Shown: one piece after another, positions 1 to 64,000 of the stretch
Layout: each line of letters starts with the position of its first letter
How positions within the stretch are numbered: position 1 is the first letter of the stretch
NCBI GenBank assembly: GCA_964016885.1
Contig: OZ024757.1
Span: 42,718,001-42,782,000, forward strand
Direction of reading: 5' to 3'
Length of the DNA stretch: 64,000 nucleotides
Source of the DNA: Eledone cirrhosa
Taxonomy: Eukaryota
Notes under the pieces: generated by a model
The model's input: the letters and a program-made list of their open reading frames with translations, nothing else
Told to the model about the DNA's origin: nothing
The model's database searches: none
Position numbers and translations under genes: made by a program

Positions 1-487
1 AGTGCGCATGCGCCAGAGACGCCGAACCGTACTGCGCATGCGCAAGGTCGCCGGACCATACTGCGCATGCGCCAAGGCCGCCAGACTGTACTGCGCATGC
101 GTCAAAGTCGCAGTACCGAACTGCGCATGCGCCAAAGACGCCGAACCGTCGTGCCATTGCGCCAAGACCGCCGAAACGTACTGCACACGCGCCGAGGCGG
201 CCGGATCGTACTGCGCATGCCCCAAGGCCGCCGGACCGTAGTGCGCATGCGTCAAGGCCGCCAGACCGTAGTGCGCATGCGCCAAGGCCGCCGAAGCGTA
301 CTGCGCATGCGCCAAGGCCGCCGACCCTTAGTGCGCATGCGCCAAGGCCGCCGACCATTAGTGCGCATGCGCCAAAACCGCTGGACCGTAGTGCGCATGC
401 GCCCAGACAACCGGATCGTACTGCGCATGCGCCAAGGCCGCCGTCGTAGTGCGCATGCACCAAGGCCGCCGCACCTTTGTGCGCATG

Positions 488-597
488 CGGTTCGGCGGCC
501 TGGCGCATGCGCACTACGGTTCGGCGGCTTTGACGCATGCGCACTACGTTCCAGCAGCCTTGGCGCACGCGCACTACGGTCCGGCGGTCTTGGCGCA
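488..597 (-). repeat. Short inverted patch (~4 monomers) of the 30-bp satellite
   Basis: Reads CGGTTCGGCGGCC...GCACTACGGT... (reverse-complement monomers) and reverts to forward at the GCGCATGCGC centre 597/598. Confidence 0.93.
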
Positions 598-3500
598 TGC
601 GCCAAGACCGCCGGACCATACTGCGCATGCGCCGTGGGCGCCGGACCGTAGTGCGCATGCGCCAAGGCCGCCGGACCGTAGTGCGCATGCGCCAAGGCCG
701 CCGGACCGTAGTGCGCATGCGCCAAGGCCGACTGACTACTGCGCATGTCATCGTCGCAGTACCGAACTGCGCATGCTCCAAGTAGTGCGCATGCTCCAAG
801 ACCGCCGGATCTTACTGCGCAGGCCCCAAGGTCGTCGGACCGTTGTGCGCATGCGCCAAAGCCGCCAACCCGTAGTGCACATGCGCCAAGACCGCCGGAC
901 CATACTGCGCATGCGCCAAGGCCGCCGGAGCGTAGTGCTCATGCGTCAAGGCCGCCTGACTGTACTGCGCATGCGTCAAGGTCGCAGTACCGAACTGCGC
1001 ATGCGCCAAATTCGCCGGACCGCAATGCGCATGCGCCAAATTCGCCGGACCGCAGTGCGCATGCGCCAAATTCGCCGGACCGCAGTGCGCATGCGCCAAA
1101 GCCGCCGGACCGCAGTGCGCATGCGCCAAAGCCGCTGGACCGTACTGCGCATGCGCCAAGGCCGCCGGACCGTAGGGCACATGCGCCAAAGACGCCGAAC
1201 CGTCGTGCCCATGCGCCAAGACCGCCAGCTTGTACTGCGTATGCCCCAAGGCCGCCGCACCGTAGTGCGCATGCGACAAGGCCGCAGTACCGTAGTGCGC
1301 ATGCGCCAAGGCCACCGGACCGTAGTACGCATGAGCCAAGGCCGCCGGACCGTAGTGCGCATGCGCCAAAGACGCCGAACCGTCGTGCCCATTCGCCAAG
1401 AACGCCGGACCGTACTGCGCATGCGCCAAGGCCGCCGAACCGTACTGCGCATGCGCCAAAGCCGCCTACCCGTGGTGCGCATGCGCCAAAGCAGCCGGAC
1501 CGTAGTGCGCATGCGCCAAGGCCACCGGACCGTACTGCGCATGCTCCAAGACCGCCGGATCGTACTGCGCCTGCCCCAAGGCCATCGGACCGTAGTGCGC
1601 ATGTGCCAAGGCCGCCAGACCGTAGAGCGCATGCGCCAAGACCGCCGAACCGTACTGCGCATGCGCCAAGGCCGCCGAACCGTACTGGCATGCGCCAAAG
1701 CCGCCAAACCGTAGAGCGCATGCGCCAAAGCCGCTGGACCGTAGTGCGCATGCGCCAAGGCCGCATGACCGTAGTGCGCATGCGCCAAAGCCGCTGGACC
1801 GTAGTGCGCATGCGACAAGGCCGCAGTACCGTAGTGCGCATGCGCCAAGTCCATCGGACCGTAGTGCGCATGAACCAAGGCCGCCGGACCGTAGTGCGCA
1901 TGCGCCAAGGCCACCGGACCGTACTGCGCATGCGCCAAGGCCGCCGGACCGTAGTTCGCATGCGCCAGAGCCGCAGAACCGTAGTGCACATGCGCCAAGC
2001 CCGCCGGACCGTAGTTCGCATGCGCCAGAGCCGCAGAACCGTAGTGCGCATGCGCCAAGGCCGCCAGTCCGTAGTGCGCATGCGCCAGAGCCGCCGAACC
2101 GTGGTGCGCATGTGCCAAGGCCGCCGGACCATACTGCGCATGCGCCAAGGCCGCCGGACCGTAGTGCGCATGCGCCAAGGCCGCCGGACCGTAGTGCGCA
2201 TGCGCCAAGCCCGCTGGACCGTAGTGCGCATGCGCCAAGGCCGCCTGACTGTACTGCGCATGCGTCAAAGTCGCAGTACCGAACTGCGCATGCGGTAAGG
2301 CCGCCGGACCGTACTGCACATGCGCCAAGTTCGCCGGACCTTAGTGCGCATGCGCCAAAGACGCCGAACCGTCGTGCCCATGCGCCAAGACAACCGGACC
2401 GTACTGCGCATGCGCCAAGGCCGCCGAACCGTACTGCGCATGCGCCAAAGCCGCCGACGCGTAGTGCGCATGCGCCAAAGCCGCCGACGCGTAGTGCGCA
2501 TGCGCCAAAGCAGCCGGACCGTAGTGCGCATGCGCCAAGGCCACCGGACCGTACTGCGCCTGCCCCAAGGCCATCGGACCATAGTGCGCATGTGCCAAGG
2601 CCGCCAGACCGTAGTGCGCATGCTCCAAGACCGCCGGATCTTACTGCGCATGCCCCAAGGCCGTCGGAGCGTAGTGCGCATATGCCAAGCCGCCCGACCG
2701 TAGTGCGCATGCGCCAAGGCCGCCGGACCGTAGTGCGCATGCGCCAAGGCCACCTAACTACTGCGCATGCGTCGAGGTCGCAATACCGAACTGCGCATGC
2801 GCTAAGGCCGCCGGACCGTACTGCGCATGCGCCAAGGCCGCCGGACCGTAGTGCGCATGCGTCAAGGCCGCCGGACCATACTGTGCATGCGCCGCGGCCG
2901 CCGAACGGTAGTGCGCATGCGCCAAGGCCGCCTGGTTGTACTGCGCATGCGCCAAGGCCGCCGGACCGTAGTGCGAATGGACCAAGGCGGCCTGACTGTA
3001 CTGCGCATGCGTCAAGGCCGCAGTACCGAACTGCGTATGGGCTAAGGCCGCCACCGTACTGCGCATGCGCCAAGGCCGCCGGACCGTACTGCGCATGCGC
3101 CAAGGCCGCCGGACCATACTGCGCATGCGCCAAGGCCGCCGGACCGTAGTGCTCGTGCGCCAAGGCCGCCTAACTGTACTGCGCATGCGTCAAGGTTGCA
3201 GTACAGAACTGCGCATGCGCTAACGCCGTCGGACCGTACTGCGCATGCGCTAACGCCGTCGGACCGTAGTGCGCATGCGCCAAACCCGCCGAACCGTAGT
3301 GCGCATGCGCCAAGGCCGCCTGACTGTACTGCGCATGAGTCAAGGTCGCAGTACCGGACTGCGCATGCGCTAAGGCAGTCGGACCGTAGTGCGCATGCGC
3401 CAAAGCCGCCGGACCATACTGCGCATGCGCCAAGGCCGCCGGACCGTAGTGCGCATGCGCCAAGGCCGCCTGACTGTACTGCGCATGCGTCAAGGCCGCA

Positions 3501-4348
3501 GTACCGAACTGCTCATGCGCTAAGGCCGCCGGACCGTAGTGCGCATGCTCCAAGACCGCCGGATCTTACTGCGCATGCCCCAAGGCCGTCGGACCGTAGT
3601 GCGCAAGTGCCAAGGCCGCCAGACCGTAGTGCGCAAGTGCCAAGGCCGCCAGACCGTAGTGCGCATGCGCCAAGACCGCCGAACCGTACTGCGCATGCGC
3701 CAAGGCCGCCGAACCGTACTGCGCATGCGCCAAAGCCGCCGAACCGTAGAGCGCATGCGCCAAAGCCGCTGGACCGTAGTGCGCATGCGCCAAGTCCGCA
3801 TGACCGTAGTGCGTCAAGGCCGCCCAACCGTAGTGCGCATGGGCCAAAGCCGCCCGACCGTACTGCGCATGCTACAAGCCGCAGTACCGTACTGCGCATG
3901 CGACAAGTCCGCAGTACCGTAGTGCGCATGCGCCAATGCCACCGGACCGTTGTGCGCATGAGCCAAGGCCGCCGGACCGTACTGCGCATGCGCCAAGGCC
4001 GCCGGACCGTAGTTCGCATGCGCCAGAGCCGCCGAACCGTAGTGCACATGCGCCAAGCCCGCCGGACCGTAGTTCGCATGCGCCAGAGCCGCAGAACCGT
4101 AGTGCGCATGCGCAAGAGCCGCCGAACCGTGGTGCGCATGTGCCAAGGCTGCCGGACCATACTGCGCATGCGCCAAGGCCGCCGGACCATACTGCGCATG
4201 CGCCAAGGCCGCCGACCCTTAGTGCGCATGCGCCAAAACCGCTGGACCGTAGTGCGCATGCGCCCAGACCATCGGATCGTACTGCGCATGCGCCAAGGCC
4301 GCCGTCGTAGTGCGCATGCACCAAGGCCGCCGCACCTTTGTGCGCATG

Positions 4349-4458
4349 CGGTTCGGCGGCCTGGCGCATGCGCACTACGGTTCGGCGGCTTTGACGCATG
4401 CGCACTACGTTCCAGCAGCCTTGGCGCACGCGCACTACGGTCCGGCGGTCTTGGCGCA
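4349..4458 (-). repeat. Second copy of the short inverted patch
   Basis: Same sequence as 488-597 at offset 3,861 (ORF starts 449 vs 4310 give the same offset). Confidence 0.93.
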
Positions 4459-4761
4459 TGCGCCAAGGCCGCCGGACCGTAGTGCGCATGCGCCGTGGGC
4501 GCCGGACCGTAGTGCGCATGCGCCAAGGCCGCCTGACTGTACTGCGCATGCGCCAAGGTCGCCGGACCGTACTGCGCATGCGCCAAGGCCGCCGGACCGT
4601 AGTGCGCATGCGCCAAAGCCGCCGAAGCGTACTGCGCATGCGCCAAGGCCGCAGGACCGTACTGCGCATGCGCCAAGGCCACCGGACCGCAGTGCGCATG
4701 CGCCAGAGCCGCCGAGCCGTAGTGCGCATGCGCCAAGTTCGCCGGACCATACTGCGCATGC

Positions 4762-7700
4762 GCCAAGCCCGCCGGACCGTACTGCACATGCGCCAAGGCC
4801 GCGGGATCGTACTGCACCTGCCCCAAGGCCATCGGACCGTAGTGCGCATGTGCCAAGGCCGCCAGACCGTAGTGCGCATGCTCCAAGACCGCCGGATCTT
4901 ACTGCGCAGGCCCCAAGGTCGTCGGACCGTTGTGCGCATGTGCCAAGGCCGCCAGACCGTAGTGCGTATGCGCCAAGGCCGCCGAACCGTACTGCGCATG
5001 CGCCAAGGCCGCCGAACCGTACTGCGCAGGCGCCAAGCCCGCCGGACCGTAGTGCGCATGCGCCAAGGCCGCCTGACTGTACTGCACATGCGTCAAAGTC
5101 GCAGTACCGAACTGCGCATGCGCTAAGGCCCCGGACCGTACTGCACATGCGCCAAGGCCGCCGTAACGTAGTGCGCATGCGCCAAAGACGCCGAACCGTC
5201 GTGCCCATGCGCCAAGACCGCCGGACCGTACTGCGCATGCGCCAAAGCCGCTGACCCGTAGTGCGCATGCGCCCAGACCGCCGGACCATACTGCGCATGC
5301 GCCAAGGCCGCCGGAGCGTAGTGCTCATGCGTCAAGGCCGCCTGACTGTACTGCGCATGCGTCAAGGTCGCAGTACCGAACTGCGCATGCGCCAAGGCCG
5401 CCGGACCGCAGAGCACATGCGCCAAATTCGCCGGACCGCAGTGCGCATGCGCCAAATTCGCCGGACCGCAGTGCGCATGCGCCAAGGCCGCCGGACCGTA
5501 GGGCACATGCGCCAAAGACGCCGAACCGTCGTGCCCATGCGCCAAGACCGCCAGATCGTACTGCGCATGCCCCAAGGCCGCCGCACCGTAGTGCGCATGC
5601 GACAAGGCCGCAGTACCGTAGTGCGCATGCGCCAAGGCCACCGGACCGTAGTGCGCATGAGCCAAGGCCGCCGGACCGTAGTGCGCATGCGCCAAAGCAG
5701 CCGGACCGTAGTGCGCATGCGCCAAGGCCACCGGACCGTACTGCGCATGCGCCAAGGCCACCGGACCGTACTGCGCATGCGCCAAAGCCGCCGACCCGTG
5801 GTGCGCATGCGCCAAAGCAGCCGGACCGTAGTGCACATGCGCCAAGGCCGCCGGACCGTAGTGCGCATGCGCCAGAGCCGCCGAACCGTGGTGCGCATGT
5901 GCCAAAGCCGCCGGACCATACTGCGCATGCGCCAAGGCCGCCGGACCGTAGTGCGCATGCGCCAAGGCCGCCGGACCGTAGTGCGCATGCGCCAAGGCCG
6001 CCTAACTGTACTGCGCATGCGTCAAGGTCGCAGTACCGTACTGCGCATGCGCTAAGGCCGCCGGACCGTACTGCGCATGCGCCAAGGCCGCTGGACCGAA
6101 GTGCGCATGCGCCAAAGCCGTAGTGCGCATGCGCCAAGACCGCCGGACCAGACTGCGCATGCGCCAAGGCCGCCGGACCGTACTGCGCATGCGTCAAGGT
6201 CGCAGTACCGTACTGCGCATGCGTCAAGACCACAGTACCGAACTGCGCATGCGCTAAGGCCGCCGGACCGTAGTGCGCATGCGCCAAGGCCGCCTGGTTG
6301 TACTGCGCATGCCCCAAGGCCGCCCGACCGTAGTGCGCATGCGCCAAGGCCGCCTGACTGTACTGCGCATGAGTCAAGGTCGCAGTACCGAACTGCGCAT
6401 GCGCCAAGGCAGCCGGACCGTAGTGCGCATGCGCCAAAGCCGCCGAACCGTAGTGCGCATGCGCCCAAGCCGCCGGACCGTAGTGCGCATGCGCCAAGGC
6501 CACCGGACCGTACTGCGCATGCTCCAAGGCCGCCGGACCGTAGTTCGCATGCGCCAGAGCCGCAGAACCGTAGTGCACATGCCCCAAGCCCGCCGGACCG
6601 TAGTGCGCATGTTCCAAGACCGCCGGATCTTACTGCGCATGCCCCAAGGCCGTCGGACCGTAGTGCGCAAGTGCCAAGGTCGCCAGACCGTAGTGCGCAT
6701 GCGCCAAGACCGCCGAACCGTACTGCGCATGCGCCAGGGCCGCCGAACCGTACTGCGCATGCGGCAAAGCCGCCGAACCGTAGTGCGCATGCGCCAAGGC
6801 CGCATGACCGTAGTGCGCCAAGGCCGCCCAACCGTAGTGCGCATGGGCCAACTCGCCCGACCGTACTGCGTATGCGCCAGAGCCGCCGAACCGTAGTGCA
6901 CATGCGCCAAGCCCGCCGGACCGTAGTGCGCATGCGCCAAGCCCGCCGGACCTTAGTGCGCATGCGCCAAGGCCGCCTGACGTAACTGCGCATGCGTCAA
7001 GGTCCAAGTACCGAACTGCGCATGCGCTAAGGCCACCGGACCGTACTGCGCATGCGCCAAGGCCGCTGGACCGTAGTGCGCATGCGAAAAGGCCGCCGGA
7101 CCATACTGCGCATGCGCCAAAGCCGCCGGACTGTAGTGCGCATGCGCCAAGACCGCCAACCTGTACTGCGCATGCGCCAAGGCCGCCGGACCGTAGTGCG
7201 CATGCGCCAAGGCCACCTAACTGTACTGCGCATGCGTCAAGGTCGCAGTACTGAACTGCGCATGCGCTAAGGCCGCAGGACCGTACTGCGCATGCGCCAA
7301 GGCCCCCGGACCTCAGTGCGCATGCGCCAGAGCCGCCGAACCGTAGTGCACATACGCCAAGCCCGCCGGACCGTAGTGCGCATGCGCCAAGGCCGCCTGA
7401 CTGTACTGCGCATGCGTCAAAGTCGCAGTACCGAACTGCGCATGCGGTAAGACCGCCGGACCGTACTGCACATGCGCCAAGTTCGCCGGACCTTAGTGCG
7501 CATGCGCCAAAGACGCCGAACCGTCGTGCCCATGCGCCAAGACAACCGGACCGTACTGCGCATGCGCCAAGGCCGCCGAACCGTACTGCGCATGCGCCAA
7601 AGCCGCCGACGCGTAGTGCGCATGCGCCAAATCAGCCGGACCGTAGTGCGCATGCGCCAAATCAGCCGGACCGTAGTGCGCATGCGCCAAGGCCACCGGA

Positions 7701-10700
7701 CCGTACTGCGCATGCTCCAAGACCGCCGGATCGTACTGCGCCTGCCCCAAGGCCATCGGACCATAGTGCGCATGTGCCAAGGCCGCCAGACCGTAGTGCG
7801 CATGCTCCAAGACCGCCGAACCGTAGTGCGCATGCGCCATGACCGCCGAACCGTACTGCGCATGCGCCAAGGCCGCCGGACCGTAGGGCACATGCGCCAA
7901 AGACGCCGAACCGTCGTGCCCATGCGCCAAGACCGCCAGATCGTACTGCGCATGCCCCAAGGCCGCCGCACCGTAGTGCGCATGCGACAAGGCCGCAGTA
8001 CCGTAGTGCGCATGCGCCAAGACCGCTGGACCATACTGCGCATGCGCCGTGGGCGCTGACCGTAGTGCGCATGCGCCAAGGCCGCCGGACCGTAGTGCGC
8101 ATGCGCCAAGGCCGCCGGACCGTAGTGCGCATGCGCTAAGGCCGCCGGACCGTAGTGCGCATGCGCCAAGGCCGACTGACTACTGCGCATGTCATCGTCG
8201 CAGTACCGAACTGCGCATGCAGTAAGGCCGCCGGACCGTACTGCGCATGCGCCAAGGCCGCTTGACTGTACTGCGCATGCGTCAAGGTCGCCGGACCGTA
8301 CTGCGCATGCGCCAAGGCCGCCGGACCGTACTGCGCATGCGCCAAGGCCGCCGGACCGTAGTGCGCATGCGCCGAAGCGTACTGCGCATGCGTCAAGGCC
8401 GCCGGACCGTACTGCGCATGCGTCAAGGTCCCAGTACCGAACTGCGCATGCGCCAAGGCCGCAGGACCGTACTGCGCATGCGCCAAGGCCACCGGACCGT
8501 GGTGCGCATGTGCCAAGGCTGCCGGACCATACTGCGCATGCGCCAAGGCCGCCGGACCATACTGCGCATGCGCCAAGGCCGCCGGACCATACTGCGCATG
8601 CGCCAAGGCCGCCGGACCGTAGTGCGCATGCGCCAAGGCCGCCAGACCGTAGTGCGCATGCGCCAAGGCCGCCGAACCGTACTGCGCATGCGCCAAGGCC
8701 GCCGACCCTTAGTGCACATGCGCCAAAACCGCCGGATCTTACTGCGCAGGCCCCAAGGTCGTCGGACCGTTGTGCGCATGCGCCAAAGCCGCCGACCCGT
8801 AGTGCACATGCGCCAAGACCGCCGGACCATACTGCGCATGCGCCAAGGCCGCCGGAGCGTAGTGCTCATGCGTCAAGGCCGCCTGACTGTACTGCGCATG
8901 CGTCAAGGTCGCAGTACCTAACTGCGCATGCGCCAAATTCGCCGGACCGCAATGCGCATGCGCCAAATTCGCCGGACCGCAGTGCGCATGCGCCAAATTC
9001 GCCGGACCGCAGTGCGCATGCGCCAAAGCCGCCGGACCGCAGTGCGCATGCGCCAAAGCCGCCGGACCGCAGTGCGCATGCGCCAAAGCCGCTGGACCGT
9101 ACTGCGAATGCGCCAAGGCCGCCGGACCGTAGGGCACATGCGCCAAAGACGCCGAACCGTCGTGCCCATGCGCCAAGACCGCCAGCTTGTACTACGCATG
9201 CCCCAAGGCCGCCGCACCGTAGTGCGCATGCGACAAGGCCGCAGTACCGTAGTGCGCATGCGCCAAGGCCACCGGACCGTAGTGCGCATGAGCCAAGGCC
9301 GCCGGACCGTAGTGCGCATGCGCCAAAGACGCCGAACCGTCGTGCCCATTCGCCAAGAACGCCGGACCGTACTGCGCATGCGCCAAGGCCGCCGAACCGT
9401 ACTGCGCATGCGCCAAAGCCGCCGACCCGTGGTGCGCATGCGCCAAAGCAGCCGGACCGTAGTGCGCATGCGCCAAGGCCACCGGACCGTACTGCGCATG
9501 CTCCAAGACCGCCGGATCGTACTGCGCCTGCCCCAAGGCCATCGGACCGTAGTGCGCATGTGCCAAGGCCGCCAGACCGTAGTGCGCATGCTCCAAGACC
9601 GCCGGATCTTACTGCGCATGCCCCAAGACCGTCGGACCGTAGTGCGCATGTGCCAAGGTCGCCAGACCGTAGTGCGCATGCGCCAAGGTCGCCAGACCGT
9701 AGAGCGCATGCGCCAAGACCGCCGAACCGTACTGCGCATGCGCCAAGGCCGCCGATCCGTACTGGCATGCGCCAAAGCCGCCGAACCGTAGAGCGCATGC
9801 GCCAAAGCCGCTGGACCGTAGTGCGCATGCGCCAAGGCCGCATGACCGTAGTGCGCATGCGCCAAAGCCGCTGGACCGTAGTGCGCATGCGACAAGGCCG
9901 CAGTACCGTAGTGCGCATGCGCCAAGTCCATCGGACCGTAGTGCGCATGAACCAAGGCCGCCGGACCGTAGTGCGCATGCGCCAAGGCCACCGGACCGTA
10001 CTGCGCATGCGCCAAGGCCGCCGGACCGTAGTTCGCATGCGCCAGAGCCGCAGAACCGTAGTGCACATGCGCCAAGCCCGCCGGACCGTAGTTCGCATGC
10101 GCCAGAGCCGCAGAACCGTAGTGCGCATGCGCCAAGGCCGCCGGACCGTAGTGCGCATGCGCCAGAGCCGCCGAACCGTGGTGCGCATGTGCCAAGGCCG
10201 CCGGACCATACTGCGCATGCGCCAAGGCCGCCGGACCGTAGTGCGCATGCGCCAAGGCCGCCGGACCGCAGTGCGCATGCGCCAAGGCCGCCTAACTGTA
10301 CTGCGCATGCGTCAAGGTCGCAGTACCGAACTGCGCATGCGCTAAGGCCGCCGGACCGTACTGCGCATGCGCCAAGGCCGCCTGGTTGTACTGCGCATGC
10401 CCCAAGGCCGCCCGACCGTAGTGCGCATGCGCCAAGGCCGCCTGACTGTACTGCGCATGAGTCAAGGTCGCAGTACCGAACTGCGCATGCGCCAAGGCAG
10501 CCGGACCGTAGTGCGCATGCGCCAAAGCCGCAGAACCGTAGTGCCCATGCGCCAAGCCCGCCGGACCGTAGTGCGCATGCTCCAAGACCGCCGGATCTTA
10601 CTGCGCATGCCCCAAGGCCGTCGGACCGTAGTGCGCAAGTGCCAAGGTCGCCAGACCGTAGTGCGCATGCGCCAAGACCGCCGAACCGTACTGCGCATGC

Positions 10701-13700
10701 GCCAAGGCCGCCGAACCGTACTGCGCATGCGCCAAAGCCGCCGAACCGTAGTGCGCATGCGCCAAGGCCGCATGACCCTAGTGCGCCAAGGCCGCCCAAC
10801 CGTAGTGCGCATGGGACAACTCGCCCGACCGTACTGCGCATGCGCCAGAGCCGCCGAACCGTAGTGCACATGCGCCAAGCCCGCCGGACCGTAGTGCGCA
10901 TGCGCCAAGCCCGCCGGACCGTAGTGCGCATGCGCCAAGGCCGCCTGACTGTACTGCGCATGCGTCAAGGTCCCAGTACCGAACTGCGCATGCGCTAAGG
11001 CCACCGGACCGTACTGCGCATGCGCCAAGGCCGCCGACCGTAGTGCGCATGCGAAAAGGCCGCCGGACCATACTGCGCATGCGCCAAAGCCGCCGGACTG
11101 TAGTGCGCATGCGCCAAGACCGCCTGACTGTACTGCGCATGCGCCAAGGCCGCCGGACCGTAGTGTGCATGCGCCAAGGCCACCTAACTGTACTGCGCAT
11201 GCGTCAAGGTCGCAATACTGAACTGCGCATGCGCTAAGGCCGCAGGACCGTACTGCGCATGCGCCAAGGCCCCCGGACCTCAGTGCGCATGCGCCAGAGC
11301 CGCCGAACCGTAGTGCACATACGCCAAGCCCGCCGGACCGTAGTGCGCATGCGCCAAGCCCGCCGGACCGTAGTGCGCATGCGCCAAGGCCGCCTGACTG
11401 TACTGCGCATGCGTCAAAGTCGCAGTACCGAACTGCTAATGCGGTAAGGCCGCCGGACCGTACTGCACATGCGCCAAGTTCGCCGGACCTTAGTGCGCAT
11501 GCGCCAAAGACGCCGAACCGTCGTGCCCATGCGCCAAGACAACCGGACCGTACTGCGCATGCGCCAAGGCCGCCGAACCGTACTGCGCATGCGCCAAAGC
11601 CGCCGACGCGTAGTGCGCATGCGCCAAAGCCGCCGACGCGTAGTGCGCATGCGCCAAAGCAGCCGGACCGTAGTGCGCATGCGCCAAGGCCACCGGACCG
11701 TACTGCGCCTGCCCCAAGGCCATCGGACCATAGTGCGCATGTGCCAATGCCGCCAGACCGTAGTGCGCATGCTCCAAGACCGCCGGATCTTACTGCGCAT
11801 GCCCCAAGGCCGTCGGAGCGTAGTGCGCATATGCCAAGCCGCCAGACCGTAGTGCGCATGCGCCAAGACTGCCGAACCGTACTGCGCATGCGCCAAGTCC
11901 GCCGAACCGTACTGCGCATGCGCCAAAGCCGACGAACCGTAGAGCGCATGCGCCAAAGCCGCTGGACCGTAGTGCGCATGCGCCAAGTCCGCATGACCGT
12001 AGTGCGCATGGGCCAAGGCCGCCCAACCGTAGTGCGCATGGGCCAAAGCCGCCTGACCGTACTGCGCATGCGAAAAGGCCGCAGTACCGTAGTGCGCATG
12101 CGCCAAGGCCACCGTACCGTAGTGCGCATGAGCCAAGGCCGCCGGACCGTACTGCGCATGCGCCAAGGCCGCCGGACCGTAGTTCGCATGCGCCAGAGCC
12201 GCCGAACCGTAGTGCACATGCGCCAAACCCGCCGGACCGTAGTGCGCATGCGCCAAGCCCGCCGGAACGTAGTGCGCATGCGCCAAGGCCGCCTGACTGT
12301 ACTGCGCATGCGTCAAGGTCCCAGTACCGAACTGCGCATGCGCTAAGGCCACCGGACCGTACTGCGCATGCGCCAAGGCCGCCGGACCGTGGTGCGCATT
12401 CGCCAAGGCCGCCGGACCATACTGCGCATGCGACAAAGCCGCCGGACCGTAGTGAGCATGCGCCAAGGCCGCCGGACCGTAGTGCGCATGCGCCAAGGCC
12501 ACCTAACTACTGCGCATGCGTCGAGGTCGCAATACCGAACTGCGCATGCGCTAAGGCCGCCGGACCGTACTGCGCATGCGCCAAGGCCGCCGGACCGTAG
12601 TGCGCATGCGCCGAACCGTAGTGCGCATGCGTCAAGGCCGCCGGACCATACTGTGCATGCGCCGCGGCCGCCGAACGGTAGTGCGCATGCGCCAAGGCCG
12701 CCTGGTTGTACTGCGCATGCGCCAAGGCCGCCGGACCGTAGTGCGAATGGACCAAGGCCGCCTGACTGTACTGCGCATGCGTCAAGGCCGCAGTACCGAA
12801 CTGCGTATGGGCTAAGGCCGCCGGACCGTACTGCGCATGCGCCAAGGCCGCCGGACCATACTGCGCATGCGCCAAGGCCGCCGGACCGTAGTGCTCGTGC
12901 GCCAAGGCCGCCTAACTGTACTGCGCATGCGTCAAGGTTGCAGTACAGAACTGCGCATGCGCTAACGCCGTCGGACCGTACTGCGCATGCGCTAACGCCG
13001 TCGGACCGTAGTGCGCATGCGCCAAACCCGCCGAACCGTAGTGCGCATGCGCCAAGGCCGCCTGACTGTACTGCGCATGAGTCAAGGTCGCAGTACCGAA
13101 CTGCGCATGCGCTAAGGCAGCCGGACCGTAGTGCGCATGCGCCAAAGCCGCCGGACCATACTGCGCATGCGCCAAGGCCGCCGGACCGTAGTGCGCATGC
13201 GCCAAGCCCGCCGGACCGTACTGCACATGCGCCAAGGCCGCCGGATCGTACTGCACCTGCGCCAAGGCCATCGGACCGTAGTGCGCATGTGCCAAGGCCG
13301 CCAGACCGTAGTGCGCATGCTCCAAGACCGCCGGATCTTACTGCGCAGGCCCCAAGGTCGTCGGACCGTTGTGCGCATGTGCCAAGGCCGCCAGACCGTA
13401 GTGCGTATGCGCCAAGGCCGCCGAACCGTACTACGCATGCGCCAAGGCCGCCGAACCGTACTGCGCAGGCGCCAAGCCCGCCGGACCGTAGTGCGCATGC
13501 GCCAAGGCCGCCTGACTGTACTGCACATGCGTCAAAGTCGCAGTACCGAACTGCGCATGCGCTAAGGCCCCGGACCGTACTGCACATGCGCCAAGGCCGC
13601 CGTAACGTAGTGCGCATGCGCCAAAGACGCCGAACCGTCGTGCCCATGCGCCAAGACCGCCGGACCGTACTGCGCATGCGCCAAGGCCGCCGAACCGTAC

Positions 13701-16137
13701 TGCGCATGCGCCAAAGCCGCCGACCCGTAGTGCGCATGCGCCCAGACCGCCGGACCATACTGCGCATGCGCCAAGGCCGCCAGAGCGTAGTGCTCATGCG
13801 TCAAATTCGCCGGACCGCAGTGCGCATGCGCCAAATTCGCCGGACCGCAGTGCGCATGCGCCAAAGCCGCTGGACCGTACTGCGCATGCGCCAAGGCCGC
13901 CGGACCGTAGGGCACATGCGCCAAAGACGCCGAACCGTCGTGCCCATGCGCCAAGACCGCCAGATCGTACTGCGCATGCCCCAAGGCCGCCGCACCGTAG
14001 TGCGCATGCGACAAGGCCGCAGTACCGTAGTGCGCATGCGCCAAGGCCACCGGACCGTACTGCGCATGCGCCAAGGCCACCGGGCCGTACTGCGCATGCG
14101 CCAAAGCCGCCGACCCGTGGTGCGCATGCGCCAAAGCAGCCGGACCGTAGTGCACATGCGCCAAGGCCGCCGGACCGTAGTGCGCATGCGCCAGAGCCGC
14201 CGAACCGTGGTGCGCATGTGCCAAAGCCGCCGGACCATACTGCGCATGCGCCAAGGCCGCCGGACCGTAGTGCGCATGCGCCAAGGCCGCCGGACCGTAG
14301 TGCGCATGCGCCAAGGCCGCCTAACTGTACTGCGCATGCGTCAAGGTCGCAGTACCGTACTGCGCATGCGCTAAGGCCGCCGGACCGTACTGCGCATGCG
14401 CCAAGGCCGCTGGACCGTAGTGCGCATGCGCCAAAGCCGTAGTGCGCATGCGCCAAGGCCGCCGGACCAGACTGCGCATGCGCCAAGGCCGCCGGACCGT
14501 ACTGCGCATGCGTCAAGGTCGCAGTACCGTACTGCGCATGCGTCAAGACCACAGTACCGAACTGCGCATGCGCTAAGGCCGCCGGACCGTAGTGCGCATG
14601 CGCCAAGGCCGCCTGGTTGTACTGCGCATGCCCCAAGGCCGCCCGACCGTAGTGCGCATGCGCCAAGGCCGCCTGACTGTACTGCGCATGAGTCAAGGTC
14701 GCAGTACCGAACTGCGCATGCGCCAAGGCAGCCGGACCGTAGTGCGCATGCGCCAAAGCCGCCGAACCGTAGTGCGCATGCGCCCAAGCCGCCGGACCGT
14801 AGTGCGCATGCGCCAAGGCCACCGGACCGTACTGCGCATGCTCCAAGGCCGCCGGACCGTAGTTCGCATGCGCCAGAGCCGCAGAACCGTAGTGCACATG
14901 CGCCAAGCCCGCCGGACCGTAGTGCGCATGTTCCAAGACCGCCGGATCTTACTGCGCATGCCCCAAGGCCGTCGGACCGTAGTGCGCAAGTGCCAAGGTC
15001 GCCAGACCGTAGTGCGCATGCGCCAAGACCGCCGAACCGTACTGCGCATGCGCCAGGGCCGCCGAACCGTACTGCGCATGCGGCAAAGCCGCCGAACCGT
15101 AGTGCGCATGCGCCAAGGCCGCATGACCGTAGTGCGCCAAGGCCGCCCAACCGTAGTGCGCATGGGCCAACTCGCCCGACCGTACTGCGCATGCGCCAGA
15201 GCCGCCGAACCGTAGTGCACATGCGCCAAGCCCGCCGGACCGTAGTGCGCATGCGTCAAGCCCGCCGGACCTTAGTGCGCATGCGCCAAGGCCGCCTGAC
15301 TGTACTGCGCATGCGTCAAGGTCCCAGTACCGAACTGCGCATGCGCTAAGGCCACCGGACCGTACTGCGCATGCGCCAAGGCCGCTGGACCGTAGTGCGC
15401 ATGCGAAAAGGCCGCCGGACCATACTGCGCATGCGCCAAAGCCGCCGGACTGTAGTGCGCATGCGCCAAGACCGCCAACCTGTACTGCGCATGCGCCAAG
15501 GCCGCCGGACCGTAGTGCGCATGCGCCAAGGCCATCTAACTGTACTGCGCATGCGTCAAGGTCGCAGTACTGAACTGCGCATGCGCTAAGGCCGCAGGAC
15601 CGTACTGCGCATGCGCCAAGGCCCCCGGACCTCAGTGCGCATGCGCCAGAGCCGCCGAACCGTAGTGCACATACGCCAAGCCCGCCGGACCGTAGTGCGC
15701 ATGCGCCAAGGCCGCCTGACTGTACTGCGCATGCGTCAAAGTCGCAGTACCGAACTGCGCATGCGGTAAGGCCGCCGGACCGTACTGCACATGCGCCAAG
15801 TTCGCCGGACCTTAGTGCGCATGCGCCAAAGACGCCGAACCGTCGTGCCCATGCGCCAAGACAACCGGACCGTACTGCGCATGCGCCAAGGCCGCCGAAT
15901 CGTACTGCGCATGCGCCAAAGCCGCCGACGCGTAGTGCGCATGCGCCAAATCAGCCGGACCGTAGTGCGCATGCGCCAAATCAGCCGGACCGTAGTGCGC
16001 ATGCGCCAAGGCCACCGGACCGTACTGCGCATGCTCCAAGACCGCCGGATCGTACTGCGCCTGCCCCAAGGCCATCGGACCATAGTGCGCATGTGCCAAG
16101 GCCGCCAGACCGTAGTGCGCATGCTCCAAGACCGCCG
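4762..16137 (+). repeat. Diverged direct duplication of ~3 kb: ~4762-7818 vs ~13201-16137
   Basis: Near-identical ORF translations at offsets 8,439 (5123/13562) and 8,319 (5899/14218, 6273/14592, 7472/15791); offsets differ by whole monomers. Confidence 0.85.
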
Positions 16138-16719
16138 GATCTTACTGCGCATGCCCCAAGGCCGTCGGACCGTAGTGCGCATATGCCAAGCCGCCAGACC
16201 GTAGTGCGCATGCGCCAAGACCGCCGAACCGTAGTGCGCATGCGCCAAGACCGCCGAACCGTACTGCGCATGCGCCAAGTCCGCCGAACCGTACTGCGCA
16301 TGCGCCAAAGCCGCCGAACCGTAGAGCGCATGCGCCAAAGCCGCTGGACCGTAGTGCGCATGCGCCAAGTCCGCATGACCGTAGTGCGCATGGGCCAAGG
16401 CCGCCCAACCGTAGTGAGCATGGGCCAAAGCCGCCCGACCGTACTGCGCATGCGCTAAGTCCGCAGTACCGTACTGCGCATGCTACAAGGCCGCAGTACC
16501 GTACTGCGCATGCGACAAGGCCGCAGTACCGTAGTGCGCATGCGCCAAGGCCACCGGACCGTAGTGCGCATGAGCCAAGGCCGCCGGACCGTACTGCGCA
16601 TGCGCCAAGGCCGCCGGACCGTAGTTCGCATGCGCCAGAGCCGCCGAACCGTAGTGCACATGCGCCAAACCCGCCGGACCGTAGTGCGCATGCGCCAAGC
16701 CCGCCGGAACGTAGTGCGC

Positions 16720-17150
16720 ATGCGCCAAGGCCGCCTGACTGTACTGCGCATGCGTCAAGGTCCCAGTACCGAACTGCGCATGCGCTAAGGCCACCGGACC
16801 GTACAGGGCATGCGCCAAGGCCGCCGGACCGTAGTGCGCATGCGCCAAGGCCGCCGTACCATACTGCGCATGCGACAAAGCCGCCGGACCGTAGTGAGCA
16901 TGCGCCAAGGCCGCCTAACTGTACTGCGCATGCGCCAAGGCCGCCTGACTGTACTGCGCATGCGTCAAGGTCCCAGTACCGAACTGCGCATGCGCTAAGG
17001 CCACCGGACCGTACAGGGCATGCGCCAAGGCCGCCGGACCGTAGTGCGCATGCGCCAAGGCCGCCGTACCATACTGCGCATGCGACAAAGCCGCCGGACC
17101 GTAGTGAGCATGCGCCAAGGCCGCCTAACTGTACTGCGCATGCGCCAAGG
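16720..17150 (+). repeat. 210-bp (7-monomer) tandem duplication
   Basis: Rare variants GTACAGGGCA, CCGTACCATAC and GTAGTGAGCA recur at +210 (16801/17011); ORFs 16810 and 17020. Confidence 0.85.
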
Positions 17151-19216
17151 CCACCTAACTACTGCGCATGCGTCAAGGTCGCAATACCGAACTGCGCATG
17201 CACTAAGGCCGCCGGACCGTACTGCGCATGCGCCAAGGCCGCCGGACCGTAGTGCGCATGCGCCGAACCGTAGTGCGCATGCGTCAAGGCCGCCGGACCA
17301 TACTGTGCATGCGCGGCGGCCGCCGAACGGTAGTGCGCATGCGCCAAGGCCGCCTGATTGTACTGCGCATGCGCCAAAGTCGCCGGACCGTAGTGCGCAT
17401 GCGCCAAGGCCGCCTGACTGTACTGCGCATGCGTCAAAGCCGCAGTACCGAACTGCGTATGGGCTAAGGCCGCCACCGTACTGCGCATGCGCCAAGGCCG
17501 GCGGACCGTACTGCGCATGCGCCAAGGCCGCCGGACCATACTGCGCATGCGCCAAGGCCGCCGGACCGTAGTGCGCATGCGCCAAGGCCGCCGGACCGTA
17601 GTGCGCATGCGCCAAGGCCGCCGGACCAGACTGCGCATGCGCCAAGGTCGCCTGACTGTACTGCGCATGCGTGAAGACCACAGTACCGAACTGCGCATGC
17701 GCTAAGGCCGCCGGACCGTAGTGCGCATGCGCCAAGGCCGCCTGGTTGTACTGCGCATGCCCCAAGGCCGCCCGACCGTAGTGCGCATGCGTCAAGGCCG
17801 CCGAACCGTAGTGCGCATGCGCCTAAGCCGCCGGACCATACTGCGCATGCGCCAAGGCCGCCGGACCGTAGTGCGCATGCGCCAAGGCCGCCTGACTGTA
17901 CTGCGCATGCGTCAAGGCCGCAGTACCGAACTGCGCATGCGCTAAGGCCGCCGGACCGTAGTGCGCATGCTCCAGGACCGCCGGATATTACTGCGCATGC
18001 CCCAAGGCCGCCAGACCGTAGTGCGCATGCGCCAAGACCGCCGAACCGTACTGCGCATGCGCCAAGGCCGCCGAACCGTAGGGCGCATGCGCCAAAGCCG
18101 CTGGACCGTAGTGCGCATGAGCCAAGGCCGCCGGACCGTACTGCGCATGCGCCAAGGCCGCCGGACCGTAGTTCGCATGCGCCAGAGCCGCCGAACCGTA
18201 GTGCACATGCGCCAAGCCCGCCGGACCGTAGTGTGCATGCGCCAAGCCCGCCGGACCGTAGTGCGCATGCGCCGAGGCCGCCTGACTGTACTGCGCATGC
18301 GTCAAGGTCCCAGTACCGAACTGCGCATGCGCTAAGGCCACCGGACCATACTGCGCATGCGCCAAGGCCGCCGGACCGTAGTGCGCATGCTACAAGGCCG
18401 CAGTACCGTACTGCGCATGCTACAAGGCCGCAGTACCGTACTGCGCATGCGACAAGGCCGCAGTACCGTAGTGCGCATGCGCCAAAGCTGCCGGACCGTA
18501 GTGCGCATGCGCCAAGGCCGCCTGACTGTACTGCGCATGCGCCAAGGCCGCCGGACCGTAGTGCGCATGCGCCAAGGCCACCTAACTACTGCGCATGCGT
18601 CAAGGTCGCAGTACCGAACTGCGCATGCGCTAAGGCCGCCGGACCGTACTGCGCATGCGCCAGGGCCGCCGGACCGCAGTGCGCATGCGCCAAGGCCGCC
18701 GGACGGTAGTGCGCATGCGCCAAGGCCGCCTGACTGTACTGCGCATGCGTCAAGGTCGCAGTACCGAACTGCGCATGCGCTAAGGCCGCCGGACCGTACT
18801 GCGCATGCGCCAAGGCCGCCGGACCGTAGTGCGCATGCGCCAAGGCCGCCGGACCAGACTGCGCATGCTCCAAGGCCGCCGGACCGTACTGCGCATGCCC
18901 CAAGGCCGCCTGGTTGTACTGCGCATGCTCCAGGCCGCCCGACCGTTGTGCGCATGCGCCAAGGCCGCCCGACCGTAGTGCGCATGCGCCAAGGCCGCCT
19001 GACTGTACTGCGCATGCGCCAAGGTCGCTGGACCGTAGTGCGCATGCTCAAAGACCACCGGATCGTAGTGCGCATGCGCCATGGCCGCCGGACCGTACTG
19101 CGCAGGCGCCAAGGCCGCCGAACCGTAGTGCGCATGCGCCAAGGCCGCCGGACCATAGTGCGTATAAGCCAAGGCCGTCGGACCGTAGTGCGCATGCGCC
19201 AAGGCCAGCTGACCGT

Positions 19217-19822
19217 CATTTGTCATTTTAGTCGTTTTAGAGTCATTTTAATCATTTATGATGCTGTTGTAGCCTTTCTAGAGTTATTTTAGTAATTTAT
19301 GATTCACTTTAACCCTTTTAGAGCCATTTATAGTCATTTTAGACGTTTCAGTCGTGTTAGAGTCATTCTAGTCAATTATGATACGGTTTTAGCATTTTAG
19401 TCATTGATGATGACGTTTTAGTCATTTATGATGCAGTTTCAGCCATTCTGTTGTAATATGGCAACATAAATGATTAAATGGCTCTAAAATGGCTAAAACA
19501 GCATCATATTTGACAAAAATGACTCGTAAATGAGTAAAACGGTATCATAAATGACTAAAATAACTCTAGAAAGGCTACTACAGCATCATAAATGATTAAA
19601 ATGACTCTAAAACGACTAAAACGTCTAAAATGACAAAAATGGCTTTAATATAGCTTAAACTGCATCATAAATGACTCAAACGATTAAAATGACTCCGAAA
19701 TGGCTAAAAATGACATCATAAATGGCTAAAATGACACTAAAGTGGCTAAAACGGACTGTTAAATTGCTAAATTGTCTCTAAAATGGCTAAAACGTCTTCA
19801 TAAATAAATAAAATGGCTAAAA
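19217..19822. repeat. AT-rich island 1 (606 bp): atypical left end, no inverted 30-mer arm
   Basis: T-tract-rich left half and A-tract-rich right half of a degenerate 41-bp repeat; matches the other islands from ~19315 onward. Confidence 0.95.
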
Positions 19823-22800
19823 CGTGGGTGCCGGACCGTAGTGCGCATGCGCCAAGGCCGCCGGACCGTAATGCGCATGCGCCAAGGCCGCCGGACCGTA
19901 GTGCGCATGCGCCAAGGCCGACTGACTGTACTGCGTATGTGTCATCGTCGCAGTACCGAACTGCGCATGCGCCAAGGCCGCCGGACCGTACTGCGCATGC
20001 GCCAAGGCCGCCGGACCGTAGTGCGCATGCGCCAAGGCCGCCGGACCGTAGTGCGCATGCACCAAGGCGGCCTGACTGTACTGCGCATGCATCAAGGTCC
20101 CAGTACCGTACTGCGCATGCGCAAAGGCCGCCGGACCGTAGTGCGCATGCGCCAAGGCCGCCGGACCGTAGTGCGCATGCGCCAAGGCCGCCGGACCATA
20201 CTGCGCATGCGCCAAGGCGGCCTGACTGTACTGCACATGCGTCAAGTTCGCAGTACCGAACTGCGCATGCGCTAAGGCCGCCGGACCGTACTGCGCATGC
20301 GCCAAGGGCGCCGGACCATAGGGCGCATGCGCCAAAGCCGCCGAACCGTAGTGCGCATGCGCCCCGGCCGCCGGACCGTACTGCGCATGCGCCAGAGCCG
20401 CCGAACCGTACTGCGCATGCGCCAAGGTCGCCGGACCATGCTGTGCATGCGCCAAGGCCGCCGGACCGTAGTGCTCATGCGCCAAGGCCGCCAGACCGTA
20501 GTGCGCATGCGCCAAGGCCGCCGAATCGTACTGCGCGTGCGCCAAGGCCGCCGAACCGCACTGCGCATGCGCCAAGGCCGCCGACCCTTAGTGCGCATGC
20601 GCCAAGGCCGCCGGACCGTACTGCGCATGCGCCAAGGCCGCCGGACCGTAGTGCGCATGCGCCAAGGCCGCCGGACCATACTGCGCATGCCCCAAGGCCG
20701 CCGGACCATAGTGCGCATGCGCCAAGGCCGCCTAACTGTACTGCGCATGCGTCAAGGTCGCAGTACCAAACTGCGCATGCGCCAAGGCCGCCGGACCGTA
20801 GTGCGCATGCGCCAAAGCCGCCGAACCGTAGTGCGCATGCGCAAAGGCCGCCGGACCAAACTGCGCATGCGCCAAGGCCGCCCACCGTAGTGCGCATGCG
20901 CTAAGGCCGCCTGACTGTACTGCGCATGCGTCAGACCACAGTACCGAGCTGCGCATGCGCTAAGGCCGCCGGACCGTAGTGCGCATGCGCCAAGGCCGCC
21001 GGACCAGACTGCGCATGCGCCGCTGTCGCTGGACCGTAGTGCGCATGCGCCAAGGCCGCCTGACTGTACTGCGCATGAGTCAAGGTCGCAGTACCGAACT
21101 GCGCATGCGCTAAGGCCGCCGGACCGTACTGCGCATGCGCCAAGGCAGCCGGACCGTAGTGCGCATGCGCCAAAGACGCCGAACCGTAGTGCGCATGCGC
21201 CCAAGCCGCCGGACCATACTGCGCATGCACCAAGGCCGCCGGACCGTACTGCGCATGCGCCAAGGCCGCCGAACCGTACTGCGCATGCGCCAAAGCCGCC
21301 GAACCGTAGTGCGCATGCGCCAAAGCCGCTGGACCGTAGTGCGCATGCGCCAAGGCCGCCGGACCGTAGTGCGCATGCGCCAAGGCCGCCGGACCATACT
21401 GCGCATGCGCCAAGGCCGCCGGACCGTAGTGCGCATGCGCCAAGGCCGCCGGACCGTAGTGCGCATGCGCCAAGGCCGGCGGACCAGACTGCGCATGCGC
21501 CAAGGCCGCCTGACTGTACTGCGCATGCGTGAATACCACAGTACCGAACTGCGCATGCGCTAAGGCCGCCGGACCTTAGTGCGCATGCGCCAAGGCCGCC
21601 TGGTTGTACTGCGCATGCCCCAAGGCCGCCCGACCGTAGTGCGCATGCGTCAAGGCCGCCGAACCGTAGTGCGCATGCGCCAAGGCCGCCGGACCGTAGT
21701 GCGCATGCGCCAAGGCCGCCTGACTGTACTGCGCATGCGTAACTGCGCATGCGCTAAGGCCGCCGGACCGTAGTGCGCATGCTCCAGGACCGCCGGATAT
21801 TACTGCGCATGCCCCAAGGCCGTCGGATCGTAGTGCGCAAGTGCCAAGGCCGCCAGACCGTAGTGCGCATGCGCCAAGACCGCCGAACCGTACTGCGCAT
21901 GCGCCAAGGCCGCCGAACCGTACTGCGCATGCGCCAAAGCCGCCGAACCGTAGAGCGCATGCGCCAAAGCCGCTGGACCGTAGTGCGCATGCGCCAAGGC
22001 CGCATGACCGTAGTGCGTCAAGGCCGCCCAACCGTAGTGCGCATGGGCGAAAGCCGCCCGACCGTACTGCGCATGCGCCAAGGCCGCAGTACCGTAGTGC
22101 GCATGCTACAAGCCGCAGTACCGTATTGCGCATGCGACAAGGCCGCAGTACCGTAGTGCGCATGCTACAAGCCGCAGTACCGTATTGCGCATGCGACAAG
22201 GCCGCAGTACCGTAGTGCGCATGCGCCAAGGCCACCGGACCGTAGTGCGCATGAGCCAAGGCCGCCGGACCGTACTGCGCATGCGCCAAGGCCGCCGGAC
22301 CGTAGTTCGCATGCGCCAGAGCCGCCGAACCGTAGTGCACATGCGCCAAGCCCGCCGGACCGTAGTGCGTATGCGCCAAGCTCGCCGGACCGTAGTGCGC
22401 ATGCGCCAAGGCCGCCTGACTGTACTGCGCATGCGTCAAGGTCCCAGTACCGAACTGCGCATGCGCTAAGGCCACCGGACCGTACTGCGCATGCGCCAAG
22501 GCCGCCGGACCGTAGTGCGCATGCTACAAGGCCGCAGTACCGTACTGCGCATGCTACAAGGCCGCAGTACCGTACTGCGCATGCGACAAGGCCGCAGTAC
22601 CGTAGTGCGCATGCGGCAAAGCCGCCGGACCGTAGTGCGCATGCGCCAAGGCCGCCTGACTGTACTGCGCATGCGCCAAGGCCGCCGGACCGTAGTGCGC
22701 ATGCGCCAAGGCCACCTAACTACTGCACATGCGTCAAGGTCGCAGTACCGAACTGCGCATGCGCTAAGGCCGCCGGACCGTACTGCGCATGCGCCAGGGC

Positions 22801-24017
22801 CGCCGGACCGCAGTGCGCATGCGCCAAAGCCGCCGAACCGTAGTGCGCATGCGCCAAGGCCGCCGGACCATACTGCGCTTGCGCCGCGGCGGCCGGACCG
22901 TAGTGCGCATGCGCCAAGGCCGCCGGACGGTAGTGCGCATGCGCCAAGGCCGCCTGACTGTACTGCGCATGCGTCAAGGCCGCAGTACCGAACTGCGTAT
23001 GGGCTAAGGCCGCCGGACCGTAGTGCGCATGCGCCAAGGCCGCCGGACAGTAGTGCGCATGCGCCAAGGCCGCCTAACTACTGCGCATGCGTCAAGGTCG
23101 CAGTACCGAACTGCGCATGCGCCAAGGCCGCCGGACCGTTGTGCGCATGCGCCAAGGCCGCTGGACCAGACTGCGCATGCTCCAAGGCCGCCGGACCGTA
23201 CTGCGCATGAGTCAAGGTCGCAGTACCGAACTGCGCATGCGCTAAGGTTGCCGGACCGTACTCCGCATGCGCCAAGGCAGCCGGACCGTAGTGCGCATGC
23301 GCCAAAGCCGCCGAACCGTAGTGCACATGCGCCCAAGCCGCCGGACCATACTGCGTATGCGCCAAGGCCGCCGGACCGTAGTGTGCATGCGCCCAGGCCG
23401 CCTGACTGTACTGCGCATGCGCCCAGGCCGCCGGACCGTACTGCGCATGCGCCAAGGCCGCCGGACCGTACTGCGCATGCGCCAAGGCCGCCGGACCGTA
23501 CTGCGCATGCGCCAAGGCCGCGGGACCGTACTGCGCATGCGCCAAGGCCGCGGGACCGTACTGCGCATGCGCCAAGGCCGCCGGACCGTAGTGCGCATGC
23601 GCCAAGGCCGCCGGACCGTACTGCGCATGCGCCAAGGCCGCTGAACCGTACTGCGCATGCGCCAAGGCCGCTGAACCGTACTGCGCATGCCCCAAGGCCG
23701 TCGGACCGTAGTCCGCATGTGCCAAGGCCGCCAGACCGTAGTGCGCATGCGCCAAGGCCGCCGAACCGTACTGCGCATGAGCCAAGGCCGCCGAACCGTA
23801 CTGCGCATGAGCCAAGGCCGCCGAACCGTACTGCGCATGCGCCAAGGCCGCCGAACCGTACTGCGCATGCGCCAAAGCCGCCGGACCGTAGTGCGCATGC
23901 GCCAAAGCCGCTGGACCGTAGTGCGCATGCGCCAAGGCCACTGGACCGTACTGCGCATGTGCCAAGGCCGCTGCGGTAGTGCGCATGCGCCAAGGCCGCC
24001 GGACCTTTGTGCGCGTG

Positions 24018-24984
24018 CGGTTCGGCGGCCTTGGCGCATGCGCACTACGGTTCGGCGGCTTTGACGCACACGCACTACGTTCCGGCAGATTTGGCGCACG
24101 CACACTACGGTCCGGCGGTCTTGGCGCATGCGCACTTCGGTCCGGCGACCTTGCCGCATGCGCACTACGTTCCGGTGGCCTTGGCACATGCGCAGTACGG
24201 TCCGGCGGCTTTTGCGCATGCTCACTACGGTCTGGCAGCCTTGGCGCATGCGCACTACGGTCCAGCGGTCTTGGCGCATGCGCACTACGTTCCGGTGGCC
24301 TTGGCGCATGCGCAGTACGGTCCAGTGGCCTTGGCGCATGCGTAGTAAGGTCCGGCGCCCTTAGCGCATGCGCAGTACGGTCCGGAGCCTTTGCGCATGC
24401 GCACTACTGTCCGGTGGCCTTGGCGCATGCGCACTACGGTCCGACGGCCTTGGCGCATGCGCACTAAGGTCCGGCGGCTTTGGTGCATGCGCACTACGGT
24501 CTGGCATCATTGGCGCATGCGCAGTACGGTCCGGCGGCCTTGGCGCATGCGCACTACGGTCCGGTGGCCTTGGCGCATGCGCACTACGGTCCGGCGGCCT
24601 TGGCGCATGCGCACTAAGGTCCGGCGGCTTTGGTGCATGCGCACTACGGTCTGGCATCATTGGCGCATGCGCACTACGGTCCGGCGGCCTTGGCGCATGC
24701 GCAGTACGGCCCGGCAACCTTGGCGTATGCGCACTACGGTCTGTCGGCCTTGGCGCATGCGCACTACTGTCCGACGGCCTTGGCGCATGCGCAGTACGGT
24801 CCAGCGGCCTTGACGCATGCGCACTACGGTCCGGCGGCCTTGGCGCATGCGCACTACGGTCTGGCAGCCTTGGCGCATGCGCACTACGGTCTGGCAGCCT
24901 TGGCGCATGCGCACTACGGTCCGACGTCCTTGGCGCATGCGTACTACGGTCCGACGTCCTTGGCGCATGTGCAGTACGGTCCGG
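24018..24984 (-). repeat. Inverted 30-mer arm preceding island 2
   Basis: Reverse-complement monomers (TTGGCGCATGCGCACTACGGTCCGGCGGCC) from junction GGACCTTTGTGCGCGTG|CGGTT up to the island. Confidence 0.95.
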
Positions 24985-25556
24985 ATGACTTTTTAGCCAT
25001 TTTAAGCCTTTATGTTGCCATATTTAGCCATTTTTGAGTCATTTTAGTAATTTATGATGCAGTTTTTACCATTTTAGAGCCATTTATAGTCATTTTAGAC
25101 GTTTCAGTCGTGTTAGAGTCATTCTAGTCAATTATGATACGGTTTTAGCATTTTAGTCGTTGATGATGACGTTTTAGTCATTTATGATGCAGTTTCAGCC
25201 ATTCTGTTGTAATATGGCAACATAAATGATTAAATGGCCCTAAAATGGCTAAAACAGCATCATATTTGACAAAAATGACTCGTAAATGAGTAAAACGGTA
25301 TCATAAATGACTAAAATAACTCTAGAAAGGCTACTACAGCATCATAAATGATTAAAATGACTCTAAAACGACTAAAACGTCTAAAATGACAAAAATGGCT
25401 TTAATATAGCTTAAACTGCATCTTAAATGACTAAAACTACTAAAATGACCCCGAAATGGCTAAAATGACACTAAAGTGGCTAAAACGGACTGTTAAATTG
25501 CTAAATTGTCTCTAAAATGGCTAAAACGTCTTCATAAATAAATAAAATGGCTAAAA
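24985..25556. repeat. AT-rich island 2 (572 bp, short type)
   Basis: ATGACTTTTTAGCC...ATGGCTAAAA; internally inverted 41-bp subrepeats. Confidence 0.96.
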
Positions 25557-27910
25557 CGTGGGTGCCGGACCGTAGTGCGCATGCGCCAAGGCCGCCGGAC
25601 CGTAATGCGCATGCGCCAAGGCCGCCGGATCGTAGTGCGCATGCGCCAAGGCCGACTGACTGTACTGCGCATGTGTCATCGTCGCAGTACCGAACTGCGC
25701 ATGCGGTAAGGCCGCCGGACCGTACTGCGCATGCGCCAAGGCCGCCGGACCGTAGTGCGCAGGCGCCAAGGCCGCCGGACCGTAGTGCGCATGCACCAAG
25801 GCCGCCTGAGTGTACTGCGCATGCATCAAGGTCCCAGTACCGTACTGCGCAAAGGCCGCCGGACAGTAGTGCGCATGCGCCAGAGCCGCCGAACCGTAGT
25901 GCGCATGCGCCAAGGCCGCCCGACCGTAGTGCGCATGGGCCAAAGCCGCCCAACCGTACTGCGCATGCGCTAAGTCCGTAGTACCGTACTGCGCATGCTA
26001 CAAGGCCGCAGTACCGTACTGCGCATGCGACAAGGCCGCAGTACCGTAGTGCGCATGCTACAAGCCGCAGTACCGTATTGCGCATGCGACAAGGCCGCAG
26101 TACCGTAGTGCGCATGCGCCAAGGCCACCGGACCGTAGTGCGCATGAGCCAAGGCCGCCGGACCGTACTGCGCATGCGCCAAGGCCGCCGGACCGTAGTT
26201 CGCATGCGCCAGAGCCGCCGAACCGTAGTGCACATGCGCCAAGCCCGCCGGACCGTAGTGCGTATGCGCCAAGCTCGCCGGACCGTAGTGCGCATGCGCC
26301 AAGGCCGCCTGACTGTACTGCGCATGCGTCAAGGTCCCAGTACCGAACTGCGCATGCGCTAAGGCCACCGGACCGTACTGCGCATGCGCCAAGGCCGCCG
26401 GACCGTAGTGCGCATGCTACAAGGCCGCAGTACCGTACTGCGCATGCTACAAGGCCGCAGTACCGTACTGCGCATGCGACAAGGCCGCAGTACCGTAGTG
26501 CGCATGCGGCAAAGCCGCCGGACCGTAGTGCGCATGCGCCAAGGCCGCCTGACTGTACTGCGCATGCGCCAAGGCCGCCGGACCGTAGTGCGCATGCGCC
26601 AAGGCCACCTAACTACTGCACATGCGTCAAGGTCGCAGTACCGAACTGCGCATGCGCTAAGGCCGCCGGACCGTACTGCGCATGCGCCAGGGCCGCCGGA
26701 CCGCAGTGCGCATGCGCCAAAGCCGCCGAACCGTAGTGCGCATGCGCCAAGGCCGCCGGACCATACTGCGCTTGCGCCGCGGCGGCCGGACCGTAGTGCG
26801 CATGCGCCAAGGCCGCCGGACGGTAGTGCGCATGCGCCAAGGCCGCCTGACTGTACTGCGCATGCGTCAAGGCCGCAGTACCGAACTGCGTATGGGCTAA
26901 GGCCGCCGGACCGTAGTGCGCATGCGCCAAGGCCGCCGGACAGTAGTGCGCATGCGCCAAGGCCGCCTAACTACTGCGCATGCGTCAAGGTCGCAGTACC
27001 GAACTGCGCATGCGCCAAGGCCGCCGGACCGTTGTGCGCATGCGCCAAGGCCGCTGGACCAGACTGCGCATGCTCCAAGGCCGCCGGACCGTACTGCGCA
27101 TGAGTCAAGGTCGCAGTACCGAACTGCGCATGCGCTAAGGTTGCCGGACCGTACTCCGCATGCGCCAAGGCAGCCGGACCGTAGTGCGCATGCGCCAAAG
27201 CCGCCGAACCGTAGTGCACATGCGCCCAAGCCGCCGGACCATACTGCGTATGCGCCAAGGCCGCCGGACCGTAGTGTGCATGCGCCCAGGCCGCCTGACT
27301 GTACTGCGCATGCGCCCAGGCCGCCGGACCGTACTGCGCATGCGCCAAGGCCGCCGGACCGTACTGCGCATGCGCCAAGGCCGCCGGACCGTACTGCGCA
27401 TGCGCCAAGGCCGCGGGACCGTACTGCGCATGCGCCAAGGCCGCGGGACCGTACTGCGCATGCGCCAAGGCCGCCGGACCGTAGTGCGCATGCGCCAAGG
27501 CCGCCGGACCGTACTGCGCATGCGCCAAGGCCGCTGAACCGTACTGCGCATGCGCCAAGGCCGCTGAACCGTACTGCGCATGCCCCAAGGCCGTCGGACC
27601 GTAGTCCGCATGTGCCAAGGCCGCCAGACCGTAGTGCGCATGCGCCAAGGCCGCCGAACCGTACTGCGCATGAGCCAAGGCCGCCGAACCGTACTGCGCA
27701 TGAGCCAAGGCCGCCGAACCGTACTGCGCATGCGCCAAGGCCGCCGAACCGTACTGCGCATGCGCCAAAGCCGCCGGACCGTAGTGCGCATGCGCCAAAG
27801 CCGCTGGACCGTAGTGCGCATGCGCCAAGGCCACTGGACCGTACTGCGCATGTGCCAAGGCCGCTGCGGTAGTGCGCATGCGCCAAGGCCGCCGGACCTT
27901 TGTGCGCGTG

Positions 27911-28877
27911 CGGTTCGGCGGCCTTGGCGCATGCGCACTACGGTTCGGCGGCTTTGACGCACACGCACTACGTTCCGGCAGATTTGGCGCACGCACACTA
28001 CGGTCCGGCGGTCTTGGCGCATGCGCACTTCGGTCCGGCGACCTTGCCGCATGCGCACTACGTTCCGGTGGCCTTGGCACATGCGCAGTACGGTCCGGCG
28101 GCTTTTGCGCATGCTCACTACGGTCTGGCAGCCTTGGCGCATGCGCACTACGGTCCAGCGGTCTTGGCGCATGCGCACTACGTTCCGGTGGCCTTGGCGC
28201 ATGCGCAGTACGGTCCAGTGGCCTTGGCGCATGCGTAGTAAGGTCCGGCGCCCTTAGCGCATGCGCAGTACGGTCCGGAGCCTTTGCGCATGCGCACTAC
28301 TGTCCGGTGGCCTTGGCGCATGCGCACTACGGTCCGACGGCCTTGGCGCATGCGCACTAAGGTCCGGCGGCTTTGGTGCATGCGCACTACGGTCTGGCAT
28401 CATTGGCGCATGCGCAGTACGGTCCGGCGGCCTTGGCGCATGCGCACTACGGTCCGGTGGCCTTGGCGCATGCGCACTACGGTCCGGCGGCCTTGGCGCA
28501 TGCGCACTAAGGTCCGGCGGCTTTGGTGCATGCGCACTACGGTCTGGCATCATTGGCGCATGCGCACTACGGTCCGGCGGCCTTGGCGCATGCGCAGTAC
28601 GGCCCGGCAACCTTGGCGTATGCGCACTACGGTCTGTCGGCCTTGGCGCATGCGCACTACTGTCCGACGGCCTTGGCGCATGCGCAGTACGGTCCAGCGG
28701 CCTTGACGCATGCGCACTACGGTCCGGCGGCCTTGGCGCATGCGCACTACGGTCTGGCAGCCTTGGCGCATGCGCACTACGGTCTGGCAGCCTTGGCGCA
28801 TGCGCACTACGGTCCGACGTCCTTGGCGCATGCGTACTACGGTCCGACGTCCTTGGCGCATGTGCAGTACGGTCCGG
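27911..28877 (-). repeat. Inverted 30-mer arm preceding island 3
   Basis: Copy of 24018-24984 at +3,893. Confidence 0.95.
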
Positions 28878-29449
28878 ATGACTTTTTAGCCATTTTAAGC
28901 CTTTATGTTGCCATATTTAGCCATTTTTGAGTCATTTTAGTAATTTATGATGCAGTTTTTACCATTTTAGAGCCATTTATAGTCATTTTAGACGTTTCAG
29001 TCGTGTTAGAGTCATTCTAGTCAATTATGATACGGTTTTAGCATTTTAGTCGTTGATGATGACGTTTTAGTCATTTATGATGCAGTTTCAGCCATTCTGT
29101 TGTAATATGGCAACATAAATGATTAAATGGCCCTAAAATGGCTAAAACAGCATCATATTTGACAAAAATGACTCGTAAATGAGTAAAACGGTATCATAAA
29201 TGACTAAAATAACTCTAGAAAGGCTACTACAGCATCATAAATGATTAAAATGACTCTAAAACGACTAAAACGTCTAAAATGACAAAAATGGCTTTAATAT
29301 AGCTTAAACTGCATCTTAAATGACTAAAACTACTAAAATGACCCCGAAATGGCTAAAATGACACTAAAGTGGCTAAAACGGACTGTTAAATTGCTAAATT
29401 GTCTCTAAAATGGCTAAAACGTCTTCATAAATAAATAAAATGGCTAAAA
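28878..29449. repeat. AT-rich island 3 (572 bp, short type)
   Basis: Appears identical to island 2, including ATGACCCCGAAA. Confidence 0.96.
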
Positions 29450-31709
29450 CGTGGGTGCCGGACCGTAGTGCGCATGCGCCAAGGCCGCCGGACCGTAATG
29501 CGCATGCGCCAAGGCCGCCGGATCGTAGTGCGCATGCGCCAAGGCCGACTGACTGTACTGCGCATGTGTCATCGTCGCAGTACCGAACTGCGCATGCGGT
29601 AAGGCCGCCGGACCGTACTGCGCATGCGCCAAGGCCGCCGGACCGTAGTGCGCAGGCGCCAAGGCCGCCGGACCGTAGTGCGCATGCACCAAGGCCGCCT
29701 GAGTGTACTGCGCATGCATCAAGGTCCCAGTACCGTACTGCGCAAAGGCCGCCGGACAGTAGTGCGCATGCGCCAGAGCCGCCGAACCGTAGTGCGCATG
29801 CGCCAAGGCCGCCCGACCGTAGTGCGCATGGGCCAAAGCCGCCCAACCGTACTGCGCATGCGCTAAGTCCGTAGTACCGTACTGCGCATGCTACAAGGCC
29901 GCAGTACCGTACTGCGCATGCGACAAGGCCGCAGTACCGTAGTGCGCATGCGCCAAGGCCACCGGACCGTAGTGCGCATGAGCCAAGGCCGCCGGACCGT
30001 ACTGCGCATGCGCCAAGCCCGCCGGACCGTAGTGCGCATGCGCCAGAGCCGCCGAACCGTGGTGCACATGCGCCAAGCCCGCCGGACCGTAGTGCGCATG
30101 CGCCAAACCCGCCGGACCGTAGTGCGCATGCGCCAAGGCCGCCTGACTGTACTGCGCATGCGTCAAGGTCCCAGTACCGAACTGCGCATGCGCTAAGGCC
30201 ACCGGACCGTACTGCGCATGCGCCAAGGCCGCCGGACCTTAGTGCGCATGCGCCAGAGCCGCCGAACCGTGGTGTGCATGCGCCAAGGCCGCCGGACCAT
30301 ACTGCGCATGCGCCAAAGCCGCCTGACTGTACTGCGCATGCGCCAAGGCCGCCTGACTGTACTGCGCATGCGCCAAGGCCACCTAAATGTACTGCGCATG
30401 GTCGCAGTACCGAACTGCGCATGCGCCAAGGCCGCCGGACCGTACTGCGAATGCGCCGAGGCCGCCGGACCGTAGTGCGCATGCGCCAAAGCCGCCGAAC
30501 CGTAGTGCGCATGCGCCCAAGCCGCCGGACCATACTGCGCATGCACCAAGGCCGCCGGACCGTAGTGCGCATGCGCCAAGGCCGCCTGACTGTACTGCGC
30601 ATGCGTCAAGGCCCCAGTACCGAACTGCGCATGCGCTAAGGCCGCCGGACCGTAGTGCGCATGCTCCAAAACCGCTGGATCTTACTGCGCATGCCCCAAG
30701 GCCGCCGGACCATACACCGCATGCGCCAAGGCCGCCGGACCATACTCCGCATGCGCCAAGGCCGCCGGACCGTTGTGCGCATGCGCCAAGGCCGCCTGAC
30801 GACTGCGCATGCGTCAAGGTCGCAATACCGAACTGCGCATGCGCTAAGGCCGGCGGACCGTAGTGCGCATTCGCCAAGGCCGCCGGACCGTAGTGCGCAT
30901 TCGCCAAGGCCATCGGACCGTAGTGCGCATGCGCCAAGGCCGCCGGGCCGTAGTGCGCATGCGCCAAGGCCGCCTAACTGTACTGCGCATGCGTCAAGGT
31001 CGCAGTACCGAACTGCGCATGCGCCAAGGCCGCCGGACCGTACTGCGCATGCGCCAAGGCAGCCGGACCGTAGTGCGCATGCGCCCAAGCCGCCGGACCA
31101 TACTGCGCATGCGCCAAGGCCGCCGGACCGTAGTGCGCATGCGTCAAGGCCGCAGTACCGAACTGCGCATGCGCTAAGGCCGCAGTACCGAACTGCGCAT
31201 GCGCCAAGGCCGCCGGACCGTACTGCGCATGCGCCAAGGACGCCGGACCGTAGTGCGCATGCGCCAAAGACGCCGAACAGTCGTGCCCATGCGCCAAGAC
31301 CGCCGGACCGTACTGCGCATGCCCCAAAGCCGCCGACCCGTAGTGCGCATGCACCAAGGCCACCGGACCGTACTGCGCATGCTCTAAGACCGTCGGACCG
31401 TAGTGCGCATGCCCCAAATCCGTCGGACCGTAGTGCGCATGTGCCAAGGCCGCCAGACCGTAGTGCGCATGCGCCAAGGCCGCCGAACCGTACTGCGCAT
31501 GCGCCAAGGCCGCCGAACCGTACTGCGCATGCGCCAAGGCCGCCGAACCGTACTGCGCATGCGCCAAGGCCGCCGAACCGTAGTGCGCATGCGCCAAAGC
31601 CGCTGGACCGTAGTGCGCATGCGCCAAGGCCACTGGACCGTACTGCGCATGTACCAAGGCCGCCGTCGTAGTGCGCATGCGCCAATGCCGCCGGACCTTT
31701 GTGCGCATG

Positions 31710-32467
31710 CGGCACGGTGGCCTTGGCGCATGCGCACTAAGGTCTAACGGCCTTGGCGCATGCGCACTACGGTTCGGCGGCTTTGACGCACACGGACTAC
31801 GTTCCGTCAGATTTGGCGCACGCACACTACGGTCCGGCGGTCTTGGCGCATGCGCACTACGGTCCGGCGACCATGCCGCATGCGCACTACGTTCCGGTGG
31901 CCTTGGCACATGCGCAGTACCGTCCGGCGGCTTTTGCGCATGCGCACTACGGTCTGGCGCCCTTAGCGCATGCGCAGTACGGTCCGGCAGCCTTGGCGCA
32001 TGCGCACTAAGGGCCAGCGGTCTTTGCGCATTCGCACAACGGTCCGGTGGCCTTGGCGCATGCGCACTACGGTCCGGCGGCCTTGGCGCATGCGCACTAA
32101 GGTCCGGCGGCTTTGGTGCATGCGCACTACGGTCTGGCATCATTGGCGCATGCGCACTACGGTCCGGCGGCCTTGGCGCATGCGCAGTACGGCCCGGCAA
32201 CCTTGGCGTATGCGCACTACGGTCTGTCGGCCTTGGCGCATGCGCACTACTGTCCGACGGCCTTGGCGCATGCGCAGTACGGTCCAGCGGCCTTGACGCA
32301 TGCGCACTACGGTTCGGCGGCCTTGGCGCATGCGTACAACGGTCCGGCGGCCTTGGCGCATGCGCACTACGGTCTGGCAGCATTGGCGCATGCGCACTAC
32401 GGTCCGACGTCCTTGGCGCATGCGCACTACGGTCCGACGTCCTTGGCGCATGTGCAGTACGGTCCGG
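31710..32467 (-). repeat. Inverted 30-mer arm preceding island 4
   Basis: Reverse-complement monomers from junction GGACCTTTGTGCGCATG|CGGCACGG. Confidence 0.95.
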
Positions 32468-33039
32468 ATGACTTTTTAGCCATTTTAAGCCTTTATGTTG
32501 CCATATTTAGCCATTTTTGAGTCATTTTAGTAATTTATGATGCAGTTTTTACCATTTTAGAGCCATTTATAGTCATTTTAGACGTTTCAGTCGTGTTAGA
32601 GTCATTCTAGTCAATTATGATACGGTTTTAGCATTTTAGTCGTTGATGAGGACGTTTTAGTCATTTATGATGCAGTTTCAGCCATTCTGTTGTAATATGG
32701 CAACATAAATGATTAAATGGCCCTAAAATGGCTAAAACAGCATCATATTTGACAAAAATAACTCGTAAATGAGTAAAACGGTATCATAAATGACTAAAAT
32801 AACTCTAGAAAGGCTACTACAGCATCATAAATGATTAAAATGACTCTAAAACGACTAAAACGTCTAAAATGACAAAAATGGCTTTAATATAGCTTAAACT
32901 GCATCTTAAATGACTAAAACTACTAAAATGACTCCGAAATGGCTAAAATGACACTAAAGTGGCTAAAACGGACTGTTAAATTGCTAAATTGTCTCTAAAA
33001 TGGCTAAAACGTCTTCATAAATAAATAAAATGGCTAAAA
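32468..33039. repeat. AT-rich island 4 (572 bp, short type)
   Basis: As island 2 with a few substitutions (GATGAGGAC, AAAAATAACTCG, ATGACTCCG). Confidence 0.96.
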
Positions 33040-36000
33040 CGTGGGTGCCGGACCGTAGTGCGCATGCGCCAAGGCCGCCGGACCGTAATGCGCATGCGCC
33101 AAGGCCGCCGGATCGTAGTGCGCATGCGCCAAGGCCGACTGACTGTACTGCGCATGTGTCATCGTCGCAGTACCGAACTGCGCATGCGGTAAGGCCGCCG
33201 GACCGTACTGCGCATGCGCCAAGGCCGCCGGACCGTACTGCGCAGGCGCCAAGGCCGCCGGACCGTAGTGCGCATGCACCAAGGCCGCCTGAGTGTACTG
33301 CGCATGCATCAAGGTCCCAGTACCGTACTGCGCAAAGGCCGCCGAACCGTAGTGCGCATGCGCCAGAGCCGCCGAACCGTAGTGCGCATGCGCCAAGGCC
33401 GCCCGACCGTAGTGCGCATGGGCCAAAGCCGCCCGACCGTACTGCGCATGCGCTAAGTCCGTAGTACCGTACTGCGCATGCTACAAGGCCGCAGTACCGT
33501 ACTGCGCATGCGACAAGGCCGCAGTACCGTAGTGCGCATGCGCCAAGGCCACCGGACCGTAATGCGCATGAGCCAAGGCCGCCGGACCGTACTGCGCACG
33601 CGCCAAGCCCGCCGGACCGTAGTGCGCATGCGCCAGAGCCGCCGAACCGTGGTGCACATGCGCCAAGCCCGCCGGACCGTAGTGCGCATGCGCCAAGCCC
33701 GCCGGACCGTAGTGCGCATGCGCCAAGGCCGCCTGACTGTACTGCGCATGCGTCAAGGTCCCAGTACCGAACTGCGCATGCGCTAAGGCCACCGGACCGT
33801 ACTGCGCATGCGCCAAGGCCGCCGGACCGTAGTGCGCATGCGCCAGAGCCGCCGAACCGTGGTGTGCATGCGCCAAGGCCGCCGGACCATACTGCGCATG
33901 CGCCAAAGCCGCCTGACTGTACTGCGCATGCGCCAAGGCCGCCTGACTGTACTGCGCATGCGACAAGGCCGCCGGACCGTTGTGCGCATGCGCCAAGGCC
34001 ACCTAAATGTACTGCGCATGCATCAAGGTCGCAGTACCGAACTGCGCATGCGCCAAGGCCGCCGGACCGTACTGCGAATGCGCCAAGGCCGCCGGACCGT
34101 AGTGCGCATGCGCCAAAGCCGCCGAACCGTAGTGCGCATGCGCCAAGGCCGCCGGACCATACTGCGCACGCATGCGCCGCGGCCGCAGGACCGTAGTGCG
34201 CATGCGCCAAGGCCGCCTGGTTGTACTGCGCATGCGCCAACGCCGCCGGACCGTAGTGCGCATGCGCCAAGGCCGCAGTACCGAACTGCGTATGGGCTAA
34301 GGCCGCCGGACCGTACTGCGCATGCGCCAAGGCCGCCGGACCGTAGTGCGCATGCGCCAAGGCCGCCGGAACGTAGTGCGCCTGCGCCAAGGCCGCCTAA
34401 CTGTACTGCGCATGTGTCAAATCGCAGTACCGAACTGCGCATGCGCTAAGGCCGCCGGACCGTACTGCGCATGCGCCAAAGCCGCCGGACCGTAGTGCGC
34501 ATGCGCCAAGTCCGCCTGGTTGTACTGCGCATGCGCCAAGGCCGCCGGACCGTAGTGCGCATGCGCCAAGGCCGCCTGACTGTACTGCGCATGCGTCAAG
34601 GCCGCAGTACCGAACTGCGTATGGGCTAAGGCCGCCGGACCGTACTGCGCATGCGCCAAGGCCGCCAGACCGTAGTGCGCATGCGCCAAGTCCGCCGGAC
34701 CATACTGCGCATGCGCCAAGGCCGCCGGACCGTAGTGCGCATGCGCCAAGGCCGCCTAACTGTACTGCGCATGCGTCAAGGTCGCAGTACCGAACTGCGC
34801 ATGCGCTAAGGCCGCCGGACCGTACTGCGCATGCGCCAAGGCCGCCGGACCGTAGTGCGCATGCGCCAAAGCTGCCGAACCGTAGTGCGCATGCGCCAAG
34901 GCCGCCGGACCAGACTGCGCATGCGCCAAGGCCGCCGGACCGTAGTGCGCATGCGCCAAGGCCGCCTGACCGTAGTGCGCATGCGCCAAGGCCGCTCTGA
35001 CTGTACTGCGCATGCGCCAAGGCCGCCGGACCGTAGTGCGCATGCGCCAAGGCCGCCTGACTGTACTGCGCATGCGGCAAGACCACAGTACCGAACTGCG
35101 CATGCACTAAGGCCGCCGGACCGTAGTGCGCATGCGCCAAGGCCGCCTAACTGTACTGCGCATGCGTCAAGGTCGCAGTGCCGAACTGCGCATGCGCTAA
35201 GGCCGCCGGACCGTACTGCGCATGCGCCAAGGCCGCCGGACCGTAGTGCGCATGCGCCAAAGCCGCCGAACCGTAGTGCGCATGCGCCAAGGTCGCCGGA
35301 CCTGACTGCGCATGCGCCGCGGCCGCCGGACCGTACTGCGCATGCCCCAAGGCCGCCTGGTTGTACTGCGCATGCCCCAAGGCCGCCTGGTTGTACTGCT
35401 CATGCCCCAAGGCCGCCCGACCGTAGTGCGCATGCGCCAAGGCCGCCCGACCGTAGTGCGCATGCGTCAAGGTCGCAGTACCGAACTGCGCATGCACTAA
35501 GGCCGCCGGACCGAACTGCGTATGGGCTAAGGCCGCCGGACCGTACTGCGCATGCGCCAAAGCCGCCGGACCGTAGTGCGCATGCGTCAAGGTCGCAGTA
35601 CCGAACTGCGCATGCGCTAAGGCCGCCGGACCGTACTGCGCATGCGCCAAGGCCGCCGGACCGTACTGCGCATGCCCCAAGGCCGCCTGGTTGTACTGCG
35701 CATGCCCAAGGCCTTCCGACCGTAGTGCGCATGCGCCAAGGCCGCCGAACCGTAGTGCGCATGCGCCAAGGCCGCCTAACTGTACTGCGCATGCGTCAAG
35801 GTCGCAGTAGCGAACTGCGCATGCGCCAAGGCCGCCGGACCGTACTGCGAATGCGCCAAGGCCGCCGGACCGTAGTGCGCATGCGCCGAACCGTAGTGCG
35901 CATGCGCCAAGGCCGCCGGACCATACTGCGCACGCATGCGCCGCGGCCGCAGGACCGTAGTGCGCATGCGCCAAGGCCGCCGGACCGTAGTGCGCATGCG

Positions 36001-38844
36001 CCAAGGCCGCCGGACCGTAGTGCGCATGCGCCAAGGCCGCCTGACTGTACTGCGCATGCGTCAAGGCCGCAGTACCGAACTGCGCATGCGCCAAGGCCGC
36101 CGGACCGTAGTGCGCATGCGCCAAGGCCGCCGGACCATACTGCGCATGCGCCAAGGCCGCCGGACCGTAGTGCGCATGCGCCAAGGCCGCCTAACTGTAC
36201 TGCGCATGCGTCAAGGTCGCAGTACCGAACTGCGCATGCGCCAAGGCCGCCGGACCGTAGTGCGCATGCGCCAAGGCCGCCGGACCGTAGTGCGCATGCG
36301 CCAAGGCCGCCTGGTTGTACTGCGCATGCGCCAAGGCCGCCGGATCGTAGTGCGCATGCGCCAAGGCCGCCTGACTGTACTGCGCATGCGTCAAGGCCGC
36401 AGTACCGAACTGCGTATGGGCTAAGGCCGCCGGACCGTAATGCGCATGCGCCAAGGCCGCCGGACCGTAGTGCGCATGCGTCAAGGTCGCAGTACCGAAC
36501 TGCGCATGCGCCAAGGCCGCCGGACCTGACTGCGCATGCGCCGCGGCCGCCGAACCGTACTGCGCATGCCCCAAGGCCGCCTGGTTGTACTGCGCATGCC
36601 CCAAGGCCGCCTGGTTGTACTGCGCATGCCCCAAGGCCGCCCGACCGTAGTGCGCATGCGCCAAGGCCGCCCGACCGAGGTGCGCATGAGTCGAGGTCGC
36701 AGTACCGAACTGCGCATGCGCTAAGGCCGCCGGACCGTACTGCGCATGCGCCAAGGCAGCCGGACCGTAGTGCGCATGCGCCCAAGCCGCCGGACCATAC
36801 TGCGCATGCGCCAAGGCCGCCGAACCGTCGTGCCCATGCGCCAAGACCGCCGGACCGTACTGCGCATGCGCCAAGGCCGCTGAACCGTACTGCGCATGCC
36901 CCAAAGCCGCCGACCCGTAGTGCGCATGCACCAAGGCCACTGGACCGTACTGGGCATGCTCTAAGACCGTCGGACCGCAGTGCGCATGCCCCAAGGCCGT
37001 CGGACCGTAGTGCGCATGTGCCAAGGCCGCCGAACCGTACTGCGCATGCGCCAAGGCCGCCGAACCGTACTGCGCATGCGCCAAGGCCGCCGGACCGTAG
37101 TGCGCATGCGCCAAAGACGCCGAACGGTCGTGCCCATGCGCCAAGACCGCCGGACCGTACTGCGCATGCCCCAAAGCCGCCGACACGTAGTGCGCATGCG
37201 CCAAGGCCGCCGGACCGTACTGCACATGCCCCAAGGCCGTCGGACCGTAGTGCGCATGCGCCAAGGCCGCCAGACCGTAGTGCGCATGCGCCAAGGCCGC
37301 CGAACCGTACTGCTCATGCGCCAAGGCCGCCGAACCGTACTGCGCATGCGCCAAGGCCGCCGAACCGTACTGCGCATGCGCCAAGGCCGCCGAACCGTAC
37401 TGCGCATGCGCCAAAGCCGCCGAACCGTAGTGCGCATGCGCCAAAGCCGCTGGACCGTAGTGCGCATGCGCCAAGGCCACTGGACCGTACTGCGCATGTA
37501 CCAAGGCCGCCGTCGTAGTGCGCATGCGCCAAGGCCGCCGGAACTTTGTGCGCATGCGCCAAGGCCGCCGGAACTTTGTGCGCATGCGCCAAGGCCGCCG
37601 GACCGTAGTGCGCATGCGCCAAGGCCGCCGGACCATAGTGCGCATGCGCCAAGGCCGCCGGAGCATACTGCACATGCGCCAAGGCCGCCGGACCGTAGTG
37701 CGCATGCGCCAAGGCCACCGGACCGTAGTGCGCATGAGCCAAGGCCGCCGGACCGTAGTGCGCATGCGCCAGAGCCGCCGAACCGTGGTGCACATGCGCC
37801 AAGCCCGTCGGACCGTAGTGCGCATGCGCCAAGCCCGCCGGACCGTAGTGCGCATGCGCCAAGGCCGCCTGACTGTACTGCGCATGCGTCAAGGTCCCAG
37901 TACCGAACTGCGCATGCGCTAAGGCCACGGGACCGTACTGCGCATGCGCCAAGGCCGCCGGACCGTTGTGCGCATGCGCCAGAGCCGCCGAACCGTGGTG
38001 TGCATGCGCCAAGGCCACCGGACCATACTGCGCATGCGCCAAAGCCGCCTGACTGTACTGCGCATGCGCCAAGGCCGCCTGACTGTACTGCGCATGCGAC
38101 AAGGCCGCCGGACCGTAGTGCGCATGCGCCCAAGCCGCCGGACCATACTGCGCATGCGCCAAGGCCGCCGGACCGTAGTGCGCATGCGTCAAGGCCGCAG
38201 TACCGAACTGCGCATGCGCTAAGGCCGCAGTACCGAACTGCGCATGCGCTAAGGCCGCAGTACCGAACTGCGCATGCGCCAAGGCCGCCGGACCGTACTG
38301 GGCATGAGCCAAGGACGCCGGACCGTAGTGCGCAGGCGCCAAAGACGCCGGACCGTAGTGCGCATGCGCCAAAGACGCCGAACAGTCGTGCCCATGCGCC
38401 AAGACCGCCGGACCGTACTGCGCATGCGCCAAGGCCGCTGAACCGTACTGCGCATGCCCCAAAGCCGCCGACCCGTAGTGCGCATGCACCAAGGCCACCG
38501 GACCGTACTGCGCATGCTCTAAGACCGTCGGACCGTAGTGCGCATGCCCCAAGGCCGTCGGACCGTAGTGCGCATGCGCCAATGCCGCCAGACCGTAGTG
38601 CGCATACGCCAAGGCCGCCGAACCGTACTGCGCATGCGCCAAGGCCGCCGAACCGTACTGCGCATGCGCCAAGGCCGCCGAACCGTACTGCGCATGCGCC
38701 AAGGCCGCCGAACCGTACTGCGCATGCGCCAAAGCCGCTGGACCGTAGTGCGCATGCGCCAAGGCCACTGGACCGTACTGCGCATGTACCAAGGCCGCCG
38801 TCGTAGTGCGCATGCGCCAATGCCGCCGGACCTTTGTGCGCATG

Positions 38845-39661
38845 CGGTACGGTGGCCTTGGCGCATGCGCACTAAGGTCTAACGGCCTTGGCGCATGCGC
38901 ACTACGGTTCGGCGGCTTTGACGCACACGGACTACGTTCCGTCAGATTTGGCGCACGCACACTACGGTCCGGCGGTCTTGGCGCATGCGCACTACGGTCC
39001 GGCGACCACGCCGCATGCGCACTACGTTCCGGTGGCCTTGGCGCATGCGCAGTACGGTCCAGTGGCCTTGGCGCATGCGTAGTAAGGTCCGGCGCCCTTA
39101 GCGCATGCGCAGTACGGTCCGGCAGCCTTGGCGCATGCGCACTAAGGGCCAGCGGTCTTTGCGCATGCGCACAACGGTCCGGTGGCCTTGGCGCATGCGC
39201 ACTACGGTCCGGCGGCCTTGGCGCATGCGCACTAAGGTCCGGCGGCTTTGGTGCATGCGCACTACGGTCTGGCATCATTGGCGCATGCGCACTACGGTCC
39301 GGCGGCCTTGGCGCATGCGCAGTACGGCTGGCAACCTTGGCGTATGCGCACTACGGTCTGTCGGCCTTGGCGCATGCGCACTACTGTCCGGCGGCCTTGG
39401 CGTATGCGCAGTACGGTCCAGCGGCCTTGGCGCATGCGCACTACGGTTCGGCGGCCTTGGCGCATGCGCACTACGGTTCGGCGGCCTTGGCGCATGCGTA
39501 CAACGGTCCGGCGGCCTTGGCGCATGCGCACTACGGTCTGGCAGCATTTGCGCATGCGCACTAAGGTCCGGCGGCCTTGGCGCATGCGCACTACGGTCCG
39601 ACGTCCTTGGCGCATGCGCACTACGGTCCGACGTCCTTGGCGCATGTGCAGTACGGTCCGG
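38845..39661 (-). repeat. Inverted 30-mer arm preceding island 5
   Basis: Reverse-complement monomers from junction GGACCTTTGTGCGCATG|CGGTACGG. Confidence 0.95.
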
Positions 39662-40255
39662 ATGACTTTTTGGCCATTTTAAGCCTTTATGTTGCCATAT
39701 TTAGCCATTTTTGAGTCATTTTAGTAATTTATGATGCAGTTTTTACCATTTTAGAGCCATTTATAGTCATTTTAGACGTTTCAGTCGTGTTAGAGTCATT
39801 CTAGTCAATTATGATACGGTTTTAGCATTTTAGTCGTTGATGATGACGTTTTAGTCATTTATGATGCAGTTTCAGCCATTCTGTTGTAATATGGCAACAT
39901 AAATGATTAAATGGCCCTAAAATGGCTAAAACAGCATCATATTTGACAAAAATGACTCGTAAATGAGTAAAACGGTATCGTAAATGACTAAAATAACTCT
40001 AGAAAGGCTACTACAACATCATAAATGATTAAAATGACTCTAAAACGACTAAAACGTCTAAAATGACAAAAATGGCTTTAATATAGCTTAAACTGCATCT
40101 TAAATGACTAAAACTACTAAGATGACTCCGAAATGGCTAAAAAAAACATCATAAATGGCTAAAATGACACTAAAGTGGCTAAAACGGACTGTTAAATTGC
40201 TAAATTGTCTCTAAAATGGCTAAAACGTCTTCATAAATAAATAAAATGGCTAAAA
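39662..40255. repeat. AT-rich island 5 (594 bp, long type a)
   Basis: Extra 22-bp A-run/CATCATAAATGGCT segment; markers TTTTTGGCC, GGTATCGT, CTACAACATC, ACTAAGATG. Confidence 0.96.
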
Positions 40256-43200
40256 CGTGGGTGCCGGACCGTAGTGCGCATGCGCCAAGGCCGCCGGACC
40301 GTAATGCGCATGCGCCAAGGCCGCCGGACCGTAGTGCGCATGCGCCAAGACCGACTGACTGTACTGCGCATGTGTCATCGTCGCAGTACCGCACTGCGCA
40401 TGCGGTAAGGCCGCCGGACCGTACTGCGCATGCGCCAAGGCCGCCGGACCGTAGTGCGCAGGCGCCAAGGCCGCCAGACCGTAGTGCGCATGCACCAAGG
40501 CCGCCTGAGTGTACTGCGCATGCATCAAGGTCCCAGTACCGCACTGCGCATGCGCAAAGGCCGCCGGACAGTAGTGCGCATGCGCCAGAGCCGCCGAACC
40601 GTAGTGCGCATGCGCCAAGGCCGCCGGACCGTAGTGCGCATGGGCCAAAGCCGCCCGACCGTACTGCGCATGCGCTAAGTCCATAGTACCGTACTGCGCA
40701 TGCTACAAGGCCGCAGTACCGTACTGCGCATGCGACAAGGCCGCAGTACCGTAGTGCGCATGCGCCAAGGCCACCGGACCGTAGTGCGCATGAGCCAAGG
40801 CCGCCGGACCGTACTGCGCATGCGCCAAGCCCGCCGGACCGTAGTGCGCATGCGCCAGAGCCGCCGAACCGTGGTGCACATGCGCCAAGCCCGCCGGACC
40901 GTAGTGCGCATGCGCCAAGGCCGCCAGACCATACACCGCATGCGCCAAGGCCGCCGGACCATACTCCGCATGCGCCAAGGCCGCCGGACCGTTGTGCGCA
41001 TGCGCCAAGGCCGCCTGACGACTGCGCATGCGTCAAGGTCGCAATACCGAACTGCGCATGCGCTAAGGCCGGCGGACCGTAGTGCGCATTCGCCAAGGCC
41101 GCCGGACCGTAGTGCGCATTCGCCAAGGCCGCCGGACCGTAGTGCGCATGCGCCAAGGCCGCCGGACCGTAGTGCGCATGCGCCAAGGCCGCCTAACTGT
41201 ACTGCGCATGCGTCAAGGTCGCAGTACCGAACTGCGCATGCGCTAAGGCCGCCGGACCGTACTGCGCATGCGCCAAGGCCGCCGGACCGTAGTGCGCATG
41301 CGCCAAAGCCGCCGAACCGTAGTGCGCATGCGCCAAGGTCGCCGGACCTGACTGCGCATGCGCCGCGGCCGCCGGACCGTACTGCGCATGCCCCAAGGCC
41401 GCCTGGTTGTACTGCGCATGCCCCAAGGCTGCCTGGTTGTACTGCTAATGCCCCAAGGCCGCCCGACCGTAGTGCGCATGCGCCAAGGCCGCCTGACCGT
41501 AGTGCGCATGCGCCAAGGCCGCCGGACCGTAGTGCGCATGCGTCAAGGTCGCAGTACCGAACTGCGCATGCGCTAAGGCCGCCGGACCGAACTGCGTATG
41601 GGCTAAGGCCGCCGGACCGTACTGCGCATGCGCCAAAGCCGCCGGACCGTAGTGCGCATGCGTCAAGGTCGCAGTACCGAACTGCGCATGCGCTAAGGCC
41701 GCCGGACCGTACTGCGCATGCGCCAAGGCCGCCGGACCGTACTGCGCATACCCCAAGGCCGCCTGGTTGTACTGCGCATGCCCCAAGGCCGCCCGACCGT
41801 AGTGCGCATGCGCCAAAGCCGCCGAACCGTAGTGCGCATGCGCCAAGGCCGCCTAACTGTACTGCGCATGCGTCAAGGTCGCAGTACCGAACTGCGCATG
41901 CGCCAAGGCCGCCGGACCGTACTGCGAATGCGCCAAGGCCGCCGGACCGTAGTGCGCATGCGCCAAAGCCGCCGAACCGTAGTGCGCATGCGCCAAGGCC
42001 GCCGGACCATACTGCGCACGCATGCGCCGCGGCCGCAGGACCGTAGTGCGCATGCGCCAAGGCCGCCTGGTTGTACTGCGCATGCGCCAAGGCCGCCGGA
42101 CCGTAGTGCGCATGCGCCAAGGCCGCCTGACTGTACTGCGCATGCGTCAAGGCCGCAGTACCGAACTGCGTATGGGCTAAGGCCGCCGGACCGTACTGCG
42201 CATGCGCCAAGGCCGCCGGACCGTAGTGCGCATGCGCCAAGGCCGCCGGACCATACTGCGCATGCGCCAAGGCCGCCGGACCGTAGTGCGCATGCGCCAA
42301 GGCCGCCTAACTGTACTGCGCATGCGTCAAGGTCGCAGTACCGTACTGCGCATGCGCCAAGGCCGCCGAACCGTACTGCGCATGCGCCAAGGCCGCCGAA
42401 CCGTACTGCGCATGCGCCAAGGCCGCCGAACCGTACTGCGCATGCGCCAAAGCCGCCGAACCGTAGTGCGCATGCGCCAAAGCCGCTGGACCGTAGTGCG
42501 CATGCGCCAAGGCCACTGGACCGTACTGCGCATGTACCAAGGCCGCCGTCGTAGTGCTCATGCGCCAAGGCCGCCGGAACTTTGTGCGCATGCGCCAAGG
42601 CCGCCGGACCGTAGTGCGCATGCGCCAAGGCCGCCGGACCATAGTGCGCATGCGCCAAGGCCGCCGGAGCATACTGCGCATGCGCCAAGGCCACCGGACC
42701 GTAGTGCGCATGAGCCAAGGCCGCCGGACCGTAGTGCGCATGCGCCAAGGCCACCGGACCGTAGTGCGCATGAGCCAAGGCCGCCGGACCGTAGTGCGCA
42801 TGCGCCAGAGCCGCCGAACCGTGGTGCACATGCGCCAAGCCCGTCGGACCGTAGTGCGCATGCGCCAAGCCCGCCGGACCGTAGTGCGCATGCGCCAAGG
42901 CCGCCTGACTGTACTGCGCATGCGTCAAGGTCCCAGTACCGAACTGCGCATGCGCTAAGGCCACCGGACCGTACTGCGCATGCGCCAAGGCCGCCGGACC
43001 GTTGTGCGCATGCGCCAGAGCCGCCGAACCGTGGTGTGCATGCGCCAAGGCCGCCGGACCATACTGCGCATGCGCCAAAGCCGCCTGACTGTACTGCGCA
43101 TGCGCCAAGGCCGCCTGACTGTACTGCGCATGCGACAAGGCCGCCGGACCGTAGTGCGCATGCGCCCAAGCCGCCGGACCATACTGCGCATGCGCCAAGG

Positions 43201-43880
43201 CCGCCGGACCGTAGTGCGCATGCGTCAAGGCCGCAGTACCGAACTGCGCATGCGCTAAGGCCGCAGTACCGAACTGCGCATGCGCCAAGGCCGCCGGACC
43301 GTACTGCGCATGCGCCAAGGACGCCGGACCGTAGTGCGCATGCGCCAAAGACGCCGGACCGTAGTGCGCATGCGCCAAAGACGCCGAACAGTCGTGCGCA
43401 TGCGCCAAGGCCGCTGAACCGTACTGCGCATGCCCCAAAGCCGCCGACCCGTAGTGCGCATGCACCAAGGCCACCGGACCGTACTGCGCATGCTCTAAGA
43501 CCGTCGGACCGTAGTGCGCATGCCCCAAGACCGTCGGACCGTAGTGCGCATGCCCCAAGGCCGTCGGACCGTAGTGCGCATGCGCCAAGGCCGCCAGACC
43601 GTAGTGCGCATACGCCAAGGCCGCCGAACCGTACTGCGCATGCGCCAAGGCCGCCGAACCGTACTGCGCATGCGCCAAGGCCGCCGAACCGTACTGCGCA
43701 TGCGCCAAGGCCGCCGAACCGTACTGCGCATGCGCCAAGGCCGCCGAACCGTACTGCGCATGCGCCAAAGCCGCTGGACCGTAGTGCGCATGCGCCAAGG
43801 CCACTGGACCGTACTGCGCATGTACCAAGGCCGCCGTCGTAGTGCGCATGCGCCAATGCCGCCGGACCTTTGTGCGCATG

Positions 43881-44877
43881 CGGTACGGTGGCCTTGGCGC
43901 ATGCGCACTAAGGTCTAACGGCATTGGCGCATGCGCACTACGGTTCGGCGGCTTTGACGCACACGGACTACGTTCCGTCAGATTTGGCGCACGCACACTA
44001 CGGTCCGGCGGTCTTGGCGCATGCGCACTACGGTCCGGCGACCATGCCGCATGCGCACTACGTTCCGGTGGCCTTGGCACATGCGCAGTACGGTCCGGCG
44101 GCTTTTGCGCATGCGCACTACGGTCTGGCAGCCTTGGCGCATGCGCACTACGGTCCAGCGGCCTTGGCGCATGCGCACTACGTTCCGGTGGCCTTGGCGC
44201 ATGCGCAGTACGGTCCAGTGGCCTTGGCGCATGCGTAGTAAGGTCCGGCGCCCTTAGCGCATGCGCAGTACGGTCCGGCAGCCTTGGCGCATGCGCACTA
44301 AGGGCCAGCGGTCTTTGCGCATGCGCACAACGGTCCGGTGGCCTTGGCGCATGCGCACTACGGTCCGGTGGCCTTGGCGCATGCGCACTACGGTCCGGCG
44401 GCCTTGGCGCATGCGCACTAAGGTCCGGCGGCTTTGGTGCATGCGCACTACGGTCTGGCATCATTGGCGCATGCGCACTACGGTCCGGCGGCCTTGGCGC
44501 ATGCGCAGTACGGCTGGCAACCTTGGCGTATGCGCACTACGGTCTGTCGGCCTTGGCGCATGCGCACTACTGTCCGGCGGCCTTGGCGTATGCGCAGTAC
44601 GGTCCAGCGGCCTTGGCGCATGCGCAGTACGGTCCAGCGGCCTTGGCGCATGCGCACTACGGTTCGGCGGCCTTGGCGCATGCGCACTACGGTTCGGCGG
44701 CCTTGGCGCATGCGTACAACGGTCCGGCGGCCTTGGCGCATGCGCACTACGGTCTGGCAGCATTGGCGCAGGCGCACTAAGGTCCGGCGGCCTTGGCGCA
44801 TGCGCACTACGGTCCGACGTCCTTGGCGCATGCGCACTACGGTCCGACGTCCTTGGCGCATGTGCAGTACGGTCCGG
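43881..44877 (-). repeat. Inverted 30-mer arm preceding island 6
   Basis: Reverse-complement monomers, same junction sequence. Confidence 0.95.
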
Positions 44878-45472
44878 ATGACTTTTTGGCCATTTTAAGC
44901 CTTTATGTTGCCATATTTAGCCATTTTTGAGTCATTTTAGTAATTTATGATGCAGTTTTTACCATTTTAGAGCCATTTATAGTCATTTTAGACGTTTCAG
45001 TCGTGTTAGAGTCATTCTAGTCAATTATGATACGGTTTTAGCATTTTAGTCGTTGATGATGACGTTTTAGTCATTTATGATGCAGTTTCAGCCATTCTGT
45101 TGTAATATGGCAACATAAATGATTAAATGGCCCTAAAATGGCTAAAACAGCATCATATTTGACAAAAATGACTCGTAAATGAGTAAAACGGTATCGTAAA
45201 TGACTAAAATAACTCTAGAAAGGCTACTACAGCATCATAAATGATTAAAATGACTCTAAAACGACTAAAACGTCTAAAATGACAAAAATGGCTTTAATAT
45301 AGCTTAAACTGCATCTTAAATGACTAAAACTACTAAAATGACTCCGAAATGGCTAAAAAAAAACATCATAAATGGCTAAAATGACACTAATGTGGCTAAA
45401 ACGGACTGTTAAATTGCTAAATTGTCTCAAAAATGGCTAAAACGTCTTCATAAATAAATAAAATGGCTAAAA
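44878..45472. repeat. AT-rich island 6 (595 bp, long type b)
   Basis: Long type with one more A in the A-run; markers CTACAGCATC, ACTAAAATG. Confidence 0.96.
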
Positions 45473-46337
45473 CGTGGGTGCCGGACCGTAGTGCGCATGC
45501 GCCAAGGCCACCGGACCATACTGCGCATGCGCCAAAGCCGCCTGACTGTACTGCGCATGCGCCAAGGCCGCCTGACTGTACTGCGCATGCGACAAGGCCG
45601 CCGGACCGTAGTGCGCATGCGCCCAAGCCGCCGGACCATACTGCGCATGCGCCAAGGCCGCCGGACCGTAGTGCGCATGCGTCAAGGCCGCAGTACCGAA
45701 CTGCGCATGCGCTAAGGCCGCAGTACCGAACTGCGCATGCGCTAAGGCCGCAGTACCGAACTGCGCATGCGCCAAGGCCGCCGGACCGTACTGGGCATGA
45801 GCCAAGGACGCCGGACCGTAGTGCGCAGGCGCCAAAGACGCCGGACCGTAGTGCGCATGCGCCAAAGACGCCGAACAGTCGTGCCCATGCGCCAAGACCG
45901 CCGGACCGTACTGCGCATGCGCCAAGGCCGCTGAACCGTACTGCGCATGCCCCAAAGCCGCCGACCCGTAGTGCGCATGCACCAAGGCCACCGGACCGTA
46001 CTGCGCATGCTCTAAGACCGTCGGACCGTAGTGCGCATGCCCCAAGGCCGTCGGACCGTAGTGCGCATGCGCCAATGCCGCCAGACCGTAGTGCGCATAC
46101 GCCAAGGCCGCCGAACCGTACTGCGCATGCGCCAAGGCCGCCGAACCGTACTGCGCATGCGCCAAGGCCGCCGAACCGTACTGCGCATGCGCCAAGGCCG
46201 CCGAACCGTACTGCGCATGCGCCAAAGCCGCTGGACCGTAGTGCGCATGCGCCAAGGCCACTGGACCGTACTGCGCATGTACCAAGGCCGCCGTCGTAGT
46301 GCGCATGCGCCAATGCCGCCGGACCTTTGTGCGCATG

Positions 46338-47154
46338 CGGTACGGTGGCCTTGGCGCATGCGCACTAAGGTCTAACGGCCTTGGCGCATGCGCACTACGG
46401 TTCGGCGGCTTTGACGCACACGGACTACGTTCCGTCAGATTTGGCGCACGCACACTACGGTCCGGCGGTCTTGGCGCATGCGCACTACGGTCCGGCGACC
46501 ACGCCGCATGCGCACTACGTTCCGGTGGCCTTGGCGCATGCGCAGTACGGTCCAGTGGCCTTGGCGCATGCGTAGTAAGGTCCGGCGCCCTTAGCGCATG
46601 CGCAGTACGGTCCGGCAGCCTTGGCGCATGCGCACTAAGGGCCAGCGGTCTTTGCGCATGCGCACAACGGTCCGGTGGCCTTGGCGCATGCGCACTACGG
46701 TCCGGCGGCCTTGGCGCATGCGCACTAAGGTCCGGCGGCTTTGGTGCATGCGCACTACGGTCTGGCATCATTGGCGCATGCGCACTACGGTCCGGCGGCC
46801 TTGGCGCATGCGCAGTACGGCTGGCAACCTTGGCGTATGCGCACTACGGTCTGTCGGCCTTGGCGCATGCGCACTACTGTCCGGCGGCCTTGGCGTATGC
46901 GCAGTACGGTCCAGCGGCCTTGGCGCATGCGCACTACGGTTCGGCGGCCTTGGCGCATGCGCACTACGGTTCGGCGGCCTTGGCGCATGCGTACAACGGT
47001 CCGGCGGCCTTGGCGCATGCGCACTACGGTCTGGCAGCATTTGCGCATGCGCACTAAGGTCCGGCGGCCTTGGCGCATGCGCACTACGGTCCGACGTCCT
47101 TGGCGCATGCGCACTACGGTCCGACGTCCTTGGCGCATGTGCAGTACGGTCCGG
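46338..47154 (-). repeat. Inverted 30-mer arm preceding island 7
   Basis: Copy of 38845-39661 at +7,493. Confidence 0.95.
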
Positions 47155-47748
47155 ATGACTTTTTGGCCATTTTAAGCCTTTATGTTGCCATATTTAGCCA
47201 TTTTTGAGTCATTTTAGTAATTTATGATGCAGTTTTTACCATTTTAGAGCCATTTATAGTCATTTTAGACGTTTCAGTCGTGTTAGAGTCATTCTAGTCA
47301 ATTATGATACGGTTTTAGCATTTTAGTCGTTGATGATGACGTTTTAGTCATTTATGATGCAGTTTCAGCCATTCTGTTGTAATATGGCAACATAAATGAT
47401 TAAATGGCCCTAAAATGGCTAAAACAGCATCATATTTGACAAAAATGACTCGTAAATGAGTAAAACGGTATCGTAAATGACTAAAATAACTCTAGAAAGG
47501 CTACTACAACATCATAAATGATTAAAATGACTCTAAAACGACTAAAACGTCTAAAATGACAAAAATGGCTTTAATATAGCTTAAACTGCATCTTAAATGA
47601 CTAAAACTACTAAGATGACTCCGAAATGGCTAAAAAAAACATCATAAATGGCTAAAATGACACTAAAGTGGCTAAAACGGACTGTTAAATTGCTAAATTG
47701 TCTCTAAAATGGCTAAAACGTCTTCATAAATAAATAAAATGGCTAAAA
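47155..47748. repeat. AT-rich island 7 (594 bp, long type a)
   Basis: Copy of island 5. Confidence 0.96.
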
Positions 47749-50700
47749 CGTGGGTGCCGGACCGTAGTGCGCATGCGCCAAGGCCGCCGGACCGTAATGC
47801 GCATGCGCCAAGGCCGCCGGACCGTAGTGCGCATGCGCCAAGACCGACTGACTGTACTGCGCATGTGTCATCGTCGCAGTACCGCACTGCGCATGCGGTA
47901 AGGCCGCCGGACCGTACTGCGCATGCGCCAAGGCCGCCGGACCGTAGTGCGCAGGCGCCAAGGCCGCCAGACCGTAGTGCGCATGCACCAAGGCCGCCTG
48001 AGTGTACTGCGCATGCATCAAGGTCCCAGTACCGCACTGCGCATGCGCAAAGGCCGCCGGACAGTAGTGCGCATGCGCCAGAGCCGCCGAACCGTAGTGC
48101 GCATGCGCCAAGGCCGCCGGACCGTAGTGCGCATGGGCCAAAGCCGCCCGACCGTACTGCGCATGCGCTAAGTCCATAGTACCGTACTGCGCATGCTACA
48201 AGGCCGCAGTACCGTACTGCGCATGCGACAAGGCCGCAGTACCGTAGTGCGCATGCGCCAAGGCCACCGGACCGTAGTGCGCATGAGCCAAGGCCGCCGG
48301 ACCGTACTGCGCATGCGCCAAGCCCGCCGGACCGTAGTGCGCATGCGCCAGAGCCGCCGAACCGTGGTGCACATGCGCCAAGCCCGCCGGACCGTAGTGC
48401 GCATGCGCCAAGGCCGCCAGACCATACACCGCATGCGCCAAGGCCGCCGGACCATACTCCGCATGCGCCAAGGCCGCCGGACCGTTGTGCGCATGCGCCA
48501 AGGCCGCCTGACGACTGCGCATGCGTCAAGGTCGCAATACCGAACTGCGCATGCGCTAAGGCCGGCGGACCGTAGTGCGCATTCGCCAAGGCCGCCGGAC
48601 CGTAGTGCGCATTCGCCAAGGCCGCCGGACCGTAGTGCGCATGCGCCAAGGCCGCCGGACCGTAGTGCGCATGCGCCAAGGCCGCCTAACTGTACTGCGC
48701 ATGCGTCAAGGTCGCAGTACCGAACTGCGCATGCGCTAAGGCCGCCGGACCGTACTGCGCATGCGCCAAGGCCGCCGGACCGTAGTGCGCATGCGCCAAA
48801 GCCGCCGAACCGTAGTGCGCATGCGCCAAGGTCGCCGGACCTGACTGCGCATGCGCCGCGGCCGCCGGACCGTACTGCGCATGCCCCAAGGCCGCCTGGT
48901 TGTACTGCGCATGCCCCAAGGCTGCCTGGTTGTACTGCTAATGCCCCAAGGCCGCCCGACCGTAGTGCGCATGCGCCAAGGCCGCCTGACCGTAGTGCGC
49001 ATGCGCCAAGGCCGCCGGACCGTAGTGCGCATGCGTCAAGGTCGCAGTACCGAACTGCGCATGCGCTAAGGCCGCCGGACCGAACTGCGTATGGGCTAAG
49101 GCCGCCGGACCGTACTGCGCATGCGCCAAAGCCGCCGGACCGTAGTGCGCATGCGTCAAGGTCGCAGTACCGAACTGCGCATGCGCTAAGGCCGCCGGAC
49201 CGTACTGCGCATGCGCCAAGGCCGCCGGACCGTACTGCGCATACCCCAAGGCCGCCTGGTTGTACTGCGCATGCCCCAAGGCCGCCCGACCGTAGTGCGC
49301 ATGCGCCAAAGCCGCCGAACCGTAGTGCGCATGCGCCAAGGCCGCCTAACTGTACTGCGCATGCGTCAAGGTCGCAGTACCGAACTGCGCATGCGCCAAG
49401 GCCGCCGGACCGTACTGCGAATGCGCCAAGGCCGCCGGACCGTAGTGCGCATGCGCCAAAGCCGCCGAACCGTAGTGCGCATGCGCCAAGGCCGCCGGAC
49501 CATACTGCGCACGCATGCGCCGCGGCCGCAGGACCGTAGTGCGCATGCGCCAAGGCCGCCTGGTTGTACTGCGCATGCGCCAAGGCCGCCGGACCGTAGT
49601 GCGCATGCGCCAAGGCCGCCTGACTGTACTGCGCATGCGTCAAGGCCGCAGTACCGAACTGCGTATGGGCTAAGGCCGCCGGACCGTACTGCGCATGCGC
49701 CAAGGCCGCCGGACCGTAGTGCGCATGCGCCAAGGCCGCCGGACCATACTGCGCATGCGCCAAGGCCGCCGGACCGTAGTGCGCATGCGCCAAGGCCGCC
49801 TAACTGTACTGCGCATGCGTCAAGGTCGCAGTACCGTACTGCGCATGCGCCAAGGCCGCCGAACCGTACTGCGCATGCGCCAAGGCCGCCGAACCGTACT
49901 GCGCATGCGCCAAGGCCGCCGAACCGTACTGCGCATGCGCCAAAGCCGCCGAACCGTAGTGCGCATGCGCCAAAGCCGCTGGACCGTAGTGCGCATGCGC
50001 CAAGGCCACTGGACCGTACTGCGCATGTACCAAGGCCGCCGTCGTAGTGCGCATGCGCCAAGGCCGCCGGAACTTTGTGCGCATGCGCCAAGGCCGCCGG
50101 ACCGTAGTGCGCATGCGCCAAGGCCGCCGGACCATAGTGCGCATGCGCCAAGGCCGCCGGAGCATACTGCGCATGCGCCAAGGCCACCGGACCGTAGTGC
50201 GCATGAGCCAAGGCCGCCGGACCGTAGTGCGCATGCGCCAAGGCCACCGGACCGTAGTGCGCATGAGCCAAGGCCGCCGGACCGTAGTGCGCATGCGCCA
50301 GAGCCGCCGAACCGTGGTGCACATGCGCCAAGCCCGTCGGACCGTAGTGCGCATGCGCCAAGCCCGCCGGACCGTAGTGCGCATGCGCCAAGGCCGCCTG
50401 ACTGTACTGCGCATGCGTCAAGGTCCCAGTACCGAACTGCGCATGCGCTAAGGCCACCGGACCGTACTGCGCATGCGCCAAGGCCGCCGGACCGTTGTGC
50501 GCATGCGCCAGAGCCGCCGAACCGTGGTGTGCATGCGCCAAGGCCGCCGGACCATACTGCGCATGCGCCAAAGCCGCCTGACTGTACTGCGCATGCGCCA
50601 AGGCCGCCTGACTGTACTGCGCATGCGACAAGGCCGCCGGACCGTAGTGCGCATGCGCCCAAGCCGCCGGACCATACTGCGCATGCGCCAAGGCCGCCGG

Positions 50701-51373
50701 ACCGTAGTGCGCATGCGTCAAGGCCGCAGTACCGAACTGCGCATGCGCTAAGGCCGCAGTACCGAACTGCGCATGCGCCAAGGCCGCCGGACCGTACTGC
50801 GCATGCGCCAAGGACGCCGGACCGTAGTGCGCATGCGCCAAAGACGCCGGACCGTAGTGCGCATGCGCCAAAGACGCCGAACAGTCGTGCGCATGCGCCA
50901 AGGCCGCTGAACCGTACTGCGCATGCCCCAAAGCCGCCGACCCGTAGTGCGCATGCACCAAGGCCACCGGACCGTACTGCGCATGCTCTAAGACCGTCGG
51001 ACCGTAGTGCGCATGCCCCAAGACCGTCGGACCGTAGTGCGCATGCCCCAAGGCCGTCGGACCGTAGTGCGCATGCGCCAAGGCCGCCAGACCGTAGTGC
51101 GCATACGCCAAGGCCGCCGAACCGTACTGCGCATGCGCCAAGGCCGCCGAACCGTACTGCGCATGCGCCAAGGCCGCCGAACCGTACTGCGCATGCGCCA
51201 AGGCCGCCGAACCGTACTGCGCATGCGCCAAGGCCGCCGAACCGTACTGCGCATGCGCCAAAGCCGCTGGACCGTAGTGCGCATGCGCCAAGGCCACTGG
51301 ACCGTACTGCGCATGTACCAAGGCCGCCGTCGTAGTGCGCATGCGCCAATGCCGCCGGACCTTTGTGCGCATG

Positions 51374-52370
51374 CGGTACGGTGGCCTTGGCGCATGCGCA
51401 CTAAGGTCTAACGGCATTGGCGCATGCGCACTACGGTTCGGCGGCTTTGACGCACACGGACTACGTTCCGTCAGATTTGGCGCACGCACACTACGGTCCG
51501 GCGGTCTTGGCGCATGCGCACTACGGTCCGGCGACCATGCCGCATGCGCACTACGTTCCGGTGGCCTTGGCACATGCGCAGTACGGTCCGGCGGCTTTTG
51601 CGCATGCGCACTACGGTCTGGCAGCCTTGGCGCATGCGCACTACGGTCCAGCGGCCTTGGCGCATGCGCACTACGTTCCGGTGGCCTTGGCGCATGCGCA
51701 GTACGGTCCAGTGGCCTTGGCGCATGCGTAGTAAGGTCCGGCGCCCTTAGCGCATGCGCAGTACGGTCCGGCAGCCTTGGCGCATGCGCACTAAGGGCCA
51801 GCGGTCTTTGCGCATGCGCACAACGGTCCGGTGGCCTTGGCGCATGCGCACTACGGTCCGGTGGCCTTGGCGCATGCGCACTACGGTCCGGCGGCCTTGG
51901 CGCATGCGCACTAAGGTCCGGCGGCTTTGGTGCATGCGCACTACGGTCTGGCATCATTGGCGCATGCGCACTACGGTCCGGCGGCCTTGGCGCATGCGCA
52001 GTACGGCTGGCAACCTTGGCGTATGCGCACTACGGTCTGTCGGCCTTGGCGCATGCGCACTACTGTCCGGCGGCCTTGGCGTATGCGCAGTACGGTCCAG
52101 CGGCCTTGGCGCATGCGCAGTACGGTCCAGCGGCCTTGGCGCATGCGCACTACGGTTCGGCGGCCTTGGCGCATGCGCACTACGGTTCGGCGGCCTTGGC
52201 GCATGCGTACAACGGTCCGGCGGCCTTGGCGCATGCGCACTACGGTCTGGCAGCATTGGCGCAGGCGCACTAAGGTCCGGCGGCCTTGGCGCATGCGCAC
52301 TACGGTCCGACGTCCTTGGCGCATGCGCACTACGGTCCGACGTCCTTGGCGCATGTGCAGTACGGTCCGG
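51374..52370 (-). repeat. Inverted 30-mer arm preceding island 8
   Basis: Copy of 43881-44877 at +7,493. Confidence 0.95.
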
Positions 52371-52965
52371 ATGACTTTTTGGCCATTTTAAGCCTTTATG
52401 TTGCCATATTTAGCCATTTTTGAGTCATTTTAGTAATTTATGATGCAGTTTTTACCATTTTAGAGCCATTTATAGTCATTTTAGACGTTTCAGTCGTGTT
52501 AGAGTCATTCTAGTCAATTATGATACGGTTTTAGCATTTTAGTCGTTGATGATGACATTTTAGTCATTTATGATGCAGTTTCAGCCATTCTGTTGTAATA
52601 TGGCAACATAAATGATTAAATGGCCCTAAAATGGCTAAAACAGCATCATATTTGACAAAAATGACTCGTAAATGAGTAAAACGGTATCGTAAATGACTAA
52701 AATAACTCTAGAAAGGCTACTACAGCATCATAAATGATTAAAATGACTCTAAAACGACTAAAACGTCTAAAATGACAAAAATGGCTTTAATATAGCTTAA
52801 ACTGCATCTTAAATGACTAAAACTACTAAAATGACTCCGAAATGGCTAAAAAAAAACATCATAAATGGCTAAAATGACACTAAAGTGGCTAAAACGGACT
52901 GTTAAATTGCTAAATTGTCTCTAAAATGGCTAAAACGTCTTCATAAATAAATAAAATGGCTAAAA
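52371..52965. repeat. AT-rich island 8 (595 bp, long type b)
   Basis: Copy of island 6 with about three substitutions. Confidence 0.96.
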
Positions 52966-55372
52966 CGTGGGTGCCGGACCGTAGTGCGCATGCGCCAAGG
53001 CCGCCGGACCGTAATGCGCATGCGCCAAGGCCGCCGGACCGTAGTGCGCATGCGCCAAGACCGACTGACTGTACTGCGCATGTGTCATCGTCGCAGTACC
53101 GCACTGCGCATGCGGTAAGGCCGCCGGACCGTACTGCGCATGCGCCAAGGCCGCCGGACCGTAGTGCGCAGGCGCCAAGGCCGCCGGACCGTAGTGCGCA
53201 TGCACCAAGGCCGCCTGAGTGTACTGCGCATGCATCAAGGTCCCAGTACCGTACTGCGCATGCGCAAAGGCCGCCGGACAGTAGTGCGCATGCGCCAGAG
53301 CCGCCGAACCGTAGTGCGCATGCGCCAAGGCCGTCGGACCGTAGTGCGCATGGGCCAAAGCCGCCCGACCGTACTGCGCATGCGCTAAGTCCGTAGTACC
53401 GTACTGCGCATGCTACAAGGCCGCAGTACCGTATTGCGCATGCGACAAGGCCGCAGTACCGTAGTGCGCATGCGCCAAGGCCACCGGACCGTAGTGCGCA
53501 TGAGCCAAGGCCGCCGGACCGTACTGCGCATGCGCCAAGCCCGCCGGACCGTAGTGCGCATGCGCCAAGGCCGCCTGACTGTACTGCGCATGCGCCAAGG
53601 CCGCCTGACTGTACTGCGCATGCGTCAAGGTCCCAGTACCGAACTGCGCATGCGCTAAGGCCACCGGACCGTACTGCGCATGCGCCAAGGCCGCCGGACC
53701 GTAGTGCGCATGCGCCAGAGCCGCCGAACCCTGGTGTGCATGCGCCAAGGCCGCCGGACCATACTGCACATGCGCCAAAGCCACCTGACTGTACTGCGCA
53801 TGTGCCAAGGCCGCCTGACTGTACTGCGCATGCGACAAGGCCGCCAGACCGTAGTGCGCATGCGCCAAGGCCACCTAACTGTACTGCGCATGCGTCAAGG
53901 TCGCAGTACCGAACTGCGCATGCGCCAAGGCCGCCGGACCGTACTGCGCATGCGCCAAGGCCGCCGGACCGTAGTGCGCATGCGCCAAAGCCGCCGAACC
54001 GTAGTGCGCATGCGCCAAGGCCGCCGGACCATACTGCGCACGCATGCGCGCGGCCGCAGGACCGTAGTGCGCATGCGCCAAGGCCGCCTGGTTGTACTGC
54101 GCATGCGCCAAGGCCGCCGGACCGTAGTGCGCATGCGCCAAGGCCGCCTGACTGTATTGCGCATGCGTCAAGGCCGCAGTACCGAACTGCGTATGGGCTA
54201 AGGCCGCCGGACCGTACTGCGCATGCGCCAAGGCCGCCGGACCGTAGTGCGCATGCGCCAAGGCCGCCTAACTGTACTGCGCATGCGTCAAGGTCGCAGT
54301 ACCGAACTGCGCATGCGCTAAGGCCGCCGGACCGTACTGCGCATGCGCCAAGGCCGCCGTACCGTAGTGCGCATGCGCCAAAGCCGCCGAACCGTAGTGC
54401 GCATGCGCCAAGGCCGCCGGACCAGACTGCGCATGCGCCATGGCCGCCGGACCGTAGTGCGCATGCGCCAAGGCCGCCTGACCGTAGTGCGCATGCGCCA
54501 AGGCCGCCTGACTGTACTGCGCATGCGCCAAGGCCGCCGGACCGTAGTGCGCATGCGCCAAGGCCGCCTGACTGTACTGCGCATGCGGCAAGACCACAGT
54601 ACCGAACTGCGCATGCGCTAAGGCCGCCGGACCGTAGTGCGCATGCGCCAAGGCCGCCGGACCGTAGTGTGCATGCGCCAAGACCGCCTAACTGTACTGC
54701 GCATGCGCCAAGGCCACCTAACTGTACTGCGCATGCGTCAAGGTCGCAGTACCGAACTGCGCATGCGCCAAGGCCGCCGGACCGTACTGCGAATGCGCCA
54801 AGGCCGCCGAACCGTAGTGCGCATGCGCCAAGGCCGCCTGACTGTACTGCGCATGCGTCAAGGCCGCAGTACCGAACTGCGCATGCGCTAAGGCCGCCGG
54901 ACCGAACTGCGTATGGGCTAAGGCCGCCGGACCGTACTGCGCATGCGCCAAGGCCGCCGGACCGTAGTGCGCATGCGCCAAAGCCGCCGAACCGTAGTGC
55001 GCATGCGCCAAGGCCGCCTAACTGTACTGCGCATGCGTCAAGGTCGCAGTACCGAACTGCGCATGCGCCAAGGCCGCCGGACCGTACTGCGAATGCGCCA
55101 AGGCCGCCGGACCGTAGTGCGCATGCGCCAAAGCCGCCGAACCGTAGTGCGCATGCGCCAAGGCCGCCGGACCATACTACGCACGCATGCGCCGCGGCCG
55201 CAGGGCCGTAGTGCGCATGCGCCAAGGCCGCCGGACCGTACTGCGCATGCGCCAAGGCCGCCGGACCGTAGTGCGCATGCGCCAAGGCCGCCGGACCATA
55301 CTGCGCATGCGCCAAGGCCGCCAGACCGTAGTGCGCATGCGCCAAGGCCGCCTAACTGTACTGCGCATGCGC

Positions 55373-55392
55373 ACTACGGTCCGGCGGCCTTG
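55373..55392 (-). other. Single 20-bp linker inverted between two GCGCATGCGC palindromes
   Basis: ACTACGGTCCGGCGGCCTTG is the exact reverse complement of CAAGGCCGCCGGACCGTAGT; flanked by GCGCATGCGC at 55363-55372 and 55393-55402. Confidence 0.95.
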
Positions 55393-56799
55393 GCGCATGC
55401 GCTAAGGCCGCCGGACCGTACTGCACATGCGCCAATGCCGCCGGACCGTAGTGCGCATGCGCCAAAGCCGCCGGACCGTAGTGCGCATGCGCCAAGGCCG
55501 CCTGGTTGTACTGCGCATGCGCCAAGGCCGCCGGATCGTAGTGCGCATGCGTCAAGGCCGCAGTACCGAACTGCGTATGGGCTAAGGCCGCCGGACCGTA
55601 CTGCGCATGCGCCAAGGCCGCCGGACCGTAGTGCGCATGCGTCAAGGTCGCAGTACCGAACTGCGCATGCGCTAAGGCCGCCGGACCGTACTGCGCATGC
55701 GCCAAGGCCGCCGGACCGTAGTGCGCATGTGCCAAAGCCGCCGAACCGTAGTGCGCATGCGCCAAGGCCGCCTAACTGTACTGCGCATGCGTCAAGGTCG
55801 CAGTACCGAACTGCGCATGCGCCAAGGCCGCCGGACCGTACTGCGAATGCGCCAAAGCCGCCGAACCGTAGTGCGCATGCGCCAAGGCCGCCGGAACATA
55901 CTGCGCACGCATGCCGCGGTCGCAGGACCGTAGTGCGCATGCGCCAAGGCCGCCTGGTTATACTGCGCATGCGCCAAGGCCGCCGGACCGTAGTGCGCAT
56001 GCGCCAAGGCCGCCTGACTGTACTGCGCATGCGTCAAGGCCGCAGTACCGAACTGCGTATGGGCTAAGGCCGCCGGACCGTACTGCGCATGCGCCAAGGC
56101 CGCCGGACCGTAGTGCGCATGCGCCAAGGCCGCCTAACTGTACTGCGCATGCGTCAAGGTCGCAGTACCGAACTGCGCATGCGCTAAGGCCGCCGGACCG
56201 TACTGCGCATGCGCCAAGGCCGCGGGACCGTAGTGCGCATGCGCCAAAGCCGCCGGACCGTAGTGCGCATGCGCCAAGGCCGCCGGATCGTAGTGCGCAT
56301 GCGCCAAGGCCGCCTGACTGTACTGCGCATGCGTCAAGGCCGCAGTACCGAACTGCGTATGGGCTAAGGCCGCCGGACCGTACTGCGCATGCGCCAAGAC
56401 CGCCGGACCGTAGTGCGCATGCGTCAAGGTCGCAGTACCGAACTGCGCTTGCGCTAAGGCCGCCGGACCGTACTGCGCATGCGCCAAGGCCGCCGGACCG
56501 TAGTGCTCATGCGCCAAAGCCGCCGAACCGTAGTGCGCATGCGCCAAGGCCGCCGGACCAGACTGCGCATGCGCCAAGGCCGCCGGACCGTAGTGCGCAT
56601 GCGCCAAGGCCGCCGGACCGTAGTGCGCATGCGCCAAGGCCGCCTGACCGTAGTGCGCATGCGTCAAGGCCGCAGTACCGAACTGCGTATGGGCTAAGGC
56701 CGCCGGACCGTACTGCGCATGCGCCAAGGCCGCCGGACCGTACTGCGCATGCGCCAAGGCCGCCGGACCATACTGCGCATGCGCCAAGGCCGCCGTACA

Positions 56800-57175
56800 G
56801 CGCACTACGGTCTGGCATCATTGGCGCATGCGCACTACGGCCCGGCGGCCTTGGCGCATGCGCAGTACGGCCCGGCAACCTTGGCGTATGCGCACTACGG
56901 TCTGTCGGCCTTGGCGCATGCGCACTACTGTCCGGCGGCCTTGGCGCATGCGCAGTACGGTCCAGCGGCCTTGACGCATGCGCACTACGGTTCGGCGGCC
57001 TTGGCGCATGCGTACAACGGTCCGGCGGCCTTGGCGCATGCGCACTACGGTCTGGCAGCATTGGCGCATGCGCACTACGGTCCGCCGTCCTTGGCGCATG
57101 CGCACTACGGTCCGCCGTCCTTGGCGCATGCGCACTACGGTCCGACGTCCTTGGCGCATGTGCAGTACGGTCCGG
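56800..57175 (-). repeat. Truncated inverted 30-mer arm preceding island 9
   Basis: Unique junction GGCCGCCGTACA|GCGCACTACGG; only the island-proximal ~12 monomers are present. Confidence 0.93.
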
Positions 57176-57747
57176 ATGACTTTTTAGCCATTTTAAGCCT
57201 TTATGTTGCCATATTTAGCCATTTTTGAGTCATTTTAGTAATTTATGATGCAGTTTTTACCATTTTAGAGCCATTTATAGTCATTTTAGACGTTTCAGTC
57301 GTGTTAGAGTCATTCTAGTCAATTATGATACGGTTTTAGCATTTTAGTCGTTGATGATGACGTTTTAGTCATTTATGATGCAGATTCAGCCATTCTGTTG
57401 TAATATGGCAACATAAATGATTAAATGGCCCTAAAATGGCTTAAACAGCATCATATTTGACAAAAGTGACTCGTAAATGAGTAAAACGGTATCATAAATG
57501 ACTAAAATAACTCTAGAAAGGCTACTACAGCATCATAAATGATTAAAATGACTCTAAAACGACTAAAACGTCTAAAATGACAAAAATGGCTTTAATATAG
57601 CTTAAACTGCATCTTAAATGACTAAAACTACTAAAATGACTCCGAAATGGCTAAAATGACACTAAAGTGGCTAAAACGGACTGTTAAATTGCTAAATTGT
57701 CTCTAAAATGGCTAAAACGTCTTCATAAATAAATAAAATGGCTAAAA
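57176..57747. repeat. AT-rich island 9 (572 bp, short type)
   Basis: Short-type markers (TTTTTAGCC, GGTATCAT) plus private substitutions (GCAGATTC, GGCTTAAACAG, CAAAAGTGAC). Confidence 0.96.
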
Positions 57748-59829
57748 CGTGGGTGCCGGACCGTAGTGCGCATGCGCCAAGGCCGCCGGACCGTAATGCG
57801 CATGCGCCAAGGCCGCCGGATCGTAGTGCGCATGCGCCAAGGCCGACTGACTGTACTGCGCATGTGTCATCGTCGCAGTACCGAACTGCGCATGCGGTAA
57901 GGCCGCCGGACCGTACTGCGCATGCGCCAAGGCCGCCGGACCGTAGTGCGCAGGCGCCAAGGCCGCCGGACCGTAGTGCGCATGCACCAAGGCCGCCTGA
58001 GTGTACTGCGCATGCATCAAGGTCCCAGTACCGTACTGCGCAAAGGCCGCCGGACAGTAGTGCGCATGCGCCAGAGCCGCCGAACCGTAGTGCGCATGCG
58101 CCAAGGCCGCCCGACCGTAGTGCGCATGGGCCAAAGCCGCCCGACCGTACTGCGCATGCGCTAAGTCCGTAGTACCGTACTGCGCATGCTACAAGGCCGC
58201 AGTACCGTACTGCGCATGCGACAAGGCCGCAGTACCGTAGTGCGCATGCGCCAAGGCCACCGGACCGTAGTGCGCATGAGCCAAGGCCGCCGGACCGTAC
58301 TGCGCATGCGCCAAGCCCGCCGGACCGTAGTGCGCATGCGCCAGAGCCGCCGAACCGTGGTGCACATGCGCCAAGCCCGCCGGACCGTAGTGCGCATGCG
58401 CCAAGCCCGCCGGACCGTAGTGCGCATGCGCCAAGGCCGCCTGACTGTACTGCGCATGCGTCAAGGTCCCAGTACCGAACTGCTCATGCGCTAAGGCCAC
58501 CGGACCGTACTGCGCATGCGCCAAGGCCGCCGGACCTTAGTGCGCATGCGCCAGAGCCGCCGAACCGTGGTGTGCATGCGCCAAGGCCGCCGGACCATAC
58601 TGCGCATGCGCCAAAGCCGCCTGACTGTACTACGCATGCGCCAAGGCCGCCTGACTGTACTGCGCATGCGACAAGGCCGCCGGACCGTTGTGCGCATGCG
58701 CCAAGGCCACCTAAATGTACTGCGCATGGTCGCAGTACCGAACTGCGCATGCGCCAAGGCCGCCGGACCGTACTGCGAATGCGCCAAGGCCGCCGGACCG
58801 TAGTGCGCATGCGCCAAAGCCGCCGAACCGTAGTGCGCATGCGCCAAGGCCGCCTGACTGTACTGCGCATGCGTCAAGGTCCCAGTACCGAACTGCGCAT
58901 GCGCTAAGGCCACGGGACCGTACTGCGCATGCGCCAAGGCCGCCGGACCGTTGTGCGCATGCGCCAGAGCCGCCGAACCGTGGTGTGCATGCGCCAAGGC
59001 CACCGGACCATACTGCGCATGCGCCAAAGCCGCCTGACTGTACTGCGCATGCGCCAAGGCCGCCTGACTGTACTGCGCATGCGACAAGGCCGCCGGACCG
59101 TAGTGCGCATGCGCCCAAGCCGCCGGACCATACTGCGCATGCGCCAAGGCCGCCGGACCGTAGTGCGCATGCGTCAAGGCCGCAGTACCGAACTGCGCAT
59201 GCGCTAAGGCCGCAGTACCGAACTGCGCATGCGCTAAGGCCGCAGTACCGAACTGCGCATGCGCCAAGGCCGCCGGACCGTACTGCGCATGCGCCAAGGA
59301 CGTCGGACCGTAGTGCGCAGGCGCCAAAGACGCCGGACCGTAGTGCGCATGCGCCAAAGACGCCGAACAGTCGTGCCCATGCGCCAAGACCGCCGGACCG
59401 TACTGCGCATGCGCCAAATCCGCTGAACCGTACTGCGCATGCCCCAAAGCCGCCGACCCGTAGTGCGCATGCACCAAGGCCACCGGACCGTACTGCGCAT
59501 GCTCTAAGACCGTCGGACCGTAGTGCGCATGCCCCAAGGCCGTCGGACCGTAGTGCGCATGCGCCAATGCCGCCAGACCGTAGTGCGCATACGCCAAGGC
59601 CGCCGAACCGTACTGCGCATGCGCCAAGGCCGCCGAACCGTACTGCGCATGCGCCAAGGCCGCCGAACCGTACTGCGCATGCGCCAAGGCCGCCGAACCG
59701 TACTGCGCATGCGCCAAAGCCGCTGGACCGTAGTGCGCATGCGCCAAGGCCACTGGACCGTACTGCGCATGTACCAAGGCCGCCGTCGTAGTGCGCATGC
59801 GCCAATGCCGCCGGACCTTTGTGCGCATG

Positions 59830-60736
59830 CGGTACGGTGGCCTTGGCGCATGCGCACTAAGGTCTAACGGCCTTGGCGCATGCGCACTACGGTTCGGCGG
59901 CTTTGACGCACACGGACTACGTTCCGTCAGATTTGGCGCACGCACACTACGGTCCGGCGGTCTTGGCGCATGCGCACTACGGTCCGGCGACCACGCCGCA
60001 TGCGCACTACGTTCCGGTGGCCTTGGCACATGCGCAGTACCGTCCGGCGGCTTTTGCGCATGCGCACTACGGTCTGGCAGCCTTGGCGCATGCGCACTAC
60101 GGTCCAGCGGCCTTGGCGCATGCGCACTACGTTCCGGTGGCCTTGGCGCATGCGCAGTACGGTCCAGTGGCCTTGGCGCATGCGTAGTAAGGTCCGGCGC
60201 CCTTAGCGCATGCGCAGTACGGTCCGGCAGCCTTGGCGCATGCGCACTAAGGGCCAGCGGTCTTTGCGCATGCGCACAACGGTCCGGTGGCCTTGGCGCA
60301 TGCGCACTACGGTCCGGCGGCCTTGGCGCATGCGCACTAAGGTCCGGCGGCTTTGGTGCATGCGCACTACGGTCTGGCATCATTGGCGCATGCGCACTAC
60401 GGTCCGGCGGCCTTGGCGCATGCGCAGTACGGCTGGCAACCTTGGCGTATGCGCACTACGGTCTGTCGGCCTTGGCGCATGCGCACTACTGTCCGGCGGC
60501 CTTGGCGTATGCGCAGTACGGTCCAGCGGCCTTGGCGCATGCGCACTACGGTTCGGCGGCCTTGGCGCATGCGCACTACGGTTCGGCGGCCTTGGCGCAT
60601 GCGTACAACGGTCCGGCGGCCTTGGCGCATGCGCACTAAGGTCCGGCGGCCTTGGCGCATGCGCACTACGGTCCGACGTCCTTGGCGCATGCGCACTACG
60701 GTCCGACGTCCTTGGCGCATGTGCAGTACGTTCCGG
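59830..60736 (-). repeat. Inverted 30-mer arm preceding island 10
   Basis: Reverse-complement monomers, standard junction. Confidence 0.95.
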
Positions 60737-61330
60737 ATGACTTTTTGGCCATTTTAAGCCTTTATGTTGCCATATTTAGCCAATTTTGAGTCATTTTAGT
60801 AATTTATGATGCAGTTTTTACCATTTTAGAGCCATTTATAGTCATTTTAGACGTTTCAGTCGTGTTAGAGTCATTCTAGTCAATTATGATACGGTTTTAG
60901 CATTTTAGTCGTTGATGATGACGTTTTAGTCATTTATGATGCAGTTTCAGCCATTCTGTTGTAATATGGCAACATAAATGATTAAATGGCCCTAAAATGG
61001 CTAAAACAGCATCATATTTGACAAAAATGACTCGTAAATGAGTAAAACGGTATCGTAAATGACTAAAATAACTCTAGAAAGGCTACTACAACATCATAAA
61101 TGATTAAAATGACTCTAAAACGACTAAAACGTCTAAAATGACAAAAATGGCTTTAATATAGCTTAAACTGCATCTTAAATGACTAAAACTACTAAGATGA
61201 CTCCGAAATGGCTAAAAAAAACATCATAAATGGCTAAAATGACACTAAAGTGGCTAAAACGGACTGTTAAATTGCTAAATTGTCTCTAAAATGGCTAAAA
61301 CGTCTTCATAAATAAATAAAATGGCTAAAA
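60737..61330. repeat. AT-rich island 10 (594 bp, long type a)
   Basis: Shares CTACAACATC and ACTAAGATG markers with islands 5 and 7. Confidence 0.96.
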
Positions 61331-64000
61331 CGTGGGTGCCGGACCGTAGTGCGCATGCGCCAAGGCCGCCGGACCGTAATGCGCATGCGCCAAGGCCGCC
61401 GGACCGTAGTGCGCATGCGCCAAGACCGACTGACTGTACTGCGCATGTGTCATCGTCGCAGTACCGCACTGCGCATGCGGTAAGGCCGCCGGACCGTACT
61501 GCGCATGCGCCAAGGCCGCCGGACCGTAGTGCGCAGGCGCCAAGGCCGCCGGACCGTAGTGCGCATGCACCAAGGCCGCCTGAGTGTACTGCGCATGCAT
61601 CAAGGTCCCAGTACCGCACTGCGCATGCGCAAAGGCCGCCGGACAGTAGTGCGCATGCGCCAGAGCCGCCGAACCGTAGTGCGCATGCGCCAAGGCCGCC
61701 GGACCGTAGTGCGCATGGGCCAAAGCCGCCCGACCGTACTGCGCATGCGCTAAGTCCGTAGTACCGTACTGCGCATGCTACAAGGCCGCAGTACCGTACT
61801 GCGCATGCGACAAGGCCGCAGTACCGTAGTGCGCATGCGCCAAGGCCACCGGACCGTAGTGCGCATGAGCCAAGGCCGCCGGACCGTACTGCGCATGCGC
61901 CAAGCCCGCCGGACCGTAGTGCGCATGCGCCAGAGCCGCCGAACCGTGGTGCACATGCGCCAAGCCCGCCGGACCGTAGTGCGCATGCGCCAAGGCCGCC
62001 GGACCATACACCGCATGCGCCAAGGCCGCCGGACCATACTCCGCATGCGCCAAGGCCGCCGGACCGTTGTGCGCATGCGCCAAGGCCGCCTGACGACTGC
62101 GCATGCGTCAAGGTCGCAATACCGAACTGCGCATGCGCTAAGGCCGGCGGACCGTAGTGCGCATTCGCCAAGGCCGCCGGACCGTAGTGCGCATTCGCCA
62201 AGGCCGCCGGACCGTAGTGCGCATGCGCCAAGGCCGCCGGACCGTAGTGCGCATGCGCCAAGGCCGCCTAACTGTACTGCGCATGCGTCAAGGTCGCAGT
62301 ACCGAACTGCGCATGCGCTAAGGCCGCCGGACCGTACTGCGCATGCGCCAAGGCCGCCGGACCGTAGTGCGCATGCGCCAAAGCCGCCGAACCGTAGTGC
62401 GCATGCGCCAAGGTCGCCGGACCTGACTGCGCATGCGCCGCGGCCGCCGGACCGTACTGCGCATGCCCCAAGGCCGCCTGGTTGTACTGCGCATGCCCCA
62501 AGGCTGCCTGGTTGTACTGCTAATGCCCCAAGGCCGCCCGACCGTAGTGCGAATGCGCCAAGGCCGCCTGACCGTAGTGCGCATGCGCCAAGGCCGCCGG
62601 AGCGTAGTGCGCATGCGTCAAGGTCGCAGTACCGAACTGCGCATGCGCTAAGGCCGCCGGACCGAACTGCGTATGGGCTAAGGCCGCCGGACCGTACTGC
62701 GCATGCGCCAAAGCCGCCGGACCGTAGTGCGCATGCGTCAAGGTCGCAGTACCGAACTGCGCATGCGCTAAGGCCGCCGGACCGTACTGCGCATGCGCCA
62801 AGGCCGCCGGACCGTACTGCGCATACCCCAAGGCCGCCTGGTTGTACTGCGCATGCCCCAAGGCCGCCCGACCGTAGTGCGCATGCGCCAAAGCCGCCGA
62901 ACCGTAGTGCGCATGCGCCAAGGCCGCCTAACTGTACTGCGCATGCGTCAAGGTCGCAGTACCGAACTGCGCATGCGCCAAGGCCGCCGGACCGTACTGC
63001 GAATGCGCCAAGGCCGCCGGACCGTAGTGCGCATGCGCCAAAGCCGCCGAACCGTAGTGCGCATGCGCCAAGGCCGCCGGACCATACTGCGCACGCATGC
63101 GCCGCGGCCGCAGGACCGTAGTGCGCATGCGCCAAGGCCGCCTGGTTGTACTGCGCATGCGCCAAGGCCGCCGGACCGTAGTGCGCATGCGCCAAGGCCG
63201 CCTGACTGTACTGCGCATGCGTCAAGGCCGCAGTACCGAACTGCGTATGGGCTAAGGCCGCCGGACCGTAGTGCGCATGCGCCAAGGCCGCCGGACCGTA
63301 GTGCGCATGCGCCAAGGCCGCCGGACCATACTGCGCATGCGCCAAGGCCGCCGGACCGTAGTGCGCATGCGCCAAGGCCGCCTAACTGTACTGCGCATGC
63401 GTCAAGGTCGCAGTACCGTACTGCGCATGCGCCAAGGCCGCCGAACCGTACTGCGCATGCGCCAAGGCCGCCGAACCGTACTGCGCATGCGCCAAGGCCG
63501 CCGAACCGTACTGCGCATGCGCCAAAGCCGCCGAACCGTAGTGCGCATGCGCCAAAGCCGCTGGACCGTAGTGCGCATGCGCCAAGGCCACTGGACCGTA
63601 CTGCGCGTGCTCTAAGACCGTCGGACCGCAGTGCGCATGCCCCAAGGCCGTCGGACCGTAGTGCGCATGCGCCAAGGCCGCCAGACCGTAGTGCGCATGC
63701 GCCAAGGCCGCCGAACCGTACTGCGCATGCGCCAAGGCCGCCGAACCGTACTGCGCATGCGCCAAGGCCGCCGAACCGTACTGCGCATGCGCCAAGGCCG
63801 CCGAACCGTACTGCGCATGCGCCAAAGCCGCCGAACCGTAGTGCGCATGCGCCAAAGCCGCTGGACCGTAGTGCGCATGCGCCAAGGCCACTGGACCGTA
63901 CTGCGCATGTACCAAGGCCGCCGTCGTAGTGCGCATGCGCCAAGGCCGCCGGAACTTTGTGCGCATGCGCCAAGGCCGCCGGACCGTAGTGCGCATGCGC

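Follow-up and report, generated by a model that had tools for sequence, protein, structure and literature searches.

Island-free copies of a fold-back cassette in a 30-bp satellite array of Eledone cirrhosa

Macro-dyads, in which a major and a minor satellite are intermingled, have been described in Tribolium (PMC13081366, PMC12581902) and, according to the part of PMC13081366 covered here, are documented only in that genus. The same two papers propose ectopic recombination and circular DNA, and the portions of them considered here show no intermediate (PMC13081366, PMC12581902). The stretch of Eledone cirrhosa DNA analyzed in the present study (64 kb in full, referred to below as the window) resembles the macro-dyads, as those portions describe them, in having two intermingled satellites (30-bp GC and ~41-bp AT repeats), an orientation switch inside both satellites (junction J1 in the GC repeat and a change from T-rich to A-rich sequence near 25210 in the AT repeat), and conserved switch points, the islands here being 98.6 to 100% identical. 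Unlike the ~110-bp element of T. madens, the monomer here is 30 bp long with ~67% GC, and in contrast to the multi-kilobase, near-symmetric subarrays of Tribolium, inverted segments here measure 0.39 to 1.0 kb against forward segments of 0.9 to 5.8 kb. The minor repeat spans only ~0.6 kb, with island arms of ~0.22 and ~0.34 kb, which also differs from Tribolium. An island-free sister form such as the one present in this array was not seen for the Tribolium macro-dyads in the covered text of PMC13081366 and PMC12581902, supplements aside. The cassette was not filed as a Tribolium-type macro-dyad because the multi-kilobase symmetry fails.

The window also contains, at 440-775, an incomplete copy of the cassette that we call ghost 1, which has both cassette flanks and a 112-nt inverted stub and no island. 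It is like the partial transposon copies left by abortive gap repair or interrupted SDSA (PMC3814204) in that it stops where a short direct repeat lies, in this case the monomer's 10-bp core. It is unlike them, as far as the covered part of that paper extends, in that no transposon or excision is shown at this locus and the direct repeat is a palindrome common to both monomer orientations. An inverted repeat spans the inverted-to-forward junction, as it does in the snap-back SD-MMEJ described in the covered text of PMC2943611, where it is primed on a short palindrome; however, a palindrome results from any inverted-to-forward switch at the core, which leaves a single mirrored base as informative. 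Small inverted triplications (DUP/IN/DUP, ODIRA), to judge from the covered portions of PMC13334657 and PMC10766183, share with ghost 1 the forward-inverted-forward order, a short inverted segment (160 nt on average, against 112 nt here), and junctions at short inverted repeats. Hairpin slippage as treated in that portion of PMC13334657 restores the original locus, whereas here the stub remains. We rejected a small inverted triplication because the stub does not copy its neighbors: mismatches number 12 in 90 positions against the downstream flank (9 for the consensus) and 11 in 60 against the upstream flank (6 for the consensus).

The array and its fold-back cassette

The entire window is one tandem array of 2137 copies of the 30-bp monomer, and all monomers of the array are ~90% alike. 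The core, GCGCATGCGC, is a perfect palindrome with 1153 exact copies in the 64 kb. It equals the NRF1 consensus given in the covered part of PMC10810270 and, on sequence identity, is a candidate NRF1 site. The orientation map consists of forward runs and nine long inverted arms, with ten AT-rich islands (all past 19.2 kb) and with inverted calls of 107 nt at both 484-590 and 4345-4451. Islands are missing from the first 17.5 kb, which has zero exact 180-mers in common with the remainder of the window, and 2650 of its own 17321 180-mers are repeated internally; the cut at 17500 was chosen by us rather than mapped. The window reads most readily as two domains that were homogenized separately. 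Near ~17500 the island domain borders an island-free domain with duplications of ~8-9 kb. Tandem duplications are also present at 22127-29951 (3932 nt, 100.0% identity) and at 38002-53002 (7508 nt, 99.9% identity), and these either are very recent or are duplications of the assembly. At 55362-55402, a lone monomer is flipped in register between two palindromic cores.

The full cassette passes from a forward run through J1 to an inverted arm of 757-996 nt, an island of 571-594 nt, and a CGTGGG flank. It is complete in 8 of the 10 island units; of the other two, the 57k unit is without J1 and the 19.2k island is without an inverted arm. The 24k unit serves as the reference:

24005-24985, reverse strand: J1 and a 966-nt inverted arm
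24986-25556, no strand assigned: 571-nt AT-rich island, a ~41-bp repeat that is T-rich and then A-rich, with its axis near 25210
25557-25695, forward strand: CGTGGGT flank

The ~41-bp AT repeat within the islands is diverged, and the nine standard islands are 98.6-100% identical to one another over 36 pairs. J1 is found in the 8 full units, the left island transition in 9 units, and the right transition in 10; the right flank is common to 10 of 10 islands and the left flank to 9. These shared flanks point to a single origin of the islands followed, as the sequences suggest, by tandem spread. A foldback transposon or MITE would be expected at many unrelated sites with a target-site duplication; no such duplication was seen at the islands in the window, and no other clear island flank is named among the read ends listed. 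AAAA stands directly before CGTGGG in 10 of 10 islands. The last 17 nt of the island repeat an earlier 17-mer inside it, and the island's own repeat reads AAAACGT, with T following AAAACG in 5 of 8 occurrences, the last one included. Predicted folding gave −126 kcal/mol for the island and −31.5 for J2, the inverted-to-forward switch of ghost 1, and for J1 the prediction is a fold-back whose loop is short.

The three commonest forward markers are absent from the inverted arms (0 of 237 monomers), against 125, 114, and 75 of 1544 forward monomers. The monomer variants of the arms suggest an older subfamily that may have been shielded from homogenization. Inverted arms (e.g., 24020-24985) are enriched in some CpG-decay variants.

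Partial losses of the cassette are frequent in the array, and at least three of them are derived (the 19.2k island, the 57k arm, and the uninverted J1 flanks). The island at 19212-19822 has no inverted arm, and over its left ~90 nt it repeats its own right arm in reverse almost exactly. Another forward-to-inverted junction, with a few untemplated-looking bases, lies at 56780-56810, and the 57k arm is shortened to ~390 nt. The left flank of J1 occurs without inversion, continuing forward, at 37491-37578, 42527-42584, ~50020-50077, and 63902-63959. These four flanks are likely secondary losses at the core because they have one derived base in common with six full units.

Reads from four of the seven listed runs were mapped to the island only; run X1 contributed a small share and was given no evidential weight. 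The AT repeat forms a larger, diverged multicopy family (runs X1 and X2), and both island transitions are present in other samples. Run X2, which may be the source sample, has a 419-nt contig across 25197-25592, and X5 and X6 span both transitions with reads that begin at fixed cut sites, which biases their depth. An X2 contig with a depth of 434 over 25018-25155 contains two 1-nt gaps; it may be of the 19.2k-island type, which would then be common genome-wide.

Anatomy of the ghosts and their relationship to full units

The features of ghost 1, together with two related copies that also lack the island, are as follows:

422-479, forward strand: pre-junction flank, a 28-nt monomer and a CTTTG monomer, common to full units
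480-495, no strand assigned: J1, the forward-to-inverted junction, identical in 8 full units; out of register, with a 2-nt CG overlap
490-601, reverse strand: inverted stub of 112 nt, equal to the first ~3.7 monomers of the 757-996 nt arm of full units
578-617, no strand assigned: J2, the inverted-to-forward switch on a palindromic core; a 40-bp perfect palindrome
603-632, forward strand: 30 nt absent from every full unit, made up of the rest of a CCATAC-ending monomer and the next core
622-651, forward strand: whole CGTGGG monomer, in register; in full units, the island ends at the CGT of CGTGGG
652-767, forward strand: post-island flank with the markers GCCGACTGAC and TCATCGTCGCAG and two ghost-specific 2-nt deletions
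4283-4512, no strand assigned: ghost 2, with 2 differences from ghost 1 over the 241 nt to J2
8007-8211, forward strand: third island-free copy, the right part of ghost 1 without the inversion, beginning at the J2 monomer

The piece absent from ghost 1 relative to full units is 1.2-1.4 kb long and lopsided, and the counterpart of the ghost's 30 nt measures 1184-1446 nt in the four full units measured. The first CGT after J2 falls exactly at the island's right junction. The palindrome at 578-617 is the only perfect one of 20 bp or more in the window; it and the third copy go beyond what the initial annotation had described.

That annotation had read 440-597 as the junction and first inverted monomers of the cassette and 633-770 as its post-island flank, and both identifications are borne out. 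ACCTTTGTGCG occurs 10 times in the 64 kb, in the 2 ghosts and the 8 full units, and the left-flank motifs GGCTTTGACGCA and GGCGGTCTTGG occur 10 times each on the forward strand at the same places. On the right, CGTGGG occurs 13 times (10 of them directly after an island and the others at 633, 4494, and 8048), and TCATCGTCGCAG occurs 11 times (at 748, at 8192, and in 9 island flanks). When 633-767 was scored against 1462 in-register sites, the copy at 8048 reached 127 and 9 island flanks reached 119-121, compared with a next best score of 111, a 99th percentile of 107, and a median of 75. For 480-597 against 1763 sites, ghost 2 scored 118 and the 24k and 28k units scored 101, the next best being 86. 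The similarity therefore exceeds that between random monomer runs, with cassette flanks ranking top on both sides. The three full inverted monomers taken alone discriminate less (84 for 24k and 28k and 80 for the six remaining full units, with 82 for the best forward run). The unit at 24001, chosen earlier for comparison, does share the flanks, but it has GCTGCGGTAG where six other full units have CCGTCGTAGT. The recurrence placed at ~4300-4510 is a genuine second copy, although only the CGTGGG monomer of its right flank is retained. After J2, ghost 2 continues with a plain monomer, not a CCATAC monomer, while the 8007 copy, like ghost 1, has a CCATAC monomer directly upstream of a CG-type monomer. 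The three island-free copies are nonidentical and have private deletions in common, which argues against an artifact; the mapped reads are those over the island.

Trees of the flank monomers had been proposed for polarizing gain and loss. The left-flank tree separates ghosts from full units (100/99). The right-flank tree joins ghosts and island flanks against a CG family of island-free monomers (100/99) but does not separate ghosts from full units; it holds 14 of 18 rows, with four full units missing and with ghost 2 and the 45473 unit excluded for their diverged flanks. The ghosts keep the consensus base where full units are derived, as in the T after CGTGGG (derived in 10 of 10), GTAA (9 of 10), and six left-side changes (8 of 8). 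Changes private to the ghosts, counted by hand from the alignments, comprise one 1-nt and two 2-nt deletions and three substitutions. Divergence between ghosts and full units is ~3-5%, compared with ~1% among islands, and it is about equal in the left (10 of 181) and right (4 of 135) halves (Fisher P = 0.41, with hand counts of lineage changes as input). Because the full units share derived bases that the ghosts lack and the ghosts have changes of their own, the ghost is a sister lineage to all full units, older than they are and not a recent deletion of any present unit.

Origin of the island-free copies

We consider it somewhat probable that the ghost is the cassette's empty target site, into which a template switch at the core brought a short copied piece of inverted sequence, the stub; the likelihoods attached to this and the other readings reflect our own weighing and were not computed. 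The stub could have been copied from an early full unit, which is a tentative proposal, or, more tentatively again, the stub could have come first and later seeded capture of the island. Since GCGCATGCGC reads identically on both strands, forward and inverted monomers have the core in common as a direct repeat, and J2 lies exactly on a core. Much as happens when gap repair is aborted, a strand growing through J1 along an inverted template would have been released after ~3.7 monomers (112 nt) and would have paired again with the following core of the island-free site. In the long version of this event, which would be the full cassette, copying would have run on through all of the arm and the AT repeat and would have rejoined the site 30 nt beyond, where CGT gives an overlap of 3 nt; ghosts and full units would afterwards have diverged in separately homogenized parts of the array. 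Switches at the core also occur at the flipped monomer at 55362, after the uninverted CTTTG monomers, and in the 8007 copy. No function of the ghost is implied.

The right half of ghost 1 carries most directly the part of the initial annotation that spoke of an empty preinsertion site: the CGTGGG monomer is whole, and its upstream neighbor is that of an island-free family. The left half does not fit an empty site in the simple sense, since J1 and the 112-bp inverted stub are kept. The extra monomer of ghost 1 needs an island-free template because the islands all end in AAAA and CCATAC monomers are absent from the inverted arms (0 of 237). A single deletion of the 24k unit scores −25 versus −10 for the homologous parts alone, with 15 extra differences; on the 38832 unit the scores are −41 versus −43, the extra arm monomer dominating the score. 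An island-free monomer family with CG at the same two positions has 16 copies, and CCATAC stands just upstream in 10 of these, compared with 80 of 1929 segments overall. CG-type monomers, counting those of the ghost type, are most frequent at a distance of three monomers ahead of the TGACTGTAC marker (7 of 88), and ghost 1 and the island flanks show that same spacing. A change from CGCGG to CGTGG is one CpG transition. Against an empty site, T follows CG in 0 of the 16 CG-family copies, and the T, or the whole CGT, of CGTGGG could be an island scar. A near-identical candidate donor of ghost 1's CCATAC monomer is present at 876, and if the plain monomer of ghost 2 is the older state, the arguments from the CG family and CCATAC and from the first CGT weaken. 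A fully empty allele, in which CTTTG is followed directly by the CCATAC and CGTGGG monomers, was not found in the 64-kb window, the four uninverted J1 flanks continue differently from such an allele, and no donor of the stub was found among the forward monomers of the window.

It is possible, though not probable, that the ghost instead arose by templated loss. An early full unit would have broken in its arm or island, and the right end, trimmed to the island edge, would have copied 30 nt in register from another monomer. It would then have been joined, perhaps following snap-back synthesis on the palindrome, to the fourth inverted core of the left end; the CGT would be an island scar. The AAAACGT of the island's own repeat, with the T present at its last occurrence, is consistent with such a scar, and the arm looks like one captured block because the three commonest forward markers are absent from it. 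The last stub monomer has a variant base that reappears in mirror position on the other side of J2 and so yields the 40-bp palindrome, which the account of snap-back in the covered part of PMC2943611 predicts; the mirrored base occurs in 59 of 541 forward monomers of the ghost domain, so that chance alone would provide it in ~11% of cases. In score the stub is close to distal-arm monomers (+4 to +5.6 bits, values that 13-38 of 1541 forward triplets also attain), but this likeness is gone without CpG sites (−2 to +1.2 bits), and the test of order between stub and distal arm is weak (P = 0.05, 0.23, 0.21, and 0.42 in four arms). Templated loss has precedent in the other derived partial losses of the array, at least three in number, ghost 2 is plain after J2, and the monomer at 876 is a possible donor for that of ghost 1. 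For templated loss to hold, however, a third template must be involved, and copying must switch in register at the island edge, where the overlap is 1-2 nt; the reading also leaves the CG-family match and the CCATAC neighbor partly to chance (CCATAC stands four monomers before the marker in 12 of 88 cases).

More doubtful is the proposal that the ghost is a frozen precursor, in which a flip of four monomers created the 40-bp palindrome, which broke and captured the long arm and the AT island. On the same doubtful footing, the window would hold a two-satellite macro-dyad cassette outside Tribolium, with the core acting as an orientation-free hinge.

The initial annotation had offered, as its other explanation, a precise loss of the fold-back core through cruciform or hairpin resolution. 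Such an excision from a full unit of the present day, which would include filled/empty polymorphism or a difference between soma and germ line, is very unlikely. Both flanks are kept, and the island and the junctions are predicted to fold; however, in the 24k unit the gap reaches ~1080 nt leftward from the island axis and only ~340 nt rightward, the forward monomers that would pair with the arm are retained in the ghost, and 30 foreign nt are present. The ghosts also have private changes and lack the derived states common to all full units, and the ghost and island domains have no exact 180-mer in common. A deletion between cores would, we infer, have taken CGTGGG too. A symmetric cruciform or hairpin product is not supported, the loss being off-axis, accompanied by foreign bases, and not derived from an existing filled copy, and there is no sign in the array of programmed or recurrent excision. 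Least likely of all is the reading that the monomers are similar by chance or that long reads or the assembly produced a fold-back artifact: monomers as alike as these, the duplication at 100.0% over 3932 nt elsewhere in the window, and the fact that perfect palindromes can be read artifacts would favor it, but the marker motifs occur only at cassette flanks and ghosts, the three nonidentical copies share private deletions, and the stub is not a mirror of its neighbors.

Implications for satellite arrays

Rfam at gathering scores gave 0 matches in the 64 kb, and the flank motif had 0 matches in metagenome contigs. In the literature searched, supplements aside, no paper was found with TGCGCATGCGC together with "satellite," nor any account of the present 30-bp satellite or of such ghosts.

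Repair or replication errors of familiar kinds account for the ghost, which is for the most part ordinary turnover of a satellite. The two-satellite cassette at 19200-64000 is arguably more interesting than the ghost itself. A sister lineage and several partial forms of a single cassette occur together in this array, and most of the orientation switches fall on one palindromic 10-mer, which makes gain versus loss testable. The array bears on how orientation switches and two-satellite cassettes originate in satellite DNA. If the ghost were indeed a frozen precursor, it would provide a stepwise, testable origin for satellite macro-dyads.

Follow-up and report, generated by a model that had tools for sequence, protein, structure and literature searches.

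The whole stretch of DNA analysed here (the window, 64,000 nucleotides) is one GC-rich satellite with a period of 30 bp, in 2,137 nominal copies, interrupted by ten AT-rich islands, and its content is 30-mer or island throughout, with nothing else in it. In the explanation that we consider probable, this satellite has a higher-order repeat of 2.3-7.2 kb in which a fragment of a 41-bp repeat was captured once and was then spread by unequal exchange, not by transposition. The fixed landmarks of the higher-order repeat are a run of inverted 30-mers and a 0.6-kb fragment of head-to-head 41-mers.

The 30-bp unit (1-64000, forward strand) has about 67% GC and a self-complementary core, and 1954 monomers were parsed, 260 of them in nine reversed arms. 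Single monomers differ by about 9-11% from the commonest type while blocks of them are only 0-3% apart, and ordered monomer variants recur as a block, which makes the array a higher-order repeat. An orientation map drawn from the window's own words consists of forward runs, 848-5788 bp long between modules, and nine reversed runs that each terminate at an island. The map also has reversed runs of 100 bp near 481 and near 4341, and close to 55351 one monomer is flipped. Four true switches of orientation lie within the self-complementary core (593, 4454, 55363 and 55393), 11 further flagged sites having been excluded because they were read as small-indel or variant monomers. The single flipped 30-mer (55363-55402, reverse strand) is inverted exactly from one self-complementary core to the next, and no other sequence takes part. 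The island-free part of the array (1-19216) has an older higher-order structure of its own, in which repeats recur about 8.1-9.1 kb apart, and the blocks that it has in common with the island-bearing part are short, 207-220 bp at best.

The earlier note had described a module of forward 30-mers, a fixed junction, inverted 30-mers, reversed and then forward 41-mers, and again forward 30-mers, and this layout is borne out together with its spacings: the right ends of the ten islands (19811, 25545, 29438, 33028, 40244, 45461, 47737, 52954, 57736 and 61319) reproduce all nine listed values exactly. The reversed 30-mer arm is present at nine of the ten islands and is about 375-1006 bp long. In module 2, the junction (hereafter J) and the reversed arm occupy 24003-24984 on the reverse strand and are followed by island 2 (24985-25556, 572 bp), in which reversed 41-mers are followed, from a centre near 25214, by forward 41-mers. 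The same arrangement, with J and arm on the reverse strand, is found in module 3 (27896-28877, island 28878-29449, identical to island 2), module 4 (31695-32467, island 32468-33039, 572 bp), module 5 (38830-39661, island 39662-40255, 594 bp, the stretch compared with public reads), module 6 (43866-44877, island 44878-45472, 595 bp, with the diagnostic monomer series lost from its right flank), module 7 (46323-47154, island 47155-47748, 594 bp), module 8 (51359-52370, island 52371-52965, 595 bp) and module 10 (59815-60736, island 60737-61330, 594 bp). Module 9 has a short reversed arm without J (56795-57175, reverse strand, start approximate) before an island of 572 bp (57176-57747). The junction that had been called fixed is thus present, in two sub-types, in eight of the nine armed modules, module 9 having a different one; J is bordered by satellite sequence on both sides, and it also occurs twice, island-free, outside the range first assigned to it (473 and 4334). 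Nine-fold completeness holds for the arms, but island 1 (19217-19822) has no reversed arm and its left end is rearranged, the outer part repeating the island's right arm in inverted form at 74 of 76 positions. The extent given to the islands also needs a small correction, as the 8 bases that close them on the right come from a variant 30-mer segment and are not island sequence.

Each island is a degenerate palindrome of head-to-head 41-mers with an arm-to-arm identity of about 69% and a 26-base centre that is identical in all ten. The A/T strand bias flips at this centre: T-tracts lie to its left and A-tracts, spaced at about 9, 20 and 41 bases, to its right. The predicted DNA fold has a z score of -19 against 100 shuffles. 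Both island ends sit within about 6 bases of one 41-mer phase. The 30-mer and the island are unrelated, as had been claimed for the two repeats, since 244 of 300 shuffles score equally well. Variants private to the arms were found as reported before, the first motif occurring 11 times in reversed arms without a mirrored copy and the second 17 times with one; the 30-mer arms mirror each other across the island at 83-86% identity, a value about equal to that of a one-monomer-shift control in nine of nine modules. In forward runs (for instance 19831-22400), two variant monomer types recur next to each other as a 60-bp sub-unit. Together these two types make up about one fifth of forward monomers, yet they are found in none of the 260 monomers of the reversed arms, and only 15 of 1419 forward windows of 26 monomers are equally free of the types missing from those arms. 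As the reversed arms are without monomer types common in forward runs, they are not merely flipped local sequence, and they may have arrived from another array along with the island.

The modules are variable-length higher-order repeats that were likely copied passively by unequal exchange. Parsed monomer by monomer, the modules have a flanking monomer order in common, and the flanks that had been said to vary freely do so in number, but not in order. The two longest near-exact repeats are tandem duplications on the forward strand, one at 22127-29951 (period 3893 bp, 0 mismatches in 3932 bp) and the other a two-island block at 38002-52883 (period 7493 bp, 2 mismatches in 7389 bp), and the breakpoints of both lie within forward 30-mers. 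The modules counted in the earlier note do have the layout ascribed to them, but they are not independent, modules 2 and 3 being near-exact duplicates, as are the pairs 5-6 and 7-8. Module 4 is a mosaic in which a J of the type of modules 5-10 is joined to a short island. Conserved monomer order, tandem duplication of blocks and mosaics are the pattern that unequal exchange leaves in higher-order repeats.

The near fixity of the island that had been put forward is real, at about 99% conservation, but it does not significantly exceed that of the aligned right flank. Among six distinct units, 12 of 572 island sites were variable against 13 of 482 flank sites (p=0.55), and a second right-flank comparison of six units gave 12 of 572 against 18 of 512 (p=0.19). 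Units 3, 6 and 7 were left out, 3 and 7 as duplicates of 2 and 5 and 6 for its lost right flank, and with six units the power of the test is low. Island 1 compared with island 2 gave 7 differences in 477 island positions and 7 in 278 flank positions (p=0.40). Flank windows of 300 bp yielded p values of 0.012-0.018 in favour of a slower island; these are discounted, since an indel of 6 bp close to the end of these flank windows throws the alignment off, and a 480-bp window enclosing them has fewer variable sites, 13 against 16. The same indel spoiled the ungapped tests with 300- and 450-bp flanks, and a whole-arm alignment figure of 5.4% was spoiled by out-of-register monomers. The reversed arms differ between modules about twice as much as the islands do (at least 1.8% against 0.9%). 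The constant length of the island would follow from its having no near-identical neighbour available for slippage, and selection would be unneeded to account for it. An island divergence equal to that of the adjacent monomers had been named beforehand as a sign of passive co-amplification, and this is largely what was found, since the islands are not significantly less divergent than the monomers aligned next to them.

Versions of the site without an island persist in the first 19 kb of the array. The 8-mer that closes all ten islands on the right is also found three times without an island (633, 4494 and 8048), each time after an intact monomer core and in the monomer register. The diagnostic monomers that follow islands also follow two of the three, and at two of the three the 8-mer stands one monomer after J and four reversed monomers whose homologues open the module arms. 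Version 1 (473-640) comprises J, the four reversed monomers, a return point that is a 40-bp perfect palindrome (578-617, the longest in the window), one forward monomer, the variant 8-mer and the diagnostic downstream monomers, whereas version 2 (4334-4501) has J, four reversed monomers, a switch in the core and the 8-mer but has lost the downstream series. Version 3 (8026-8200, forward strand) lacks both island and inversion and has the 8-mer in register with the monomers and followed by the diagnostic series. The island-free copies of J are about 10% different from those of the modules over 279 bases around J, and two of the three island-free 8-mers share a second variant with a related type of monomer found at 2889 and 12659. 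The path from this lineage through the island-free form to the island form includes C-to-T changes at CpG, which would give the direction of change.

The satellite preceded the island, and the suggestion that an element had seeded the satellite is therefore contradicted at this locus. The inversion probably preceded the island as well, and the island likely occupies the former point of return to the forward orientation: because island-free versions of the site persist, two of them with the same J, the island is likely to have joined an existing satellite at an inversion point. Alternatively, recombination between an island copy and a version-3 site could have produced the island-free copies that have J. 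Derivation of both 41/30 junctions from one ancestral junction was considered and rejected, since the right-hand 8-mer is a satellite variant; the join on the right interrupts a monomer variant that already existed, and thus there were two junctions and not one.

These observations suggest a route in four steps. A strand switch at the self-complementary core would have created the inversion, and the hairpin-prone return point would then have broken and been replaced by the 41-mer fragment, through a 3-base microhomology on the right; the fragment may have come from another array in company with most of the reversed arm. PMC7999016 describes perfect palindromes as prone to break and as stabilised by spacers or mismatches. 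The fragment now keeps the two 30-mer arms about 0.6 kb apart. Unequal exchange among 30-mers would have multiplied the block. Finally, a later switch between the two arms of island 1 likely removed its reversed run, the arm-to-arm identity there being 74/76, against at best 60/76 in island 2 and 59/76 in island 5. The caveat in the earlier note, that one old inversion was later amplified, is the part of it that the data support.

Seven sequencing runs were found, of which four contain part of the stretch; no RNA run was listed as containing it, which says nothing about expression. Island 5 with 60-base flanks was compared with four runs. One run (X1) possibly has the same source as the window and is not independent, while X5 and X6 are other samples from one study. 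Contigs of X1 match the left junction over 39617-39711 with 1 difference and also contain the left arm, and a further match at 39874-40291 has 3 differences and 1 gap. Raw reads starting at 39613, in the last reversed monomers, number 557 in X5 and 287 in X6, those starting at 40312, in the first forward monomers, number 451 and 156, and depth in both samples is continuous across the two island/30-mer junctions. Read support thus covers the island/30-mer junctions; at the island centre the X1 contig has about 17 letters left of the axis, fewer than a 31-letter rule for support demands.

The reads also point to a wider family of islands. Records resembling the 41-mer have a summed word depth of up to 11,369, against 126-434 for island-specific contigs, and the 41-mer is therefore a wider family. 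The summed depth of the 30-mer, a figure that is not a copy number, is about 240,000 against the same 126-434, which points to islands as a minority feature of the satellite. A second, shorter island class joins 39832 to 40263, with 88 bases identical to the left arm, 116 other letters and forward 30-mers; it has a depth of 249.8 in X1 and is represented by one contig in X4, which has another species label, and by two reads each in X5 and X6. The X1 depths of this class and of the left-junction contig (184.4) add up to that of the shared left-arm contig (434.2), and there may therefore be two island classes with a common left arm, unless the sum is due to chance. At loose ends at 40266/40274, 109 X5 reads fit a left junction about 37 bases shorter, and 38 X6 reads have reversed 41-mer-like sequence directly before the monomer core. 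Loose ends at 39711-39729 adjoin a likely restriction-fragment end and were not counted as new junctions, and among the loose ends listed, the sequence beyond the flanks is mostly 30-mer-like. Because 41-mers and 30-mers meet repeatedly in the reads, one local capture is insufficient to explain all of them. The deeper X1 left-arm contig (39708-39745) has indels and changes closer to those of island 1 (19290-19320) than to those of islands 2-10, and the island family may therefore be wider, with the nine armed modules as a single sub-lineage of it.

Drosophila FB and sea-urchin TU are foldback transposons with modular inverted arms of tandem repeats, and the long inverted arms of tandem repeats seen here had suggested that the module is an amplified element of this kind. 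Within the window that reading fails, as the arms are unmirrored, breakpoints lie away from module ends and island-free sites keep the register intact; moreover, neither a target-site duplication of 8-10 bp nor a unique terminus was found in modules 2 and 5, in the 12-bp flanks of the island and of the interval from J to the island. The copy boundaries point the same way, with the two longest duplications breaking in forward 30-mer runs. It is a different proposition, which we still regard as unlikely, that the module descends from a foldback-type transposon (Mutator-, Rehavkus- or Tetris-like) with 30-mers outside and 41-mers inside, of which a copy without its middle joined or seeded the array and, now dead, was spread by exchange. 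Such an ancestry would agree with the nested inverted layout, the position of both island ends at the same 41-mer phase, and the occurrence in reads of several 41/30 junction types and of the second island class, including under a second species label. Satellites are also known to grow from foldback arms, according to PMC4079207 and PMC12581902, and the Tetris element of Drosophila virilis (PMC4079207) and Rehavkus-like elements (PMC12581902) are described there with modular inverted tandem-repeat arms of variable repeat number, as here. The present modules nevertheless differ from foldback transposons, whose defining features are taken from PMC4079207, in having no outer flanking domain or terminus and no 8-10-bp duplication, and in being tandem and copied by exchange instead of dispersed. 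Neither of the two modules inspected has a target-site duplication or unique terminus, a mirror identity of 83-86% is about what a one-monomer shift gives, a monomer variant that existed beforehand is cut at the right junction, and the window is 30-mer or island throughout, the 17 ORFs at 23900-28000 being repeat translations, all of which argue against it.

A selective explanation, in which the dyad is kept as a (peri)centromeric or boundary chromatin unit with an AT-rich, hairpin-capable core between GC-rich arrays that putatively bind protein, seems to us quite doubtful. Its appeal lies in a convergent likeness to cassettes of Tribolium freemani, in the existence of more than one island class that places 41-mers next to 30-mers, in the strong predicted fold with A-tracts at about 9, 20 and 41 bases, and in islands that are somewhat less variable than the reversed arms. 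Yet island conservation is not significantly above that of the aligned right flank, the first 19 kb of the array are island-free with island-free versions of the site persisting, the island arms are only about 69% alike, and summed depth suggests a minority feature. A structural role of dyads has been proposed, but not shown, for Tribolium. Fission-yeast centromeres have an AT-rich centre with inverted repeats on both sides, as here. Their organization (central core, imr, otr) includes one multi-kilobase non-repetitive core per chromosome, whereas the array has many repeat-derived cores of 0.6 kb, 2-7 kb apart. That the layout is an assembly artefact, produced by chimeric or duplicated reads in a satellite, is very improbable, for both island junctions are found in X1 contigs and in raw reads of two other samples, and modules differ by heritable variants and indels; the 3,932-bp block with 0 mismatches could still be a false duplicate, and no long read spans a module.

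With capture and unequal exchange as the preferred history, the nearest layout to that of the modules is given by the centromeric TfSat01/TfSat03 macro-dyads of Tribolium freemani. In PMC12581902, arrays of the major satellite switch orientation at conserved inversion points without spacers, and a second satellite forms dyad cassettes of about 4 kb with a conserved centre and microsatellite ends. The two systems are alike in the dyad cassette of a second satellite, uneven arm lengths and near-identical copies of the junctions. The present array likewise has sub-arrays of opposite orientation with conserved inversion points (J in eight of nine modules and in two island-free copies) and a second satellite intercalated as a dyad whose centre is conserved (26 bases, ten of ten), and by this analogy it is a Tribolium-type macro-dyad in layout, known here from one 64-kb window. 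The main monomer here differs, however, in being a GC-rich 30-mer with a self-complementary core, and in contrast to T. freemani the cassette is of about 0.6 kb and made of degenerate 41-mers, the reversed arm has a short length of 0.4-1 kb, and the modules have island-free versions of their site next to them. The TmSat1/TmSat2 macro-dyads of Tribolium madens are similar in layout, but PMC13081366 derives both satellites from one 110-bp unit, while the repeats here are unrelated. The same source states that macro-dyads are documented only in Tribolium and that their function is untested. Other primary reports of macro-dyads were not found in open-access text (supplements excluded), nor was this pair of 30-mer and 41-mer satellites, which may be described elsewhere, and exact-pattern searches gave no match in the viral contigs, metagenome contigs or prokaryote genomes scanned.

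Conserved inversion points of satellite macro-dyads were previously read as functional hints. The array described here shows a look-alike conservation of about 99% while neighbouring monomers are about equally conserved, and it keeps likely precursor states beside finished modules, which together suggest a neutral route to the macro-dyad layout. Comparison of junctions with aligned flanks, combined with a search for island-free versions, may serve as a control in macro-dyad studies. If the host is not Tribolium, the range of the layout would be widened; a GC-rich 30-mer would be unlike the satellites described there. A more far-reaching proposal by analogy, which we hold to be rather improbable, is that of a second, independent origin of the two-satellite macro-dyad beside that in Tribolium, in which a satellite with a strand-switch site in its monomer would repeatedly form inversions and fix a fragment of a second repeat at their divergent centre, and the dyads would be structural units of centromeric or boundary chromatin; the window would then preserve a building series from plain site through bare inversion and inversion with insert to rearranged insert.

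A coding function was rejected, because the 17 ORFs of at least 100 aa that overlap 23900-28000 are all translations of the repeat with a 10-residue period. None of 17 weak Rfam matches in 23900-26000 reached the gathering score, and they were mostly hairpin models placed on the two inversion points. When distinct monomers are compared, variation in the 30-mer is lowest in the core, and palindrome-guided repair or protein binding could each be a sufficient cause of this. The core is a 12-base alternating purine-pyrimidine stretch that we take to be NRF1-motif-like and Z-DNA-prone, and the 41-mer contains words that are presumably YY1-like.
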